Shown: in pieces, positions 1 to 64,000 of the stretch | Numbering within the stretch: position 1 is the stretch's first letter | Layout of the letters: every line of letters begins with the position of its first letter | NCBI RefSeq assembly: GCF_037042905.1 | Contig: NC_087252.1 | Coordinates: 1,986,001-2,050,000 of the forward strand | Source: Lytechinus pictus | Lineage: Eukaryota | Length of the DNA stretch: 64,000 bases | Direction of reading: 5' to 3' | Program-made: the position numbers and the translations under genes | The notes under the pieces: model-generated | Databases searched by the model: none | Told to the model about the DNA's origin: nothing | The model's input: only the letters and a program-made list of their open reading frames with translations

Positions 1-3000
1 CTTTCCACTGCGACGAATGTCACCTGAAGATGAAATATAAGACTGGATTTAAAAGAAAACATATATATTTCGAAAAATATTAGCGTTGTGCATAGTTCGG
101 GTAGGTCTTTAACCTTTCCTAATTTTTCAAATGTGGCCCATTCCAAAGATTAATATCAATAATGCAGGTGTGTTTTGGTTAAAGAATAATAACGATAATA
201 GCTTTTTTTATACAGCGCTTTCCCCATAATGGCTCAAAGCGTTTTACAGTACATTATTACCCCCTTAATTGGATTCATTTCAATCCCGCACGAAAGGGGC
301 ACAATTCCACTCCCTGGGGGAGCATTCCTTGCATTCATCAGAGTCTCATTAATGGCGCTGGCTAATTCAAACATACAATAACCTTTGTATCCTACCGGGT
401 ACCCATTTAGCACCTTGGTCGAGAGCGACAGAGTGTGGATTCACACCTTGCTAAATGACGCTAGACCGCGGTGGGATTCGAACACACGACCCTCTGTTTA
501 TTTATCTATTATTTATTTATTTCGTTTTATTTACCCAGGGTATCAGTTGACTAAGCACTGTTTTTCTTGGGGGCCCTGCATACAAGTAACAAATACAATA
601 AATACAAACAATGAGAAGTATTAAACAAGGAAGAAAATATGTTCAAAGAGACAAGCAACCTGCAGGACATACACACAGACATACTGAAATACATGTGTGT
701 ATGGAGAACAAAAGTCAACATATTGTGCATATACAAATCCATTATATTCCCTATGATCATATGTTTATTGATTACTTTTGTTTTTACTTGATTGCTCGTC
801 CCTGGAACCAGTCAGATAGGGTTAGTTATTTTTAATTAAAAGGTGAGAGTCAGAACCAATACACCACGGCTTTTCCAGAAAGGGAAATATCACCTGTAAG
901 AATGCCAAGCGCCACTTCTTTCTCTAGAACAGGATAAACCGCCTCAGCCAGGGCTTTTCTCCAATTGTATGTTGGACATTTCACTAAGGATCTCCAATAC
1001 TTCAGCATGTCCATGGTGTTTGTTACTGTGCTGATTATTCCCAAATTCTCACGAATTTTGATGCGGTTCGCCTCCTTGGACCCTTCTCCAAAGCTGACGT
1101 CATACAAATCAGCCTGGGACAATTCATATCCTATAAAGAATGAACAGAAATGACATAATTATCATACTGCCACACACATTTTATCTTCATTTAATCTGAT
1201 GAACATTCTCTGTGAACCTGGGCTCCAGAATTAACTACAGCATATACAGGAAGAGTCCACAATCATGACAATCGATCGAAAAATCAAGTTAACTTACGGC
1301 AGCTCTATGAAACGGCCCGCGATATCTATCTTCTTAATATTCATGATTCTTAAATTTTTGTTCAAAAAGAACACATTAAAAAACGATTGGTGATAAAAAA
1401 ACGTTATTTGTTACTGGCTTGATAAGAAAGGGGGAATAACACGAGTTTCAGAAAAATGGGTGAAACCCCAAACAAAACACAATACCTCCTCCTCCGAAAA
1501 AAAATCAGATATGAAAAAGTTCAAGTTCATAATATGGTTTGGACCAAAATGAAGCTGATGCTTGAGAAGATTACCCCTTTACATGAAATAGATAACGCAA
1601 TGCATATAAAACAATGAAAATAAAGAATTAGAAACAAGTAATATATAAGGGAAAACATAAACACACATTAAAAAAATCACATACGCACACGTAGAAATAT
1701 AGAAAATAGAAAATAAAAGAAAATCACAGATATCTGATCTGGGAAATGACATTTTTTGATAGTTACCTGCATTATTAATGTTTTTGTCTACCATTCTCTT
1801 GCATAAACGAATTATGGATTTTCGTGTTTTTTAGGGAGTGTGTTATGACTTAACTTTTAAACAAATGCAAAATTCAAATGAGCAAAGGACTCGAAATGAA
1901 GAAAAAAAAAAGAATTGTTTGCATCTAATTCGGAAGTTGTTAATGTATTTTTTCTCTAGAAGCATATTTAAAAAGAAGGAAATAAGTTTTTAAATGATTA
2001 TATTCAAATTATATTCAAAGGGCAAGTACAACCTCCCAAAATATTGATTTGAATCAATAGAGAGAAGTCAAACAAGCATAACACTGAAAATTTCATCGAA
2101 ATCGGAGATAAGATAAGTTATGACTTTCAAAATTTCGCTTGTTTTCTACAAAACAGTATTATGCACAACTCAGTGACAGGCAAATGAGACACTCGATGAT
2201 GCCCCTCAACCACTGTTTCTTTTGCTTTTAAATGTTTAAATAATAATAATAATAATAATAATATAGGTATATTTATCCTGGGAAGCCACTTCAGTTTCGC
2301 AAACTGTTCTACCAGCGGGCCCTGCTATTAATCCTATCTTTAATCCTATCTTAAAGGGGGAGTGAATTGTGTGCGGTCTCTCATTGATTGTGTGTTATAG
2401 ATACATAGGCCCGTATTCTGAAGTCGGGTTTAACTTAGACTCAGGTTTAAAGTTGTGGTTTAAGTATGGACAGCCAATTGTTACATAATCACTAACAGTA
2501 GATATATCATACTTTCAGCTCATTCGGCTCTCAAATCATTCATAATTGTGTAGGAAGTATAAATAGATGATTGTCTTCACCATCGATGAATCAGGAAAGA
2601 GCACAGTTAACATAAGAAACATACAACTAAATAAAAATTTTGGTACTTTTTGCTTCCCATACTTAAACCACATCTTTAAACCTGAGTCTAAGTTAAACCC
2701 GACTTCAGAATATGGGCCTTAGTCTTTAATTATACGTTTTTAGATATCTACCAATACTACAGAGAATAAATTGATCTATAATTGTGTTTGTATAGAGAAA
2801 CTAAAATGTTTTGAGAGGAAAAGTAATTGTTCCGCTACTTGGTAACATAATTATTGCGGTGTAAATATATTGAGGAGTTAATAAGCATGTCATCATTCAA
2901 GTGGATCTATATTACTAGACTACGCTAGCATTATGGTGTGAAATGGTGTGTGTGACCGGTGTGTTTGCTCAGTTGGTAGAGTGTCCGTCTCGCAACCGGG

Positions 3001-6000
3001 AGGTCGGGGTTCAAACCCCGGCCGCGTCAGACCAAAAGACGTTAAAAAGATAAGAGTTGCTGATACCCTGTTTGGCGTTCAACTATTAAAGGGATAGAGC
3101 CTCGTCGATCTGGCGCTGCACAGCGGCTGCCTAGCTCACAATCTATTGGGCAAAGCAAATTTTCGGAGCATTTCATTTTATGTTTATTTCGAACAATAAA
3201 TTATGGTGTTTTTTTTTTAACTGGCCAGGTATATGAGTAGTTGAGGACTCGAGATAGCGCTATTTGTTCTTATTTGCTTTAATTTCACATTTTACAGATT
3301 TATCACTTGGTAATGAGGAGAAAATTAGAACATTATATAAAGGTAAACGAAAGAAACAATGAGTGGATGATGCCATCAGCCCCGTCAAGTCCCTTTCGTT
3401 TGATTGAATTGAATCTGCACGGTATAAGAAAAAGAAAGGCTAAAATTGATTACCGTAATTCAGCAGAAGACTTATTTCTGGAAACCCGTGTTTGAGAATA
3501 TCACACAGTTGACGTCTCATGCTTCTGGTCGTCTCGTCGTTTCTACAAATATTTTTCATGACTCCTATTGTTCCTCTGGACATGTTAGAAGGAGTCAGAT
3601 ATAGTCTTCTGTATGATCTTAGTTTATCTTCGGATATGCCGAGGGCCATAGCTAATGGATACACGTCTGTCATCAAGAGACGAAATGCTATATCAGCCAG
3701 TTCAACGAGATATAAATCTTCCTTGTTTTCCAATGGGACTAGACCTGCAAGACATAGACAGATACAACCCCCAAACAATTCCAAAATTTTAACCTCAATT
3801 CCTTTTTTCATGATGGAACTACGGTGTACTAAAAGTATTATGAATACGTGTAATGATTTATACAGAATAAAGTGAACAATTCAAATTCATTTGTTTCACA
3901 TTAATCTAAGTTTGAGACTTTGTGGAAAGACCTTGATCGTTTTTGTCTGTTCCCAGCCAGTATGATCATGATGTTATATTCTACCCTGCCTTACCTTACC
4001 TTCCTTTCCAATGGGTTTCAACTTTGCCAAAAGTTTTTCTCGACAGTTTGCCTTTTGATCTGCCGCTTGTTCCTTCTTCATCCAAGTTTTGATTGCAGTG
4101 AAGCAGTAGTCTTCTCCTTCAAGATCACCGAATAACGTAGTTCGTTCGTCTGGTTCAAGAAACCTTGTGATACTTTGTATTTCGCCATCACTCACATTGT
4201 TCGCGGGAAAGACCTCTGTAACAATTCCAGTAATAGATCACAGAAAATATAAAGAATTAATTACTTATCCTCCAAATATATGCTTTAAAGAATATAAACA
4301 GAGGCAGAATATAAGAAATTTGACAAACTAATAAAAATTGTGAGATGATAGATTGTGCTTTCGATATAATTATTTTAATACCTCGGTCACATTTGCTCTA
4401 CGGCCATGCCTTGGAAAACAACCGTTTATTCACTTTTATTCAAACCACCTACATGTAGCTTTTACAAAAAAAAAAATGTTGAAACGGCTGTTTTTGACTC
4501 GTCGTACGGCTGCCGTAGAGCAAATGTCACTGAGGCATAATGAATGATTTTGAAATATATAACATGGATGAAAAGTGTCAAATGCTGGTGTAAGTCATCT
4601 GAATCCTTTTTTGGACAACTGAAGATAAACAAATGTATTTCGTACAATGGTATACATACCTTCAGCATGTTTAGTATTATGTGCCTGTTTAATGTCTTTC
4701 TCGCGTTCCAGTATTAAATAACTGCTATATCCGACCAAATAACCTACAGAATAAAGAAGTACAAAATCAGTACATTATTGTATAAGTACATTTGTTATTT
4801 ACTGTTTTTGATACAATTTAAGTAGTATGAGTGTAGCTGATCGGCTGACTCGTATCAAATATCAAACCAAGTACTTGAAAACCTGAATCTTCAATGTAAC
4901 ATACCTTTTAGATCAGAGCGTCCGATACTAATTGCTGCGTGATCTACTTCATATCTCCTGCTAATAGCATGGCTAATTTCCAGACTACGCTTTTCTTCGG
5001 TTATATCTTCTTCACTCCTCTCTTGCTCATTTTCCTCATGGCTAAGCCAATCGCCGATCATCGACTGAGTTTGAAATACGTGTTCATTGTTTTCATCGCT
5101 GATGGTGGCGATCTTCCCAGTGGTCAGTTCAAGGGCACTTGCCAAAATGTGACAATGCCTACCAGTCAGCTTCGAGGTGAAGTATTGTAACTCCTGATTT
5201 GATATGGGTTGATCAGGTACTAGAGATACAAATAAATGCGATTAAAATACAAATTAAAAGCCCGATCTGTTTAATTCCAGAATTAACGGTGTCGACATAT
5301 AGTCAGAACATAAATAAACATGAAGGATCAGGAACTGTCGTCCATCTTACATCGCCCTATCAAGGCCGCCGTCCATCTTACATCGCCCTATCAAGGGGGG
5401 GGGGGGGGCCTCAACGAATAGCGCATTATTTTCGCCGCACAATGTTCTTTGACCGCGCCGCTCGCTGCCTTTTTAGTTTTAGGTCTTGCGCATCTTTTCA
5501 AACGATAAAAAAACGACGCCCAGGTACGCGGCTCCGTAATTATGCAAATTTTTTGTAAGTGCATGTTAGGCCAAAAATAGACAGGAATAACCGTCGTTTC
5601 TGGGGATTTATTCAACAATTTCTGACATTTTACTGTAATCCCCATTTACCGACGGTAGGGTGTACTTGTGGGCTCGCATGTGTTCTCATTCCCTCCCTTT
5701 TGTCAATTCACAGTCCAAAGTTTGATGTAATTTTACACATCGAATTTACAATCTAAGGATGTATAAACAACAAACTTTTAAAACTTCATGTTTTAACATT
5801 TAAATACTTTAAACGATATAGATGAAAAAGGCATGAAAAATATACTTTACCGATGTTTAATTGGGTTGAACACGATAAAAATGGTCAAAATGGCAGCCAA
5901 ACTATAAAATATTTACAAACGAACGTCAACAATCACGAATGTGATATCGATATTGCTTTCGATATTATACGATCTGCTCCATATGCGAACGAAACCGAAG

Positions 6001-9000
6001 ATAAACGATACTAGTTATACTAGTACTAGTACTAGTTATAATCGCGATATATCGATTCGAGACATTACGTTAATACGATAATGACGTCATTCAAGATGGC
6101 AACTTGCAAGAAAAACCGTCAGGTCAGGTGAAAATGTCTTAGATGACAGATTTCTCAATCATCCAGAGGATTTTTTTCAATAACTCCGGCCCAAGGTATG
6201 CAATTACTTAAGTTATTTATACTTACCTGATAATGGAAACCATGAAACTTTCAATTTTGCTTAAAAAACAGTTTTAAATCGCGTTCTATAAAACGCTAGT
6301 TCACTATACGTTGGCTGTAGGTACGGGGCCCCATCCCCTTCAGTCTATGTATGGTGAGTGGAGCCAACGTAGTTCAGCGGAACAACCAAAATACAGAGAC
6401 TGAAGCTTTTGGTCTAGGCCAAAAACTGCTAAAAATGTGATTTCGTGTACAGAGTCAAAGCAAATTGAGTTTTCAGCTAGAAATCATAAAGTATGACTAT
6501 AATTAGTTTTGCTGGTCTAAATGGATTTATTTATGCTGTTTATGATCTCAAATTAGTACTCAACAAAGTTCATTGAAAAAAGGAAAAGAAAATTGTAAAA
6601 AACAAAGAAAGAAATTACAAAGTGCAAACAAACCCATATAATACATACGAAATTGATCTACATCGCATTTTTTTCCAAATGAATTCGCTAAGAACGACAC
6701 AGAGTTTTTATACCAACAGTTAAATATTTGGAGCTTTATTTACAGCGGAAAATGTATGACTTTGCATACTAATTTTGCATAAATTAGCATAATCACTAAT
6801 AGCAATGAAATAGATTACTATTTATTTTGTGTACATTATGTCACAGACAACCTGCGTGCCAATTTTCGGCGTGATCGCGCGATCCGGGCCATATGATCTC
6901 CTAATATACCCCGGCCTAGATCATGTAGATATGGTTAAGGAAGATCAATTTCCAGGGAAAAGGTCAAACTCACCACAAAAGAAAGTTCTGTCGACTGGCG
7001 TGCATTCTGCTTTTTCGAGAGCTAAACTCAGCAATGAAACTGGGTTTTCATCAAAACGTGTACTGGCCCACTTCTTCAATTCTTCCAATTTTTTCGGTAT
7101 CAGCTCCGATATCCTTTCAGTGTCCTCAGTGTCCGTTGGATGGCGATAATGTGTGATCTCCGAGAGAAAGGTATTGATTTTCACTTGTTCGCCAATGTGC
7201 CACAAAATGTGCTCGAGCATTCTTTCGGAAACCATGACCGTCGACTTTGTCCGTACATCTAGAAAAGGCAAAAACTCTATATCAGAAAAAGGTAGGTAGA
7301 TGCTAAAAACATATACTTCTACGTAAAGACCGACCTACAAATTCCCCGGAACGTCGCAGTTTCTCTCCTGTTCCTGCTCTGTAACTCCACTCGCCGTCTC
7401 AAGCTAACCCAGTCAGTCCGCAAGCCCTTAAAAAGTAGCTTCTTTTATCCAAGTGATATTAATGACAAGAGGGTTTTTGCATAGTTAATGAGCTTGGTGC
7501 GAACCAAAACACCTCTTTTTATTCGGCCATTGCTGCTCTAAATATTGACCAAATTTCATGTTTTTGGTATGTTTGTAAAGAAGAAGAATCATTCTTTTAG
7601 GTCATGTGTTTGGATTTTTAAAAGAATGTTGTAATATAGGAAAAACTTTTGATCTAAAATATGAAAGAAATTTTTTTTTTATGCAACAAAAGTTGTTGTT
7701 TTCACACTTAATTTCTGTTTGGGCACAAATGATTTTTAATCATGATAAAGCTGAAGATCTAAGCTTTAATATGATATAATTTTTATAAGAAGATGTATTT
7801 TAGATGGGTCAGCAGCCAGCTTTTCATAGGCCAAGTACATTTTGCAGCTCAAAAACAAGAATACTGCGCTCTGATTGGTCATACAGACCACACACCCACG
7901 CAAATTCCAATGTTCCCCACACTGGGCCTCTGCAAGGTCACTCACCATGTGGTAATCTCTTCAAATTACCCGCGCCTGTTTGTTTTGAAAACAGTATTCA
8001 GCCAATCAGAACTCTGGAATTGATGTTACTCAGAAATTTCAGAAATCTCGTCTTGCATCTTGATGGAAATAACTGGCTGCTGACCCATCTAAAAGATGCC
8101 ACATATCAAGATTGACATTGTAAGAAAGTATAGAGTTTGAGCTTTCTGATGATATAAATAATGTTGGTGCCTAAAACACAAAATGTTGCACAATTTGCAT
8201 GTGAAAACAGAGGAAGAAAATTCTGTTTGATGCATCTTTTCAGGTAAAAAATTCACTTATTTATCAAAATATTTCATTCAAAAGAAATGACCAATATAAA
8301 AGGGTAACATTTACTCTTGCCCATGGTACAAAAATAATCAATATTACTAAAGGTGAAAGTGGTTCAATTCTTTGAGAAAGAAAGTCTCACAATTCACGAG
8401 ATTTTGCAGGGACGAGCCACGAGAGGACTTGGATAAATCTTGCTCATTTGCTCATTAACACAGGGGCTTGCGGACTAACTGAACCCCTCAAACTACTGAA
8501 GTCTCTTAACCTTTCTGGTTTACAGTCCTGTTAATTACTACTCTAAATTTTTGTAAAGGATGCTCTACTTTTTCCACTTTTTCATCTCTCCATTTCTCTT
8601 CTACCTCTATCCACTTTTGAAGTCCTTGTACACGATGTACCGTCAACCCCTCCCGCAATCCTCCATACTTTATTATTATTATTACTTATTATTTGTACTG
8701 CGCTGTACTTATTGCTGTACTGCGCTGTACTGTACATATTATTTGTACCATACAACTATGCAAACCTTGAAACATCAACCAAATCGATTTTTTTTTTTTG
8801 GGGGGGGGGTTATTACTTCATAATGCAGTACCTACCATAAATTTCTTTCCACGCGTCAGGGTATTTAGCTTTTTCTAAAGCTGTTCTCAATTCCTGCGCT
8901 AGGTCGTATTCATCGTCGTGTGCCTTGCCCGCTTTCCACTGACACAAATGTTTGTAAGCATGCGGGAGTGTGAACCCATGTATCAGTTTCCCGATACCTA

Positions 9001-12000
9001 GCTGTTCAAAGGTATCATTCAATTTCCCCATATCAGACATGGTTACTTTAGACACCATCATCCAGAGCTCGTAAAAAGACAGTTTTCCTAAAATAATGAA
9101 TGTGGGAATAAATGAAAAAAAAGTTTTTGGCAAGTCTGTAACTTAGACAAAAAAAAAACCCATGCAATTCTATAATAATCATGATCAATTCCATTATTTG
9201 TAGATGCTGTTACCAGGACTAGTCACCTAACTGGTTAATGAATACAATTGAAGAAATGAGGCCAAGTTCTCGAAGTGATCCTTTCGCTTCTTTCATCTCT
9301 TCATTAAATTAATTTTGACAACTATTAAAACACTTCATCAGTAAATTTTTCCACATTTATATCCTTGTTTTGTAATCATAGGTTCATATGCATTATATAT
9401 ATTATATACATGATTAAGCTAGTTCTAGTTAATAACTCTGATGTTAGAATGTGTAAAATGTGTTTGACCTTTAATTTTCTTTTTTATCGTATACTCTTAA
9501 ATTATTGTTTTTTAAGGAAAGACTTGTAAAAAGGGAGTCAATATAATGCCACCATTTCAATAGGGCTATTGAGTTTGTCGATTAATCGATTTTAATCGAT
9601 TAAAAGATCACTCAAGGTTTACATCAAATATACCGAGGAAAATGCAAAACTTACAACCATTAAAAAATGTGGTTGGTCCCATTTCTTAATAGCAAAGAAT
9701 GCACTTATCAAAAGGGTAAGGGACGTGTGTAGTCATCCCCTTAAATCCTTAGACTTGACTGTGATAATACCTTTAATTTCCTTAGTTTCCATAAGAGGGT
9801 AACCTTCCTCTATGTCATCGTTACCAGACCCTGTTACGGGGAAGATACAGAGACATTTGAAATAAAATATAAATGTTAATACATGTATCAAATGCAGTTC
9901 TAAATTACAGTAAATCATTGTTTTATTCCGATAATGCCAATTTCCCGAAAGCATATAAGCCATGTACCTAGCACCTTCCGAAACGGCACACAAGGAAAAG
10001 ATTTTATAAGTACACGTTTGTACCTTCCACTATTCCAGATGGATGGTCACAGAATTACATCTACAACATGACAACAGACGTGCAAGAGCGACAAGGTGCA
10101 TATAAAGGTGCTTGCAGTATTGGTAGCAACGTTTGAAAATGCAAAACATATTTTTTCTAACGTTTTGTAGAGCCTGCATCCATTCTGTTCATTCTTGAAT
10201 CTTGAATAAATAATCCCTTCTGCAGCTCATACTGGAAGCTAAACTGGGTGGGTGCATGTGCAGTCAATGGCCGACAGTGACGTTGGAGGTTATTTACTAT
10301 AAAAAGTGGAGGTGTGTGCAAGTAAAAACATGACCATTCAGTTCACAATAACCGGAGTCCAGCAGGTGGCTGCACTGTTAGAAAATAATGAAAGAAGTTC
10401 ATGCAGCAGAGTCTCGAGAACACCTGTTATCTTACCAGATCATGTACAATTACAGGAAATTGGTATTTGGTGTATGGAACCTTACAAATTTCCTTTAATA
10501 AAACGCCCTTTTCCCCTTTTCAAACAGACCTGGTCTGTTAGATTGCAGAAAAAATTCATTTTTTAATGAATTTACAGAATAATTATGTTATTGCTTTCTG
10601 CAACATCTTTTTTTCCCTATAAGATCAGTTTTTTTTATACTTCTGATAACTGGGAAGGCAGCCGCCTGGAAGATATAGTGAGGGAATGTGTGTTGATAGC
10701 TACACTTCTCCGGTAATAATTTTATTAGAAATATTCTAATCATGTGTATTTAGGTGAAAATCACACACACACACAATCTATTCAAAATGTTATATATGCA
10801 AGATTTATTTACACCACCACACCTTCCTTTTATTGATTTCTGAGTTACTTACCTTTACTAACTTTTCTACGATGCCTTCGTAACCAGATCATGAATATGG
10901 AGGCACCAATTACTGTCACGACTCCTAAACTCGCTAAAGGTATTACTGTTAGAGGAATAAGATATTTAGATATTAACATCACATTCTTCATTCAGTCACA
11001 AAATGACAGTAATTTGAATAGAATAAATCGATAGTATTACATTCTTGTGAAATGTAATCAGGGGTTCTTAATTTTATTCAGTGTATATTCACATCGATCA
11101 TAGACACAAGTGCATATAGGACTATATTTCATAAAGGGAAAGAGCAATCGACGTCGGAATAGGCGGATGATAAATGTTACGCGTAACAACACAATTCCAA
11201 GCTCAAAGTTTGCATCAACCATTATAACAATACATCATGTTTTAGTCTGATAAAAACGGCAAATTAGCGATATAATGGTTTCTGTTAACTGATTATCGAT
11301 TCCACAATCACACGGAAATACAAAGCTTTATCTATTGAAAACATATAAAAAAATAATTGTCATCTTGTTCATAGGTTATACAATTGCAGATGAAACTAAA
11401 AGGAAAATTCTCGATATCTCTGTGTCCATTATTTTGTTGCAGAAGAAACAAATGACGGTGAGAACAAACATAATAATTATGATGATTTTAATGATATCAT
11501 GCTGATAACCATCATCATCTTTACCAATAACCATGAGGAGGTTTGTTCCCTTTGGTGGCATTGTTGTCATGGTTGTTGATTCTTCGGGAGCCGAAGTTTG
11601 TTCTTCCGGAAGCCGAACAAATGCTGTCACCGCACGTTCCTTGTGTTGTCCAGGTATGTCTGATGCGACACACACGTATGGCATTTTACTTGGAACTGCA
11701 CTTATGGAAACTGACTTGCTTCTGGTTTCATCGTCATTGATCCATTCTTTCGTCTCGGATGAAGCAATTTTCTCAGTCCCGTGCAAAAAGAACAGGCTCA
11801 GTTTGGGGTAAAAACCAGAAGCATAGCAGTTGAGGTTTACACGGGGGTTTACATTGGTAAGTGTGGTAATGGAACAACCGAAGTCTTGAACAATCGAAGA
11901 CGAGTCATTGCACTCCTTAATGGCCGGGTAAGGTTCTGTAGGTGGCTCTGTGAAAAAGAATTGACCAATCACATGACCATTATAACGCATGATGTACTAT

Positions 12001-13855
12001 CATTGCAGGTATAACCCCTACCCGAAAGAAAAATCCCCGATTATTTGTTTTCTTTATATTTTGTCCGTTCAGAACGGTTACCTAAGGACAGATTACGTTT
12101 ACTAATATGAGAAACAGGTACCATTACAAGACCAAAGTCAACATACTTATGATAAATAGACGGGGAATTGCTTATGCCCCAACAAAATAAAAACATCACT
12201 CAACTTTGTGAGATAAAGTATCAATTTCTATCTTACCTACTACACTCAAGTCAGTAAAATTGTGGATAAGAATCCCGCGGTAGTTTGAAACTCGACATAT
12301 GTAGCGACCCTCATCTTTTATCTGGGCTTCTTTGATGATCAGGGAATAGTTATTCGCTATCTCACATGAATTATCATCAGCACAAAGACCCGGCCATATC
12401 TTATCGTCCATCCATGTGACCAGTGATGTTGCTTGCTCTGGGTCGTGTCCTTTCTTCCAGTAAACTGCTAAAGGTGCTCTGTAGAACCTACAGTCCAAGA
12501 CGGCAGTGCTTCCTCTTGGTACGGTTTTGAGGAGATCTGTGTAGACGACACCATCCTTGATATCTCCCATGATACCTACAAACACCGCAAACAAACAAGG
12601 TACAATTTCAAGAAGTAATTTTTATGTGATTTTTACTTGCAAAAATTTGATCAAGGCAAACCAGATATTAAGGTTTTAGCAGTTTTAATTTACAAAATTT
12701 CCATGAAAATATTCAAAAAGATGTACTGGTACTACCAGGCATTCTACTATGAAATAATTGAATCTGAAATATGTCAACCTTGCAACTTCTATTTCCCTTG
12801 CTAAATGTTTACCCTGGAAAATGTTTCTTTTGAAATGATGATACACTGCTTCAATTTTGGTTTTACAATAACTGCGATAACTGGTGATGCACCAGTTTAA
12901 TAACGTAAAATGGTGTTTCAAAAAGCTCCTTGTTAGTATATAAATTTCACACACACACACCCTCACCCATACACACACCATGCACGCACCCTTTCCGTCC
13001 AACACACGCAAGCGCGTGCACACACACACACACCCACATATACCAGTTTGTTTTACTTTTTTTTATTCCCGTAAAAAAAACATGGTTGCCCGCAAATCAG
13101 CGTTTAGCTGTTTTTCAGCGAGGCCGTATTAAAGAAGAACAGTACAATAATACAAAAAGTGATGAAAAACTAAAAAAAATATTGAAATTTAACCAAACAA
13201 ATATATCATGACAAAACATATACGACTTTAAAACATAAACATATATAAGTTAAAAATAGAAGCATTAGCAAACATAAGTAACAAATACAATATAAGTTGC
13301 AGTTCCAAAAGTGTTTGAAACTTGGACAGAGCAGGACATATGAATAAATAATTATAATAAGTAGAAACTTGCTGTGAAAAAAATGTAAATCAAGCAGGCG
13401 TCACATTACATGCTTATGGATGACATCGCATTGTGGTAAACAGTTTGTAAGAATAAACCAATTATCTTTGACAGAGTTAGCCTTTAAACGTCGGTTACCT
13501 CTTTTGAGAACACGTAGATGAATCATACTGACATAATCTTTTTTTTTCTAAATTAAAAAAGGGGGTAAAAAAAAACTTTCACAAACATGGCTGTTTGCAC
13601 TACCAGAAAGACGAAGTTATCGTTACTGTAATCACATCGTATCATGCATATAAAATGGGACCCATTCTTTTGTAGCCAGACTCTATTCTACCAACCCCCG
13701 ATCTCCCAAACATTCACCCAGAACTAGAAGAGAAAGGCCATTGATATTCTACTTTCAATTAATAGTTTGGGAAATCGTGATTAACTCTTACCATGAATGC
13801 AGCATAGTATCATAATGATTGCCATACGAGGCCAAACAAGTAGTCGACCCTCCAT
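1..13855 (-). CDS. Gene A: Ig(V)-Ig(C1-like)-TM receptor with >=6 tandem death-fold-like domains; 3' end beyond window
   Basis: Exons 13855-13792, 12575-12237, 11947-11525, 10945-10853, 9830-9771, 9087-8836, 7258-6974, 5219-4905, 4743-4660, 4215-4000, 3744-3454, 1130-894, 23-<1. All AG/GT bounded, all introns phase 1, open frame of 894 codons to the window edge; exon-by-exon homology to gene B. Confidence 0.85.
190..872 (-). mobile_element. tRNA-derived SINE with LINE-like 3' tail, interrupted by an insertion at ~497-838
   Basis: Minus strand: A-box-like TGGTGTATTGG near 860, B-box GTTCGAATCC near 478, tail AAACGCTTTGAG...AAAGCGCTGTATAAAA. Confidence 0.7.
894..1130 (-). CDS. Gene A death-like unit, type f
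   Basis: GYELSQAD...WRSLVKCPTYNWRKALAEAVYPV...ILTG; homologous to B 29007-28774 and C 58478-58245. Confidence 0.8.
2408..2718. mobile_element. MITE with ~60 bp TIRs, GGCCC ends (Harbinger-like)
   Basis: ggcccgtattctgaagtcgggtttaacttagactcaggtttaaag ... ctttaaacctgagtctaagttaaacccgacttcagaatatgggcc; TSD unclear. Confidence 0.8.
2955..3205 (+). mobile_element. tRNA-derived SINE
   Basis: TGCTCAGTTGG A-box and GGTTCAAACCC B-box head continuing into a non-tRNA body and AT-rich tail. Confidence 0.75.
3454..3744 (-). CDS. Gene A death domain, type e
   Basis: ELADIAFRLLMTDVYPLAMALGISEDKL; B counterpart reads ELLDIAFRLLLEDVYPLAKALDISDETL. Confidence 0.82.
4000..4215 (-). CDS. Gene A short death-like unit, type d
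   Basis: VSDGEIQSITRFL...AIKTWMKK...REKLLAKLKPIG; homologous to B exon 30715-30473. Confidence 0.75.
4378..4537. mobile_element. Small hairpin MITE
   Basis: cctcggtcacatttgctctacggc ... gccgtagagcaaatgtcactgagg. Confidence 0.7.
4660..4743 (-). CDS. Gene A linker exon
   Basis: GYLVGYSSYLILEREKDIKQAHNTKHAEG; tgtag/GTATGT; 84 nt; positional counterpart in B is 31920-31834. Confidence 0.7.
4905..5219 (-). CDS. Gene A death domain, type c (most canonical)
   Basis: ISNQELQYFTSKLTGRHCHILASALELTTGKIATISDENNEHVFQTQSMIGDW...SIGRSDL fits the death-domain helix pattern; 315 nt. Confidence 0.82.
6974..7258 (-). CDS. Gene A death-like unit, type b
   Basis: EHILW...KKW...DENPVSLLSLALEKAEC; homologous to B exons 35832-35554 and 34412-34131; GTGAGT donor. 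Confidence 0.8.
7410..8481. mobile_element. Non-autonomous DNA transposon with 4-bp TSD
   Basis: TIR cagtcagtccgcaagccc / gggcttgcggactaactg; aacc at 7406-7409 and 8482-8485. Confidence 0.75.
8836..9087 (-). CDS. Gene A death-like unit, type a (SFYELW)
   Basis: KLSFYELW...LCQWK...LRTALEKAKY; homologous to B exons 37282-37040 and 35354-35118. Confidence 0.8.
9771..9830 (-). CDS. Gene A juxtamembrane exon
   Basis: GSGNDDIEEGYPLMETKEIKG, 60 nt, phase 1-1; similar to B exon 37994-37929. Confidence 0.7.
10374..10660 (+). mobile_element. Interspersed repeat with CACTGT end; inverted copy at ~44870-45163
   Basis: Shared gcagcagagtctcgagaacacctgt...ggaaattggtatttggtgtat sequence. Confidence 0.7.
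10853..10945 (-). CDS. Gene A transmembrane exon
   Basis: VIPLASLGVVTVIGASIFMIWL followed by basic RRHRRK; aacag/GTAAGT; 93 nt; not in the ORF track. Confidence 0.85.
11525..11947 (-). CDS. Gene A Ig C1-like domain plus Ser/Thr stalk exon
   Basis: LNCYASGFYP...NDDET...YVCVAS then EESTTMTTMPP; cacag/GTAAAG; 423 nt. Confidence 0.88.
12237..12575 (-). CDS. Gene A Ig V-type domain exon
   Basis: VLDC...VYWKKG...YSLIIKEAQIKDEGRYICRV (C, W, DxGxYxC); tgtag acceptor, GTAAGA donor; 339 nt. Confidence 0.92.
13792..13855 (-). CDS. Gene A exon 1, signal peptide
   Basis: gcaacATG; MEGRLLVWPRMAIIMILCCIH-G then GTAAGA donor; phase 1 fits the next exon. Confidence 0.75.
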
Positions 13856-14141
13856 GTTGCCTCTGAGAATGTAGTGTTCGTCCTGTATTTATTCTAGTTG
13901 ACTCATAACGGGAATAAGATTATATTTGTCTATTCGCATTATTTGATTACTCCTTTCAAAGTTCTATGGGGCGGTGTTCCCATAAAGCATTATGTGGCCC
14001 ACCTTTTGCTCTCGGGGTGTGATTTTACTGATGACCTTTTATTGCTTGTCAAAGAAGTTGAAATTATCATCTTGACTAAAATGATTGAAATGAGCCCTAC
14101 GAAATGTCTTGAGTGGTGTTCTTCGAGTAAACAAATGAATA

Positions 14142-14337
14142 CATTCTTAAAATTTTGGGCAACATACTATCCACACAACAATTTGTTAAAAAATTATCAA
14201 ACTCTGGGTAGTTTTCAACCAAAACTTTGTAGTTTTCACCCAAAGCACATATTATTGGTTTAAAACTACCCAGAATTTGATAAAGTTTAAACCAATTGTT
14301 GTGTGGACAGTATGTTGCCCAATATTTTTAAGAGTAC
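14142..14337. mobile_element. Hairpin MITE just upstream of gene A
   Basis: ttgggcaacatactatccacacaacaatt ... aattgttgtgtggacagtatgttgcccaa. Confidence 0.7.
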
Positions 14338-14360
14338 ATAGAGAGGATAAACTGCCACCA

Positions 14361-14490
14361 CGGGCCCGTAACACAAAGCTTAGCAATGATCGTAGAATAT
14401 CTTTACGATTGATTGCATTGACTACAATGTACAATCAATCTTGAAAATCAATCGTACGATCAATCGCTAACCTTTGTGTTACGGGGCCCC
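14361..14490. mobile_element. GGGCCC-ended MITE containing the duplication boundary
   Basis: gggcccgtaacacaaagcttagc ... gctaacctttgtgttacggggccc; only its right half is present at 50806. Confidence 0.7.
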
Positions 14491-17400
14491 TGTGTATACC
14501 CACTTTGTCTAAGTTATGTTTGGCCTAAATCCACAGGGTCTAAAAGTTTATCTACAGACAAATCGTGTATAAAACATTTGTTCTTGTTGCCGTTTAGCTC
14601 ATTAAAAAAATTATCTATGTAGACTACAACACGTATCCGATTAATCTACACCACTTATGCGATTAGACGATCTGTGTATGGACAAATCATAGAGTTACAG
14701 AAGTAGTTGGGTTAGTACTAATGTAGTAAAATTCGTGGTAGTCGGTAGTAGTAGCATCAGTAGGAGTGCTGAATTTTCTAATTCAAATTTTAACTAGACA
14801 AATCATCAATCCAAAGTGCAGTCACTTCATTTTTTAGTGTGTGAGAGAGGGAGACAGATAGGGAGAGAAGGGGAGAAAGGGAGACAGAGAGAGAGAGAGG
14901 GAGGAGAGGGGGGGGGGGGGGCAGGGAGAGAGAGGAAGAAGACGGAGTACCAAATGCACGTTTGTTTGTATATTACTATGTCACGACATTGTACGAAAAT
15001 TATTCATATATTTGTATTTTTATCATACCAATAGGCGGTAATGAACACTTGACCTTAATACCCATGATATAGCTCGTAATGAGCGTAAATGATTAACGAA
15101 ATCAGCAGACATAATGCTCCTATACAAATACGAACATCGTAAACTATATGATATCAACTTGTTAAATCAAATAGTATTTATGATTCTGTAAGAGTCAGTG
15201 TTTGCATATATAATGTATATCATGTACACGTAATAGTGCTAAATATACCTATTGATTCTAAAATAAATTTCACCTTCTTTTCTCTTGCTTACCTCTCTTC
15301 TTCTTCTTTTTCTCCTTTATTATGTTTCCTATAATCCTCCTCCTCAATATTATCGATTTTATTATTCTCATTAATATTATCTTTACTATTAATATTATAA
15401 TTATTATCATTATCATTATTATTATCTTTGTCATTTAGAATAAATATATAATCCTTTGTTTATCAATTTTTTAAAATCATTTTATGTAGTTATCTCTTCA
15501 CTTATTATTATAAGGTTCTGTGTGTGTGTGAGGGTGTGTGTGTGTGTGCGTGGGGGGGGGGGCTTTGACAATGAAGCAACCACCCTTTCCCTGTGTATTA
15601 TCATTTATTAATTTGACAAATACAGCGTATCATTTATGCAGAGTATAGTATCATGAAATAAGATTGATTGAATAAGCACACGTGTCAATTACGTATTTTT
15701 TTCAAAGAACTTTAGCATTCAATTATCATTAAAGTTATACGAATTTATAGAACAATAATAACATACTCATTTAAATATTGCCTACTCATATAAATAAGGA
15801 CCCCCAAAACAATAAATGAATAACAATAAAAAAGCAGCATAATGATAATAAAAGCCTGAAAGGATTTGTTAAGCTTAATGTTCACTACTGCATTACTGAT
15901 AATTGTGAAATTATACTGACGTAGCACATTCCCTTTCCCTCCTTGGTAAAGATATCGAAAAAAAAATCATCGTCTTATAATAATGACATTTTTCATTTTC
16001 ATCTTTATTTTACAAACATTATCATTTTTGCCAGTACTCGTTTCGATTGCAACATCCAACCAGATGGTGTCGAACCATTCTTTTCACTTCTGAATCTTCG
16101 CTTTCTCTCTCAGTAGCTTTGATTATATCTCCTAGAACCGCCAACCATGTTGAATACCGCATACCGGGAATGATTTTGTTGTTAGGCTAGGAAGACCATA
16201 TACGGTAGGTCCTACTTCTCACTCATTAAGTTCGTATATGCAGTTATTCTACCTCTTTCCAGTATTTCCAGTAATACAGGCATTCCAGTATTTTTATTAT
16301 CTCAGTCATTCCAGTACTTAAGTATCTTACTCATTCCATTATTTTCAATATCTCAGTATTCCCAGAATTTTACAGCATCTCGGTAATTTCAGTATGTCAC
16401 TGCACTCATTTCAGTCCTTCTAACATTCAATGATAATACATGAGAACTTATAAATGACAGATCTCAACGAAATAAGTACATTTGTAGACATTTACTGAAT
16501 CATGGTAATTCTATCGCAGCAGGTAACCACTCTTGATAAAATATGGTCAGAATATGGACAACCTTTCTAACACAGTCAAGCATAGTGTTAGGTAAATATT
16601 CTAACATGTAACAAGTTTGCATAGTCTGGCTTCACAATTTCTGAGGCCGCTTGTCGGGCAGTATGATTTGTGCTTAGTTAAGGTCATAAAACAAAGTTTT
16701 CAGCGACAGTAAAGGTTATTGTCTTATCTTCTTTTTAAAAACCAAAATCGTGGAAAATAATTAAAAATACATATTTAGCATTATCATAGGTTTCAAACGT
16801 CGTTATTTGTCAGCAAATACAGTACTTAATTGCAATTGAAAGAAAATGCATACGTAGTAGATTACAAACAAATACAGAATTTCCCTATGCAATTATATAC
16901 AGTACATGTATACAAAACTTATCCTACGCTCTTCACCGTTCAGAAACCATGCGGAACATGAATCAAACCGTTCATTTTATTACGATATGCATGTATGTAC
17001 AGACTCACACAGATACACGAATACACCCCCACACACATTACACATGGCCCTGGGAACGTTTGTTTTTTGGTGGGGGCGCCGAAGTGTTGATATGACATGC
17101 TAAAAAAACGTTTTCACTCCAAATTGAAAATTGACAAGCACAAAAAAAAAAGGTTCTCAATCAAAAATGAAGGTCGTTTTGGTCCCAAGAAATATGACAA
17201 GCGCAAAAAGGGTTTAAACACATAATGATTGTCTTTTTACATACGTTTCTCAAATTCTAGAAATCATTCTATATACCAGCATTCCAGGGGGTGCTGCCTA
17301 TGGGAAATAATACACGCAGCACCCCCGCTGCCCAGGGCCATGTCCACACACATACAAATCACATAACATATCCTACACACCACCACCACCCTCACACATC

Positions 17401-19344
17401 CCCATATTCATACATTTTGTGAAGTGCTGCAAAATCAGGCAAGCCATTTTGAAGATGAACAATGTGACCGTTGGCTGTTGGTGATCAACGAAAAACATAA
17501 CCATTGAGAATTGGGAAATAGGAAATGTAAACACTGCTTTATGTGTTTATGAATAATTTAAGACGCGCGTGTCGAGGTGGGTGTATGGGTGGTGTGTGTA
17601 TGTGCGAAATAGGTGATGTGTTATTTGTGGGTGTGTGGTGTGTGTAAAGGTGTGTGTGTGGGTGGAATAATGGTTAGATGTCTTTCTGCCTGCACACAAG
17701 TTACTTTTCACACTATGTTCATTCCTCACTTGGCGCAACTGAGATTTGTCCACGTTTTGGAGGTCCATATGGAAATGGTATCAAAATTTGCGGGGAGATT
17801 AATTATATCAGGGAATATCTATAGTGATTAAATATTCATCCTTCAGACGAGACGACTTTAAACTGATGTGACATTTTTTTTTACTCACTATGGATAAAAA
17901 AACAACAACAACCTATTAAAATAAAATTACTGATTTTGCATCCCAGTAATTTTGTCAACTTTAAAAAATTGCAATATGCAATATGATGTCAATATTTGTT
18001 TAAAAAGCATTGGAAAACATTATCAAACTACTAAACGTAACATAAATTTACATATAAGAACTTAAAAATAGTGACAAATAGCTGTTTATAATTAATCATA
18101 ATAAATATTAACATTCCATATCAATTTTATCAATAGACCGATACTCCGATTAATACTAGAGAAATATAATTTTCATTACAATGCCGTTCTAAAGATGAAC
18201 CAAACCTTTTGATAGAATAAGAATGGCTCTTCAAAACTAGGTAGCAATGCTTAGCGTGCGTTATGGAAAATATGTTCTAAAACAATTCACATTTCCTTTA
18301 AAAATAGATCGACACTCATGTTTACATATTCATATAATACGTCTGTGAACATACTGACAAGCATATCTGGACAATAAAGAGGTCGGTTCTACTGTGACTA
18401 ATCGATGATAATACTTGACTCAGGAGTCTTTGTTGTTGATGTCGCTTCGGTTCTCTTTATTCTCTTATACTTACTGTAAATTTTTACTATACAATTTAAT
18501 TTCTGGTTTGATCATTAGATCATGTACAGCTCAAAATGTCGGGAGCCCTGCTTTTATTAGTGATTCTAAATGTTGCCAACACTCACCACTACGTTTACAA
18601 GTTTCCGATGCAATTTTCTCTACGTTTCTTGTCCCCCAATAATAGCGAGTTTTCGCAAACCTCTGGAACGCGACATTAGGATCCGGTAACACAAAATTTA
18701 ACGATTAATCACAGACTCGATTTTCAAGATTGATTGTACATCATAGTCAATAGAATCCAACGTAGAAAGTGTTCCACAATAATTGCTGAGCTTTATATTA
18801 CAGGCCCTATAAATCTGCTTTTCGTGTGCAAAATTCTTTCATGCGATACCAGCATGCCATTCCAAATTGTCAAAATCCCGCTTTCATGCATGTACGACTG
18901 GTCATCATAGCATACGCCCGCCTGAGCTCGTGGCAGGGCTGTACTATCATGACTATCATGACTCCAGCTGGCTGGAGACATGCGAATCGTATATTATGAC
19001 ATGGATATTAAAGAAAGTAGTTTTTCAAACAAATCGAGTACATATTGAGTGAGGAGAAACTTACTGAATTCAAACTTAGATATAAATCAATACAGTCCAT
19101 CGAATCGATGTTGCATCTAATGTGGATTATCGGTGGATCTCTGGCAATTGATTCCATGGTCATATCCAGCTAAACCATTTCGCATGTGTTGATATGTACA
19201 CAGCGTATGCAATAGGCCTATCGGTCTGAAAACCATCCGACTTTGCGGTTTTTTCTTTTCCTTGCTCCTTCTACACAAACGATATGCCTCTATGGGCATT
19301 ATGTTTTACTTTCCCCCCAAATGGGGGATTAGACTCAAATTTTC

Positions 19345-19632
19345 GGGGGACCACTTCCATTGACGAGTGGATACCAGGCGCGACCATGGGATTTCGAAAA
19401 GCACCATAAACAGGGAAGCAAGTCTTTTCCAGATTATGAAAATGCATCTCTTAACAAGTATTTGGCTTGTGAAACCCTACAAGTATTATATCCCCTTTTC
19501 AGTATTTTAAACATCGTTTTGACACCCTTATAACGTTACATATAGGCCTATACGTAGGTACCTGCCCACTCTTTCCCTTTTTTACGCGTGGTCGCGGCTG
19601 ATATCAACTCGTCAGTGGAAGTTGCCCCCCGG
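19345..19632. mobile_element. MITE, same family as 43030-44140
   Basis: TIR ccacttccattgacgagtggatacc...gcgcgacc at both loci. Confidence 0.65.
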
Positions 19633-20030
19633 GCGGCCTCTTGAGCTCTGGGAGGTACCAAATTTGGCTCTGGAAAGTCGTCCTAAATCGGATTTATCGC
19701 TGTTACCATAGTAGCAACCATAATTTTGCACACGAAACGCAGATTGAATGTTTTCCGTTGCAGATGCGGAACGAAAAAAATTATCATGTCACACAACTTA
19801 CATTGCAGAACAGTGTTTTACGACCATGACGACGGGCCCAAAAGTCCCTTCCAAAATCAATATACCGTCGTAAAGTCCATCTGCGTTGCAACAGCGAAAA
19901 ATGGGGAATAATACCATGGCGCAGTAGTCAATGAATGCATTTTCTTACTAAACAGAATTTCAATTTGGCATTTTCCGGCCGTTAGGATTTGAATTTAAGT
20001 CTAGCACCCTCTATAGGCTATGATTTGATT

Positions 20031-20036
20031 TTTATT
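20031..20036 (-). promoter_or_regulatory. Candidate polyadenylation signal of gene B
   Basis: AATAAA ~340 nt after the stop, retained in C near 54150; common by chance in AT-rich DNA. Confidence 0.3.
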
Positions 20037-20370
20037 TGTTAATGGCGTTTGATCACTTACCTTACATACCTAGTAATTTGATATTAGAAAGCTGCTCAAT
20101 TTTCAACGTATTTTATGCTTGAGAAGGTTTTTTATATGAACAAGAAAAAAATATACGTAGATGTTCTTTTCTGATCGGGCATCCACTCGAACTAAACTCT
20201 GAATGATGCAAAATCGGTAAATTTTACCCAACAAAAACACATATTTTTAAAGATTATATCTTTCACACCACTACCCTTTCGTGGAACATGAATTAAAATA
20301 ATCTACCAATGAAATTCAATAGTGACATTCACGTTTTTTCTGGGGGGGGTACAAACAATAACCACAGGTT

Positions 20371-20594
20371 TTAATTTTTTCCGTCGTGATCTGCATGGTC
20401 TTCCTGGTGTGATTTTGACATAACACCTGCTGATGTGTCTTGATCGCTGTTATTGCGTCCGATGTCTTTATGGTCCTCATCGACCTTTAGCTTGGATGTG
20501 TTTTGATGGTCGCGATGTAAGCTTTGACCATGCGGTCCATTAAGGGAGTTTGCTTTGTCTTTCTCTCTTTGCTTCTTGGACCTCGGTGTGAAAC
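20371..20594 (-). CDS. Gene B terminal exon, hydrophilic tail
   Basis: ataag acceptor; GFTPRSKKQREKDK...DHDGKN*; open in the phase-1 frame in both B and C. Confidence 0.72.
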
Positions 20595-23500
20595 CTTATG
20601 AGAAAAGACGTAGAAATACATTACGAATGTCGAGATTATATATATTATTGTATCACAAATTTGAACATCATTATTATTGTCATCATGGTCATATGTTTTC
20701 TTACAACCGCGTAGCCAGATTTCATTTTGGAGGGGGCGGTAAATGCACGCGAAGCGTGCCAACACTTACAGAGCGCGCGAAGCGCGCTCCCTAGGGGGTG
20801 GGTGCAGGGAGGGGGAGTTTCCCCCTCCCTCGCGAAGCGCGAAGCTTTCGGTGTTTCATAAATTAAAATGAAAAGGAGCCGTTTCTCTTGTCTCTAGTAC
20901 TTATATCAGCCCCAATTTAGTTGACTATATTGTGATTTTGAACCTTGTTTTCAAAAGTGATTGTGAACGCACAAAAAACGGATAAAACTAAAATAATATT
21001 GACCCCCCGCGAAGCGCGGAAGCTAAAGCGTTTTATCATTTTTTTAAAGAAAAGGGTCCCGAGAAATGGGTGTTCTCTAAGTTATCAGTATTGAATACTT
21101 CCCTTGGAAAGTTCAGATTTGATTACAAACAATTTCGCGACAGTTAAACTCGCAAAACAGAGGAGAAGAAAGATATATGCCGGGAGGAAGATATTCCTCC
21201 CCGCGCAGAGCAATGAAACTCTGAAATTTCAAAGGGCGGACGTTTCGTAAATTGTTTTCCCTCTTTGATTATTGAACTTCATTGCAAGGAAAATGGTGCG
21301 CAAAAAGTTGAAACTTCTGTCATTTATTGAAATTATATAAAACAGGATGATGTATAACTTATCCTCATGCGCTTCATTTTGAATGATAAAGAAATTTAAG
21401 TGTCATTCAAAATTTCAAACTGAGGGCGCAAAACAGGACAGGAGATGAATATGTAGGAAATTGACATGAAGTTAAGTAGAATTAGATAAAAAAAAATTTT
21501 GTATTTTTTTAATTTAATACGACACGAATTTTATAACTTCCTCTTTTAAAATTAGAAACCTGTTTGCCCCCTTATGGTTGTTTAGTAATGAGCTGAACAG
21601 TGGGAGAAGTTGCCTATATGGAGGTGACGGCAGAAATTGATATAAGAAATTTACCCACCCGGGGCCGACCCGACCAGAAGTTGCGCGACCAATAAAAAAA
21701 AATATAACTTCATATACTTCGGTCTATCCTTACTCTAATTGCATGCCCTAATGTATATATTTGAACTTTAACTGGTAAGAAACACATATAGCTGAGGTGG
21801 AAAAACAGGGTTAGAGAAAGGGTGAGGAAAACAAAGGAGAACTGCAATATTGCCATTTAACCGCGCGCAGCGCGGAAGCAAAATTCATATATATAAATTT
21901 AGAGCAATTAGAGTGAAGGGGTTTCTTTTTTTTTGAAAAAAAAAGAATAAAAGGAAAGCCCACAAAGCTACCTTTTTCCCCTTTCCTTCCTTCGGTTTTC
22001 CTTTTCTCCTCTCTTTTTTCCCTTCTTTTTTTTTTTTTTTTTTTTTTGGGGGGGGGGGGGCGTCCGCCCCCACCCTGGCTACGCGCCTGTTTTCTTAAGG
22101 TAAACTCCATCAGCGGTTTGTCGTTTATTTGCAAAACATACCTTATACTCCGGGTCACAATTTAACTAGATCTTATTACGTATGATTTGAAAACATGCGT
22201 GAAGTGGCACGTAAGAGAACTTTTGAGTGACAAAACAAAATTGAAGAATAGACGTATTTCTAGATAAGACGAACCAAGGGCATTTGTATAGACTTAAAGG
22301 AATGCTCCAGGCTGAAGATATTTATATTGCAATAAATAGAGTAAAATTCACATAGCAAAATGCTGAAAATTTGATCAAAATCGGATAACAAATAATAAAG
22401 TTATTGCATTCTAAAGATTTGCGTTATTTCGGTGAAACAAATCTAGGCATGTCTTCATGAATATTCATCAGGTGGGCTAATGATGTCATATCCCCACTTG
22501 TTCTTTTGTATTTTATTATATAAAATTAGGTTTATTGAAAATATTTCTACCAAGAACCAAAACGATTGGATTGACAAGTGATTAAGTGCATTAGTTATTT
22601 ATTACTGTAACCTATTTTATCACAATGTAGACACACCATTTACACATGTATGGAAAAAAAAATCAATTATGACTTAATGTAATTGTAGTGTCTAGGAATT
22701 AGACTAGCGAGAATAGTGCCACGGATTTGTAAAAAGTGTTATTACGCAGGAAAACAGATTATACAAGTGAACTGTGTTATCATGTAAAGAAACCGTCTGC
22801 GATGTCATTATTTGTTAGTCGTGTGATTAATTATGTGAATAGTGATCCTACTGAGACGTCCAATGTTACAGTAATAACATGAAAAAAAATATTGTGGGGA
22901 TGTGACATCATTAGCCCACCTAATGAATATTAATGGTGACGTGCATATAACCGTTTTCACAAAATATTTCTAAACTTAAAAATTCGATAACTTTGTGATT
23001 TGCTATCTGATTTTGATGAAATTTTCAGCATTTTGCTCTGTGAAGTTTACTTTATTTATTTAGATATAATTATTCTCAGCCCGGAGCATCCCTTTAACGG
23101 CCAATGGAAAACCGACATGTACTTTATTTTTACGGCGAACATTCGAACTCAGCATGAAAGTCCCAATGGGCCATCTTTGAACTTTTGAACTCTTGCGAAC
23201 TTGGTAATACACGCAAAGGTTTAATTCGTACATAGATTAGTCATCGTAAGATAAATGAATATATCAAAGAAAAAAACCTAGAACAAAATGATTTCTTCTC
23301 TTATTTTTAACATTGTGCTATTTAATCATCTAATTATCGATAAGCGTAAATTGCTTTAATTTCCTATTCAGTTTAAATATTATACTCCACAAAAGTTGCC
23401 GTTCCTAACTTAGGTATAAAGAAGGTAAATTTCGTGGCACAGAAGTGACATAAATCATGTAAATACGTTTTAATATGTTCCGTACCGATAATTATTTCCA

Positions 23501-26500
23501 ATGCTAGTTCCTTGAACCCAGCCTTTAGGAGTCTGTTACTCAGCTCTATCTCTTCATCCCTTGCCATAGGATTTTTTCTGAACATTTCTTCCCAGGTCTC
23601 GAGGACATGCATGAGAGAGATATCTTGGGTTTCCCATAACTTTGTCGTCGGTATATCAAGAATCTGAGCTAATTTCATTGTGACCGCTAATTTGTACTGG
23701 GCGACATCATCTGTACGATCCGATTCTGTCTCTTTACCTATGTAAAGAATACATAAAAAGTAGAAATTTACATCAATATGTATCATTAAACACATATATT
23801 TCATTAAATTAAACTCCGGTAAAAAAAAAAAACTCCGGCAATTGAGTACGTAAGTATTTTTCATTCAGATTTGTAAGTAACCCATATAAAGAAATGCTTG
23901 AATCGACAAGACATTGGGTCAGGTGGCTTATTATAATCACTCGGGTCGCGTTCGCGTTCGAAATCACTCGGGTTTTGGATTTTTGGCGATTTTTTTTATT
24001 TTTTTTTATTTCAATGCGATTTTTTTTTAACGGTGTCTTCAATGGGACAAACACGCTGGGAAAATAAAATGAAATTCAAATTCTAGTTTCGTTTTAAGCC
24101 GGCAAGTGCCTTTAATAAAATGCACTCGCCTACTGCTTAACATAACAAACAAGCAAATCAGCCGTGTGGCTCAACTATCCTAGAATACATCCAGACTTCT
24201 ACTTTTTTTATACGAGGACTCCGAGTCGGAACTTGCCATATCTGCCACATCGATATTACATCGTCATTCCCATGTGCGGACATGCATGCCTGCATGCAAT
24301 GGCCCCAAGGCGGGACCCGGCCACGGTCGGACACGGCGTGCATCGGTAGCATGGAGCAAGCTAGGTAACGTGAGTCGAGCCGAGTTAGATCCCACGTTAC
24401 AGTGCCAGTCAGTCCGCAGCTCGTCCGAAAGTATTTTATTCAGCGGTATGCATAGCCAGCCATCCGTGGTTTAATGCATATATACGTAATTAAACCAAAA
24501 GCTTCGGTCTCCTAATGTTCGTTGTTCCGCTGAACTCCGTTAGCTCCACTCACCAATACAGAGACCGGAGTTCTAGCTCGATCTGTACAGGGACTCAATG
24601 GCCATATGTTTATGCATTAAGTTCCAATAAAACGGGGAAGTGAAGTTGCGCGACAGCCGAAGCAATTAGTTACTGTTTTTTCCCCCTTTTAAGTTTATTT
24701 TCCCTTTTTTGGTGCATTTTAGGACAAAACGGAATAATAATCTTGATTTGATACAGTTCTTTTCATATATTCTTATGAAATAAAGACAAAAATCGATGAG
24801 CGCCGTCTGGGGGATTTTGCATTGTTAACCCCGTAATGATGGTTGCACCATAGCGAGCCGTCTGTGTACGAGGAGAAATGAAAATGTAAAAAAAACTCCT
24901 CGAAACAGGCGGCTGCCAGCTGTCTAATACGTAATGAGCTTTGAGGACGATCTTTCCGATCGGCGTTTTAAAATTCTGCTCTTAAATTGTTGTCCATTTC
25001 TCATAAAATGTTTCTTATTTTATAGATAAAATGGCCATATCATGTTTTAAGTAACTGGAGACCTAAAAAATTCCCTACCTAAATTCTCGAAACATTGCAT
25101 TAGGTGATGTGCTTAATTGATCTTCTTTGTGCTCGCGTGCCAAACGTATACGTTGAGCTGAACGGGGATCAGTCTTTCTCTCTCTCTCTGTCTCTCCTAC
25201 CTTTCCGAAATTAAAACGGTCCCTCGATCGGACACAGTTATTTAGACGCAGGACAAATAATGCTCTGACAACCAAACACACTTTTCGTCAGCATCAGTAA
25301 AAATGTGAATGGGCTTTTAAAAACTAATACTAAAACTGATCTAAAATTGATCTTAGATCGATTTTAAAATTGATTTCATCGCGCGTGCTTGCGACTTCTA
25401 CTACATTTTAATTGCACTTGCGACTTTAAGATGATGCGTTGTATGAGAGCAAGAGATCATTGCAATAATTCTAAATCGCTAGCACTTAAAAATACTTATA
25501 AATGATGTCCCGCCGATCGTTCATTAATCTGTGATTTATGAGAATTATTTTCATCTTATTTTCATTTGCGACTTTGCTCGGAAGATGCGTCTTTCATTTA
25601 TCTTTCTAATACAAATCACTCGGTTTATTTCAAAGCAGTAACACCTCAAAACCCCTTTAAAACATGTTCCAAACGATCGCGCATGTTGGCGACTTCCATT
25701 CCAATGCATTTGTCTTTGTGACTTTGTCAGGAAGATGCGCGCGATCGCGAACAAAATTTTGATGTATTCCTTTGTATTTAAACATCGCCGATTCGATTTT
25801 CGATTTTAAATCGATTTTAAAAGCTCAAACATACTTAAGACAGTTGGCTAGCCACGATATCACCTTACCAATCCCTATTACTTACTCCTCCTTTAGGGCT
25901 CTCCCTGTATTGATAAACATTAAAATCCCATAGACGGAGCCCTAAAGGAGGACTAAATAATAAGGATTGACAAGGCGATATCGTGGCTAGCCAACTGTCT
26001 CAGAAATGTTTGAGCTTTTAAAACCAATTTGAAATACGATTTTACAATCGATTGTAAAATTGATTTCAAAATCGATTTTATAATCAATTTTAAATTCATA
26101 ATCAACCAAATTATTCCATCAACCCCTCTTTTCCCTTCAAAACCACTCTGCCACTTTCAGACAGTCGGCTAGCCACGATATCGCTTGTCAATCCTTATTA
26201 TTTAGTCCTCCTTTAGGGCTCCGTCTATGGGATTTTAATGTTTATAAATACAGGGAGAGCCCTAAAGGAGGAGTAAGTAATAGGGATTGATAAGGCGATA
26301 TCGTGGCTAGCCAACTGTCATTACGTATTAGACAGCTGGCAGCCGCCTGTTTCGAGGAGTTTTTTAACATTTTTATTTCTCCTCGTACACAGACGGCTCG
26401 CTATGGTGCAACCATCATTACGGGGTTAAAAATGCAAAATCCCCCAGACGGCGCTCATCGATTTTTGTCTTTATTTCATAAAAATATATGAACAAAACTG

Positions 26501-29294
26501 TATCAAATAAAGATTATTATTCCGTTTTGTCCTAAAATGCACCAAAAAAAGGGAAAATAAACTTAAAAGGGGAAAAACAGTAACAGTAACTTCGGTCTCT
26601 GTATTGGTGAGTGGAGCTAACGGAGTTCAGCGGAACAACGAACATTAGGAGACCGAAGTTTTTGGTCTAATTACGTATATATGCATTAAACCACGGATGG
26701 CTGGCTATGCATACAGCTGAATAAAATACTTTCGGACGAGCTGCGGACTGACTGGCACTGTAACGTGGGATCTAACTCGGCTCGACTCACGTTACCTAGC
26801 TTGCTCCATGCTACCGATGCACGCCGTGTCCGACCGTGGCCGAGTCCCGCCTTGGGGCTATTGCATGCAGGCATGCATGTCCGCACATGGGAATGACGAT
26901 GTAATATCGATGTGGCAGATATGACAAGTTCCGACTCGGAGTCCTCGTATAAAAAAAAGTAGAAGTCTGGATGTATTCTAGGATAGTTGAGCCACATGGC
27001 TGATTTGCTTGTTTGTTATGTTAAGCAGTAGGCGAGTGCATTTTATTAAAGGCACTTGCCGGCTTAAAACGAAACTAGAATTTGAATTTCATTTTATTTT
27101 CCCAGCGTGTTTGTCCCATTGAAGACACCGTTAGAAAAAAAATCGCATTGAAAAAAAAAAAAAAAATCGCCAAAAATCCAAAACCCGAGTGATTTCGAAC
27201 GCGACCCGAGTGATTTCGAACGCGAACGCGACCCGAGTGATTATAATAAGCCGGTCAGGTGCATAAAAAAGTAGCAACGGCTTTTGCGTGGATTTTACTT
27301 GATTCCGTTTGCATAAAACTGAGCGAGAAAATGCTTTTGATAGTAAGTTCAAGCAATTGCCAACTGACTGCTAGTATTTCCTTGACAATTAAGCTATTGC
27401 TAAAAAGCGTATGCGTAAAGCGAGCATTTTGCTTGTGCGTTTAAGCACTTGCTTGGGTTTTTTCAAGCTCCGTAAGAGCATCGTAAGCGTTTGCTTGACC
27501 AGGGCGTTCGAGTTTCTTATCATATTTATGAACCTGAGAGAAAACCCCAAGCGGTACAGAAGTCTACATGTGCATGTTTTCTTCCTCACGGTAAGTGCAA
27601 CCAAATGCCAAATATGTACAATTATAAAAAAGAAATGAGTTTGTTTGACACCAAGTCTTAGGAAAAGTTGTTATAAGAAGTGCTAATTTGCACTGCCACA
27701 TCTTTGTGCTCGAGACCTGCCTTTTTCTGTGAGTCGCGTGACGTCGCTAATGTTCAAACCGCTACCAATTACTTTCTGAAGGAAGTAAAAGGGTTCAAGC
27801 ACTAGTAAAGGGTTATGCCTATGAAAATGAAGCAATTGATGAGGCATGATCTTTTGCTTGGTCAGCTGTTGCTTTTGCTTGAAGCAACCTCTTGCCATTT
27901 TTTTATGCATCTGACTCAATCATGAAAATGAATGTCTTGCCAAAAATTAAAACGTGAAAACATTTTGCTCCAACATAAGATTGGGAGGGCGGGGGGGGGG
28001 GGGGGGGGTTCGAGATTTATCCTTAAAACATATCATTATCATTACGAAGGTGAAAGTAAAACGCAATGTGTTCATTAGATTGCATTATCTGGATGGATGA
28101 CCTTAGTATTATCCTTCCTACCACTATTAAGCTTAATGTGCTCTGATGTAGGATCTGTTGAAGAATCAATCGATATCTCTTTAGCCCTGTCTGTATCAAC
28201 TGTTCGCTGGCTGTCATCTTCCGGGATTGCAACTTCATTATCGGTTTGGAGCGCTTGATCAGGCAACTTCTTTGGCTCTCTAACTTCGAGGATCTTCCTG
28301 ACCAATGATGGCTCGAAAGACTCTATATTATTGATTAACTCCTGAAAGACAGCTGCGTTCTTACTGCAATCTCCAAGGTAAGTCCCTGCAAGAAATGAAT
28401 CAACATGGTAGCTATCGGTTTGATATTGCTATGAATCACATTAATTCTCCAACATGAAAAATAAAACCCTGATAACATTGGTACTAATGCCAAACTGTAC
28501 TTTTTTTATGAGGACGCTTGATAGATTATGCTCTATGTTGACTGTACGTACAAATTATGATAAAACTCTTTGACTACATAATTCTCAGCTATAATCATGA
28601 TAATGGAACGTGGGCCGAATCAGAATGTGGGTTCTTAAGAAGTCCCCTTGGAATAACTTTTGTTTTCTCGTTCTTAAATGAATTTCATAAGAAGGTACCA
28701 GGTTTGCTCATCTTCGATCGAGTTCGAGGAAAAAAGAGAATGGCATAGGTTATTTACCTAGGATCAAACTTACCGAAGAGGATTCCATCAGCTATGTCTT
28801 TACCTTGGACGGGATAGATTGCATCAGCAAGAGATGTTCTTGAATTGTAAGTTGGTGGATGGACCATGAACTTCCAATCTCTTATTATGGTAATCACACT
28901 GCTCCTTTGGCCCATTCCTAAGTTCTTAGAAATTCTATTTAGAGCTTCTTGATAATCCTTTGATTTCTTAAATAGTGCAAATGCATCAGCTAGAGATGTT
29001 TCATGACCTATAAGGTGGGGAATAAACATTAGGTATTCAAGAAAAACCATTCTAATACTTACTTATTACGTAACGTTATATATTGATGTATGCTGCTGAA
29101 AAGTAAAGAGTATTGTTTTTCTCTTTCGAAACAATGGTGACGTAAAAAACTATTAGGTAGGACGAAAATAATTATCTTTCCACTCTGACTTCCTATATGT
29201 CTGTTGTCATGATGCAAATATATTTACTCCAGTGATGACCAATAGGATCACACACGTCTCATGAATTGAATATTAGATTCTGCAATACGAGACT

Positions 29295-29337
<43 letters not shown>

Positions 29338-32300
29338 CGGTGTTTTTCTCTATCATGGGACCATGACTTGTGGAATATTGAGTAAGAAATAACCGACATT
29401 GTTGGTTATCAACATTATACCTATCATTTGATCATACGATATATATTATCCATTATACATAAATGAAACGATTGAATTACCACATCCAATTAATACGGCT
29501 ATGTCCTTGTATCCAATCTTTGAAAGAACTTCCCTTAATTTCTTCCTATCTCCTTTGATGAAGTCATGAAGTTTTATTAATACAGCAGTAGTTCCCTTAG
29601 TGAGATGGTCAGGTGCGTACTGGACTCTGTATTTTGTTAATGTCTCGTCAGAAATATCAAGAGCCTTCGCTAGCGGATACACATCTTCGAGGAGTAGGCG
29701 GAAGGCAATGTCAAGTAACTCGCATAGACCTACGTTGTTCGACCTCGTGGTGAGAAGGTCTTTAAATAAAACATCCAGAAAAATATGAACAATAATCTTG
29801 TGCCATTAAAAGTACTCTCTATTGTTTGATTGTGGTCAAAGTTAGGTTTGTGACCGAACGTGATTCGACACCTGAAACTTTTCTTTGAAGACTTACATAT
29901 AATTTTGTTCTGTATGACATCAATAGCAAATTTAGTTGAAGGGAGTAACATTAATAATATACGTTTACAACTAACTTTATCTCTATAGAAGACCTGATAA
30001 TAAAGACCTTTCTCATGCAATCTATATCATGATTAGCATCCATAAATTCACAGAGGGTATTCAAATAGCCTCCCCTCGAAATATGCACTCAAATGTGCTA
30101 ATGCGCAACTATTCTGCCTTTCCTTCATTGTCCATAATCATATAATAGGATCAAACCCAATGTACACCATGTACACTGGAAATATTTTGTGTCTTTAACT
30201 GCAAGTTTTGGCCAACAATATCAACAATTTACATTTAGTTATTTTCAGATGTATGAATAACGTCTAACAGCAAAATGAACAAACCTTCTACACGTAAATG
30301 CATGGAAACAAGATCCTGCTAAAACCAAGTCATAATTATTTGGCATGTTTTGATCGTTTTCGAGTGAAATTGTTGTATTTTGTAGCATTCTAAATTAATT
30401 TCCATAAAGTGCGTAGGCCTATTTTTTCTATAAGGCCTTTGGCCCGTTTCTGCGGAATCAAAGTATATTTACCCATAACTTTTGCTGATTTCAGCTTTTC
30501 ACGGAGTTTATTCTCAACGTTCTCTTTCGGATGCTTTGTCATCCAACCTCGAGCATACGCTCCTATCACATCCGCATAAGTACCACCTTCTTGGTCTCCT
30601 CCGAAAGCTCGTTTGACTTTGTCATGCTTATATGTGGGAAGGCAGGCAGCGATTCTAAGAACCTCGTCATTGATGGAGTCACTGAGCAGATTATCCGGAG
30701 TCTTCACGGTGTTAACTGGGGATTAATGTGAATTGAATTTATCTCTTAGGACATCATTTGCATTTGTCACTATTCTTGTTCGAAACGAAATTACAAAGTA
30801 GCACAAAGCAAATATTCAATATGAGGAACATTGGCAATTAAACAAAAACATATTAACAGTATTGCATCAAATCTTAAGTTTTCTTTCAGTAAGTATCTCA
30901 AGACATGAATAATAGAAAAGTGGGACAAGCATGCAGGGGGAAAAGAGAGTGTGTAAATGAGGGAGGGGGGGGGGTGGCGAAGGATGACGAAGAGAGTGAT
31001 ATGAAGAAAATAGACGAAAACAAAATATCGTCAATCATTACCTGAATACCTTATGTAAAATACAATGTGATAGACATATAAAGTGTTTTTAAGTGCCACA
31101 AAAAAATACGCGTTTCATTTGCAAGTAACATGATAAATAAGCCCTAAACAAATAGTCTATGAGGAGGGGATGACGGATAATAAAACTGATGGGTGGACAT
31201 TTCCAAATTATGTGGTCACTCCAAATTAAAGAATATTGGTTTCAAACTTGTTGGAAATACTCAATTTATTAACGACACATTATCTTATAAAGCACTATTT
31301 GAAACACTTGCTATATATCATTTAAACACTAGCTTTATATCATTATTTCCCTAGTCTTTTGGTTAAATTGAATTGTATTTGTTCTTTTTATATTCATTTT
31401 TTTAACCTGTTGTATCAGGACCATGATGTAAAACAGCTGTGCTGATCATGTTTTTATCCTGCATAAATAAATTCAAATAAATAATAAATAAATAAATATT
31501 TCGTAATGCCGTAGATAAGCCTTTCTAACAAGTAATGTCAAGTAGGGAAAACTTACTGTATGTTCAAATCATTTTGAGATAACTTCGAGGAAGCTTATAG
31601 CGACGGAGAGATCTTTTTTTTTAGAATCCCGAAGAAGACCAATCAAAGCATTTTGATATCATAAAAATGATTTTGCCCGAGCTAACTATATGATATTAAT
31701 GATTTGATGATTTTTTTTTCTTGAAAAGTGAGTAAATGTTGGGTGGGGGGTAACAGACCATTCCCTTATCAGAAAAGTGCGCGTGTGTATGTGTGCATGA
31801 ATATTAATTTTCCCGGTATTTTTGATTTTGTACCTTTTACATGTTTTAAATGGCCAGATGATCTTCTTCCATGTTGAATTCCCAGGTCTCTGCCAGGGTT
31901 AAGGTCTTTCCACAGCTCATCTGTATGAAACATATCATACATATGTGCATGTAAGAAAGGGTAGTTGATATCATAATTTAATAAACGTTTTTTTTGTATT
32001 ATGAAAAACATTACAACTGAAATTTCAATATCAAAGTATTTTAGTAAAAAAAAAAAAATATGTGGACACAGTGGAAAAAAGGCAATATTTTTTTTCTCCT
32101 GACCTTTGTACAAATATACGGATTAAAAATAAGGTATGCTAAAATAAATCTGACTGCAGGAAGTGAAAAAAAACATTGGTCAAAATGTCAAAATTTATGG
32201 ATATAAAGTGGTCTGAGACTAATGTCAGTGCAAACTCCATAGCAGTGCACAATTTTGCATTCGCTTAGTCTTTAAATTCAATCCCTTTTTTAATATAAAT

Positions 32301-35300
32301 TTTGTTTGTCCTGAAATTCCAATTCACCAGAATAATTGAATTCAGTTGCATAAACGGGCTAACTGCTAAAGGGGTGGTGGTGGAGGGCGTTATGGTCGTG
32401 TGTATGTATATATTTAGGATAAATATGTGCAAGTCATTTTTTTTCGCGTGTGTTGGAAAGTGTGTTGCCATTGTAACATAATTTATAGCAAAAAATAGGT
32501 ACAAATCTGGCAGTTAGAATACTTCCTCTTTTTTATAATCAATTCTATTTGGTCTTGAGGTGAAGATGTGCAAGAGACATTTTGTTGAGTGTGTCTGAAA
32601 TCTTGTTTCCATGGTAACAAGATATTATTCGGCAAAAATTAGATTAAAATCTTGCGATTTGAGCTACTTCATCAGTTTTCAACCAATTCTTATGAGATTT
32701 GGCTCAAGTTGGTTTTGAGTTAAAAATGTGCATGACGCAATTTTTACATTTGTCAGACATCGCGTTTCCATGGTAAACAGATACTATAGCCAGAAATGCA
32801 GGGAACTCCTTGTGAATCAAACTAATTCCCCATTTTTTAGCCAGTGCTCATAAAAATTGGCACAAATATTCATCTTGGGCTAAATATTCATATTCATTAT
32901 TAAATGTCTTCAAACCGCATTACAATGATTACGTCATAGGACACGTTTAGCCCGTTTATGAACCTGAATTCAACTATTCTGGTGTATTTGGATTTCAGGA
33001 CAAACATAATTTTTGTTCAAAAGGATTTGAATCTAAAGACTAATAAAGCAAAATTATACACTGCTATGGAGTTTTGCACTGGCACTAGTCTATATATCAG
33101 ACCACTTTACATTCTTAAATTTTGACATTTTTGTCACTGTTCCTGCAGTCAGATTTTTTGAGCATATTCTACGTTTAATCCTCATATAGATACAAAGGTA
33201 TGGAGGAAAAAATCATGCTTTTGCCCACCGTGTCCACCTCTGGGATATTTTCCACGCTATAAAGAGACCATACTATTTATGCCTATCATATGAGACAAAT
33301 CGGGCTAATCGGCTGCTTTATTAGACAATTTCTTTGCTCATTATAACTAAGGCACAGACGTCACAGCCATGGATCTCTCGTCATCTATTTTTCATGATGA
33401 TTCTACTCTCCAAACATTAACCACGTTAACCATCACCATATTTTAGTCTCAAAATCAAGTTTGTTAAATCATATATACATGTAATACAGTACGACAATAC
33501 GCCAGACGGTGGCCTGTACTTATAGAGAAGAAGAATATCATATTACTATGACCTTTTATGTCTTGTCGACCAATGCTGTCTAATGCCTCACGAAGCTTCA
33601 ACTTTTTTTCGTAATTGCTGCATGCCGCTTGTCTGATCCAGTCATTTACCATCGCCTCCGTTTCGAACAGGGTGGCTTTATTTGCAGTAACTATTGCGTC
33701 CTCTTTCAAGTCGATATCTACACACTGCAACAAAGATTTAACGTGTCGACTCGTCAACCTGTCGGTAAACCCTTCAATCTCACTGTCGATGAGGTCAACT
33801 ATGTGGTGATGTGGCACTTGAAGTTAACAAATGAAATCAAGATTAAATTCGGATCAAACCTTGGTACCAAATTTAAAATCAATATTTTAAAAGCTGTAAA
33901 AAAAATCAGAATATGGAGGAATAGGATTAAAAGTACAACTTCTTTCTTTAAATCTAAATCACATGATCAGATGGTGAAATTAAAATTATAAATATTGTTG
34001 ACCATGACTTTGTAAAAACCTCTTTTGAAAGGACAAAATCTAATTTGATAACTTTAAGATAATATAGCCTATTGACGGACACAACTTTTCAAACACCCCA
34101 CAACAATCATACCTGAAACAAAATGTTTACCTTTGAAAAATAATCTGTCTATTGGTCTACATTCAGTCTTCTCCAGAGCATGACTTAGCAAGATAATTGG
34201 GTTCTCATCAAGATCTTGTTGTTTCCATTCTACTACATGTTTCATTGCCTCCTTGATGTCGCTGTGATGAATTATTTGTGAGTCACCATCAGATGAGATT
34301 TTGCCAGTTACCTTCTGTATGAAGCGTCCAAGTTTGCCAGGATCTTTTATTTGCCATAGGATATGTTCGATTGTGTCCTCTAAGACATTTGTTCTCCCCA
34401 TTTCTCTGAGTTCTGAACAAAATGTAATTTGTGAGTTGCTAAAAAGATTTACGTTATACAGATCGCTGTCAGATTTAAAACATAGAAAGTTTGATATCTC
34501 GCAAAGAAAAAAAATGCGTGGTCAATATAGTCGTCCAATATTTATCAATCTTCTACAGTTTTTCTTATATTTGAGTAATGAGAATCATTTTTTTTTTTCG
34601 AGAAAAAGAGTGAAAATATTTTCTGAATTAACCTTCAAAGAATTCTAAACCTTACAGCAAAGTTCAGGTTCTGGTTATTGAAAAGCATTATGAATAAAGA
34701 AAAAAAAAATATTGCAAGTTTAAAAAATTCGCAATCATGAGAACCAGAATTTTCATCTTTTTTAGAAATATTTCCAGAGTTAAATACCCAAACAGGAGAT
34801 TGATTTCCATTTTTTTCAAATGTCCAACCCACAATATTATAACTCCATCTGGATATTAAAGATAGAGTCACAGTTCCCCTATTAATCACTTCACTTATCC
34901 ATTGGTTTAGTTTGGGTTTTGTATTTTCGTTGTAGGAAACTCTGCGAGATCTTCCGTTGGGAAGTCATTTCCTCTATTGGAAGAGTCGGAATTGCACCAT
35001 TTTTTTAAATGCTAAAAAAAGAAGACCCCCCCACAAAAAAACCAATGACAACCATCTGCTCAAGTCCTACTTTAACTCCATAAGTATCATATCTGTAAAT
35101 ACTTCTAGGCGACGTACCCATTATATCTTTCCATGCTTCCTTGAAATTAGCCTTCGTTAGTGCATCAAGTAATAGCTTTCCTTGATGAACCGTTGTGCTT
35201 TGCCTTTTCCAATCACACAGAACAACATATATCTCTTCTTCTGTCAGCCTATCTCCTGCTTCCAAACTAAGGTTGTCAAATATAGCCTGTGCACCACACC

Positions 35301-38300
35301 CATGTTGAACCATCATCCGGCTCAATTTCCAAAGTTCGGGAAACGATATCATTCCTGGAAAAGATTTTAATATGAAAACGATAACGCATAGCTTTAAAAT
35401 ATCTATATTTCTTATTGTTAGCCAATATTATTCTTTTTTTTTTCGTTTATTTTATTCTTTTAATTTTTCTCCCCTACACAAGCTAACTCGTATCAAGTGT
35501 TTCACTCTCTTTTAATGTCTTTATTATAAATGAACATCGTATGAAGTTCTTACCGGCGAAAAAGTTCCTGCTGATATCTGAGCATCCAGACTTAGCTAAA
35601 GCAAGGCTTAGGACAGCATTCGGGTTTTCAACGAAACGGCTGCATCGCCATTCCATGAACAACTTTATTGCTTCATTTTGGTCTTTTACATTTCCATGTA
35701 AATTAGGTAAATCAGCTCCACCAGCGTAAAGCTTACGAAGAAGTTGTTGAATTTTCTGGGGATCTACAATGTCTGTTATTATCTGTTCTACGGTTGCCTG
35801 TGGAACTTTTTTATCCGTTTGTTTTCGCTGCTCTGTAAGATGAAACGACATACACTGATTAATAATTATCAATGGTTATTCCCAGTATATTTCCATCTAT
35901 CGAAATGCAAACATATCATTTATATGCAAGGTATACAAAACAATTCGAAACACGGTATACTTGTTGACGGTAACTTAAAGAAAATACTGAATTATGAATC
36001 AGAAGTTTGTTATTGGACACCTTCATAATATCGATTGAGTTTCATCCACTACCATATTTCATGAACATTGCTCTGATTAATTATCTTAGTTTATTGATAA
36101 ACAATTTAATACATTATGTGTTCACTAAAATTTTACCTCGCAATTAATTACAGTATGGAAGCTTAAAAGTGCCACCAATATGTTCATATAATCATCTCTT
36201 CGTGTCAACATCTCTAAGGAAAAACGACAAGATGACGAGATCACGGATCTCCTCATGTCTACATCCCGTGGGAGAGATGATCAGATATGACAAGATCTTA
36301 GATCTCGTCATGTCTACATCCCGTGTGAGAGATGATCAGATAACAAGATCTTGGATCTCGTCATGTCTACACCTCATATAAGAGATGATCAGATGGCAAG
36401 ATCTCGTCACGTCTGCATCCTGTGGGAGAGATGATCAGATGGCAAGATCTCGGATCTAAGATATTGCCATCTTATCATCTCTTCTAAAACAGACATGACG
36501 AGATCCTAGATCTTGCCATGTGATCATCTCTCCCACATGATGTAGACATGACGAGATCTAAGATCTTGTCATCTGATCATATATTCTAACAGATGTCGAC
36601 ATGACGAGATCCAAGATCTTGTCATCTGATCATATCTTCTAACAGATGTAGACATGACGAGATCCAATATCTTCTAACAGATGTCGACATGACGAGATCC
36701 AAGATCTTGTCATCTGATCATATCTTCTAACAGATGTAGACATGACGAGATCCAAGATCTTGTCATCCGATCATATCTTCTAACAGATGTAGACATTACG
36801 ATATCCAAGATCTTGTCATCTGATCATCTCTCACACGAGATGTAGACCTCGTCATCTTATTCTTTTCCCTAAGAGATGTAAACTTGACGAGACGATTATA
36901 TGGACATCTGGGTGGCACTTTTAAGTTTCCATATTACAGTGCAGCATTTTCGACCCTGTTCTGTTGCATGAACAAAAAATAGTAATATCTGTTTTGGTAG
37001 TTATACCGAAAGTAGTAATATCAAAATTTTTAAAAGTACCACATAGATTCTGCCATCGCGTCCCAAAATTTGCATTTTGCAACGCTGATTGAAGTTTGTT
37101 GGCATGTTTATCGCTTCTATGTTCATCTTTCCATTTGCAGAGAAGATTGTATACTTCAGGTGCCCTCATCTCTTCTGTTGCATCCTTAATACCAAGATTA
37201 AGAAGGGCCTGATGTAATTTCTTCATATCACTGATCGATGTGTCATACGCGAGTGACCAGAGTTCGTAGAAGGATATTTCACCTGGTAATGAACAAAGCA
37301 ATTAATGAAACAATCTTGTCAGTTGAAAAGCAAAGTTCGGGATGATATTTATTCAAAATATAAAATGCACATGACTCTATGCAAATAGTCAATATCCACA
37401 ATACAACATGTCTTACACACTCGTAGTTTGATCACGCCCTTAGCATTTCACATTTTAGAAAGTCAATAACGTTCAAAATTCATTTTTTCTCTCGCAAGGG
37501 TACTTTACACATGACTAAAAATAAAGCACTAATGTACTAAGATTGGATAAATAGATCACATATACAATTTTGCAGCACTATTGAAAATAGTGGAAAATTG
37601 TCATTATTTTAATTCATGTATACTTTCACCTTTTAACACTTCAGTTAGAAGTTAAACGAATCATAAGATTGCTACAACAAACATTGCCGACGGAAGCCAA
37701 AAAAAATTAGGGGGGGGGGAAACCACCAATTTTTTTTTGAAAAGCAAAAAAAAAAGGTTAGCAACCAAAATTTTAGGGGGGGTGACCGACAAAATTTTTT
37801 GACAAGCAAAAAAAGGGGTAAAAATGTAAGGGGGGATCCACCTCAAATTAAGGGGGGGGGGGGGACAGGTCCCCCGCTTCCGCCGCCTATGACAACAAAC
37901 ATCATACAGACCTCACTGCCAATCTTACCATCAATATGTGCTTGTTCAATCATAGGGATACTTTCCTGGCCATCATTTCTCGCGATAGTACGATCTAAAT
38001 GAAATAATGTTTCATTGAATCATTAATAGTACAAATAAATATCTAATCACAATATATTCGTACGTTTGAGAAATGACAAACAAATTACAAGAGAGCGAGA
38101 TCAAATTTTGCCTTTATATAATTTCAAAAAAATTATACATGAACACAATCAACACAGAAACTCACCCGTCAACCGAAGGGAACATGCTAAGAAAAAAAAA
38201 TCGAATTAGAGAGAAGCATATTTATTGCAATTCTTTAATATCGGGTTTCTTGATATCATCATACCTCATTTAAGGATTTACTGTAAGCAACATAATTTTC

Positions 38301-41300
38301 CCTCAATAATGTAAATCATTACCTTCACACTGCTCTGTGGCTATGTTCGAAAGATCGTTAATCCTCAATTACTGTTTATTTCTTGCACGTGCTTAGTTAT
38401 ATTGGCTTTAATATTGCGCCGTGGATTTTCCCGGCATATTTCGAATAAAGTTTTATATCAATTATCGCGTTAGTCTACAATAAGAAATGGATTAATAAAT
38501 ATGCCAATCAATAACTGCACAAACCAATATATTCAATGTTCATACCCGTTGTTGTCGTGCCATCAAAAGTGTTCTGCCGAAAACACGCAAGACGTTTCAA
38601 CCGAAGAAACACTGCAATCGCTCCAAGAAGAATAAGGACGAACAGTGGAACAACTGCAGATCATCAGTGCGTTGAAAATGATTTAGAGAGGAAAGAAAGT
38701 TTTAATCAGCCAGACAAGTCAATAAAAGGTTCGTAAAATATTAGCTGAAATTTTTTTTATCAAAGAACATACATACAAATACCATCACGCACATACACAT
38801 GCTATAAGTTCCCTTTTTCCAATTGCCTTTTTTAACGGAACTGTTTTGAAGTAATAATTTGGCATGAATGTTACGGCAACCATTTACTTATATGGTGTTA
38901 GCACTCGATTTCTCCAACGTCACGTAATCTAAAGGTTTCAAAAATTACAAGGGAAATCCTGAGGGACATATGAGGACATTTCTCGATTGCCTGACATTCA
39001 AACATTTTTTAACAGTTTATTGAGCTCGGTTAAAATATTGTCACCATTCTTACATTTTCATGCTAAAATCCACTATTCATTTTCAAAATGAGGTTTTTTT
39101 TTCAGCAAATGTTTCCTCTCATATAGGAGGTTGTAGCCATATCATGGTTAGGTTGACACGATTTACGACTCATGCAAAATGCTTTAATATACCTTGGCCT
39201 TTGATAGGTGACGATTATGCCTAAACATGCATGTGCTATAGAGGGGCCCGGGAATGGGGTATTTTCACCAAAAGGGTCGACCACCGATATATTTTTCTTT
39301 GTTTTATTCTAAATTTGTGAGTTGAACATGACTACTTTAGTCAAAAAAAATATTTGGTTTTCTGAAGCATCCCCCAGTAAAGCATTCACGAACGAGGCGT
39401 CATGAAAAAAGAAACAACCAATTAATGAAACAGTCGACACTTCATTCACACACAGCCAACAGCCGCGCACACATTTATCAACAACTTTAAGACCGTAAGA
39501 ATAGAAATGCACCAAGAAATATTGCATATCATTGAATACAAACATAGACCTACTTGTTTGCATTGAAAATTTCCCCTGGAATAGGCGCTTGATATAGTAG
39601 TAATATCTTATGTTTTCTTTTGAGATTGTTTTATAATTTCTGTAAAGAAATAAAGTAACGAAAATTACCAATTTTAGCTGCACGGTTACCAGTTCTTTCT
39701 TCTTTCGTAATATCAACAGTTGTGAATGCTCTACTCGTTCCTGTAACCGAGGGCATTCCAGTCGATGACTCCACGAAGATCGTTGCGGCTTGCTGTTCTC
39801 CTGTCCCAGGAATATTAGAAGCAACACAAATGTATTGAGTTTGACTTGGTTGGGCTTCAATGGAAATAGACTTATTTTTCGTCCCGTCATCATTACCCCA
39901 TTCCTTGGCAACAGCATTCATCTTCTGAGAACCATGCAAGAAGAAAAGGTCTATCTGTGGATAGTAATTCGTCACTGAGCAAGTTAAGACGATGGTTGTA
40001 TTAGTCAGGACACGACATGATGGCTCTGTTGTATTTAGGCCAGGTGATACTGTATCAGTACACTGGTTGATAGTTGGAAATGGTTCTTGTGGTGGAGCTG
40101 AAAGAAAGAGGCAAGGCAAGGTGAAGGTCACATGGCAATTTCAAGTTATAATGAACATAACTTGTTTGCACAAACAACGTCAAAGTGTTACTTTCCTATC
40201 TGAATAGATTTAGTGCTTTTCGGGTGATTATCATTCACGTTAATGAATTCCAAATGGATAACATCCTTTACAGGGATGATGTAAAGTGTCATGAGACTCA
40301 TTAATAAAACATCCAAGGTATCTTTGAAGCTTAGATCAATTTGAAAGAAAAAAAACTTCCCATTAGGATAATTAGGATAATTAGGAATACAATTTATGTA
40401 GGGCATAAACTCCAGTGGTGGTTACGATTAACAATCTAAAAATCATCTTGAACAGCATCCAATGAAATGACACCCGAAATGCATTATAACAAATGAAAAA
40501 AATAAAAATAAACACGTGCCAAATTATCGTAGAGGAAAATGTATAATTGCTGAGAAATTGACCAACAACCATGTCATTTGAGTTGGATGTATGGAAAAGG
40601 AAAAACAGATCTAGATGTTTATGATGAAATTAATCTTGACTTTATAAAGACTTTCTGATGGAGAATTTAATTCGCTACATTATCACGAATATCGCCCTAC
40701 TCTTACCATAGATCTTCACATCGGTTTGGTTGTACATCAGGATACCAAGGTAGTTCGATACCCGGCATATGTATCGACCTTCATCTTCTATCCGGGCATC
40801 TCTGATGGTCAGTGAATAGTTCGAAGCCATGTCACACCGGCTGTCCTGGGTACATAGTCCGGTTGTTTTTCTCGTCCCTTCCATATTTACCCAGGTGAAA
40901 AGATTGTCCGCAGTTTCGAGTTCATCGCCTTTCTTCCAGTAGACAGCAACGGGCACTCGGTAAAACTCACATTTTAGAACGATATCGTCCCCTTTTTTGA
41001 TGGCTTTGTTGAGATCCGTGAAAACGCGGCCGTCTGGTACATCTCCAGCAACACCTTTGAAATTCATATGAATATGAGTACCTTATTTAAAAACTTATTT
41101 GATAACAATTTAAAATTAGTAAAAGAAGACCGAGAGAGGGAGAGATTAATCGGCATGCCCCGCCCCCACCCAACCAACCAACAAATTGGTTTGTTATTCC
41201 CTACGATAAAACATAAATGACTAGGTCACACACACACACATACACACCCTCACACACATGCACACTTTTCAAACCCACGCGCCTACCATCACTCTGTCTC

Positions 41301-41749
41301 ACACGCACACACACAGTCCAGACCCACACCACCCCGAAAACAGAGACCAACACAAAAATGTGCATATACCTACATACACACCCATCGAACCACAGACACG
41401 CCCGCCCACCCCACCCAATACACATGAATATAAATGCTCCACCACATGATAATTATGTATGACCTCCTTGGACGACAATTCCCTATACTTTCCAAAGAAT
41501 ACGTTAAAATGTCCCAGCTTATAGAACATGGGGGGAAGAAACACACAATGCTCAGGGTTAACTGCTTCATTCATGGTCTCCGATGAAGATTACTCTCAAA
41601 ACATTCCTACTGAACAGAGGAATATGCTTACTGTTAAAAACAATAAGAATGTTAATCTACATAAATTATAAATACTTACACCATATAGAGCATGAGAATA
41701 GGAGACACCCCACGCCTAAAGAGAGTAATGATTTCCGTTTATCGTCCAT
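20371..41749 (-). CDS. Gene B: complete Ig(V)-Ig(C1-like)-TM receptor with ~9 tandem death-fold-like domains, ~1302 aa (1315 with two optional micro-exons)
   Basis: Exons 41749-41680, 41054-40707, 40097-39669, 38653-38546, [38340-38323], [38186-38166], 37994-37929, 37282-37040, 35832-35554, 35354-35118, 34412-34131, 33816-33553, 31920-31834, 30715-30473, 29759-29481, 29007-28774, 28385-28122, 23737-23486, 20594-20371(TAA). All AG/GT, all phase 1, every internal exon a multiple of 3. Confidence 0.85.
20704..22089. mobile_element. Non-autonomous hAT-like element rich in gcgcgaagcgcg
   Basis: TIR ..cgcgtagccag / ctggctacgcgcctg; 8-bp TSD ttttctta (20696-20703, 22090-22097); empty site near 54813. 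Confidence 0.85.
22298..23093. mobile_element. Kolobok-like non-autonomous element
   Basis: TTAA|aggaatgctccaggctga ... tcagcccggagcatccct|TTAA; counterpart at ~55370-55970 with a partial tandem duplicate from ~54987. Confidence 0.78.
23486..23737 (-). CDS. Gene B last death-like unit (type g)
   Basis: MKLAQILDIP...VLETW...LSNRLLKAGFKELA; 252 nt; intact copy in C. Confidence 0.78.
23925..27252. mobile_element. Foldback-type element, 3328 bp, ~1 kb inverted arms, 8-bp TSD
   Basis: ggcttattataatcactcggg ... cccgagtgattataataagcc; arms ~23925-24936 and ~26318-27252; ggtcaggt at 23917-23924 and 27253-27260; single ggtcaggt at the empty site near 56783. Confidence 0.92.
27253..27916. mobile_element. 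MITE whose end was the foldback target; copy at ~56781-57393
   Basis: gtcaggtgcataaaaaagtagcaa ... ttgccatttttttatgcatctgac. Confidence 0.7.
28122..28385 (-). CDS. Gene B helix plus acidic linker exon
   Basis: GTYLGDCSKNAAVFQELINNI...EHIKLNSG|GTAGGA; 264 nt, same length in C; unspliced frame runs on to TAA at 28075. Confidence 0.68.
28774..29007 (-). CDS. Gene B death-like unit, type f
   Basis: GHETSLAD...RDWKF...LADAIYPV...ILFG|GTAAGT; 234 nt. Confidence 0.8.
29297..29333. repeat. (GA)n microsatellite
   Basis: Direct reading. Confidence 0.9.
29481..29759 (-). CDS. Gene B death domain, type e
   Basis: ELLDIAFRLLLEDVYPLAKALDIS...LREVLSKIGYKDIA; 279 nt. Confidence 0.82.
30473..30715 (-). 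CDS. Gene B death-like unit, type d
   Basis: INDEVLRIAACL...GWMTK...KLREKLKSAK; 243 nt. Confidence 0.75.
31834..31920 (-). CDS. Gene B linker exon
   Basis: DELWKDLNPGRDLGIQHGRRSSGHLKHVKG; 87 nt, phase 1-1; ends KHVKG vs KHAEG in A. Confidence 0.65.
32060..33240. mobile_element. Decayed DNA element with ~300 bp imperfect inverted repeats
   Basis: atctgactgcaggaa...caaactccatagcagtg mirrored by cactgctatggagtttt...ttcctgcagtcagat. Confidence 0.65.
33553..33816 (-). CDS. Gene B death domain, type c
   Basis: FTDRLTSRH...AMVNDW...LREALDSIGRQDI; 264 nt; splice sites weaker (caag acceptor, GTCATA donor). Confidence 0.75.
34131..34412 (-). CDS. Gene B death-like unit b2
   Basis: EHILW...VEW...DENPIILLSHALEKTEC; 282 nt. 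Confidence 0.8.
35118..35354 (-). CDS. Gene B death-like unit a2
   Basis: MISFPELW...LCDWK...LLDALTKANF; 237 nt. Confidence 0.8.
35554..35832 (-). CDS. Gene B death-like unit b1
   Basis: EQII...MEW...ENPNAVLSLALAKSGC; 279 nt. Confidence 0.8.
36167..36920. mobile_element. TTAA-flanked (Kolobok-like) element with internal inverted arrays of ~50-55 bp repeats
   Basis: TTAA|aagtgccacc ... ggtggcactt|TTAA; unit gatgtagacatgacgagatccaagatcttgtcatctgatcat. Confidence 0.8.
37040..37282 (-). CDS. Gene B death-like unit a1
   Basis: EISFYELW...LCKWK...LQSALQNANF; 243 nt. Confidence 0.8.
37929..37994 (-). CDS. Gene B juxtamembrane exon
   Basis: DRTIARNDGQESIPMIEQAHIDG; tttag/GTAAGA; 66 nt. Confidence 0.72.
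38546..38653 (-). CDS. Gene B transmembrane exon
   Basis: VVPLFVLILLGAIAVFL then RLKR; tgcag/GTATGA; 108 nt. Confidence 0.85.
39669..40097 (-). CDS. Gene B Ig C1-like domain plus stalk exon
   Basis: LTCSVTNYYP...NDDGT...YICVAS; 429 nt. Confidence 0.88.
40707..41054 (-). CDS. Gene B Ig V-type domain exon
   Basis: VLKC...VYWKKG...YSLTIRDARIEDEGRYICRV; 348 nt. Confidence 0.92.
41680..41749 (-). CDS. Gene B exon 1, signal peptide
   Basis: caaaATG; MDDKRKSLLSLGVGCLLFSCSIW then T|GTAAGT, phase 1. Confidence 0.75.
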
Positions 41750-43029
41750 TTTGAAGACCTTCCATTACGCGGCGAAAATAATCTGCGGTTACGAGTCGAT
41801 AACGCCCAAAAGTTAATATTTACCAACACTGTTAGCTATCGCGTCATTAATCATGATACTTTGATCATTTTGTCCCATATTTCATATTCATTGGTAATCA
41901 AATGTATGGTTTCATTAGGCGCGTAAATGATTTTCTAAGAATGAAATTTACCCTCATATAGAGAGGCCAAAATAAATGGCGAGAGAAAACTTGCGGAAAA
42001 TTCTTTTTACTGTTACATTATGCTTGTGGAGGTATTTCTCGGTTTTAGTGATGTATTGAGGACTTAAGACACGAATAAACGAAAATAATGGAATATGTAA
42101 AAGTAATATTCATTTCAAAATACGTTCTTTAAATGATAATGCATAGCAATGGCGCAATGAGCCAAAAATTACGAATCGTCAGATATGGTGTATCGGGCAA
42201 AATTTTTAAAAAGCTGTTTAATTGAACAAAATTTTCAAGAATTTTTATTAAAAAAAGAAAATCAAATTTTACGATAGATTTTATACATAATATTCACTTT
42301 CCTTTTCCTTTTTTTTTCTTGGTCGTGATCTCTTTTTTTTGTCTTGTCTTTTTTTTTTGGTGAGGGGGGGGGGGGGGGAGCGCGTCCAAGCCCCCCTTGT
42401 TTGCCTCATCACTCCACTGATTTCTGGCTTAGAAAAAGACGAAACACAAGGCTAAAAAAAAGTTATTACCCACATTCACGTCAAGTTCAAGTAGAAGCAG
42501 ACCATGGCCCTGGGAAGCGGGGGGTACTGTGCATCCCCTTTTTTCTTTGGGGTGCTGTATGTGTTGTTTTCCATAGGCTGCACGCCCTTCAAAGCTGACA
42601 AGTATGATAAATAACAGAAATGTAATGAAAATGAACGACGTTTTGTAGACCCCCCCCCCCATTCACAACTTCCTTACACAGTGTTAAAAAGTGTATTCAA
42701 AATGCCCATATTTTAGGTCTAAATCTAAACACGGGCTTCACATACGTAGGTGGCAAAGTCAGCTGCGCAAAGCCCTCCAAGATCTTTCAACAGGTGTTCA
42801 ATGACCGATCTTGCAGCTGCAGGATCCCAGCTAAAACACCTGCAATCGGAACTGAACTCTTGCGAGATCTTTCACATGATGATAAATCCTGGAGCTGGAG
42901 ACTTGATCCTGGTCAAAACTTATGTAGGATCGAGTCATGATAGATCAATCATACAGGATCCAGGCCAACATGCCTAGAAATGGAACTGACAGATCAAATC
43001 AACTTCTGCAGGATCGAGTCATGATAGAT

Positions 43030-44140
43030 CCCTGGGGGCCACTTACATTGACGAGTGGATACCATGCGCGACTCAAAAAACACGTAAATAATGAAAAAAT
43101 GATATCTATTTTCGCTAGGAAAGCTACGTGTTTAGGGTCACATTTGCGAGGGTGTAAAAAAGTAAAACTAAAATGTTTTATAAAGGATGTTCTTTTGCCC
43201 CAAGAGTCAACACTACGTGTTTAGAGTACGATTTGCGCGAGATGTGGGAGGTGGGGCTGACTAAACCCAATGATGTACATGTTGTAGGTGAAGGTAAAAC
43301 CGACGACCGACATCCGTGACATAACAATAAAAATATCACTGTACGTGTTTAGGGGGTCAATTCAGGGAACTTGCCAAGAGTATCGAATTGTTTCCAATAC
43401 TTGTTAAAGGTCAAATCCACCTTAGAGAAATATTGATTTGAATCAATAGAGAAAAATCAGACAAGCATAATGATGAAAATTTGATCAAAATCTGATGTAA
43501 AATAAGAAGGCTATGACATTTTAAAGTTTCGCTTATTTTTCACAAAATAGTTATTTATGCACAAATTAGTCAGATGCAAATGAAAGAATCAGTTATGTCC
43601 TTCACTCACTATTTCTTTTGTTTTGTATTGCTTGAATTATACAATATTTCAATTTTTACAGATTCGACAATAAGAACCAACTTGACTGAACCATAAAATG
43701 TTGAACATTGGTAATTCTACATGTTCAGGGAGAAATAAAACTTTGTGTCACAGGACAATGAAGAGAAAATTAGAATATTTCATACAATAAAATACAAAAT
43801 AAATAGTGAGTGATGCCATCAGTTTCCTTATTTGCATATCGACCGGTATATGCATATAACTGTTTTGTGAAATTAAGGGAAAGTTAAAAATGTCATAACT
43901 TTTCTCATTTTACATCCGATTTTGATTAAATTGTCAGTGTTATGCATGTTGGATTTTTCTCTTTTTATTCAAATCAACTTTTTGTTGGGGTGGACTTGTC
44001 CTTTAAGGGTAGGGTTTCACACGCCCATACTTGTTAAGGGGTGCATTTTCAGAAAATGGAAAATACGTGTTTAGGGTGCTTCTCGAGACCCCATGGTCGC
44101 GCATGGTATCCACTTGTCAATGGAAGTGCCCCCCCCCATG
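43030..44140. mobile_element. MITE hosting a nested Kolobok-like element
   Basis: TIR ccacttacattgacgagtggataccatgcgcgac / gtcgcgcatggtatccacttgtcaatggaagtg. Confidence 0.75.
43408..44002. mobile_element. Kolobok-like non-autonomous element
   Basis: TTAA|aggtcaaatccacc ... ggtggacttgtcct|TTAA; related fragment at ~2018-2240. Confidence 0.8.
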
Positions 44141-45834
44141 GGGATTGATCAATCATATAGCTGCAAGATCCAGGCCAACACGCCTGGAAACGGAACAGAA
44201 TGGTCCATATTAACTCTAACAGATCTTTCACGTCATGACTGCTCCTGGAGCTGCGCACTCAGGATTGATCCAAGTAAAAGCACCTGGAGACGGAACTAAC
44301 ATGTCAAAATCAACTGCTGCACGTGGCATTAGGTCCGGGAACGGAATGGTGAGCTACCTGTATTATGATCTTCATTGCAGGCTACAGAAAGAAGTGGGTA
44401 AACCAAAGCAGAGTGTAATGGTTTTAAAGAGAGCAACTAATTAACAAGGGATACAGTGGTATCCAAGCACTCATTTGAAAATTACCTTATGGCGAGAATT
44501 TGGTGTTTGAAATAATTTCAAACTTAGTTGACTCAATCAATTATTGGCCGTCATTCATCTCTCCAAGATCAGAGATATTTAGGTTGTAAGCATACATGAC
44601 CTCCTGGTGAGCTCTTGTAACCGTTCTTCTACAAGAGTGACCTCTTGTTAAATGTTGATTTTATGAAATTCTTTCCAAGGGCATTTGTAGGTATTATACA
44701 GGATCTTAAAGGATATTCCTAGGGCCCCTCTTGAAAAATACATAGTCAAAAATCTCCAGAATGTCAACGGTTTCTAGACTTTTAATGCTCGATGATGCAA
44801 ATGTCGATTAATTCTACCTCCACTGTCAATCACTCAGATAATTAAACATGAAATCTATCATCATCCAATGATAGTACGTACAATTAAAAAAAACAATGAT
44901 TTTACAGAAAAAAAGAAAGAAGATTTTGCAAAAAGCAATAACAGAATCATTCTGTAAATTCATAAAACAGGAATTTTTCTGCAACTTAACAGAACAGGTC
45001 TGTTTAAAAAGGGGAAAAGGGTGTTTTATCAAAGGAAATTTGTAAGGTTCTATACACCAAATACCAATTTCCTGTAAGATTACGCAATCTGGTAAGATTA
45101 CAGGTGTTCTCGAGACTCTGCTGCAGGAACTTATTTTATTTTAAGGATAAATTTTCTTACAGTGTAACTAAACCCCTCAAAAAAAAGTTTGGAAATCTGT
45201 ATTTGGCCATTAATTTCTCCCAATGTTGATGTTAAGGTGCATGAAAATAATTAAAAGAAACCGCTGAGAAACTCACTCATCACCACTGAAAAAAGAACAG
45301 TGAATTTCAATATTGTGTCATTTTGCAACTTTTGAATTTTGACCTACATTTCAAGACACTGCACCTCCAGTGAACGATAATCACATCATGTAGGTTAATG
45401 TGGAAAAATAGCAACCGTTGCTATGGTGCTCAATGGGTCTACATGGAAACATTCATCACATGAAAAATCTATTTCTGATCTATTCTGAGTAAATTATATT
45501 GAACATATTGATCTGAACTATGATAAAAGATTTGTTGCTATGGAAAACGGTCCCTTAGTAACCGTAGCTATGAATGAATGGATTAAAACTGTTGTGATAC
45601 GAAGAAACATGCTTTATGATTAAAATTTATTTAAAATATCGCTCATGAAAATGTTACTCAAGCCCAATCATGCTCAGTTACCAAGGGAAATATGTTACCT
45701 AGCAACCGTTGCTATATTTGGTAAACTCACGTTGGCACCCCCTGCTAAAATATTTTAGAATAACCTACTCTACCTTTGTGCCAATTTTCATGCTTGTACA
45801 ATTTTCTGAACATTTTTTCACCAATCATATATGT

Positions 45835-48815
45835 TTCATCTTTATTAATCAAAATAAGTTATACTTTCAACCCAGGTCCATGGCACAGAACTATAACAAT
45901 ATAATCATTGTGCCATTGGCAGGGTGTAATACATAGACAATACATACATGGCATACATACAATAATAATACCATACAAAGATACATACATGAAATAGAAA
46001 ATGAAACTTTTAAAGACCTAACTTGAACAAGAGATTACGTATTAATTCTATAACAATAAAAAGAAAGTATATTAATTCAATGATATTTCAACATATTAAG
46101 AATCGTGTATAAGTTATTCATTAAACAATAATATTACTTAATTTATAATAGGTTAAGATGTTGTAATAAGTTATATGGAGTGGAGTAGGCCTATTAAATT
46201 TACAATTGTATAAAATAGTTGAAATGTACAGGGATAATTTGTTTTGGAAATAATTATATCGGTATTATTAACGTATCGTAAATTAGACAAGAAAATTAAT
46301 GGTATATTTCATTGTTGCACATTCAAAATTTGATAAGCAGCTAGATATTAATATATAAACAAGGTTATGTTCTACGGCAAATGTATAACTACATTTATAC
46401 AGTTTATTTTTTTTATAATGATATTTCAACGTGGTAAGAATTATGTATGAGCTCTTCATTAAACAATAGTAATACTTAATGTATAATACATTAATTTTGT
46501 TTTCCTCATCAGCAATAAGACATGATACGATAGTTCCGTTCGAGACTAGCATATCGGACAGTCACCATTAGGTGATAGTACATTTTATATAAATTCAGGG
46601 GTGTCGCTTATTTCAAAATTAGTTGGTCCGGGATTGACATATACGCTATGTCGTTCCAGTGTGGTTAATTTCGTGCGTTGTAGATACCATAAGACGTTAC
46701 GAGAGCTAGTCTACTTAATGTCTGGCATATGTGTTTGATTTGATCTTTCAGGTTCTGTACATTGACCAATTGGAACATGGCTTTAAGCGTTGCTCTATTC
46801 TCTTCGGAAATGTGTCCTCGTGATCCTACTTCGAAACACCATAAAGTACATTTGTAACCAGAGTGCCTTAAGTCATTTACCAGGGGTGTGTACTTGTTCA
46901 CCTTGTACCGGTGACTATTGGTCATGTTCATCTCGAACGGAACTGTCAATTCGAATATGAATATTTCTTTTACTCTTGGCCGATATATTACTAAGTCTGG
47001 ACGGTCTGTTGTTGGTAATATGCTAACTGGTATAGTTGAGGCACTGGACAAATTACCTGTCAGGTCTACGTTTACGCACAATTCCCCCTGTGACACTAGC
47101 TCAGATAACGTTATTACTTGAAATATGTAGTTCAATATACTATCATGCCTCCATGTATATCGACCTTGAGTCAGCATTGTTTGACAGTGGTTCAGTACAC
47201 GGTGGAGGGTTTGTGTGTTGGAACACAGATCACATTTACCTGATAACCTCTTGCCCCATCTTTGAAGGTTTCGGAAAGTGGGTAGAGCATCAATAGGAGC
47301 CCTGACGGCGAAACTTAGTACCCTTCTTGGAAGATTGTAAATGATACTTTTCCAGGATATATCAGTATCTTGTTCATTTAGTAAATTCAAGTATTGACCT
47401 TGTACTACTAGTGTTTTAATTTTACTAGCCCATTTTCTGTCTCTCGCCTCTTTAACGTTGGATTTGACACCCTTTCTCAGCGTTTTCCAATTACTATCTT
47501 GCATTGAACTCATGACATTCTCGACAGTAACAGCCGCATTTACATTTCCATAGGATTTGTTGGTGTAAGTTAACTCGCGATCGAGTATTTGTTCTACGGC
47601 GGCCTGTACCCTAGGGTCTGCTCTTGTAAGACCATGTGCAATGCTCATACAGTGACATTCAAAATATACATCAGATAATTGTGGAATATCCAGTCCAGTT
47701 GGGATATGGATAATTGCAGATGTTGCACCACGTGAGGGAAATTCTAGCCACTTTTTCAAATATCTAGCATTGAGGGAATCTAGTTTGTACAATTGTGTTT
47801 TGGTAAGATCGTGCACTGTTAGGAGAAATTTTACAGAAGACAGAATGTATCTCTCGTAGATTTTGAGCTTTAATTCTGGTCTCACAAGAGTAGACTGCAC
47901 ATTATCTAGCATTTTTTCCAACTTGTTGTGAATGAGCTCATACGCCTCTTGGGATGTACCCTTAAAAGTAATATACGAGCCTAGAAACTTTTCTGGTGAA
48001 TCTTTGACATTCTCAGAACCTCTCCATTGATTGTGAAATTCACTTCCTTTGGTTTTCCACCCGAGATAGACATAGATTTACATTTGCTGATTTTAAGCAG
48101 AAAATTCATACTTTCCGTAATGTCGACAATTTCGTTAAGAAGTTTTTGATGTCTTATTTTGTCTGTTGTTATTAAAATAAAATCGTCTGCATATGGCAAG
48201 GTGATGTATTTTTGTCCATTGAGTGAATAACCATGCGTATTTTTCATATTGCTTAAGACGATCTATTATCGGGTTAAAAACCAAGATGAATATTATTGGA
48301 GAGAAAGGGTCACCCTGGAAAGTTCCTCTTGCAAAGCGGAACTTATCCGATCTCCAACCGGGCCCTTGTACATAACCCGAGAGACGACTATAAAGATTAT
48401 TCGCGTAGTCGACTTTAGAGGGCGGTATTCCGTTTCTCTCGAGTGTGTGTCGGATCATTTCGTGGCTAACGGACCCAAATGCATCTTTGAGATCAAAGAA
48501 AGTTATATGAGCCGTCCGCTTGACATGGCGGGCATGCGCAATAATTTCTCTGAGACACAAAGTATGATCGACACACCCACTTATTCCGGGCAAAAAAGCC
48601 TTCTGTGTTTCATTGTCAATAAGTTTGTTTTCGAGAAGATACTCGATTGTCCTATTTGCCAGAATTTGGTGGAATAGTTTAGAAACACATGATGTTAAGC
48701 TGATCATCCTAAAGTTCGAAGGGTCATTGGTTTCACCGCCTTTATGGATGAGAGTTATTCTGCGTTGGGACCAAGCTTCTGGGGGGTTTCCGAAGAGGAG
48801 CTGTTTTGAAAACAT
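45835..48815 (-). mobile_element. 5'-truncated, frameshifted non-LTR retrotransposon, RLE type (HERO-like)
   Basis: RT motifs NFRMISL, FFDLKDAF, GTFQGDPFSP, YADD split over three frames; C-terminal CDLC..H..C finger, GRYTWRHDSIL, RPDLVI, ELTVP endonuclease motifs; AT-rich 3' UTR with AATAAA near 45841. 3' boundary approximate. Confidence 0.88.
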
Positions 48816-51237
48816 TATTGGTCATAATCTGTAAGTTTGTCTCTCTTCGTTGGCATGCCTACCAAATTGTTCGCACACTTCAATCACTGACGTCAGAGAC
48901 TTCAATTGTATGTGCGTATCGAGTAGACCAACGAACATAGAGGGCAGCAACACACGACCGAGTTGCTCTAAGGAAGGTCAACTCCGCTCGAAATTTGTAA
49001 CCTATCCAATAAAAAGGGAAGTCGATTTTTTTCTTTTAAGAGTTGATTTTTTGTTTCATTCGTTAAATTTAAACACGTTTTAATTTTAAAAATGTATATT
49101 GTTTGTTTTGATAAATAATATTAAAAATACAATTAGCATTTTTGAAAAACAAAATATTCAGCTTAAATAATCATGATTTTATTGTTTTGCTCATTTTGGA
49201 CTAATAAGCATTTAACAATAATACGGATGATTCGTTATTTTCTTCTGCTAAATTTTGCTGCACCCCAAAGTAACGCAAAGGCAACCACCGGCCAAAATCA
49301 AGGTCGTTCTTCTGGCCTGGATTAAAAAAGATCCCCAAAACAGCGCCTGAAAAACCCAAATTCGACCCCAAATCCCCAAATTGTTAAAATCACAAAAAAT
49401 TATAAGAAAGTGAGGACAGTTATTTTGGTTATTGCCTAAAAATTGTCAATCTGTGGTTGTTTGTTTACATCACGGCAGATTTGTTTTATTTTATTTTTTT
49501 AGGTTTCGATGCAATGTAGATTGGCAACACTACCAATGTATCGTAAAACTAAGTTTAGTCATGTTAGTGTACTGAATTCATCGGTTGAATTGCATAGGAA
49601 ATGCGCTGATGTGCATTCTATGCATTAACTATCTCCACTGCTATCGTATGCTGTTATCGTTATATTACTGATAAATAACGATTCTTACTGCTTTTCATCA
49701 AAATAAAAAAAAAACTAAAATGGATGAAAAATCCCCAAATTTGTTTTTATTCCAAAACATTTTCTTTTCATCCCCAAAGTCTTCAAAAAATCCAAAAAAT
49801 TCAAATTTTTGATGATGAAAATCCCTAAATGACAACGCTGCTAGTTAGGCCCGCGCTGGCATCTAGCAACCAAACTTCCAAAGGACTAAGGGCCATTCTT
49901 CGCATTGCACACATTTTTCCGGGTTTTCTTCAATAATTTTCTAATAAAATCAGCCAATTGAGGCAAACTTATTGCGATCTCACATCGTTTGGAAGTTATG
50001 CCCAAAAACCGTTTGGCCAGACATAAATTTAGTCCTAGTGCTAGGCAGTTCTGTCACTGTCTCGGGACAAAAAAAAACATTTTTGAACTTGCAAAAGGCC
50101 TATTGCATGAATGAGTGACCTCATCACAATCTGATGCTTTTCTCAGGGCCTGACACCGAGTAACTCCATTCAGTCCAACTATTTTTGACTAACGTTAGAT
50201 CTATGGTCGCATACAAACAATTTTTCCTTGGCTTGGCAGGTACAATTTTTACATATTCTAAAATTTTCAAGATAGTTTTTCGCGCGAAAACATCATTTGA
50301 TTTGTTTTCTTTTGAATTGACGGTTCTCTCAATACCAAGACAGCTTATCAAAAATTTTGATCAGAATCCTAGCTCTGAGGCGTCAAAATAGCCCAGTCTT
50401 TTTATGGTTAAAGGTGAATCCAACCTGTTATGTACTATTCAAGAAGCTTTGAATAGAAATTTTAGAAATTTTAGAAATGTACGTCCACATAGTGGACTGG
50501 TACGAGACGACGTCATTTTTTGGCGTTCCATATGCCTCAGGTCCTCACACACGTCCACTATCAGAATCGAGAACTTCGCCACATCCATTTTGCGGTTCTC
50601 CTAAATCATAGTGGACGTGTACTGAGTGACGTCATTTTGACCGTTTCAAGCCCAGCATGAAGATCAACCTTTCCCTTTTAAAACAGTTTTCAGTGATTTT
50701 TCACAAAATTAATACGGTGCATTATGTTTATCATATTTGGAATTGCTTTCTGACGTCCAAAATCTATATCGATACATATCCTAACTCGAGTAAAAAGTGA
50801 AAGGGCAATGTACAATCAATCTTGAAAATCAATCGTACGATCAATCGCTAACCTTTGTGTTACGGGGCCCCTGTGTATACCCACTTTGTCTAAGTTATGT
50901 TTGGCCTCAATCCACAGGGTCTAAAAGTTTATGTACAGACAAATCGTTTATAAAACATTTGTTCTTGTTGCCGTTTAGCTCATTAAAAAAATTGTCTATG
51001 TAGACTACAACACGTATCCGATTAGTCTACACCACTTATACGATTAGACGATCAAATCATAGAGTTACAGAAGTAGTTGGGTTAATACTAATGTAGTAAA
51101 TTCGTGGTAGTCGGTAGTAGTAGCAGCAGTAGGAGTGCTGAATTTTCTAATTCAAATTTTAACTAGACAAATCATCAATCCAAAGTGCAGTCACTTCATT
51201 TTTTAGTGTGTGAGAGAGGGAGACAGATAAGGAGAGA

Positions 51238-51274
<37 letters not shown>

Positions 51275-53159
51275 GAGGGGGGAGGGGTAGGGAGAGAGAG
51301 GAAGAAGACGGTGTACCAAATGCACGTTTGTATGTATATAACTATGTCACGACATATATATTTGTATTCTTATCATACCAATAGGCGGTAATAAACACTT
51401 GACCTTAATACCCATGCTATATAGCTCGTAATGAGCGTAAATGATTAACCAAATCAGCAGACATAATGCTCCTATACAAATACGAACATCATAAACTATA
51501 TGATATCAACTTGATGAAGCAAATGGAATTTATGACACTGTGAGAGTCAGTGTTTGCATACATTATGTATATCATGCATGTACACATAATAGTGCTAAAT
51601 ACACCGATTGATTCCATCATAATCTTCATCTTCTTTTCTCTTGCTTATCTCTCTTATCTTCCTTTTCCTTTTCTTCTTTATTTTTTTTTCCTATGATCAT
51701 CATTTTCAATATTATCAATTCTATTATTCTCATTATTTTTCTCATTATTATTATTAATATTATTATTATTATCATTATTATTATTATCTTCGTCATTTAG
51801 AATATTTATATATTTATTTATTAATCAATTTATTAATCATTTTATGTTGTTATTTATTTACTTAATATTTTTTGGTTTGAGTGTGAGGGAGGGGGGGGGG
51901 GGGGGCTATGATAATGAAGCAACCACCATTTCCCTGTTTCTTATCATTTATTAATTTGACATTACAGCGTATCATGTATGCAAAAAGTATAGTATCATGA
52001 AAAAATAATGATTGAATAAGCGCACGTGTCATTGATGTATTTTTTTCAAAGAACTATAGCATTCAATTATTTAAGTTATACGATTACACAGAACAATAAT
52101 AACATACTCAATATAGATATTGCCAAAGGACCCCCAAAGCAATAAATGAATACAAATAAAAAAGCAGCATAATGATAATAAAAGACCGGAGGTGTTTTTC
52201 TTAGCTTAACGTTGACTACTGCATTACCAATAATTGTGAAATTATACTGACGTAGCACATTCCCATTCCCTCCTTGGTAAAGATATCGAAAAAGATCATC
52301 GTCTTATAATAATTAAATTTTTCATTTTCATCTTTATTTTACAAACATCATTTTTGCCAGTACTCGTTTCGGTTGCAACATCCAAGCAGATGGTGTCGAA
52401 CCATTCTTTTTAATACTTCTGACTCTTCGCTTTCTCTCTCAGTAACTTTGATTATATCTCCTGGAACCGCCAACCATGTTGAAGACCGCATACCGTGAAT
52501 GATTTTGTTGTTAGGCTAGGAAGACCATATACGGTAGGTCCTACTTCTCACTCATTAAGTTCGTATATCCAGTAATTCTACCTCTTTCCAGTATTTCCAG
52601 TAATACAGGCATTCCAGTATTTTTATTATCTCAGTCATTCCAGTACTTAAGTATCTTACTCATTCCATTATTTTCAATATCTCAGTATTCCCAGAATTTT
52701 ACAGCATCTCGGTAATTTCAGTATGTCACTGCACTCATTTCAGTCCTTCTAACATTCAATGAGAATACATGAGAACTTATAAATGACAGATCTCAACGAA
52801 ATAAGTACATTTGTAGAAATTTACTGAATCATGGTAATTGTCTTATCTTCTTTTTTTTCCCCAAAATCGTGGAAAGTAATTAAAAATGCACAATTAACAC
52901 TATCACAAGTTATTAAACATAGTTTTTTTCTCAGCAGATATAGTACCTAATTACATTTTAAAGAAAGTCCCTACGTAGTCTATTACAACAAAAAAATACT
53001 GAATTTCCCTATGCAATGTTATGCATGGATACAAAATTATTCTACGCTCTCCACCGCTCCGAAACCATACTAAACATCAATCAAACCGTTTATTTTATCA
53101 ATATATATACATACACACCATCACACACACACACACAACACACCCTCACACACACACCC

Positions 53160-53273
<114 letters not shown>

Positions 53274-53671
53274 AGAGAATCACACAGAAAGACGAATACA
53301 CCCCCACACACAGGGCTCTGGGAACTTTTTTTGGTTTGGGCGCCGAAGTGTTAAGTTGACAAGCTAAAAATAAGTTTTCACTCCAAATTGAAAAGTTGAT
53401 AAGCAAAACAAAAATTAAAAGTTTTCACTCTGAATTGAAGGTCGTTTTGGCCTCAAGAAATTTGACAAGCAAAAAAGAAAACAAAAAGGGTTTAAAAACA
53501 AAATGATTGTTTTATTTTCTCAAATTTTCTACATCTATATACCAGAATTCCAGGGGGTGCTGCCTGTGGGAAATAATACTGTGTATTGTTGATGTTGCTT
53601 TGGTTCTCTACATTCTCATATACTTACTGTAACTATTTACTATACAATCTCATTTCTGGTTTGATCATCAG

Positions 53672-53797
53672 GGGCCCGTTGCAGAAAGAGTTGCGTTTAA
53701 ACGCAAGTCAAAAATGCGCGCTGTTGATTGGTTGATAATCAAGTTGCGCATGATTTTTGGAGTTGCGATTGATTGCAACTCTTTCTGCAACGGGCCC
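53672..53797. mobile_element. 126 bp Harbinger-like MITE, 3-bp TSD
   Basis: cag|gggcccgttgcagaaagagttgc ... gcaactctttctgcaacgggccc|cag; empty site near 18516. Confidence 0.85.
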
Positions 53798-54482
53798 CAG
53801 ATCATGTTCAGCTCAAAATGTCGGGAGCCCTGCTTTTATAAGTGATTCTAAATGTTTCCACCACTCACCACTACGTTTACAAGTTTCCGATGCCATTTTC
53901 TCTACGTTTCTTGTCCCCCAAAAGCCTTTCACATGCGTATTCGTGTGTTTTCGGTGTTTCCTTAAGCTTTGTCTTTAGTTTTCATAAAGGGTTAAAATTG
54001 TGAACTATCCTCGTGTATCATCGAACAAACGAATAATACCAGAGCGCAGTAGTCAATGAATACATTTCCTTACTAAACATGATTTTAATTTGGCATTTTC
54101 CGGCCGTTAGGATTTGAATCTAAATCTAGCACCCTCTCTCGGCTATGATTTTATTTGTATTTGTTAATGGCGTTTGAGCAATTGCTTTACATACCTAGTA
54201 ATTTGATATTAGAAAGCTGCTCAAATTTTCAACGCATTTTATGCTTGAGATGGCGTCTTATTTGAACAAGACAAATACGTAGATGTTATTTTTTGATCGG
54301 ATACCAAAATCTGATGCAAAATCGGTAAATTTTATTCAATAAAATAACACATTTCTGAATTACATCTTTCACTCCACAACTGTTTCGTAGAACATGAATT
54401 AAAATAATCTACCAATGAATTTCGGAAGTGACATCCACTTTTTCGGGGAGGGGGGGGGGGGGGGTAACACTAAACATAGGCT

Positions 54483-57400
54483 TTAATTATCTCCGACTTG
54501 ATCTGCTTGGTCTTCCTGGTTTGGTTTTGACAATGACACACTTGCGGTTGTGTCTTTATCGCTGTTATTGCCTCCGATGTCTGTATGGTCCTCATCGGTT
54601 GCTTCATCGACATTTGGCTTGGATGTGTTCTGATGGTCGCGATGTAAGCTTTGGCCATGCTGTCCTTTAGGCGACTTTGCCGTTTCTTGATCTCTTTGCG
54701 CCTTTGACCTCGGTTTGAATCCTTACGAGGAAAGACATAGAAATACATTACGAACGTCGAATTATATTATGTTACTGTATTACAAATTTGAACAACATTA
54801 TTGTAGTCATATTTTTTCTTATAGTAAAGTCAGTCAGCGGTTTGTCGTTTTTCTTGCAAAACATACCTTATGCTACTGGTCACAATTTACCTAGATCTTG
54901 TTACGTATGAAGTGACGCGTGAGAGAACTATTGAGTGACAAAACAAAATTGGATTAGACGAACCTAGGGCACTCGTAAAAACCATGAGGGATGCTCCAGG
55001 CTGAAAATATTTATATTGTAATAAGTAGAGTAAAATTCGCATAGGAATGCTGAAAATTTGATGAAAATCGGATAACAAATAACAAAGTTATTGCATATTA
55101 AAGATTTGCATTATTTCGGTGAAACAATTTTAGGCATGTCTTCATGAATATTCATTAGGTGGGCTGATAATTTCATATCCCCACTTGTTCTTTAGTATTT
55201 CATTATATGAAATTAGGTTTATTATGCTACTGGTCACAATCTACCTAGATCTTGTTACGTATGGTCTGAGAACACACGTTAAGTGACGCGTGAGATAACT
55301 TTTGAGTGACAAAACAAATCGGTTTTCTAGATTAAACAAACCTTGGGCATTCGTGTAATGCGTAGACTGAAAGGGATGCTCTAGGCTGAGGATATTCATA
55401 TTTCAATAAATAGAGTTTTATTCACAAAATAAAATGCAAAAAATTTAGATCGAATCGGATAACAAATAACAAAGTTATCGAATTGTAAAAATTTGCATTA
55501 ATTCGGTGAAACAGTTCTAGGCATATCTTCAGGAATACTCATTAGGTTGGCTGATCCTACTTGTTCTTTTGTAATTCATTATATGAAATTAGGTTTATTT
55601 AAACATTTTCTCCCAAGAATTAAAACAATTGGATTGACAGCTGATTAAGTGCATTAGTTATTTATTACTGTAACTTATTTCATCATAATGTAGACACACC
55701 AATTACAAATGTATGAAAAAAACAAGTATGACTTCATGCAATATAATCATGTAACATAAGAAAAAAGATGTGGGGATGTGACATCATCAGCCCACTTAAT
55801 GAATATTATTGATGACGTGCAGATAACCGTTTTCACAAAATATTGCTCAACTAAAAAAACGATATCTTTGTGATTTGCTATCTGATTTTGATGAAATTTT
55901 CAACATTTTGCTCTGTGAATTTTACTTTATTTATGTAGATGCAATTATTCTCTGCCCGGAGCATCCCTTTAACGGCCAATGTAAAACCGACATGTACTTT
56001 ATTTTTACGGTGAACATTCGAACTCAGCATGAAAGTCCCAATGGACATTTTACTTCTGAAAGAAGCTTTAAAATTTTTGAACTTGGTATTAAATACACGT
56101 ACAAAGATTAGTCATCGTAAGATAAATGTTAATAATAAAGACAAAAACCTTGAACAAATTTATTATTATTTTTTTTTATATTGTCCTATCTAATTATCGA
56201 TAAGCGTAAATTTTTTTAATTTCCTTTTCAGTTTAGATTTTATACTCCACAATAGTTGCCGTTTCTAACTGAGGTCTAAAGAAGGTAAATCTCGTGGCAC
56301 AGAAGTGACAAGAATACGTTTTAACATGTTCCGTACCGATCATTATTTCCAATGCTAGTTCCTTGAACCCAGCCTTTAGGAGTCTGTTACTCAGCTCTAT
56401 CTCTTCATCCCTTGCCATAGGATTTTTAAAGATCATTCCTTCCCATGTCTCGAGGACATGCATAAGAGAGTTTTCTTGAGTTTTCCATATCTTTGTCGTC
56501 GTTATATCAAGAATCTGAGCTAATTTCATCGTGACCGCTAATTTGTACTTGGCGACATCATCTGCATGATCCGATTCTATCTCTTTGCCTATGTTAAGAA
56601 TACATAAAAAGTAGAAATTTACATTAATATATATCATAAAACATAATCATTGCACTTAATGAAACTCTAGTAAAAAAAAACCCCGAATCCCCGGCAATTT
56701 TTAAAGTACGTGAGTATTTGTCATTCAGAGTTGTAAGAAGCCATATTAAGAAATGCTTGAACATGGAATCGGCAAGACGCGGGGTCAGGTACATAAAAAG
56801 TAGCAATGGCTTTTACTTGATTCCGTATGCATAAAACTGAGCGAGAAAATGCTTTTGATAGTAAGTTCAAGCAATCGCTTACTGACTGCTAGTATTTCCT
56901 TGAGAATTAAGCTATTGCTAAAAAGCGTATGCGTAAAGCGAGCATTTTGCTTGTGCGTTCTAGCAGTTGCTTGGTTTTTTCCAAGCTCCGTCAGAGCATC
57001 GTAAGCGTTTGCTTGACCAGGGCGTTCGAGTTTTTTAATCATATTTATGCAACTGAGAGAGAACCCCAAGGTGTAAAGTACAAAGCAAATGCCAAATATG
57101 AAAAAAAAAAAAAACGTATTTTGACACCAAGTCTTAGGAAAAGTTGTTATAAGAAGAAGTGCTAATTTGCACTGCCACATCTTTGCGCTCGTAGTCCTGC
57201 CTTTTCTGCGAGTCGCGTGACGTCGCTTTTGTTTAAACCGCTAGCAATTGCTTTCTGAAGGAAAAAGGTTCAAGCACGGTTATGCATAGGCAAATAAAGC
57301 AATTGATGAGGCATGATCTTTTGCTTGGCCAGCTGTTGCTTTTGTTTAAATCAACTTCTTGCCACCGATTGTTACTTTTTTAGGCACCTGACTCAATCAT

Positions 57401-58478
57401 GAAAATGAACGTCTTGCCAAAAATTAAAATGTGAAAACATTTTGCTCCAACGTAAGATTGGTAGGGGGGGGGTTGTGGGTCGAGATAAATCTTTAACCCA
57501 GATCATTATCATTACGAAGGTGAAAGTAAAACGCAATGTGTTCATTAGATTACATTATCTGGAAAAAGAACGATGACCATATTTTTATCATTCCTACCAC
57601 TATGAAGCTTAATACGTTCTGATGTAGGATCTGTTGAAGAATCAATGGATATCTTTTTAGCCCTGTCTGTATCAACTGTTCGCTGGATGTCATCTTCAGG
57701 AATTGCCACTTCATTATGGGTTTGGAGCGCTTGATCAGGTAACTTATTTCGCTCTCTAACTTCGAGGATCTTCCTGACCAATGATGGCTCGAAAGACTCT
57801 ATATTATTGATTAACTCCTGAAAGATAGCTGCATTCTTACTGCAATCTCCAAGGTAAGTCCCTGCAAGAAATGAATTGACATGGTAGCTATCTGTTTGAT
57901 ATTGCTATGAATCACACTAATTCTCCAACATAAAAACAAACAAACCCTGATAACATTCGTACTAATGCCAAATAATTCTTTTTCATGAGGACGCATGAGA
58001 GATTATGCTCTATGTTGACTGCAAGTTCAAATTATGATACAACTCTTGAACTTCAAAATGCTCAGCTATAATGGAACGTGGAATCTGAATCAGAATGTGG
58101 GTTCTTTAGAAGTTCCGTTGGAATTCGTTTTATTGTCTCGTCCTAGTATGAACTTCATATGAAGCTGCCAGGTGTGCTCATCATTGACCGAGATCGAGGA
58201 AAGAGGAGAGTGTACATAAGTTATTTACCTAGGATCAAACTTACCGAAGAGGATTCCATCAGCTATGTCTTTACCTTGGACGGGATAGATGGCATCAGCA
58301 AGAGACGTTCTTGAATTGAAAGATGGTGGATGGACCATGAACTTCCAATCTCTTATCATGGTAATCACACTGCTCCTTTGGCCCATTCCTAAGTTCTTAG
58401 AAATTATATTTAGAGCTTCTTGATTACCCTTTGATTTCTCAACTAGTGCAAATGCATCAGCTAGGGATGTTTCATGGC
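54483..58478 (-). CDS. Gene C: last four exons of a close paralogue of gene B; upstream exons not in window
   Basis: Exons 58478-58245, 57861-57598, 56588-56337, 54721-54483(TAA); same splice sites as B, no stops or frameshifts. Could be the 3' end of a full gene or a partial duplicate. Confidence 0.75.
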
Positions 58479-58773
58479 CTATAATGAGGGGAATAAACAT
58501 TAGGTATTTAAGGAAAATCATACTTATTACGTAACGTTATATCTTGTTATAACGTTGTTGCATGGTGGTGAAAAGTAAAGAGTAGTTTTTTCCTCCTTCG
58601 AAACAATGGTGACGTATGTTAAGGTCTTAAAGGCGACCCGAGCTTAACGTGTAACTCGCCGGGTAAGTTCGCGATAAAGTGTTCCATTGCAATTATAATG
58701 TACGCGCGCGCACTGAATGGGGAGTTTGTGCGAGAAAATCACTTCAATTCAGTAGTACACAGTACCCCGACGG

Positions 58774-61484
58774 CATGGGTGTCGATCACGGGGGGGGGGG
58801 GGTGGGGGATATACCCCCCCCCCCAATATTTCAAGTGGGGGGATGGCCTGTATTATCATCCCCCCCCCCCCAATAATTCAGGGTAGAAAAATTGTAATAA
58901 TGATGATGAAAAAATGAAAAGTTTGATAATGATGATTATAGTGATGATTATAGTATGCCATCAATCAGTTTGTTTCCCTCGCAATTTGTGTATATTGTTA
59001 TTAAATAAAAACATTCTTTTCCAGGACTTTTAAACAGATGGGTGCAGGTTCAAGATGAAAATGAATGAAATGTTTATGTACCGGTATATGATATTTTTTA
59101 AACACATGACATAAAAGGACCCCGACGAAAAAAAAACTTTTGTTTATAGGGTGTTCCATCCCACCAGTGGTGAATAAATTGATTTAAACAAATCAATTAA
59201 TTCAAAAGGGTGGAAAAATAAACGGGTGGAAAAGGGTGGCAAGATAAACAGGGAAACCTCCATGGACGTAAATCCTAGAGGGGTAGATCTTGAAAAAAAT
59301 ACAAACAACTTTTCTCAGATTTACCCCTCCCCACATCCAAGTGCATGATGTTTGTCCCATTTAATCTACAACCCTTTTGAATATTAAACATTTTATCATG
59401 TGACCCCATCAGATACCTCTCATGAAAATATTGAGGTTCAGTGAGCTCAATATAATATGATCATATTTTTACAATTTTTTTATAAGTGAAATCAATTTAT
59501 GGTTTCAGAAAGAATAATCATTCAGTTCTCTCTAAAGCGTATCTTCGAATATGAACATCGGAGGGTTTTTTTCCATGTTATTCTTGTTATTGTCATGGAC
59601 TTGAATAACCAAACTTGGTTGATTTTTTCTTATTTTGGCAAAAAGAATTTTTTTTTTGAGTTTGGAAAGGGATGACAGTTTTGCATTCTATATGAGCACA
59701 CTCATGCGGTATGTTAATTTCATTTTAACACATATATTAGCTGATATTACACACTGATGAGTCAAGAAGATGTTGGAGAAATATCATAAGATGACAGTTG
59801 AGTTTTGATTGTTTTTATGTTTGTTTTTGTTTCATGCACTTATAAAACATTTAAAACGTGTTAAAATCCAGGGTTAAAATTGTCTAAGGAATGACGGTAA
59901 GCCCAATGGCGCACGAGAAGCCACACAGTTTGTAATTTGTGTTAGTCTTAATTTGTCCGAATCTGCATTTTATCATCATGCATTAAGAAGAAAAAAGATA
60001 TTGCCAGTCGGGTTAGATTTAAGAGAGAAGTTGTATACATCATGCTCAACAAACAGATCACTTTGTACATGGTCCAGACAATTTTTGTCATTTTTTCTTT
60101 CGTATGAGTTTAGAATAGGCTCACTCAGTGGGGTAACTACGGGGGGGGGCATGGGGGGCACATGCCCATGCACCCAATCGGCTGACAAAAAAAAAAACGA
60201 GGAAAAGGAGAAAAAGAGGGAGAGAGGAAGGGAAATGTAATGGGAAAGAAGAAATTATTGTTCATTATGATGTTATATTATACTATAATTCTGTTATATT
60301 ACATAAGACGCATTTTTTTTCATAACTTTATGAAACATAATTTGATTAGGGCCCATGTCTTCATTGTTCCTGGTGCTCACATTGTCTGTTTAATTTTGAC
60401 GAGATATATAATCCTGTGGTACTAAAACCTCCTGTTTTCAATATACTTCCTCGCACTTCGAATTATTATTTTATGTGCAATAGTATGCTTCTTTTCATGA
60501 CTACTTAAAGTGATTGCCACATTTTAAGGTCTTAATATAAAACATTTCTTGTCCGTGCTTATGTTCGCATTAGTGAGATATGTCTGCTCTCCATGAATTC
60601 CTATAATCAGTCCTTAAAATGCCCCTTTTTCTGATCTCAATACCAAAAATTTTCAGGTCGCGCTTCGCGCTCGCATCATTTGGTTAATGAAATACGTATG
60701 GTCTTAGTGAATTCCTACAAACAAACTTTAGAATGCCCCTTTTCAGGTCTGAATTTCCTAAATTTTCAACTCGCGCTTCGCGCTCGCAATACTTGATTAT
60801 TGCGATGCGTATGTTAATAATCATGATTACAATGACTTCAAGTGCTTCATGTGTAATTTCAACAAAATCAGCAAGCGCTTAGCACTCGCATTAGATGACT
60901 GTGGTGAGATATGTAGTGGATTCCTTAAATATAGTCCTTAAATCTCCCTGTTTGGGGTCAATATATACAAAAATTTCAGCTCGCGCTTCGCGCTCGTACT
61001 GTTTAGCGAGATAGGTACGTATCATGATTACAAAAAGTTGATTATAATGTCCCTTTTTACGTCCGAATATCAAAAATTTTAAGCTCGCGCTTCGCGCTCG
61101 CATTATTTCATCAGTGAGATACATATCTGTTTAATATATGGCACTGTCCTTAAAATGTGTCTATTAGGTCAGTATACCTGGCAACTGAGCGCGCTTCGCG
61201 TGCTCACTGACTCAAATTTTTTGCTGGTGCCCCCCGATGCCATGACCCACGGTACGCCACTGGGCTTACTTGTATAACACAAATTGAATTTAAAAAAAAA
61301 TTATTTAAATACAATACACTGCAACAATGAAGGGATTTCCAAGAACACCATGCATATCAACCACTCCTAAATGTCCTAACTTGTGATTTTAGTGGGGGTA
61401 ATATTATAAGATCCCCATCCACAAGAATATTTGTGTCAATCATCCCCCCCCCCCCCCAATCAAGAATACCGATCGACACCCATG
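58774..61484. mobile_element. Non-autonomous hAT-like element
   Basis: TIR catgggtgtcgatc / gatcgacacccatg; TSD cccgacgg (58766-58773, 61485-61492). Confidence 0.85.
60126..61262. mobile_element. Nested hAT-like element with repeated tcgcgcttcgcgctcg motif
   Basis: cagtggggta ... tacgccactg; TSD ggctcact / ggcttact (one mismatch). Confidence 0.75.
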
Positions 61485-61810
61485 CCCGACGGTACCATCA
61501 ATATTCCATAAAACACGTGAGTATTAATACAGAGCAAACTTGTAATACCATTGACGAACCTCTTTGTCTTAGAGCGAAAACAAAAGCACGTGACAAACAC
61601 TGTTCAACAGTCAAATTTGAGATAGTCTTGAACATATATTAATTGAAATGATTATAAATGAATTCTAGTGTCTTCAAATGAATCCCATTGTCTGATTAAA
61701 AACTATCAATGACCGACAACGCGTGAATTTAAATGCACTTTAATAAATTTAAGTGACTCCTAAATGATTTGAACGGAAAAACCTATGATAATAAGTATCA
61801 GGGGCAGTGG

Positions 61811-63412
61811 CAGTGGCGTAACAGGCGGGGGGCAGGGGGGGCAAGTTGCCCCCCTGGCGGATTTCACCGGGAAAAAAAAAACGGGAAAAAGAAAAAAGGG
61901 AGGGGGAAGAAAGAGAAGGGGGGAGGAAAAGGGAAAAGGAAAGGAGGAAAGGGAAAATCAAAAGAAAACGAAGAACTTATTATTTTTTTATGAAAAAGGA
62001 AGGAAAGCGGGAAAAGGAACGAAAGAAGAACATTCGAGAAAGAACAAATCATTTCAAAATAGGCCTAAGTAAAGCAATAGCATGATGGGAATAAATTTAA
62101 AGATGACAAAGAGGCAAATAATAGCGGGAAATGAAGATAGATTTCGTCAAAAGCTAAATTGGAAAACAAAGAACAAGAAAAAAAATACTTTATAACACGA
62201 CCGGGCTGCCGAGGATTGAATATAAAGAGCGGGAAGAAAGACGGACTGCATGCATATAACATTCTGCTATAGGCTTGCTAAATTTTATTAAAAAAAGCTT
62301 TGCCCAAGACCCCACGCAGTAGGGGCTCCTCATCTAAAGGCCTAACATTCAAATGGCTCTATAACGTCCCCCCCCCCCTTGTAGGGACCCTTCCTACATT
62401 AAGCTTTTCGTTCAATCACTGGCGTACAGGCGTGGGGTCTTGGTTCCACACCCAAGGGGAAATAAAAGAAATATAGGAGACAAATTAATGAAACGAATGG
62501 AAACAATTAAGTGTGTTATTTGCTGAATATAATGGAAAAATCTATCACATAATTATTATTTTTTTCCCAGCTCGCTTGCTCGCTGGCGACTTTCTATAAA
62601 TTTTCCCACATCGCTATGTTTCGCCCCCTCAAAACATTTGGTTCATTACGCAACTGGGTTGAATGAATGTGTTGTGTAAAAGCTATATCCTGTATATGCC
62701 CGCGATTCGATTAAAATGGCGGCAATCTGCGAGGTTTAAATGGCTTTGATATCAAGAAGTTCCGGGGGCTCCGCCCAGGACCCCAACCACATAGCACTGT
62801 CGTATGTGAGTATGGAAGGGTTGGGCCATGGCCCCTAAAAGTTCTGCAACAAAAAAGAGGAAAGAAAAGCACAGAAAAAGTGTAGGACTATGATTTTATT
62901 TACTGAATATATTGTAAAAAAAATATAGCAAAGTTAGATTCTCATGAAAAGGTGATTTTTTTTTCTCGCTCGCTTCGCTCGCTTCGCTCGGGATTTATAT
63001 TAAGCAGCTTTTTAGTACATGTGCCATACTGCGCCCCTGTTTTTTTTTTACTCTTCACGCTACTGCTGCAAAAAATCCTATTCACAATGGCATACAGACC
63101 ACAACAAAAGAAATGGAAAGAGAGAAGATTGATATATATTCTCTGGATATCATGTCAAAATCTATCACAAAATTGATTCTTTGTATTTAAAAATGTCAAA
63201 TTTTTTGCTCGCTCGCTTCGCATTCTCGCAACATTTAAAAAAAGATAAACTCTGCCCGATCCACAATATCTGGCCCTCTCAAAATAGTCGCCTCATTACA
63301 CCATTACGCCTAGTACGAGGTTACGGTATGCTATATGACCGGGAAATTTTTGGCTCTTGCCCCCCCCCCCCCCCCCCCCCCCCCCTGGTCACCGACCCCT
63401 GTTACGCCGCTG
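61811..63412. mobile_element. Non-autonomous hAT-like element
   Basis: TIR cagtggcgtaacagg / cctgttacgccgctg; TSD ggcagtgg (61803-61810, 63413-63420). Confidence 0.85.
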
Positions 63413-64000
63413 GGCAGTGGAACGTATTTTTGTTGAGGGGGGAAGCAAAAAGGGAACTTATATGTCAAAATGGGCATTTGGTGCAAACGAATATTTTCAC
63501 CGAAAAATTATCATATGCGTGAAGTAATTGTGAGTTTTGTGGTACTAAATTTGAGCACAGCCTTTTTGAAGGGATTTGTGATTGATTACACATAAATGTA
63601 TGCTTTATTTCTTCTGCGAGCAAACGATTACCGAAAAATTTAAAAATCTGTAAAAAATTAAATTCGATTTTTGGTGAATTTTGGTGAATATTAATGTCAA
63701 AATGTCACCTTTGCGAGATGTTACAAGCGCGAATCACCATCTCAAACTTCTGGATATTTTATGTAATAAGACAAAATAAAATACATTACGACCAGTTTTT
63801 GTTATGAAAAAAATGTCTAATCTAATTAAATAACTAAAGAATTTACGCAAGCGCGAAGCGCAAGCATTTAGTGACTGATGAATAGGATACATCTAACAAA
63901 TCAGGTATGGGAGAGCGGGGCTAATCCGCCCCAGGAGCAAGTCCGCCCACAACTTGATCTGACACTTTGCCGTGACTGGATGAATTACAATTCACAATAA

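Follow-up and report, generated by a model that had tools for sequence, protein, structure and literature searches.

The window analysed here, a stretch of 64,000 nucleotides from the laboratory sea urchin Lytechinus pictus, contains three paralogous genes (A, B and C), all on the minus strand, in which a signal peptide, an IgV domain, an IgC domain and a transmembrane (TM) segment are followed by an array of helical units, each encoded by one exon (Table 1). Gene B (41749-20371) consists of 17 exons with GT-AG at every junction; all internal exons are phase 1-1 with lengths divisible by 3 nt, and its 1302 codons hold no internal stop and are identical to the RefSeq protein P0005/XP_063959096 (1302 aa, Lytechinus pictus, uncharacterized). 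Gene A shows 11 whole exons (13855-894) and 23 nt of a 12th in the window and continues past its left end; 13 exons join by GT-AG without stops to 1037 aa, the tail exon lying beyond the window. Gene C is represented by its last four exons only (f, g, h and tail, 58478-54483), the remaining 13 being located at window +66.9k to +100.3k, and the 17 exons join by GT-AG to 1306 aa with no stop. The preliminary description of three same-strand Ig-Ig-TM paralogues with a cytoplasmic array is confirmed by these in-frame chains and by the RefSeq match of gene B. Its count of 6-9 units holds inside the window (6 complete in A, 9 in B); the full counts are 8 in A and 9 each in B and C with a degenerate g exon in addition, while a neighbouring gene on the plus strand (+109k to +152k) has 12.

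Table 1. Exons of genes A, B and C in the window (DD, death domain; percentages against DD or unit e are hhalign values)
Feature	Position	Strand	Evidence
A exon 1, ATG + signal peptide	13792..13855	-	hydrophobic, phase-1; matching exon in downstream paralogue
A IgV	12237..12575	-	Pfam V-set 30.6 bits, I-set 30.5
A IgC-like + Thr/Pro-rich stalk	11525..11947	-	weak Pfam ig; ~40% identity to gene B IgC
A TM, basic stop-transfer	10853..10945	-	sequence read; GT-AG, in frame
A juxtamembrane mini-exon	9771..9830	-	acidic dileucine-like motif, tabulated in relatives; GT-AG
A unit a, predicted five-helix death fold	8836..9087	-	type-a profile; type a vs canonical DD 91.7%
A unit b, predicted five-helix death fold	6974..7258	-	type-b profile; type-b fold
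A unit c, six-helix DD-like	4905..5219	-	Pfam Death E=0.0058 (below cut-off); type c vs DD 97.6%
A unit d, reduced DD-like	4000..4215	-	93.6% only with 8 positional relatives; 3.5% alone
A unit e, six-helix DD-like	3454..3744	-	type e vs DD 95.6%
A unit f	894..1130	-	type f vs DD 96.2%
A h-type exon, start	1..23	-	second h exon + tail left of window
B exon 1, ATG + signal peptide	41680..41749	-	P0005 residues 1-24
B IgV	40707..41054	-	Pfam V-set 29.7 bits; V-C splice joint
B IgC (C1-like) + stalk	39669..40097	-	Pfam C1-set E=0.0015, below cut-off
B TM	38546..38653	-	P0005 residues 283-318; joint 38546/37994
B juxtamembrane mini-exon	37929..37994	-	splice joint from TM exon; P0005 mapping
B unit a	37040..37282	-	type-a profile; profile vs DD
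B unit b	35554..35832	-	type-b profile; joint to a2 (short side 161 nt, 0 mismatches)
B unit a2	35118..35354	-	AF2 pLDDT ~90; Z 9.1 to 2of5_A, Z 9.2 to RIPK1 DD
B unit b2	34131..34412	-	AF2 alone pLDDT 76; vFLIP Z 8.9, rmsd 1.7; 2of5_H Z 8.6
B unit c	33553..33816	-	pLDDT ~88; 97.6% vs DD; THOC1 DD E=0.23; joint from b2
B linker, 29 codons	31834..31920	-	P0005 residues 776-804; joint to d
B unit d, low-confidence model	30473..30715	-	pLDDT 40-58; profile with positional relatives
B unit e	29481..29759	-	pLDDT ~90; 95.6% vs DD
B unit f	28774..29007	-	POP1 pyrin domain Z 6.6, NLRP7 PYD Z 5.8; 96.2% vs DD
B exon g, two helices then disordered linker	28122..28385	-	pLDDT <50 over residues 656-730; 0.3% vs DD
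B unit h, probable death fold	23486..23737	-	pLDDT ~78; 41% vs DD, 92% vs unit e
B last exon, disordered tail + stop	20371..20594	-	model disorder; RefSeq match
C unit f	58245..58478	-	90% identity to B f
C exon g	57598..57861	-	91% identity to B g
C unit h	56337..56588	-	84% identity to B h
C last exon, tail + stop	54483..54721	-	closes 17-exon open frame

It could be argued that the joined genes are an artefact, the Ig-TM and death-domain exons belonging to separate transcripts or the copies being in decay, as gene C is divided between two RefSeq models (P0001 and P0164) and the splice joints come from one sequencing run of unrecorded kind in a single study, no RNA data set being listed among the runs that carry the sequence. 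However, at least six canonical joints were found among those listed, including V-C, TM-mini-exon, b-a2, b2-c and linker-d, and a d-e joint bears the letters of gene C. The expected transcript linkage of the exons was thus seen at several junctions, but none of the contigs listed for that run spans the junction between the juxtamembrane exon and unit a, which does not imply absence for unlisted joints. Additionally, the unbroken phase-1 GT-AG chains without stops in three genes, the joined Ig-array models present in S. purpuratus and Diadema, and dN/dS values below 1 make an artefact highly improbable.

The IgV domains of genes A and B exceed the Pfam V-set cut-off of 26 bits, and the second Ig domain is only C1-like (C1-set 19.2 bits for the gene B exon against a cut-off of 21, and 24.1 in P0001). 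Pfam matches in the ectodomain are to Ig families only. For IgV, comparison of two pairs of paralogues by whole-exon NG86 gave dN/dS of 0.38 and 0.34, with no sign of positive selection, which counts against the immune or allorecognition role suggested in the preliminary description. The cytoplasmic parts gave 0.44 and 0.40; the genes are under purifying selection, with dN/dS of about 0.4. An IgV followed by a C1-like Ig, a stalk and a TM segment, in tandem clusters, resembles the arrangement of B7/butyrophilin-type V-C ectodomains. A tandemly clustered set of V-C1-TM genes in sea urchin was reportedly recorded by Hibino et al. in 2006, and the ectodomain family of genes A-C may already have been counted there, but we know of no death-fold array described for either B7/butyrophilin or sea-urchin V-C1-TM sets. 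Other gene models place the same ectodomain ahead of a different module, NACHT in P0018 and GTPase domains in P0041 and P0138.

No unit of the three genes reaches the Pfam Death (PF00531) cut-off of 22.6 bits, the best scores being 18.3 (P0004), 17.2 (unit c of gene A) and 16.4 (P0005), and standard annotation therefore misses this family; unit c of the relative P0012 does pass, with a Pfam Death score of 26.7 bits on the full-length protein. The units were judged by two other kinds of evidence, profiles and predicted structures. In the profile test, units were aligned by hhalign with 20 Pfam-positive DDs from the same genome; types a, c, e and f gave the high values listed in Table 1, and the profile scores exceeded the best of 20 block shuffles for a (35.2 against 24.0), b (29.7 against 18.5), c (61.5 against 30.3), e (45.9 against 20.2) and f (48.3 against 20.9). 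Because the iterated f profile had drifted into c units, it was re-run on 17 of its 31 rows with the c units excluded. Unit d gave 3.5% against DDs with near copies only and 93.6% with eight positional relatives of our own choosing. Unit h, with 32-41% against DDs and 92% against unit e, is a weaker case and a putative death fold. Exon g of B and C (two sequences) showed no death fold, with 0.3% against DDs and pLDDT mostly below 50.

Death folds were matched by AlphaFold models of three unit types, with Z of 9.1 for a, 8.9 for b and 6.6 for f. The predicted model of a2 aligns with death folds at rmsd 2.4-2.8 over 81-86 residues (Z 9.1-9.2), and that of b2 superposes on vFLIP over 73 residues. 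By title, death-fold proteins make up 44 of the 50 listed rows for the model running from b to the tail and 46 of 50 for unit b alone. Top Z values of 6.6-9.2 can be reached by helical bundles by chance; therefore, the support lies in the uniformity of the match list. Units c, d, e and h entered these searches only as parts of the model running from b to the tail. The proposed check by AlphaFold and Foldseek succeeded in part, as the models match death folds by Z but Foldseek returned no match at E<=0.001 for either model. PDB sequence-profile searches with a, b and e retrieved no death domain, only designed repeats or unrelated proteins, and the best of unit c was the THOC1 DD (Table 1). ESM Atlas features reached Death clusters at 0.83-0.87, below the bar of 0.9, and serve as a lead only. 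Low pLDDT over d, g and h is explained by poor rows there in the folding alignment, in which the first b unit was also contaminated by Ig sequence.

In the predicted models a2 and b2 are five-helix units with a loop in place of helix 3; helix 3 is absent in a, b and f and reduced in d and h, and c and e are six-helix units. Units a, b, c, e and f are thus predicted death folds, as profiles indicate for all five and fold matches for a, b and f. The death fold foreseen for most units was recovered, but its six-helix form was not, being restricted to c and e; these two had been described as matching the death-domain pattern well, and they are indeed the most canonical units, with profile values of 96-98%.

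The unit order (ab)n-c-d-e-f-h is conserved, with the a-b pair repeated one to three times; the order a-b-c-d-e-f-h is kept, barring a few fused or mis-typed models, in the 46 of 167 proteins carrying a unit, 14 of which combine Ig, TM and unit. The tail model (880 residues, pTM 0.52, 260 residues with pLDDT below 50) is all-helical, with no beta strands of three or more residues, and each unit passes into the next through a fused helix or a bridge of 1-2 residues (H164-175, H548-571). The pTM hints at a rigid multi-unit body in this model. A complex prediction of a2-b2-c with e-f-g-h of the gene B tail, made with no alignment, scored 0.04 and counts neither way. The preliminary description had proposed that the array could pre-nucleate a Myddosome/PIDDosome-like helical assembly; in such a model the array would fold back into a preformed turn of a DD helix, and a single receptor chain or a small number of them would start the polymer. 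The fixed unit order across species is in line with this, and by rough arithmetic on the 880-residue model the pTM would correspond to 4-5 units fixed mutually; however, the pTM argument is indirect, being made without a PAE map or coordinates. Helix 3 takes part in death-domain interfaces of types I and III. Its absence from a, b and f, its reduction in d and h and the near lack of linkers weaken the proposal, and we consider such pre-nucleation distinctly unlikely.

UNC5 and p75NTR combine a TM segment with a DD, and, to our knowledge, known membrane receptors carry one death domain each and must oligomerise to form a signalling assembly. Death folds in tandem occur in the cytosol, usually two to a protein. 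The TNFR superfamily (Fas, TNFR1, DR3-5, p75NTR) shares with genes A-C a single membrane pass, no enzyme and a cytoplasmic death fold, and the DDs of Fas and TNFR1 are among the structural matches; it differs in its cysteine-rich ectodomain, of which Pfam found no repeats in ours, and in having one fold in contrast to 8-12 divergent ones, most without helix 3. UNC5 likewise pairs two Ig domains outside the membrane with a DD inside it (UNC5H2 DD, Z 6.7), but has neither many folds nor a large tandem family; TSP1, ZU5 and UPA gave no Pfam match in P0005 at E<=0.05. The TIR domain, a trait of IL-1R/TIGIRR, had no Pfam match in P0005. We rejected the possibility that the genes represent only the N-terminal half of an NLR, as P0005 holds no NACHT and its frame ends in a stop, and none of at least 73 NACHT matches in the genome lies nearby (C8, 1.9-2.35 Mb). 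By Pfam content the genes therefore match none of UNC5, TNFR, IL-1R or NLR.

Holothurian Ig-TM-NACHT receptors (PMC8699970, PMC13673367) are comparable as echinoderm Ig membrane receptors with an intracellular innate-immune module; one of them, AjNLRC4 of sea cucumber, binds microbes (PMC8699970). The relative P0018 joins an ectodomain of the genes A-C type to NACHT, a likeness of domain layout, whereas genes A-C themselves have no NACHT. The array resembles tandem death folds (vFLIP/cFLIP/caspase-8 tandem DED, RIG-I tandem CARD) in having consecutive folds with nearly no linker (PMC11874512, PMC2615266). Those modules are cytosolic pairs, in contrast to up to 12 folds of seven types in a membrane receptor. 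The helix-3-less vFLIP is the best match of unit b, and helix 3 is also missing from MC159 DED1 (PMC2615266). This raises the idea of an inhibitory or decoy receptor, whose helix-3-less units would, like the tandem DED of FLIP, cap or sequester DD adaptors at the membrane and damp death or NF-kB signalling; the loss of both usual DD tryptophans from unit e in the alignment points the same way. However, the top Z of unit b is tied with ordinary DDs, the other partners of the ectodomain (NACHT, GTPase) resemble effector modules, and tandem folds are found in activators as well, RIG-I tandem CARD being an example (PMC11874512). Thus an inhibitory role is unlikely. The literature searched, with most subscription papers outside the search, gave no description of an Ig-Ig-TM-death-fold-array family.

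Unit-c matches number 19 among 24 candidates, one being a duplicate contig, and strong IgV matches 33 among 66, which by sequence comparison places the family at 18 or more loci in Lytechinus pictus. Relatives occur in three other urchins, and a protein of Lytechinus variegatus shares 84% identity with the cytoplasmic part of gene A across 613 aa. Word-based searches beyond echinoids gave urchin names only, with 10 of the 150 listed representative matches named. The suggested lineage expansion is supported by these locus counts and relatives. A non-immune adhesion, guidance or dependence-type receptor acting in developmental cell survival, by the logic of UNC5 or p75NTR, would fit the purifying selection on IgV and the presence of UNC5 and p75NTR, themselves TM receptors with DDs, among the structural matches. 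Yet dozens of divergent tandem copies with variable unit number, and an ectodomain common to NACHT and GTPase models, fit immune families better, and we regard this role as quite improbable.

Ig receptors with an array of 8-12 folds probably feed cell-death or immune signalling, and the reading that genes A-C are innate receptors scaffolding death-domain adaptors has, in our opinion, somewhat better than an even chance. They would be functional type I receptors at the cell surface, from a family expanded in echinoids and serving innate immunity or cell death, whose IgV-IgC ectodomain may bind a putative microbial or cell-surface ligand and then cluster. Since the array on the cytoplasmic side includes neither an enzyme nor a NACHT or TIR domain, it would signal only as a scaffold. 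Its surfaces may recruit adaptors or effectors of the FADD, MyD88/Pelle, DD-caspase or DD-NLR type, with the six-helix units c and e as likely docking sites and the helix-3-less units as putative rigid tandem modules that would space or orient these sites or add avidity. At least 75 Pfam Death matches exist in the genome, and their proteins are possible candidate partners.

A bolder view, which we hold as doubtful, is that the genes represent a receptor class of a new kind, in which urchins would couple an interchangeable Ig-TM sensor module to one of several outputs: NACHT, a very large GTPase or the death-fold array. In the last of these, 8-12 folds in fixed order would form a rigid single-chain supramodule replacing the multi-protein Myddosome/DISC nucleation. 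If this were true, one receptor or a small cluster would template adaptor assembly directly. The 8-12 ordered folds would offer a natural test of how fold number, order and helix-3 loss relate to signalling thresholds, and a large family of Ig receptors would be added to the immune repertoire of the sea urchin.

The three paralogues in the window all lie on the minus strand, as six-frame reading and self-comparison confirm for the claim in the preliminary description. Gene B consists of 17 exons. Those for the signal peptide, IgV, stalk-bearing IgC, TM segment and a juxtamembrane mini-exon are followed by units a-b-a2-b2-c, then by a linker exon, then by d-e-f-g-h and finally by the tail; junctions are GT-AG in phase 1-1 throughout, and the spliced product equals the RefSeq model P0005 (XP_063959096, 1302 aa) exactly. 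Gene A repeats this ectodomain layout, followed by a-b-c-d-e-f-h-h, the final two h units lying mostly left of the window; its 13 joined exons encode 1037 aa with no stops. Within the window gene C is represented by f, g, h and its tail, and 13 further exons extend up to +100 kb; the joined exons give 1306 aa, again with no stops, and RefSeq divides them between two models, P0001 and P0164. At the level of gene models the proposed joining of exons into a signal peptide-Ig-Ig-TM-array protein holds. The 264 kb examined in this 812-Mb genome contain a fourth minus-strand copy and two on the plus strand, one of these bearing a 12-unit array (a b a b a b c d d e f h). RefSeq labels the proteins at the locus "uncharacterized".

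Splicing was followed in contigs of one public sequencing run (one study, kind unrecorded) aligned to gene B. CT..AC ends fall exactly at predicted exon borders in 6 of the 15 joints listed (V-C, TM-mini-exon, b-a2, b2-c, linker-d, f-g), and a joint skipping d, from the linker exon to e, is also listed. A d-e joint of this run bears the first five letters of the gene C e exon and therefore spans the 7-kb intron of gene C. Of the expected transcripts tying Ig/TM exons to the array, pieces on either side are seen: V-C, TM-mini-exon and unit-unit joints are present, but the joint from mini-exon to unit a is absent among the contigs listed for gene B in this run, a listing that covers 15 joints and stops short of 33 more. 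Coming from contigs of one study with some intronic cover, the data show spliced molecules, neither level nor tissue. That the architecture is an annotation artefact is exceedingly improbable. A relative has two RefSeq isoforms, P0156 and P0019, of which one contains the mini-exon and the other lacks it, and thus this exon may be alternatively spliced. In 6 of 14 tabulated proteins and in gene A it encodes a brief acidic stretch whose last two residues are hydrophobic; this motif resembles a dileucine sorting signal, but its register is not strictly kept.

The notion that the units are death folds is supported by prediction for a, b, c, e and f, leaves d and h as candidates, and fails for exon g. 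All Pfam Death matches in genes A, B and C were below cut-off. When unit profiles were compared with 20 of the at least 75 Pfam-positive DD exons of the genome, the scores were 97.6% for c, 96.2% for f, 95.6% for e, 91.7% for a and 77.1% for b; these five each beat 20 block shuffles, and a, b, c and e also the reversed alignment. Unit d reached 3.5% alone and 93.6% after adding 8 positional relatives, h 32-41% (92% against e) and g 0.3%. AlphaFold modelling of the gene B tail (P0004, 61-row alignment) gave confidences of about 88-92 for a2, b2, c and e and 76-78 for f and h; the first b and d were poor, and g and the tail disordered. In a structural search against 48,161 chains, a2 matched death domains (2of5_A, Z 9.1; FADD DD, 8.6) and f pyrin domains (Z 6.6); by title, death-fold proteins make up 44 of the 50 rows listed. 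Against the RIPK1 DD, a2 reached Z 9.2. Foldseek E-values for both models, tail and unit b, were not significant. Helical bundles often give Z values in this range, and it is the uniformity of the match lists that carries the weight.

The earlier impression that c and e fit the death-domain pattern well agrees with their retained helix-3 region, which is replaced by a loop in a, b and f and appears reduced in d and h. A low-complexity repeat of ~240 residues inserted at this position in the plus-strand neighbour P0003 is consistent with a free loop there. Unit b modelled alone matched vFLIP (Z 8.9, rmsd 1.7), 2of5_H and FADD DD, with death folds in 46 of the 50 rows listed, and helix 3 is likewise described as lost in MC159 DED1 in the part consulted of PMC2615266. 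A FLIP-like decoy is nevertheless unlikely.

Death folds bind death folds. The tails of the gene products have no catalytic, NACHT or TIR domain and so would act only via protein contacts, which together favours a clustered scaffold receptor. We lean somewhat towards a receptor clustered by an extracellular ligand, whose tail would recruit DD adaptors through c and e, the helix-3-less units serving as rigid spacers. The pTM of the tail model (0.52) gives only a hint that several units may pack rigidly; a self-assembled nucleating turn formed by the array is quite unlikely, and a developmental receptor very unlikely. The clustered receptor would resemble death receptors in mode of action, whereas by their defining tests the array receptors fall outside TNFR death receptors, UNC5, IL-1R and Ig-NACHT NLRs. 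In keeping with the view that no described family fits, no Ig-TM-multi-DD receptor was found in the literature searched, including the portions consulted of PMC8699970, PMC8195603, PMC2575513, PMC13673367, PMC11874512 and PMC2615266; ectodomains may be listed in the 2006 urchin immune-genome papers (Hibino 2006, supplements). The 2025 death-fold atlas (PMC11874512) contains neither "urchin" nor "echinoderm".

Lineage expansion, as suggested, is evident from the genome search: at least 66 matches for IgV (33 at E<=2e-25), 36 for IgC, 25 for unit a, 19 for c and 16 for e, the last two each including one on a duplicate contig, with clusters on contigs C8, C10 and C11. The 21.9-kb C325, a 100% identical copy of the gene B cytoplasmic exons annotated separately as partial gene P0004, is probably a redundant assembly contig. 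Among 1.84 billion representative sequences 321 matched at E<=0.001; the named sources of the 10 looked up were L. pictus, L. variegatus, S. purpuratus and Diadema antillarum. The order (ab)n-c-d-e-f-h holds in nearly all 46 unit-bearing proteins of 167 examined. In two paralogue pairs dN/dS was below 1 over the cytoplasmic exons (0.44, 0.40), in IgV (0.38, 0.34) and in IgC (0.13, 0.41), individual exons reaching 0.78-0.89 on few changes. Synonymous divergence between genes B and C varies by exon (0.06-0.39), which suggests mosaic gene conversion. A segmental duplication takes in the 3' end of each of these two genes together with its downstream flank.

Coordinates of features at the locus and elsewhere on contig C8
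Feature	Position	Strand	Context
Mini-exon	window 37929-37994	minus	gene B
Mini-exon	window 9771-9830	minus	gene A
Segmental duplication, 78-89% identity	window 14425-29144 vs 50806-58616		genes B, C
LINE-like retroelement, reverse transcriptase in one frame and zf-RVT in another	window 46668-48821	minus	between genes B and C
53-bp tandem array inside inverted-repeat element	window 36154-36933		a-b intron of gene B
Additional inverted-repeat elements	window 25803-26328 and 43404-44006
Low-complexity insertion	P0003 residues about 470-710, window +122.5k to +123.7k	plus	first b unit
Array-family IgV/IgC exon pairs interleaved with 5 huge URGCP/very-large-GTPase exons	G000:C8:23.59-26.08 Mb	minus

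The same ectodomain is joined to other domains in predicted gene models, namely NACHT (P0018) or GTPases (P0041, P0138, P0147). In the distant C8 cluster the IgC exons are 55-62% identical to that of gene B, closer than most DD-array paralogues, and in four cases GTPase exons lie 15-100 kb downstream of the pairs on the same strand; P0138 joins an IgV start of this type to a URGCP-type GTPase. Judged from sequence, these sets may encode Ig-TM-GTPase receptors or consist of paired genes. None of the 73 NACHT matches listed for the genome lies near the array-receptor locus. P0018 is a predicted Ig-Ig-TM-NACHT protein, its ectodomain at 44% to P0001. Ig+TM NLRs are termed apparently holothuroid-specific in the consulted part of a review (PMC13673367); if P0018 is from an urchin, this holothuroid-only range would not hold.

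Follow-up and report, generated by a model that had tools for sequence, protein, structure and literature searches.

The 64,000-nt window from Lytechinus pictus analysed here holds a minus-strand gene, gene B, that spans an intron carrying a foldback element. We asked whether this gene is spliced across the element as one unit, and what kind of protein it encodes. A sequence-only reading of the locus had left the protein's identity unstated; the interest lies in protein content rather than in the gene model. All gene coordinates below are on the minus strand.

Gene model and transcript support

Gene B runs from 41749 to 20371 and has 17 exons encoding 1302 aa. All introns are GT-AG and all are phase 1. 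The sequence-only reading had proposed this same start and stop, with one open reading frame of about 1300 aa without internal stop over 17-19 exons. Both ends match the RefSeq model, and the correct count is 17. An 18-exon trial model (3930 nt, 1309 aa) had no internal stops, and dropping the 21-nt candidate exon 38186-38166 turned it into the final model. The translation is identical, letter for letter, to P0017, which is RefSeq XP_063959096.1 (LOC135154836), annotated as "uncharacterized". For random exon-sized windows (234-429 nt), the chance of an open frame is just 1-3.5%. Gene B is a real, spliced gene that is already catalogued, and our model adds nothing to RefSeq.

Several splice candidates were rejected. 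The micro-exon 38186-38166 has good splice signals; it is not constitutive, being skipped in two contigs and missing from RefSeq, and its acceptor is altered in a related contig. The RefSeq model ruled out an alternative acceptor at 41081 and an alternative donor at 39690. An alternative acceptor at 33798 was ruled out by RefSeq and by a contig joint at 33816.

The RNA evidence came from a single run, X1, of unspecified kind; we treated it as RNA for the sole reason that its contigs skip exact GT-AG introns. X1 contigs back 13 of the 16 junctions, 11 of them with gene B's own letters. At 98%, joints skip exactly introns 2, 4, 7, 9, 11, 12 and 13 (609, 551, 199, 314, 1118, 713 and 473 nt, respectively). 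By eye, also at 98%, loose contig ends bear gene B letters at introns 6 and 8 and the paralog's letters at intron 5. At 90%, one joint skips the 2891 nt of intron 16, and another skips the 388 nt of intron 14; the contig bearing the latter joint has 32 differences and therefore belongs to a relative. Introns 1, 3 and 10 had no junction in the X1 contigs. At 98%, cover of exons 1 and 3 was scant or absent, which proves nothing either way.

Intron 15 is 4384 nt long and holds a 3328-nt non-coding insertion (23925..27252, no strand assigned), as the earlier description of a 4.4 kb intron with a foldback element had it. At 90%, one contig joins 23735 to 28121 and bears the copy-C base. To assign contigs to gene B or paralog C, we simulated a word graph of both transcripts. 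The simulation yielded a 560-nt contig as B across intron 16 (0 differences), a 279-nt contig as C across intron 15 (18 differences), and the start register of a 228-nt contig (0 differences). Because its register was reproduced without differences, the 228-nt contig was assigned to a B transcript from which intron 15 had been removed. Thus the two junctions proposed for checking, 28122>23737 and 23486>20594, both hold in X1, the first of them inferred from contig register rather than from a printed joint. On this evidence, the insertion leaves the splicing of intron 15 correct.

The arms of the insertion are nested and inverted (671 nt at 94% and 270 nt at 96%). An 8-nt target duplication flanks it, and paralog C has the empty site near 56790; with its long inverted arms, target duplication and empty site, the insertion has the features of a foldback transposon. 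The longest stop-free frame in the element is 109 aa, and no transposase was seen in it. By features, not by sequence, it resembles the sea urchin element of Liebermann 1983 and Tetris, which share modular long inverted arms and no coding frame. The 8-nt duplication is a further likeness to Tetris, for which PMC4079207 gives target duplications of 8-10 nt.

The sequence-only reading had also warned that a gene predictor could split or truncate the model at this intron. For gene B this did not occur: RefSeq holds the full 1302-aa model across the intron, so the implied annotation gap falls. The warning does apply to the upstream paralog C, which RefSeq splits into LOC135154837 (807 aa, matching B residues 1-804) and LOC135154970 (506 aa, matching B 805-1302). 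The corresponding intron of C lacks the foldback insertion. These two records should be merged.

Ectodomain, membrane helix and cytoplasmic modules

In the protein, a signal peptide is followed by two Ig domains, a single membrane helix and ten helical modules of one exon each. Exon 1 (41680..41749, aa 1-23) carries the start codon and signal peptide, as judged from a hydrophobic stretch and the RefSeq model. Exon 2 (40707..41054, aa 24-139), joined to exon 3 in a contig, encodes a V/I-type Ig domain that passes the Pfam cut-offs (Ig_3 36.9, I-set 36.1 and V-set 30.3 bits). Its core Ig cysteines and tryptophan are present, with C52, W63 and C120 near-invariant across 20 family sequences. Exon 3 (39669..40097, aa 140-282) encodes an Ig domain, probably C-type, and stalk. 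Its C1-set match (E 0.001) scores 19.7 bits in B, below the cut-off of 21, and 24.1 bits in paralog C, and its donor at 39669 is based on RefSeq and the paralog only. Exon 4 (38546..38653, aa 283-318) encodes a transmembrane helix (hydropathy up to 2.77) followed by basic stop-transfer residues. Two contigs join it to exon 5 (37929..37994, aa 319-340), a juxtamembrane linker identical in the paralog. A hydropathy scan, used in place of a dedicated predictor, found two hydrophobic stretches only, at aa 6-29 and 276-307. The product is predicted to be a type I membrane receptor. Only Ig families pass a Pfam cut-off in this protein. NACHT and TIR were absent at Pfam E 0.1; the ectodomain matches Ig families only, with no cysteine-rich TNFR repeats. 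A dimer prediction for the ectodomain scored 0.00, which weighs neither for nor against.

The cytoplasmic modules follow the order a-b-c-d-e-f-g-h, which is fixed in the family; gene B has a second a-b pair, a'-b'. Modules a (exon 6, 37040..37282, aa 341-421; Pfam Death E 0.022) and b (exon 7, 35554..35832, aa 422-514) are homologous to exon 8 (E 6e-9) and exon 9 (E 6e-13), respectively, and each is likely a death fold. Module a' (exon 8, 35118..35354, aa 515-593, with a contig joint) gave a fold match to 2of5_A (Z 8.9, rmsd 2.5, 81 aligned). Module b' (exon 9, 34131..34412, aa 594-687), folded singly into 4-5 helices, matched vFLIP 7pdj_A (Z 8.2, rmsd 1.9, 73 aligned) and 2of5_A (Z 7.9). Module f (exon 14, 28774..29007, aa 979-1056, with a contig joint) matched vFLIP MC159 2f1s_A (Z 7.0, rmsd 2.9, 71 aligned). 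For each of two models, 41 of the 50 top rows name death-fold proteins (counted by eye). These matches cover three of the ten modules, all as predicted models, and according to the tool, helical bundles can score Z 7-9 through a common arrangement. We conclude that a', b' and f are predicted death folds.

Modules c, d, e, g and h lie outside the fold-match rows and are tied in by profile links, which were run without a negative control; c and e are also tied in by Pfam matches in relatives. Module c (exon 10, 33553..33816, aa 688-775), a likely death fold whose acceptor has a contig joint, shows a profile link to f. A 29-aa linker of low pLDDT (exon 11, 31834..31920, aa 776-804) follows, with 83 letters on its side of the contig joint to exon 12. 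Module d (exon 12, 30473..30715, aa 805-885, both joints seen) is a probable death fold, linked to c at 67-74%. Module e (exon 13, 29481..29759, aa 886-978, both joints seen) is likely one from a relative's Pfam Death match. Module g (exon 15, 28122..28385, aa 1057-1144) is linked to h at 72-86% and is half decayed in B and C; its second half has pLDDT <50 in B, and relatives have a helical counterpart there. Module h (exon 16, 23486..23737, aa 1145-1228), covered by contigs with 0 differences, is likely a death fold from its link to f (96%, E 1e-9 to 1e-8). Module a shows weak profile links to other modules. Sequence or profile similarity suggests that the modules beyond a', b' and f are death folds as well. 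Exon 17 (20371..20594, aa 1229-1302), seen in the 560-nt contig, adds a charged, mostly disordered tail and the stop.

Other searches were weaker. Pfam Death (PF00531) stayed below its cut-off in the whole gene B protein (16.4 against 22.6 bits). It was passed by two of the 41 relatives scanned, P0018 and P0044, the former from S. purpuratus with 33.1 bits in module e; relatives of module c gave weak matches. In module alignments at E 0.01, Pfam Death was found in 0/19 for a, 2/22 for e, 2/23 for c and 0/14 for h. At E 0.001, Foldseek matched nothing with either model, and a second inspection of its hits contributed only a' and a weak b' row. Searching solved structures with sequence profiles yielded nothing below E 0.04. 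Language-model neighbours were Death and DED clusters (0.78-0.82), a lead only. The long model of the tail had a mean pLDDT of 75.4 and a pTM of 0.72, compatible with modules packing together; in it, module b was of low confidence and module d had a pLDDT of about 57-77.

A sea urchin family

Both neighbours in the window are paralogs on the same strand. Upstream are the last four exons of paralog C (54483..58478), which are open, GT-AG and 63-91% identical to B in amino acids; they are the 3' part of LOC135154970, and the earlier exons lie outside the window. Downstream, paralog A (1..13854, by tblastn) runs off the window with the same layout and one a-b pair, and by inspection its exons match P0009 (LOC135154835). 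A has one a-b unit, B and C have two each, and P0004 and P0013 have three. Gene B grew by duplication of phase-1 exons, here the a-b pair.

The cytoplasmic profile matched 132 proteins, and all 20 that were looked up are from sea urchins. Ten family records share one 42.4-Mb L. pictus contig. Between B and C, the V exon is 78% identical and the next three exons are 96-100% identical. In a set of 16 family members, variability is no greater in the V domain than in the C domain, so the contrast between B and C may reflect exon conversion rather than ligand-driven change; a 14/23 patch in the V domain was picked post hoc. For exons 14-16, dN/dS between B and C was 0.74, 0.25 and 0.87; the pooled value of 0.52 means that positive selection is not demonstrated.

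The excerpts of the literature retrieved by architecture and gene identifier hold no description of the family; the inventories of sea urchin immune and apoptosis genes from 2006 may list members. The text of PMC11688612 contains neither "immunoglobulin" nor "death", and the sections of PMC2575513 examined name no Ig plus multi-death receptor. Sea urchin immune inventories rest on domain searches and the gene B modules fall under the Pfam cut-off, so a multigene Ig receptor family with up to ten death folds could have been overlooked.

Candidate function and alternatives

We tentatively favour the reading that this 17-exon gene encodes a type I Ig receptor with ten predicted death-fold modules, a recognition receptor that recruits death-fold adaptors for immune or cell-death signalling. 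The outer V domain would bind a microbial or cell-surface ligand, and clustered receptor tails could recruit FADD-, RIPK-, MyD88- or caspase-8-like partners and so trigger signalling. The covalently linked modules might act as a ready-made seed, where single-domain death receptors first have to assemble an oligomer. Such a route would be one not yet described. If the tail does seed adaptor assembly, a single chain would stand in for a complex that in other animals is put together from many subunits, an idea testable in a laboratory urchin. A broader proposal, which we regard as rather doubtful, is that clustered, fast-changing sea urchin Ig receptors carry an entire death-fold platform in one chain. 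Their 8-10 modules would form a pre-built Myddosome- or DISC-like helical seed, tuned by a-b exon duplication and by exon exchange between neighbours, and the genes would constitute an innate or self-recognition class missed by domain-based inventories.

TNFR-family death receptors (Fas, TNFR1 and p75NTR) have a single death domain each. Like gene B, they are type I membrane proteins with a cytoplasmic death fold (predicted in gene B), and Fas, FADD, TRADD, RIPK1 and p75NTR domains are among the module fold matches. In contrast, gene B has an Ig ectodomain instead of cysteine-rich repeats and ten modules instead of one. Only three TNFRs with a death domain are reported for S. purpuratus (PMC6394757). 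AjNLRC4 of the sea cucumber Apostichopus japonicus is an echinoderm membrane receptor that combines an outer Ig region, through which microbes are bound, with an innate-immune module (PMC8699970). The likeness to gene B is one of architecture; AjNLRC4 differs in its NACHT inner part and two membrane helices.

Alternatively, the death-fold chain could soak up adaptors or cap filaments in the manner of FLIP, damping death or inflammation when the Ig domains see self. Viral FLIP domains head the fold matches of b' and f and tie for a', the modules are too divergent for Pfam, and the gene has been retained with one module decayed. However, ordinary death domains tie with the FLIP rows (within 1 Z), a shared fold says nothing on function, and no ITIM or ITSM motif was found in the tail; we consider an inhibitory or decoy role unlikely. 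FLIP, caspase-8 tandem DED and RIG-I tandem CARD proteins are cytoplasmic and have two domains. Gene B resembles them in its linked death folds, with single-domain matches at Z 5.4-8.2, and no fold match extended over two modules as a tandem at higher Z.

It is similarly hard to favour an adhesion or self-recognition molecule, in which the Ig pair would bind Ig relatives on other cells, with the modules packed into a purely structural body that has neither death nor immune output. The language-model neighbours of the ectodomain are cell adhesion molecules (0.86-0.87, a lead only), the pTM of the tail permits a closed body, and the Ankyrin G death domain is among the fold matches. Clustered Ig families also serve Hydractinia allorecognition (PMC9546547). 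Against this, module order and number are kept from Diadema to Lytechinus, beyond what a spacer needs.

UNC5 netrin receptors link two Ig domains through a single membrane helix to a death domain. An Ig ectodomain with a death fold resembles this layout and would suit a dependence-type receptor like UNC5 or p75NTR, whose tail stays folded shut as long as ligand is bound and, when ligand is absent, is freed or cleaved and kills the cell. The fold matches include the UNC5H2 (Z 6.4) and p75NTR domains, and the tail has eight DxxD sites. Such sites are frequent by chance, though, and TSP1, ZU5 and UPA are absent at Pfam E 0.1. Gene B further differs from UNC5 in its ten modules and its multigene urchin cluster, and its modelled tail is all helical. 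We judge this mode improbable.

A main product ending at 28075, with exons 16-17 unused or belonging to another gene, is largely refuted as the sole product and very improbable: reading beyond the exon 15 donor does meet a stop there, X1 has intron-holding contigs and the B-specific junction comes from contig register, but exons 15, 16 and 17 are connected in contigs from B, C and one further relative, no AATAAA or ATTAAA lies between 28121 and 27253, module h closes the array in relatives, and the RefSeq model includes exons 16-17. The 560-nt contig continues past exon 17 into the 3' UTR, and an AATAAA lies at 20036, downstream of the gene B stop.

Gene model and splicing of gene B

The window is eukaryotic DNA (36% GC) with three related genes on its minus strand. 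For one of these, gene B, we assembled a model from splice sites read directly in the sequence. The trial model, from 41749 to 20371, had 18 exons, 3930 nt, 1309 aa and no internal stops, with GT-AG, phase 1 introns throughout. Omission of a 21-nt candidate exon left 17 exons and 1302 aa, and this protein (record P0017) is identical to RefSeq XP_063959096.1, Lytechinus pictus LOC135154836, labelled "uncharacterized". The sequence-only reading of a single stop-free gene of ~1300 aa between these positions is therefore correct, and the gene model is already catalogued in RefSeq. That reading had allowed 17–19 exons; 17 fit RefSeq, and the 21-nt exon, rejected as part of the model, was passed over in two contigs of sequencing run X1. 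On the minus strand at 41739–41765, an out-of-frame upstream ATG begins an open frame of 8 codons; this frame overlaps the B start codon and could reduce translation.

Splice support came from contigs of the single run X1 (kind not stated), in which 0.37 of sampled words were present. At 98% likeness, introns 2, 4, 7, 9, 11, 12 and 13 were precisely skipped; loose ends, compared by eye, agreed with B's letters at introns 6 and 8 and with the paralog's letters at intron 5. At 90% likeness, a 2891-nt joint corresponded to intron 16 and a 388-nt joint to intron 14; the latter contig had 32 differences and was thus assigned to a third relative, not B. Another contig at this likeness linked 23735 to 28121 and carried a base of copy C, the upstream relative of B.

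To predict contig pieces, we simulated a word graph for the spliced transcripts of B and C. The predicted 560-nt B piece and 279-nt C piece (18 differences) both matched the X1 listing exactly. Together with the 2891-nt joint, the 560-nt match bore out the proposed junction 23486>20594 (intron 16). The other proposed junction, 28122>23737 (intron 15), was seen spliced with the copy-C base, and B's own junction is read from contig register: the simulated B piece starts at 28209, as does a 228-nt X1 contig with 0 differences, which suggests that this contig is B spliced across intron 15. Its length is below the simulated 279 nt, a shortfall that we put down to an additional branch in the word graph. 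X1 thus supports 13 of the 16 B junctions (11 in B's letters, one of them by inference); no junction for introns 1, 3 or 10 was seen among its contigs. Intron sequence was present in some contigs. A spliced contig on 28120–28384, 88% like exon 15, differs from both B and C at five listed places and comes either from a third close paralog or from a divergent allele.

Within intron 15 (4384 nt), a foldback element occupies 23925–27252. Its outer arms are 671 nt long and match at 94%, its inner arms 270 nt at 96%; an 8-nt target duplication flanks it, and none of its stop-free frames exceeds 109 aa. Copy C has an empty site in a corresponding intron of 1009 nt, so the element inserted after the B/C duplication. 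It had been expected that this intron could split or truncate the annotation, but B is annotated intact. Intron 6 contains a ~53-nt repeat array in two opposed orientations (36154–36933). Short inverted-repeat elements lie in intron 10 (32062–33237) and intron 16 (22294–23097); counterparts of the intron 16 element occur in copy C, and X1 covers it at very high depth.

Predicted folds of the cytoplasmic modules

The B ectodomain has a signal peptide, a V/I-type Ig domain above Pfam cut-offs, a C-type Ig domain just below them, and a stalk. After one membrane helix come ten modules of 78–94 aa, each encoded by one exon and arranged a b a' b' c d e f g h; a charged tail ends the protein. A predicted 880-aa model from b to the tail was helical throughout (mean pLDDT 75.4, pTM 0.72), with low confidence at b, a linker, half of g and the tail.

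Predicted models were searched against 48,161 solved chains. For module a' the match was the death domain 2of5_A at Z 8.9 (rmsd 2.5, 81 aligned); for f it was vFLIP MC159 at Z 7.0 (rmsd 2.9, 71 aligned). Modelled alone (pLDDT 72), b' gave matches to vFLIP at Z 8.2 (rmsd 1.9, 73 aligned) and to 2of5_A at Z 7.9. As the Z values are only moderate, the death-fold case rests on the agreement of titles, 41 of 50 in each list naming death-fold proteins by our count. Modules a', b' and f are accordingly graded as predicted death folds, of either DD or DED subtype. Sequence comparison showed a and b to be copies of a' and b', and profiles, run without a negative control, linked f-h (96%), g-h (72–86%), e-f (77–83%), c-f (75–79%) and c-d (67–74%). 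Two of 41 relatives passed Pfam Death (P0018 in module e, P0044 summed); B fell below this cut-off. Foldseek gave no match at E 0.001 for the modelled tail or lone b', nor did sequence searches of solved structures yield one.

Death folds bind to one another and build helical oligomers. Ten linked death folds in one chain would form a ready-made seed, and clustering of the ectodomain would let the seed tail recruit adaptors. We tentatively propose such a receptor as the simplest reading, somewhat short of an even chance. A FLIP-like decoy is unlikely, and equally so a molecule for adhesion or self-recognition whose tail is closed; a dependence receptor is more doubtful still. B resembles death receptors and UNC5 in outline but falls outside both, having no TNFR repeats and no TSP1, ZU5 or UPA, respectively.

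Outside the 2006 urchin inventories, we found no description of this Ig plus predicted multi-death-fold architecture in the literature covered, which included passages of PMC8699970, PMC2575513, PMC6394757 and PMC4079207 as well as PMC9546547 at abstract level; a term search of PMC11688612 was blank.

Paralog C and the wider family

LOC135154837 (807 aa) matches B 1–804 at 83%, and LOC135154970 (506 aa) matches B 805–1302 at 86%. Because of this complementary fit and their shared contig, we infer that both are one gene, paralog C, split by annotation. Its last four exons, inside the window, are open and spliced. An identical but partial copy of B, probably an assembly duplicate, lies on a 22-kb scaffold.

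A segmental duplication (14425–29144 vs 50806–58616, 79–89% identity) spans the B and C 3' ends and downstream spacers. Similarity ends near 58616, so intron 13 of C would exceed 5.5 kb, compared with 473 nt in B. Between B and C the V exon is 78% identical and the following three exons 96–100% (Fisher p 1.4e-5). Across 16 family members V was no more variable than the C domain, and pooled dN/dS in exons 14–16 (B vs C) was 0.52. Exon conversion explains the exon contrast as well as selection does. Of the two extra V-domain cysteines retained by B and most relatives, P0001 (paralog C) has lost one, at residues 91–97. A broken non-LTR retroelement lies at 46668–48821 on the minus strand, with RVT_1 (E 3e-19) and zf-RVT (E 1e-5) in two overlapping frames.

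A profile built from five cytoplasmic regions matched 132 of 1.84 billion proteins. The 20 matches whose organism was looked up came from L. pictus, L. variegatus, S. purpuratus, Diadema setosum and D. antillarum, and ten family records lie on a single 42.4-Mb L. pictus contig. Module order is kept and the a-b pair occurs in one to three copies, as expected from phase-1 exon duplication. Two database models, P0011 and P0033, place inner modules ahead of Ig domains and are probably neighbouring tandem genes joined by annotation. P0050, P0053, P0101 and P0066 form a subfamily whose members have three Ig domains and, of the inner modules, just the later ones; two of these four proteins map to another S. 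purpuratus contig.
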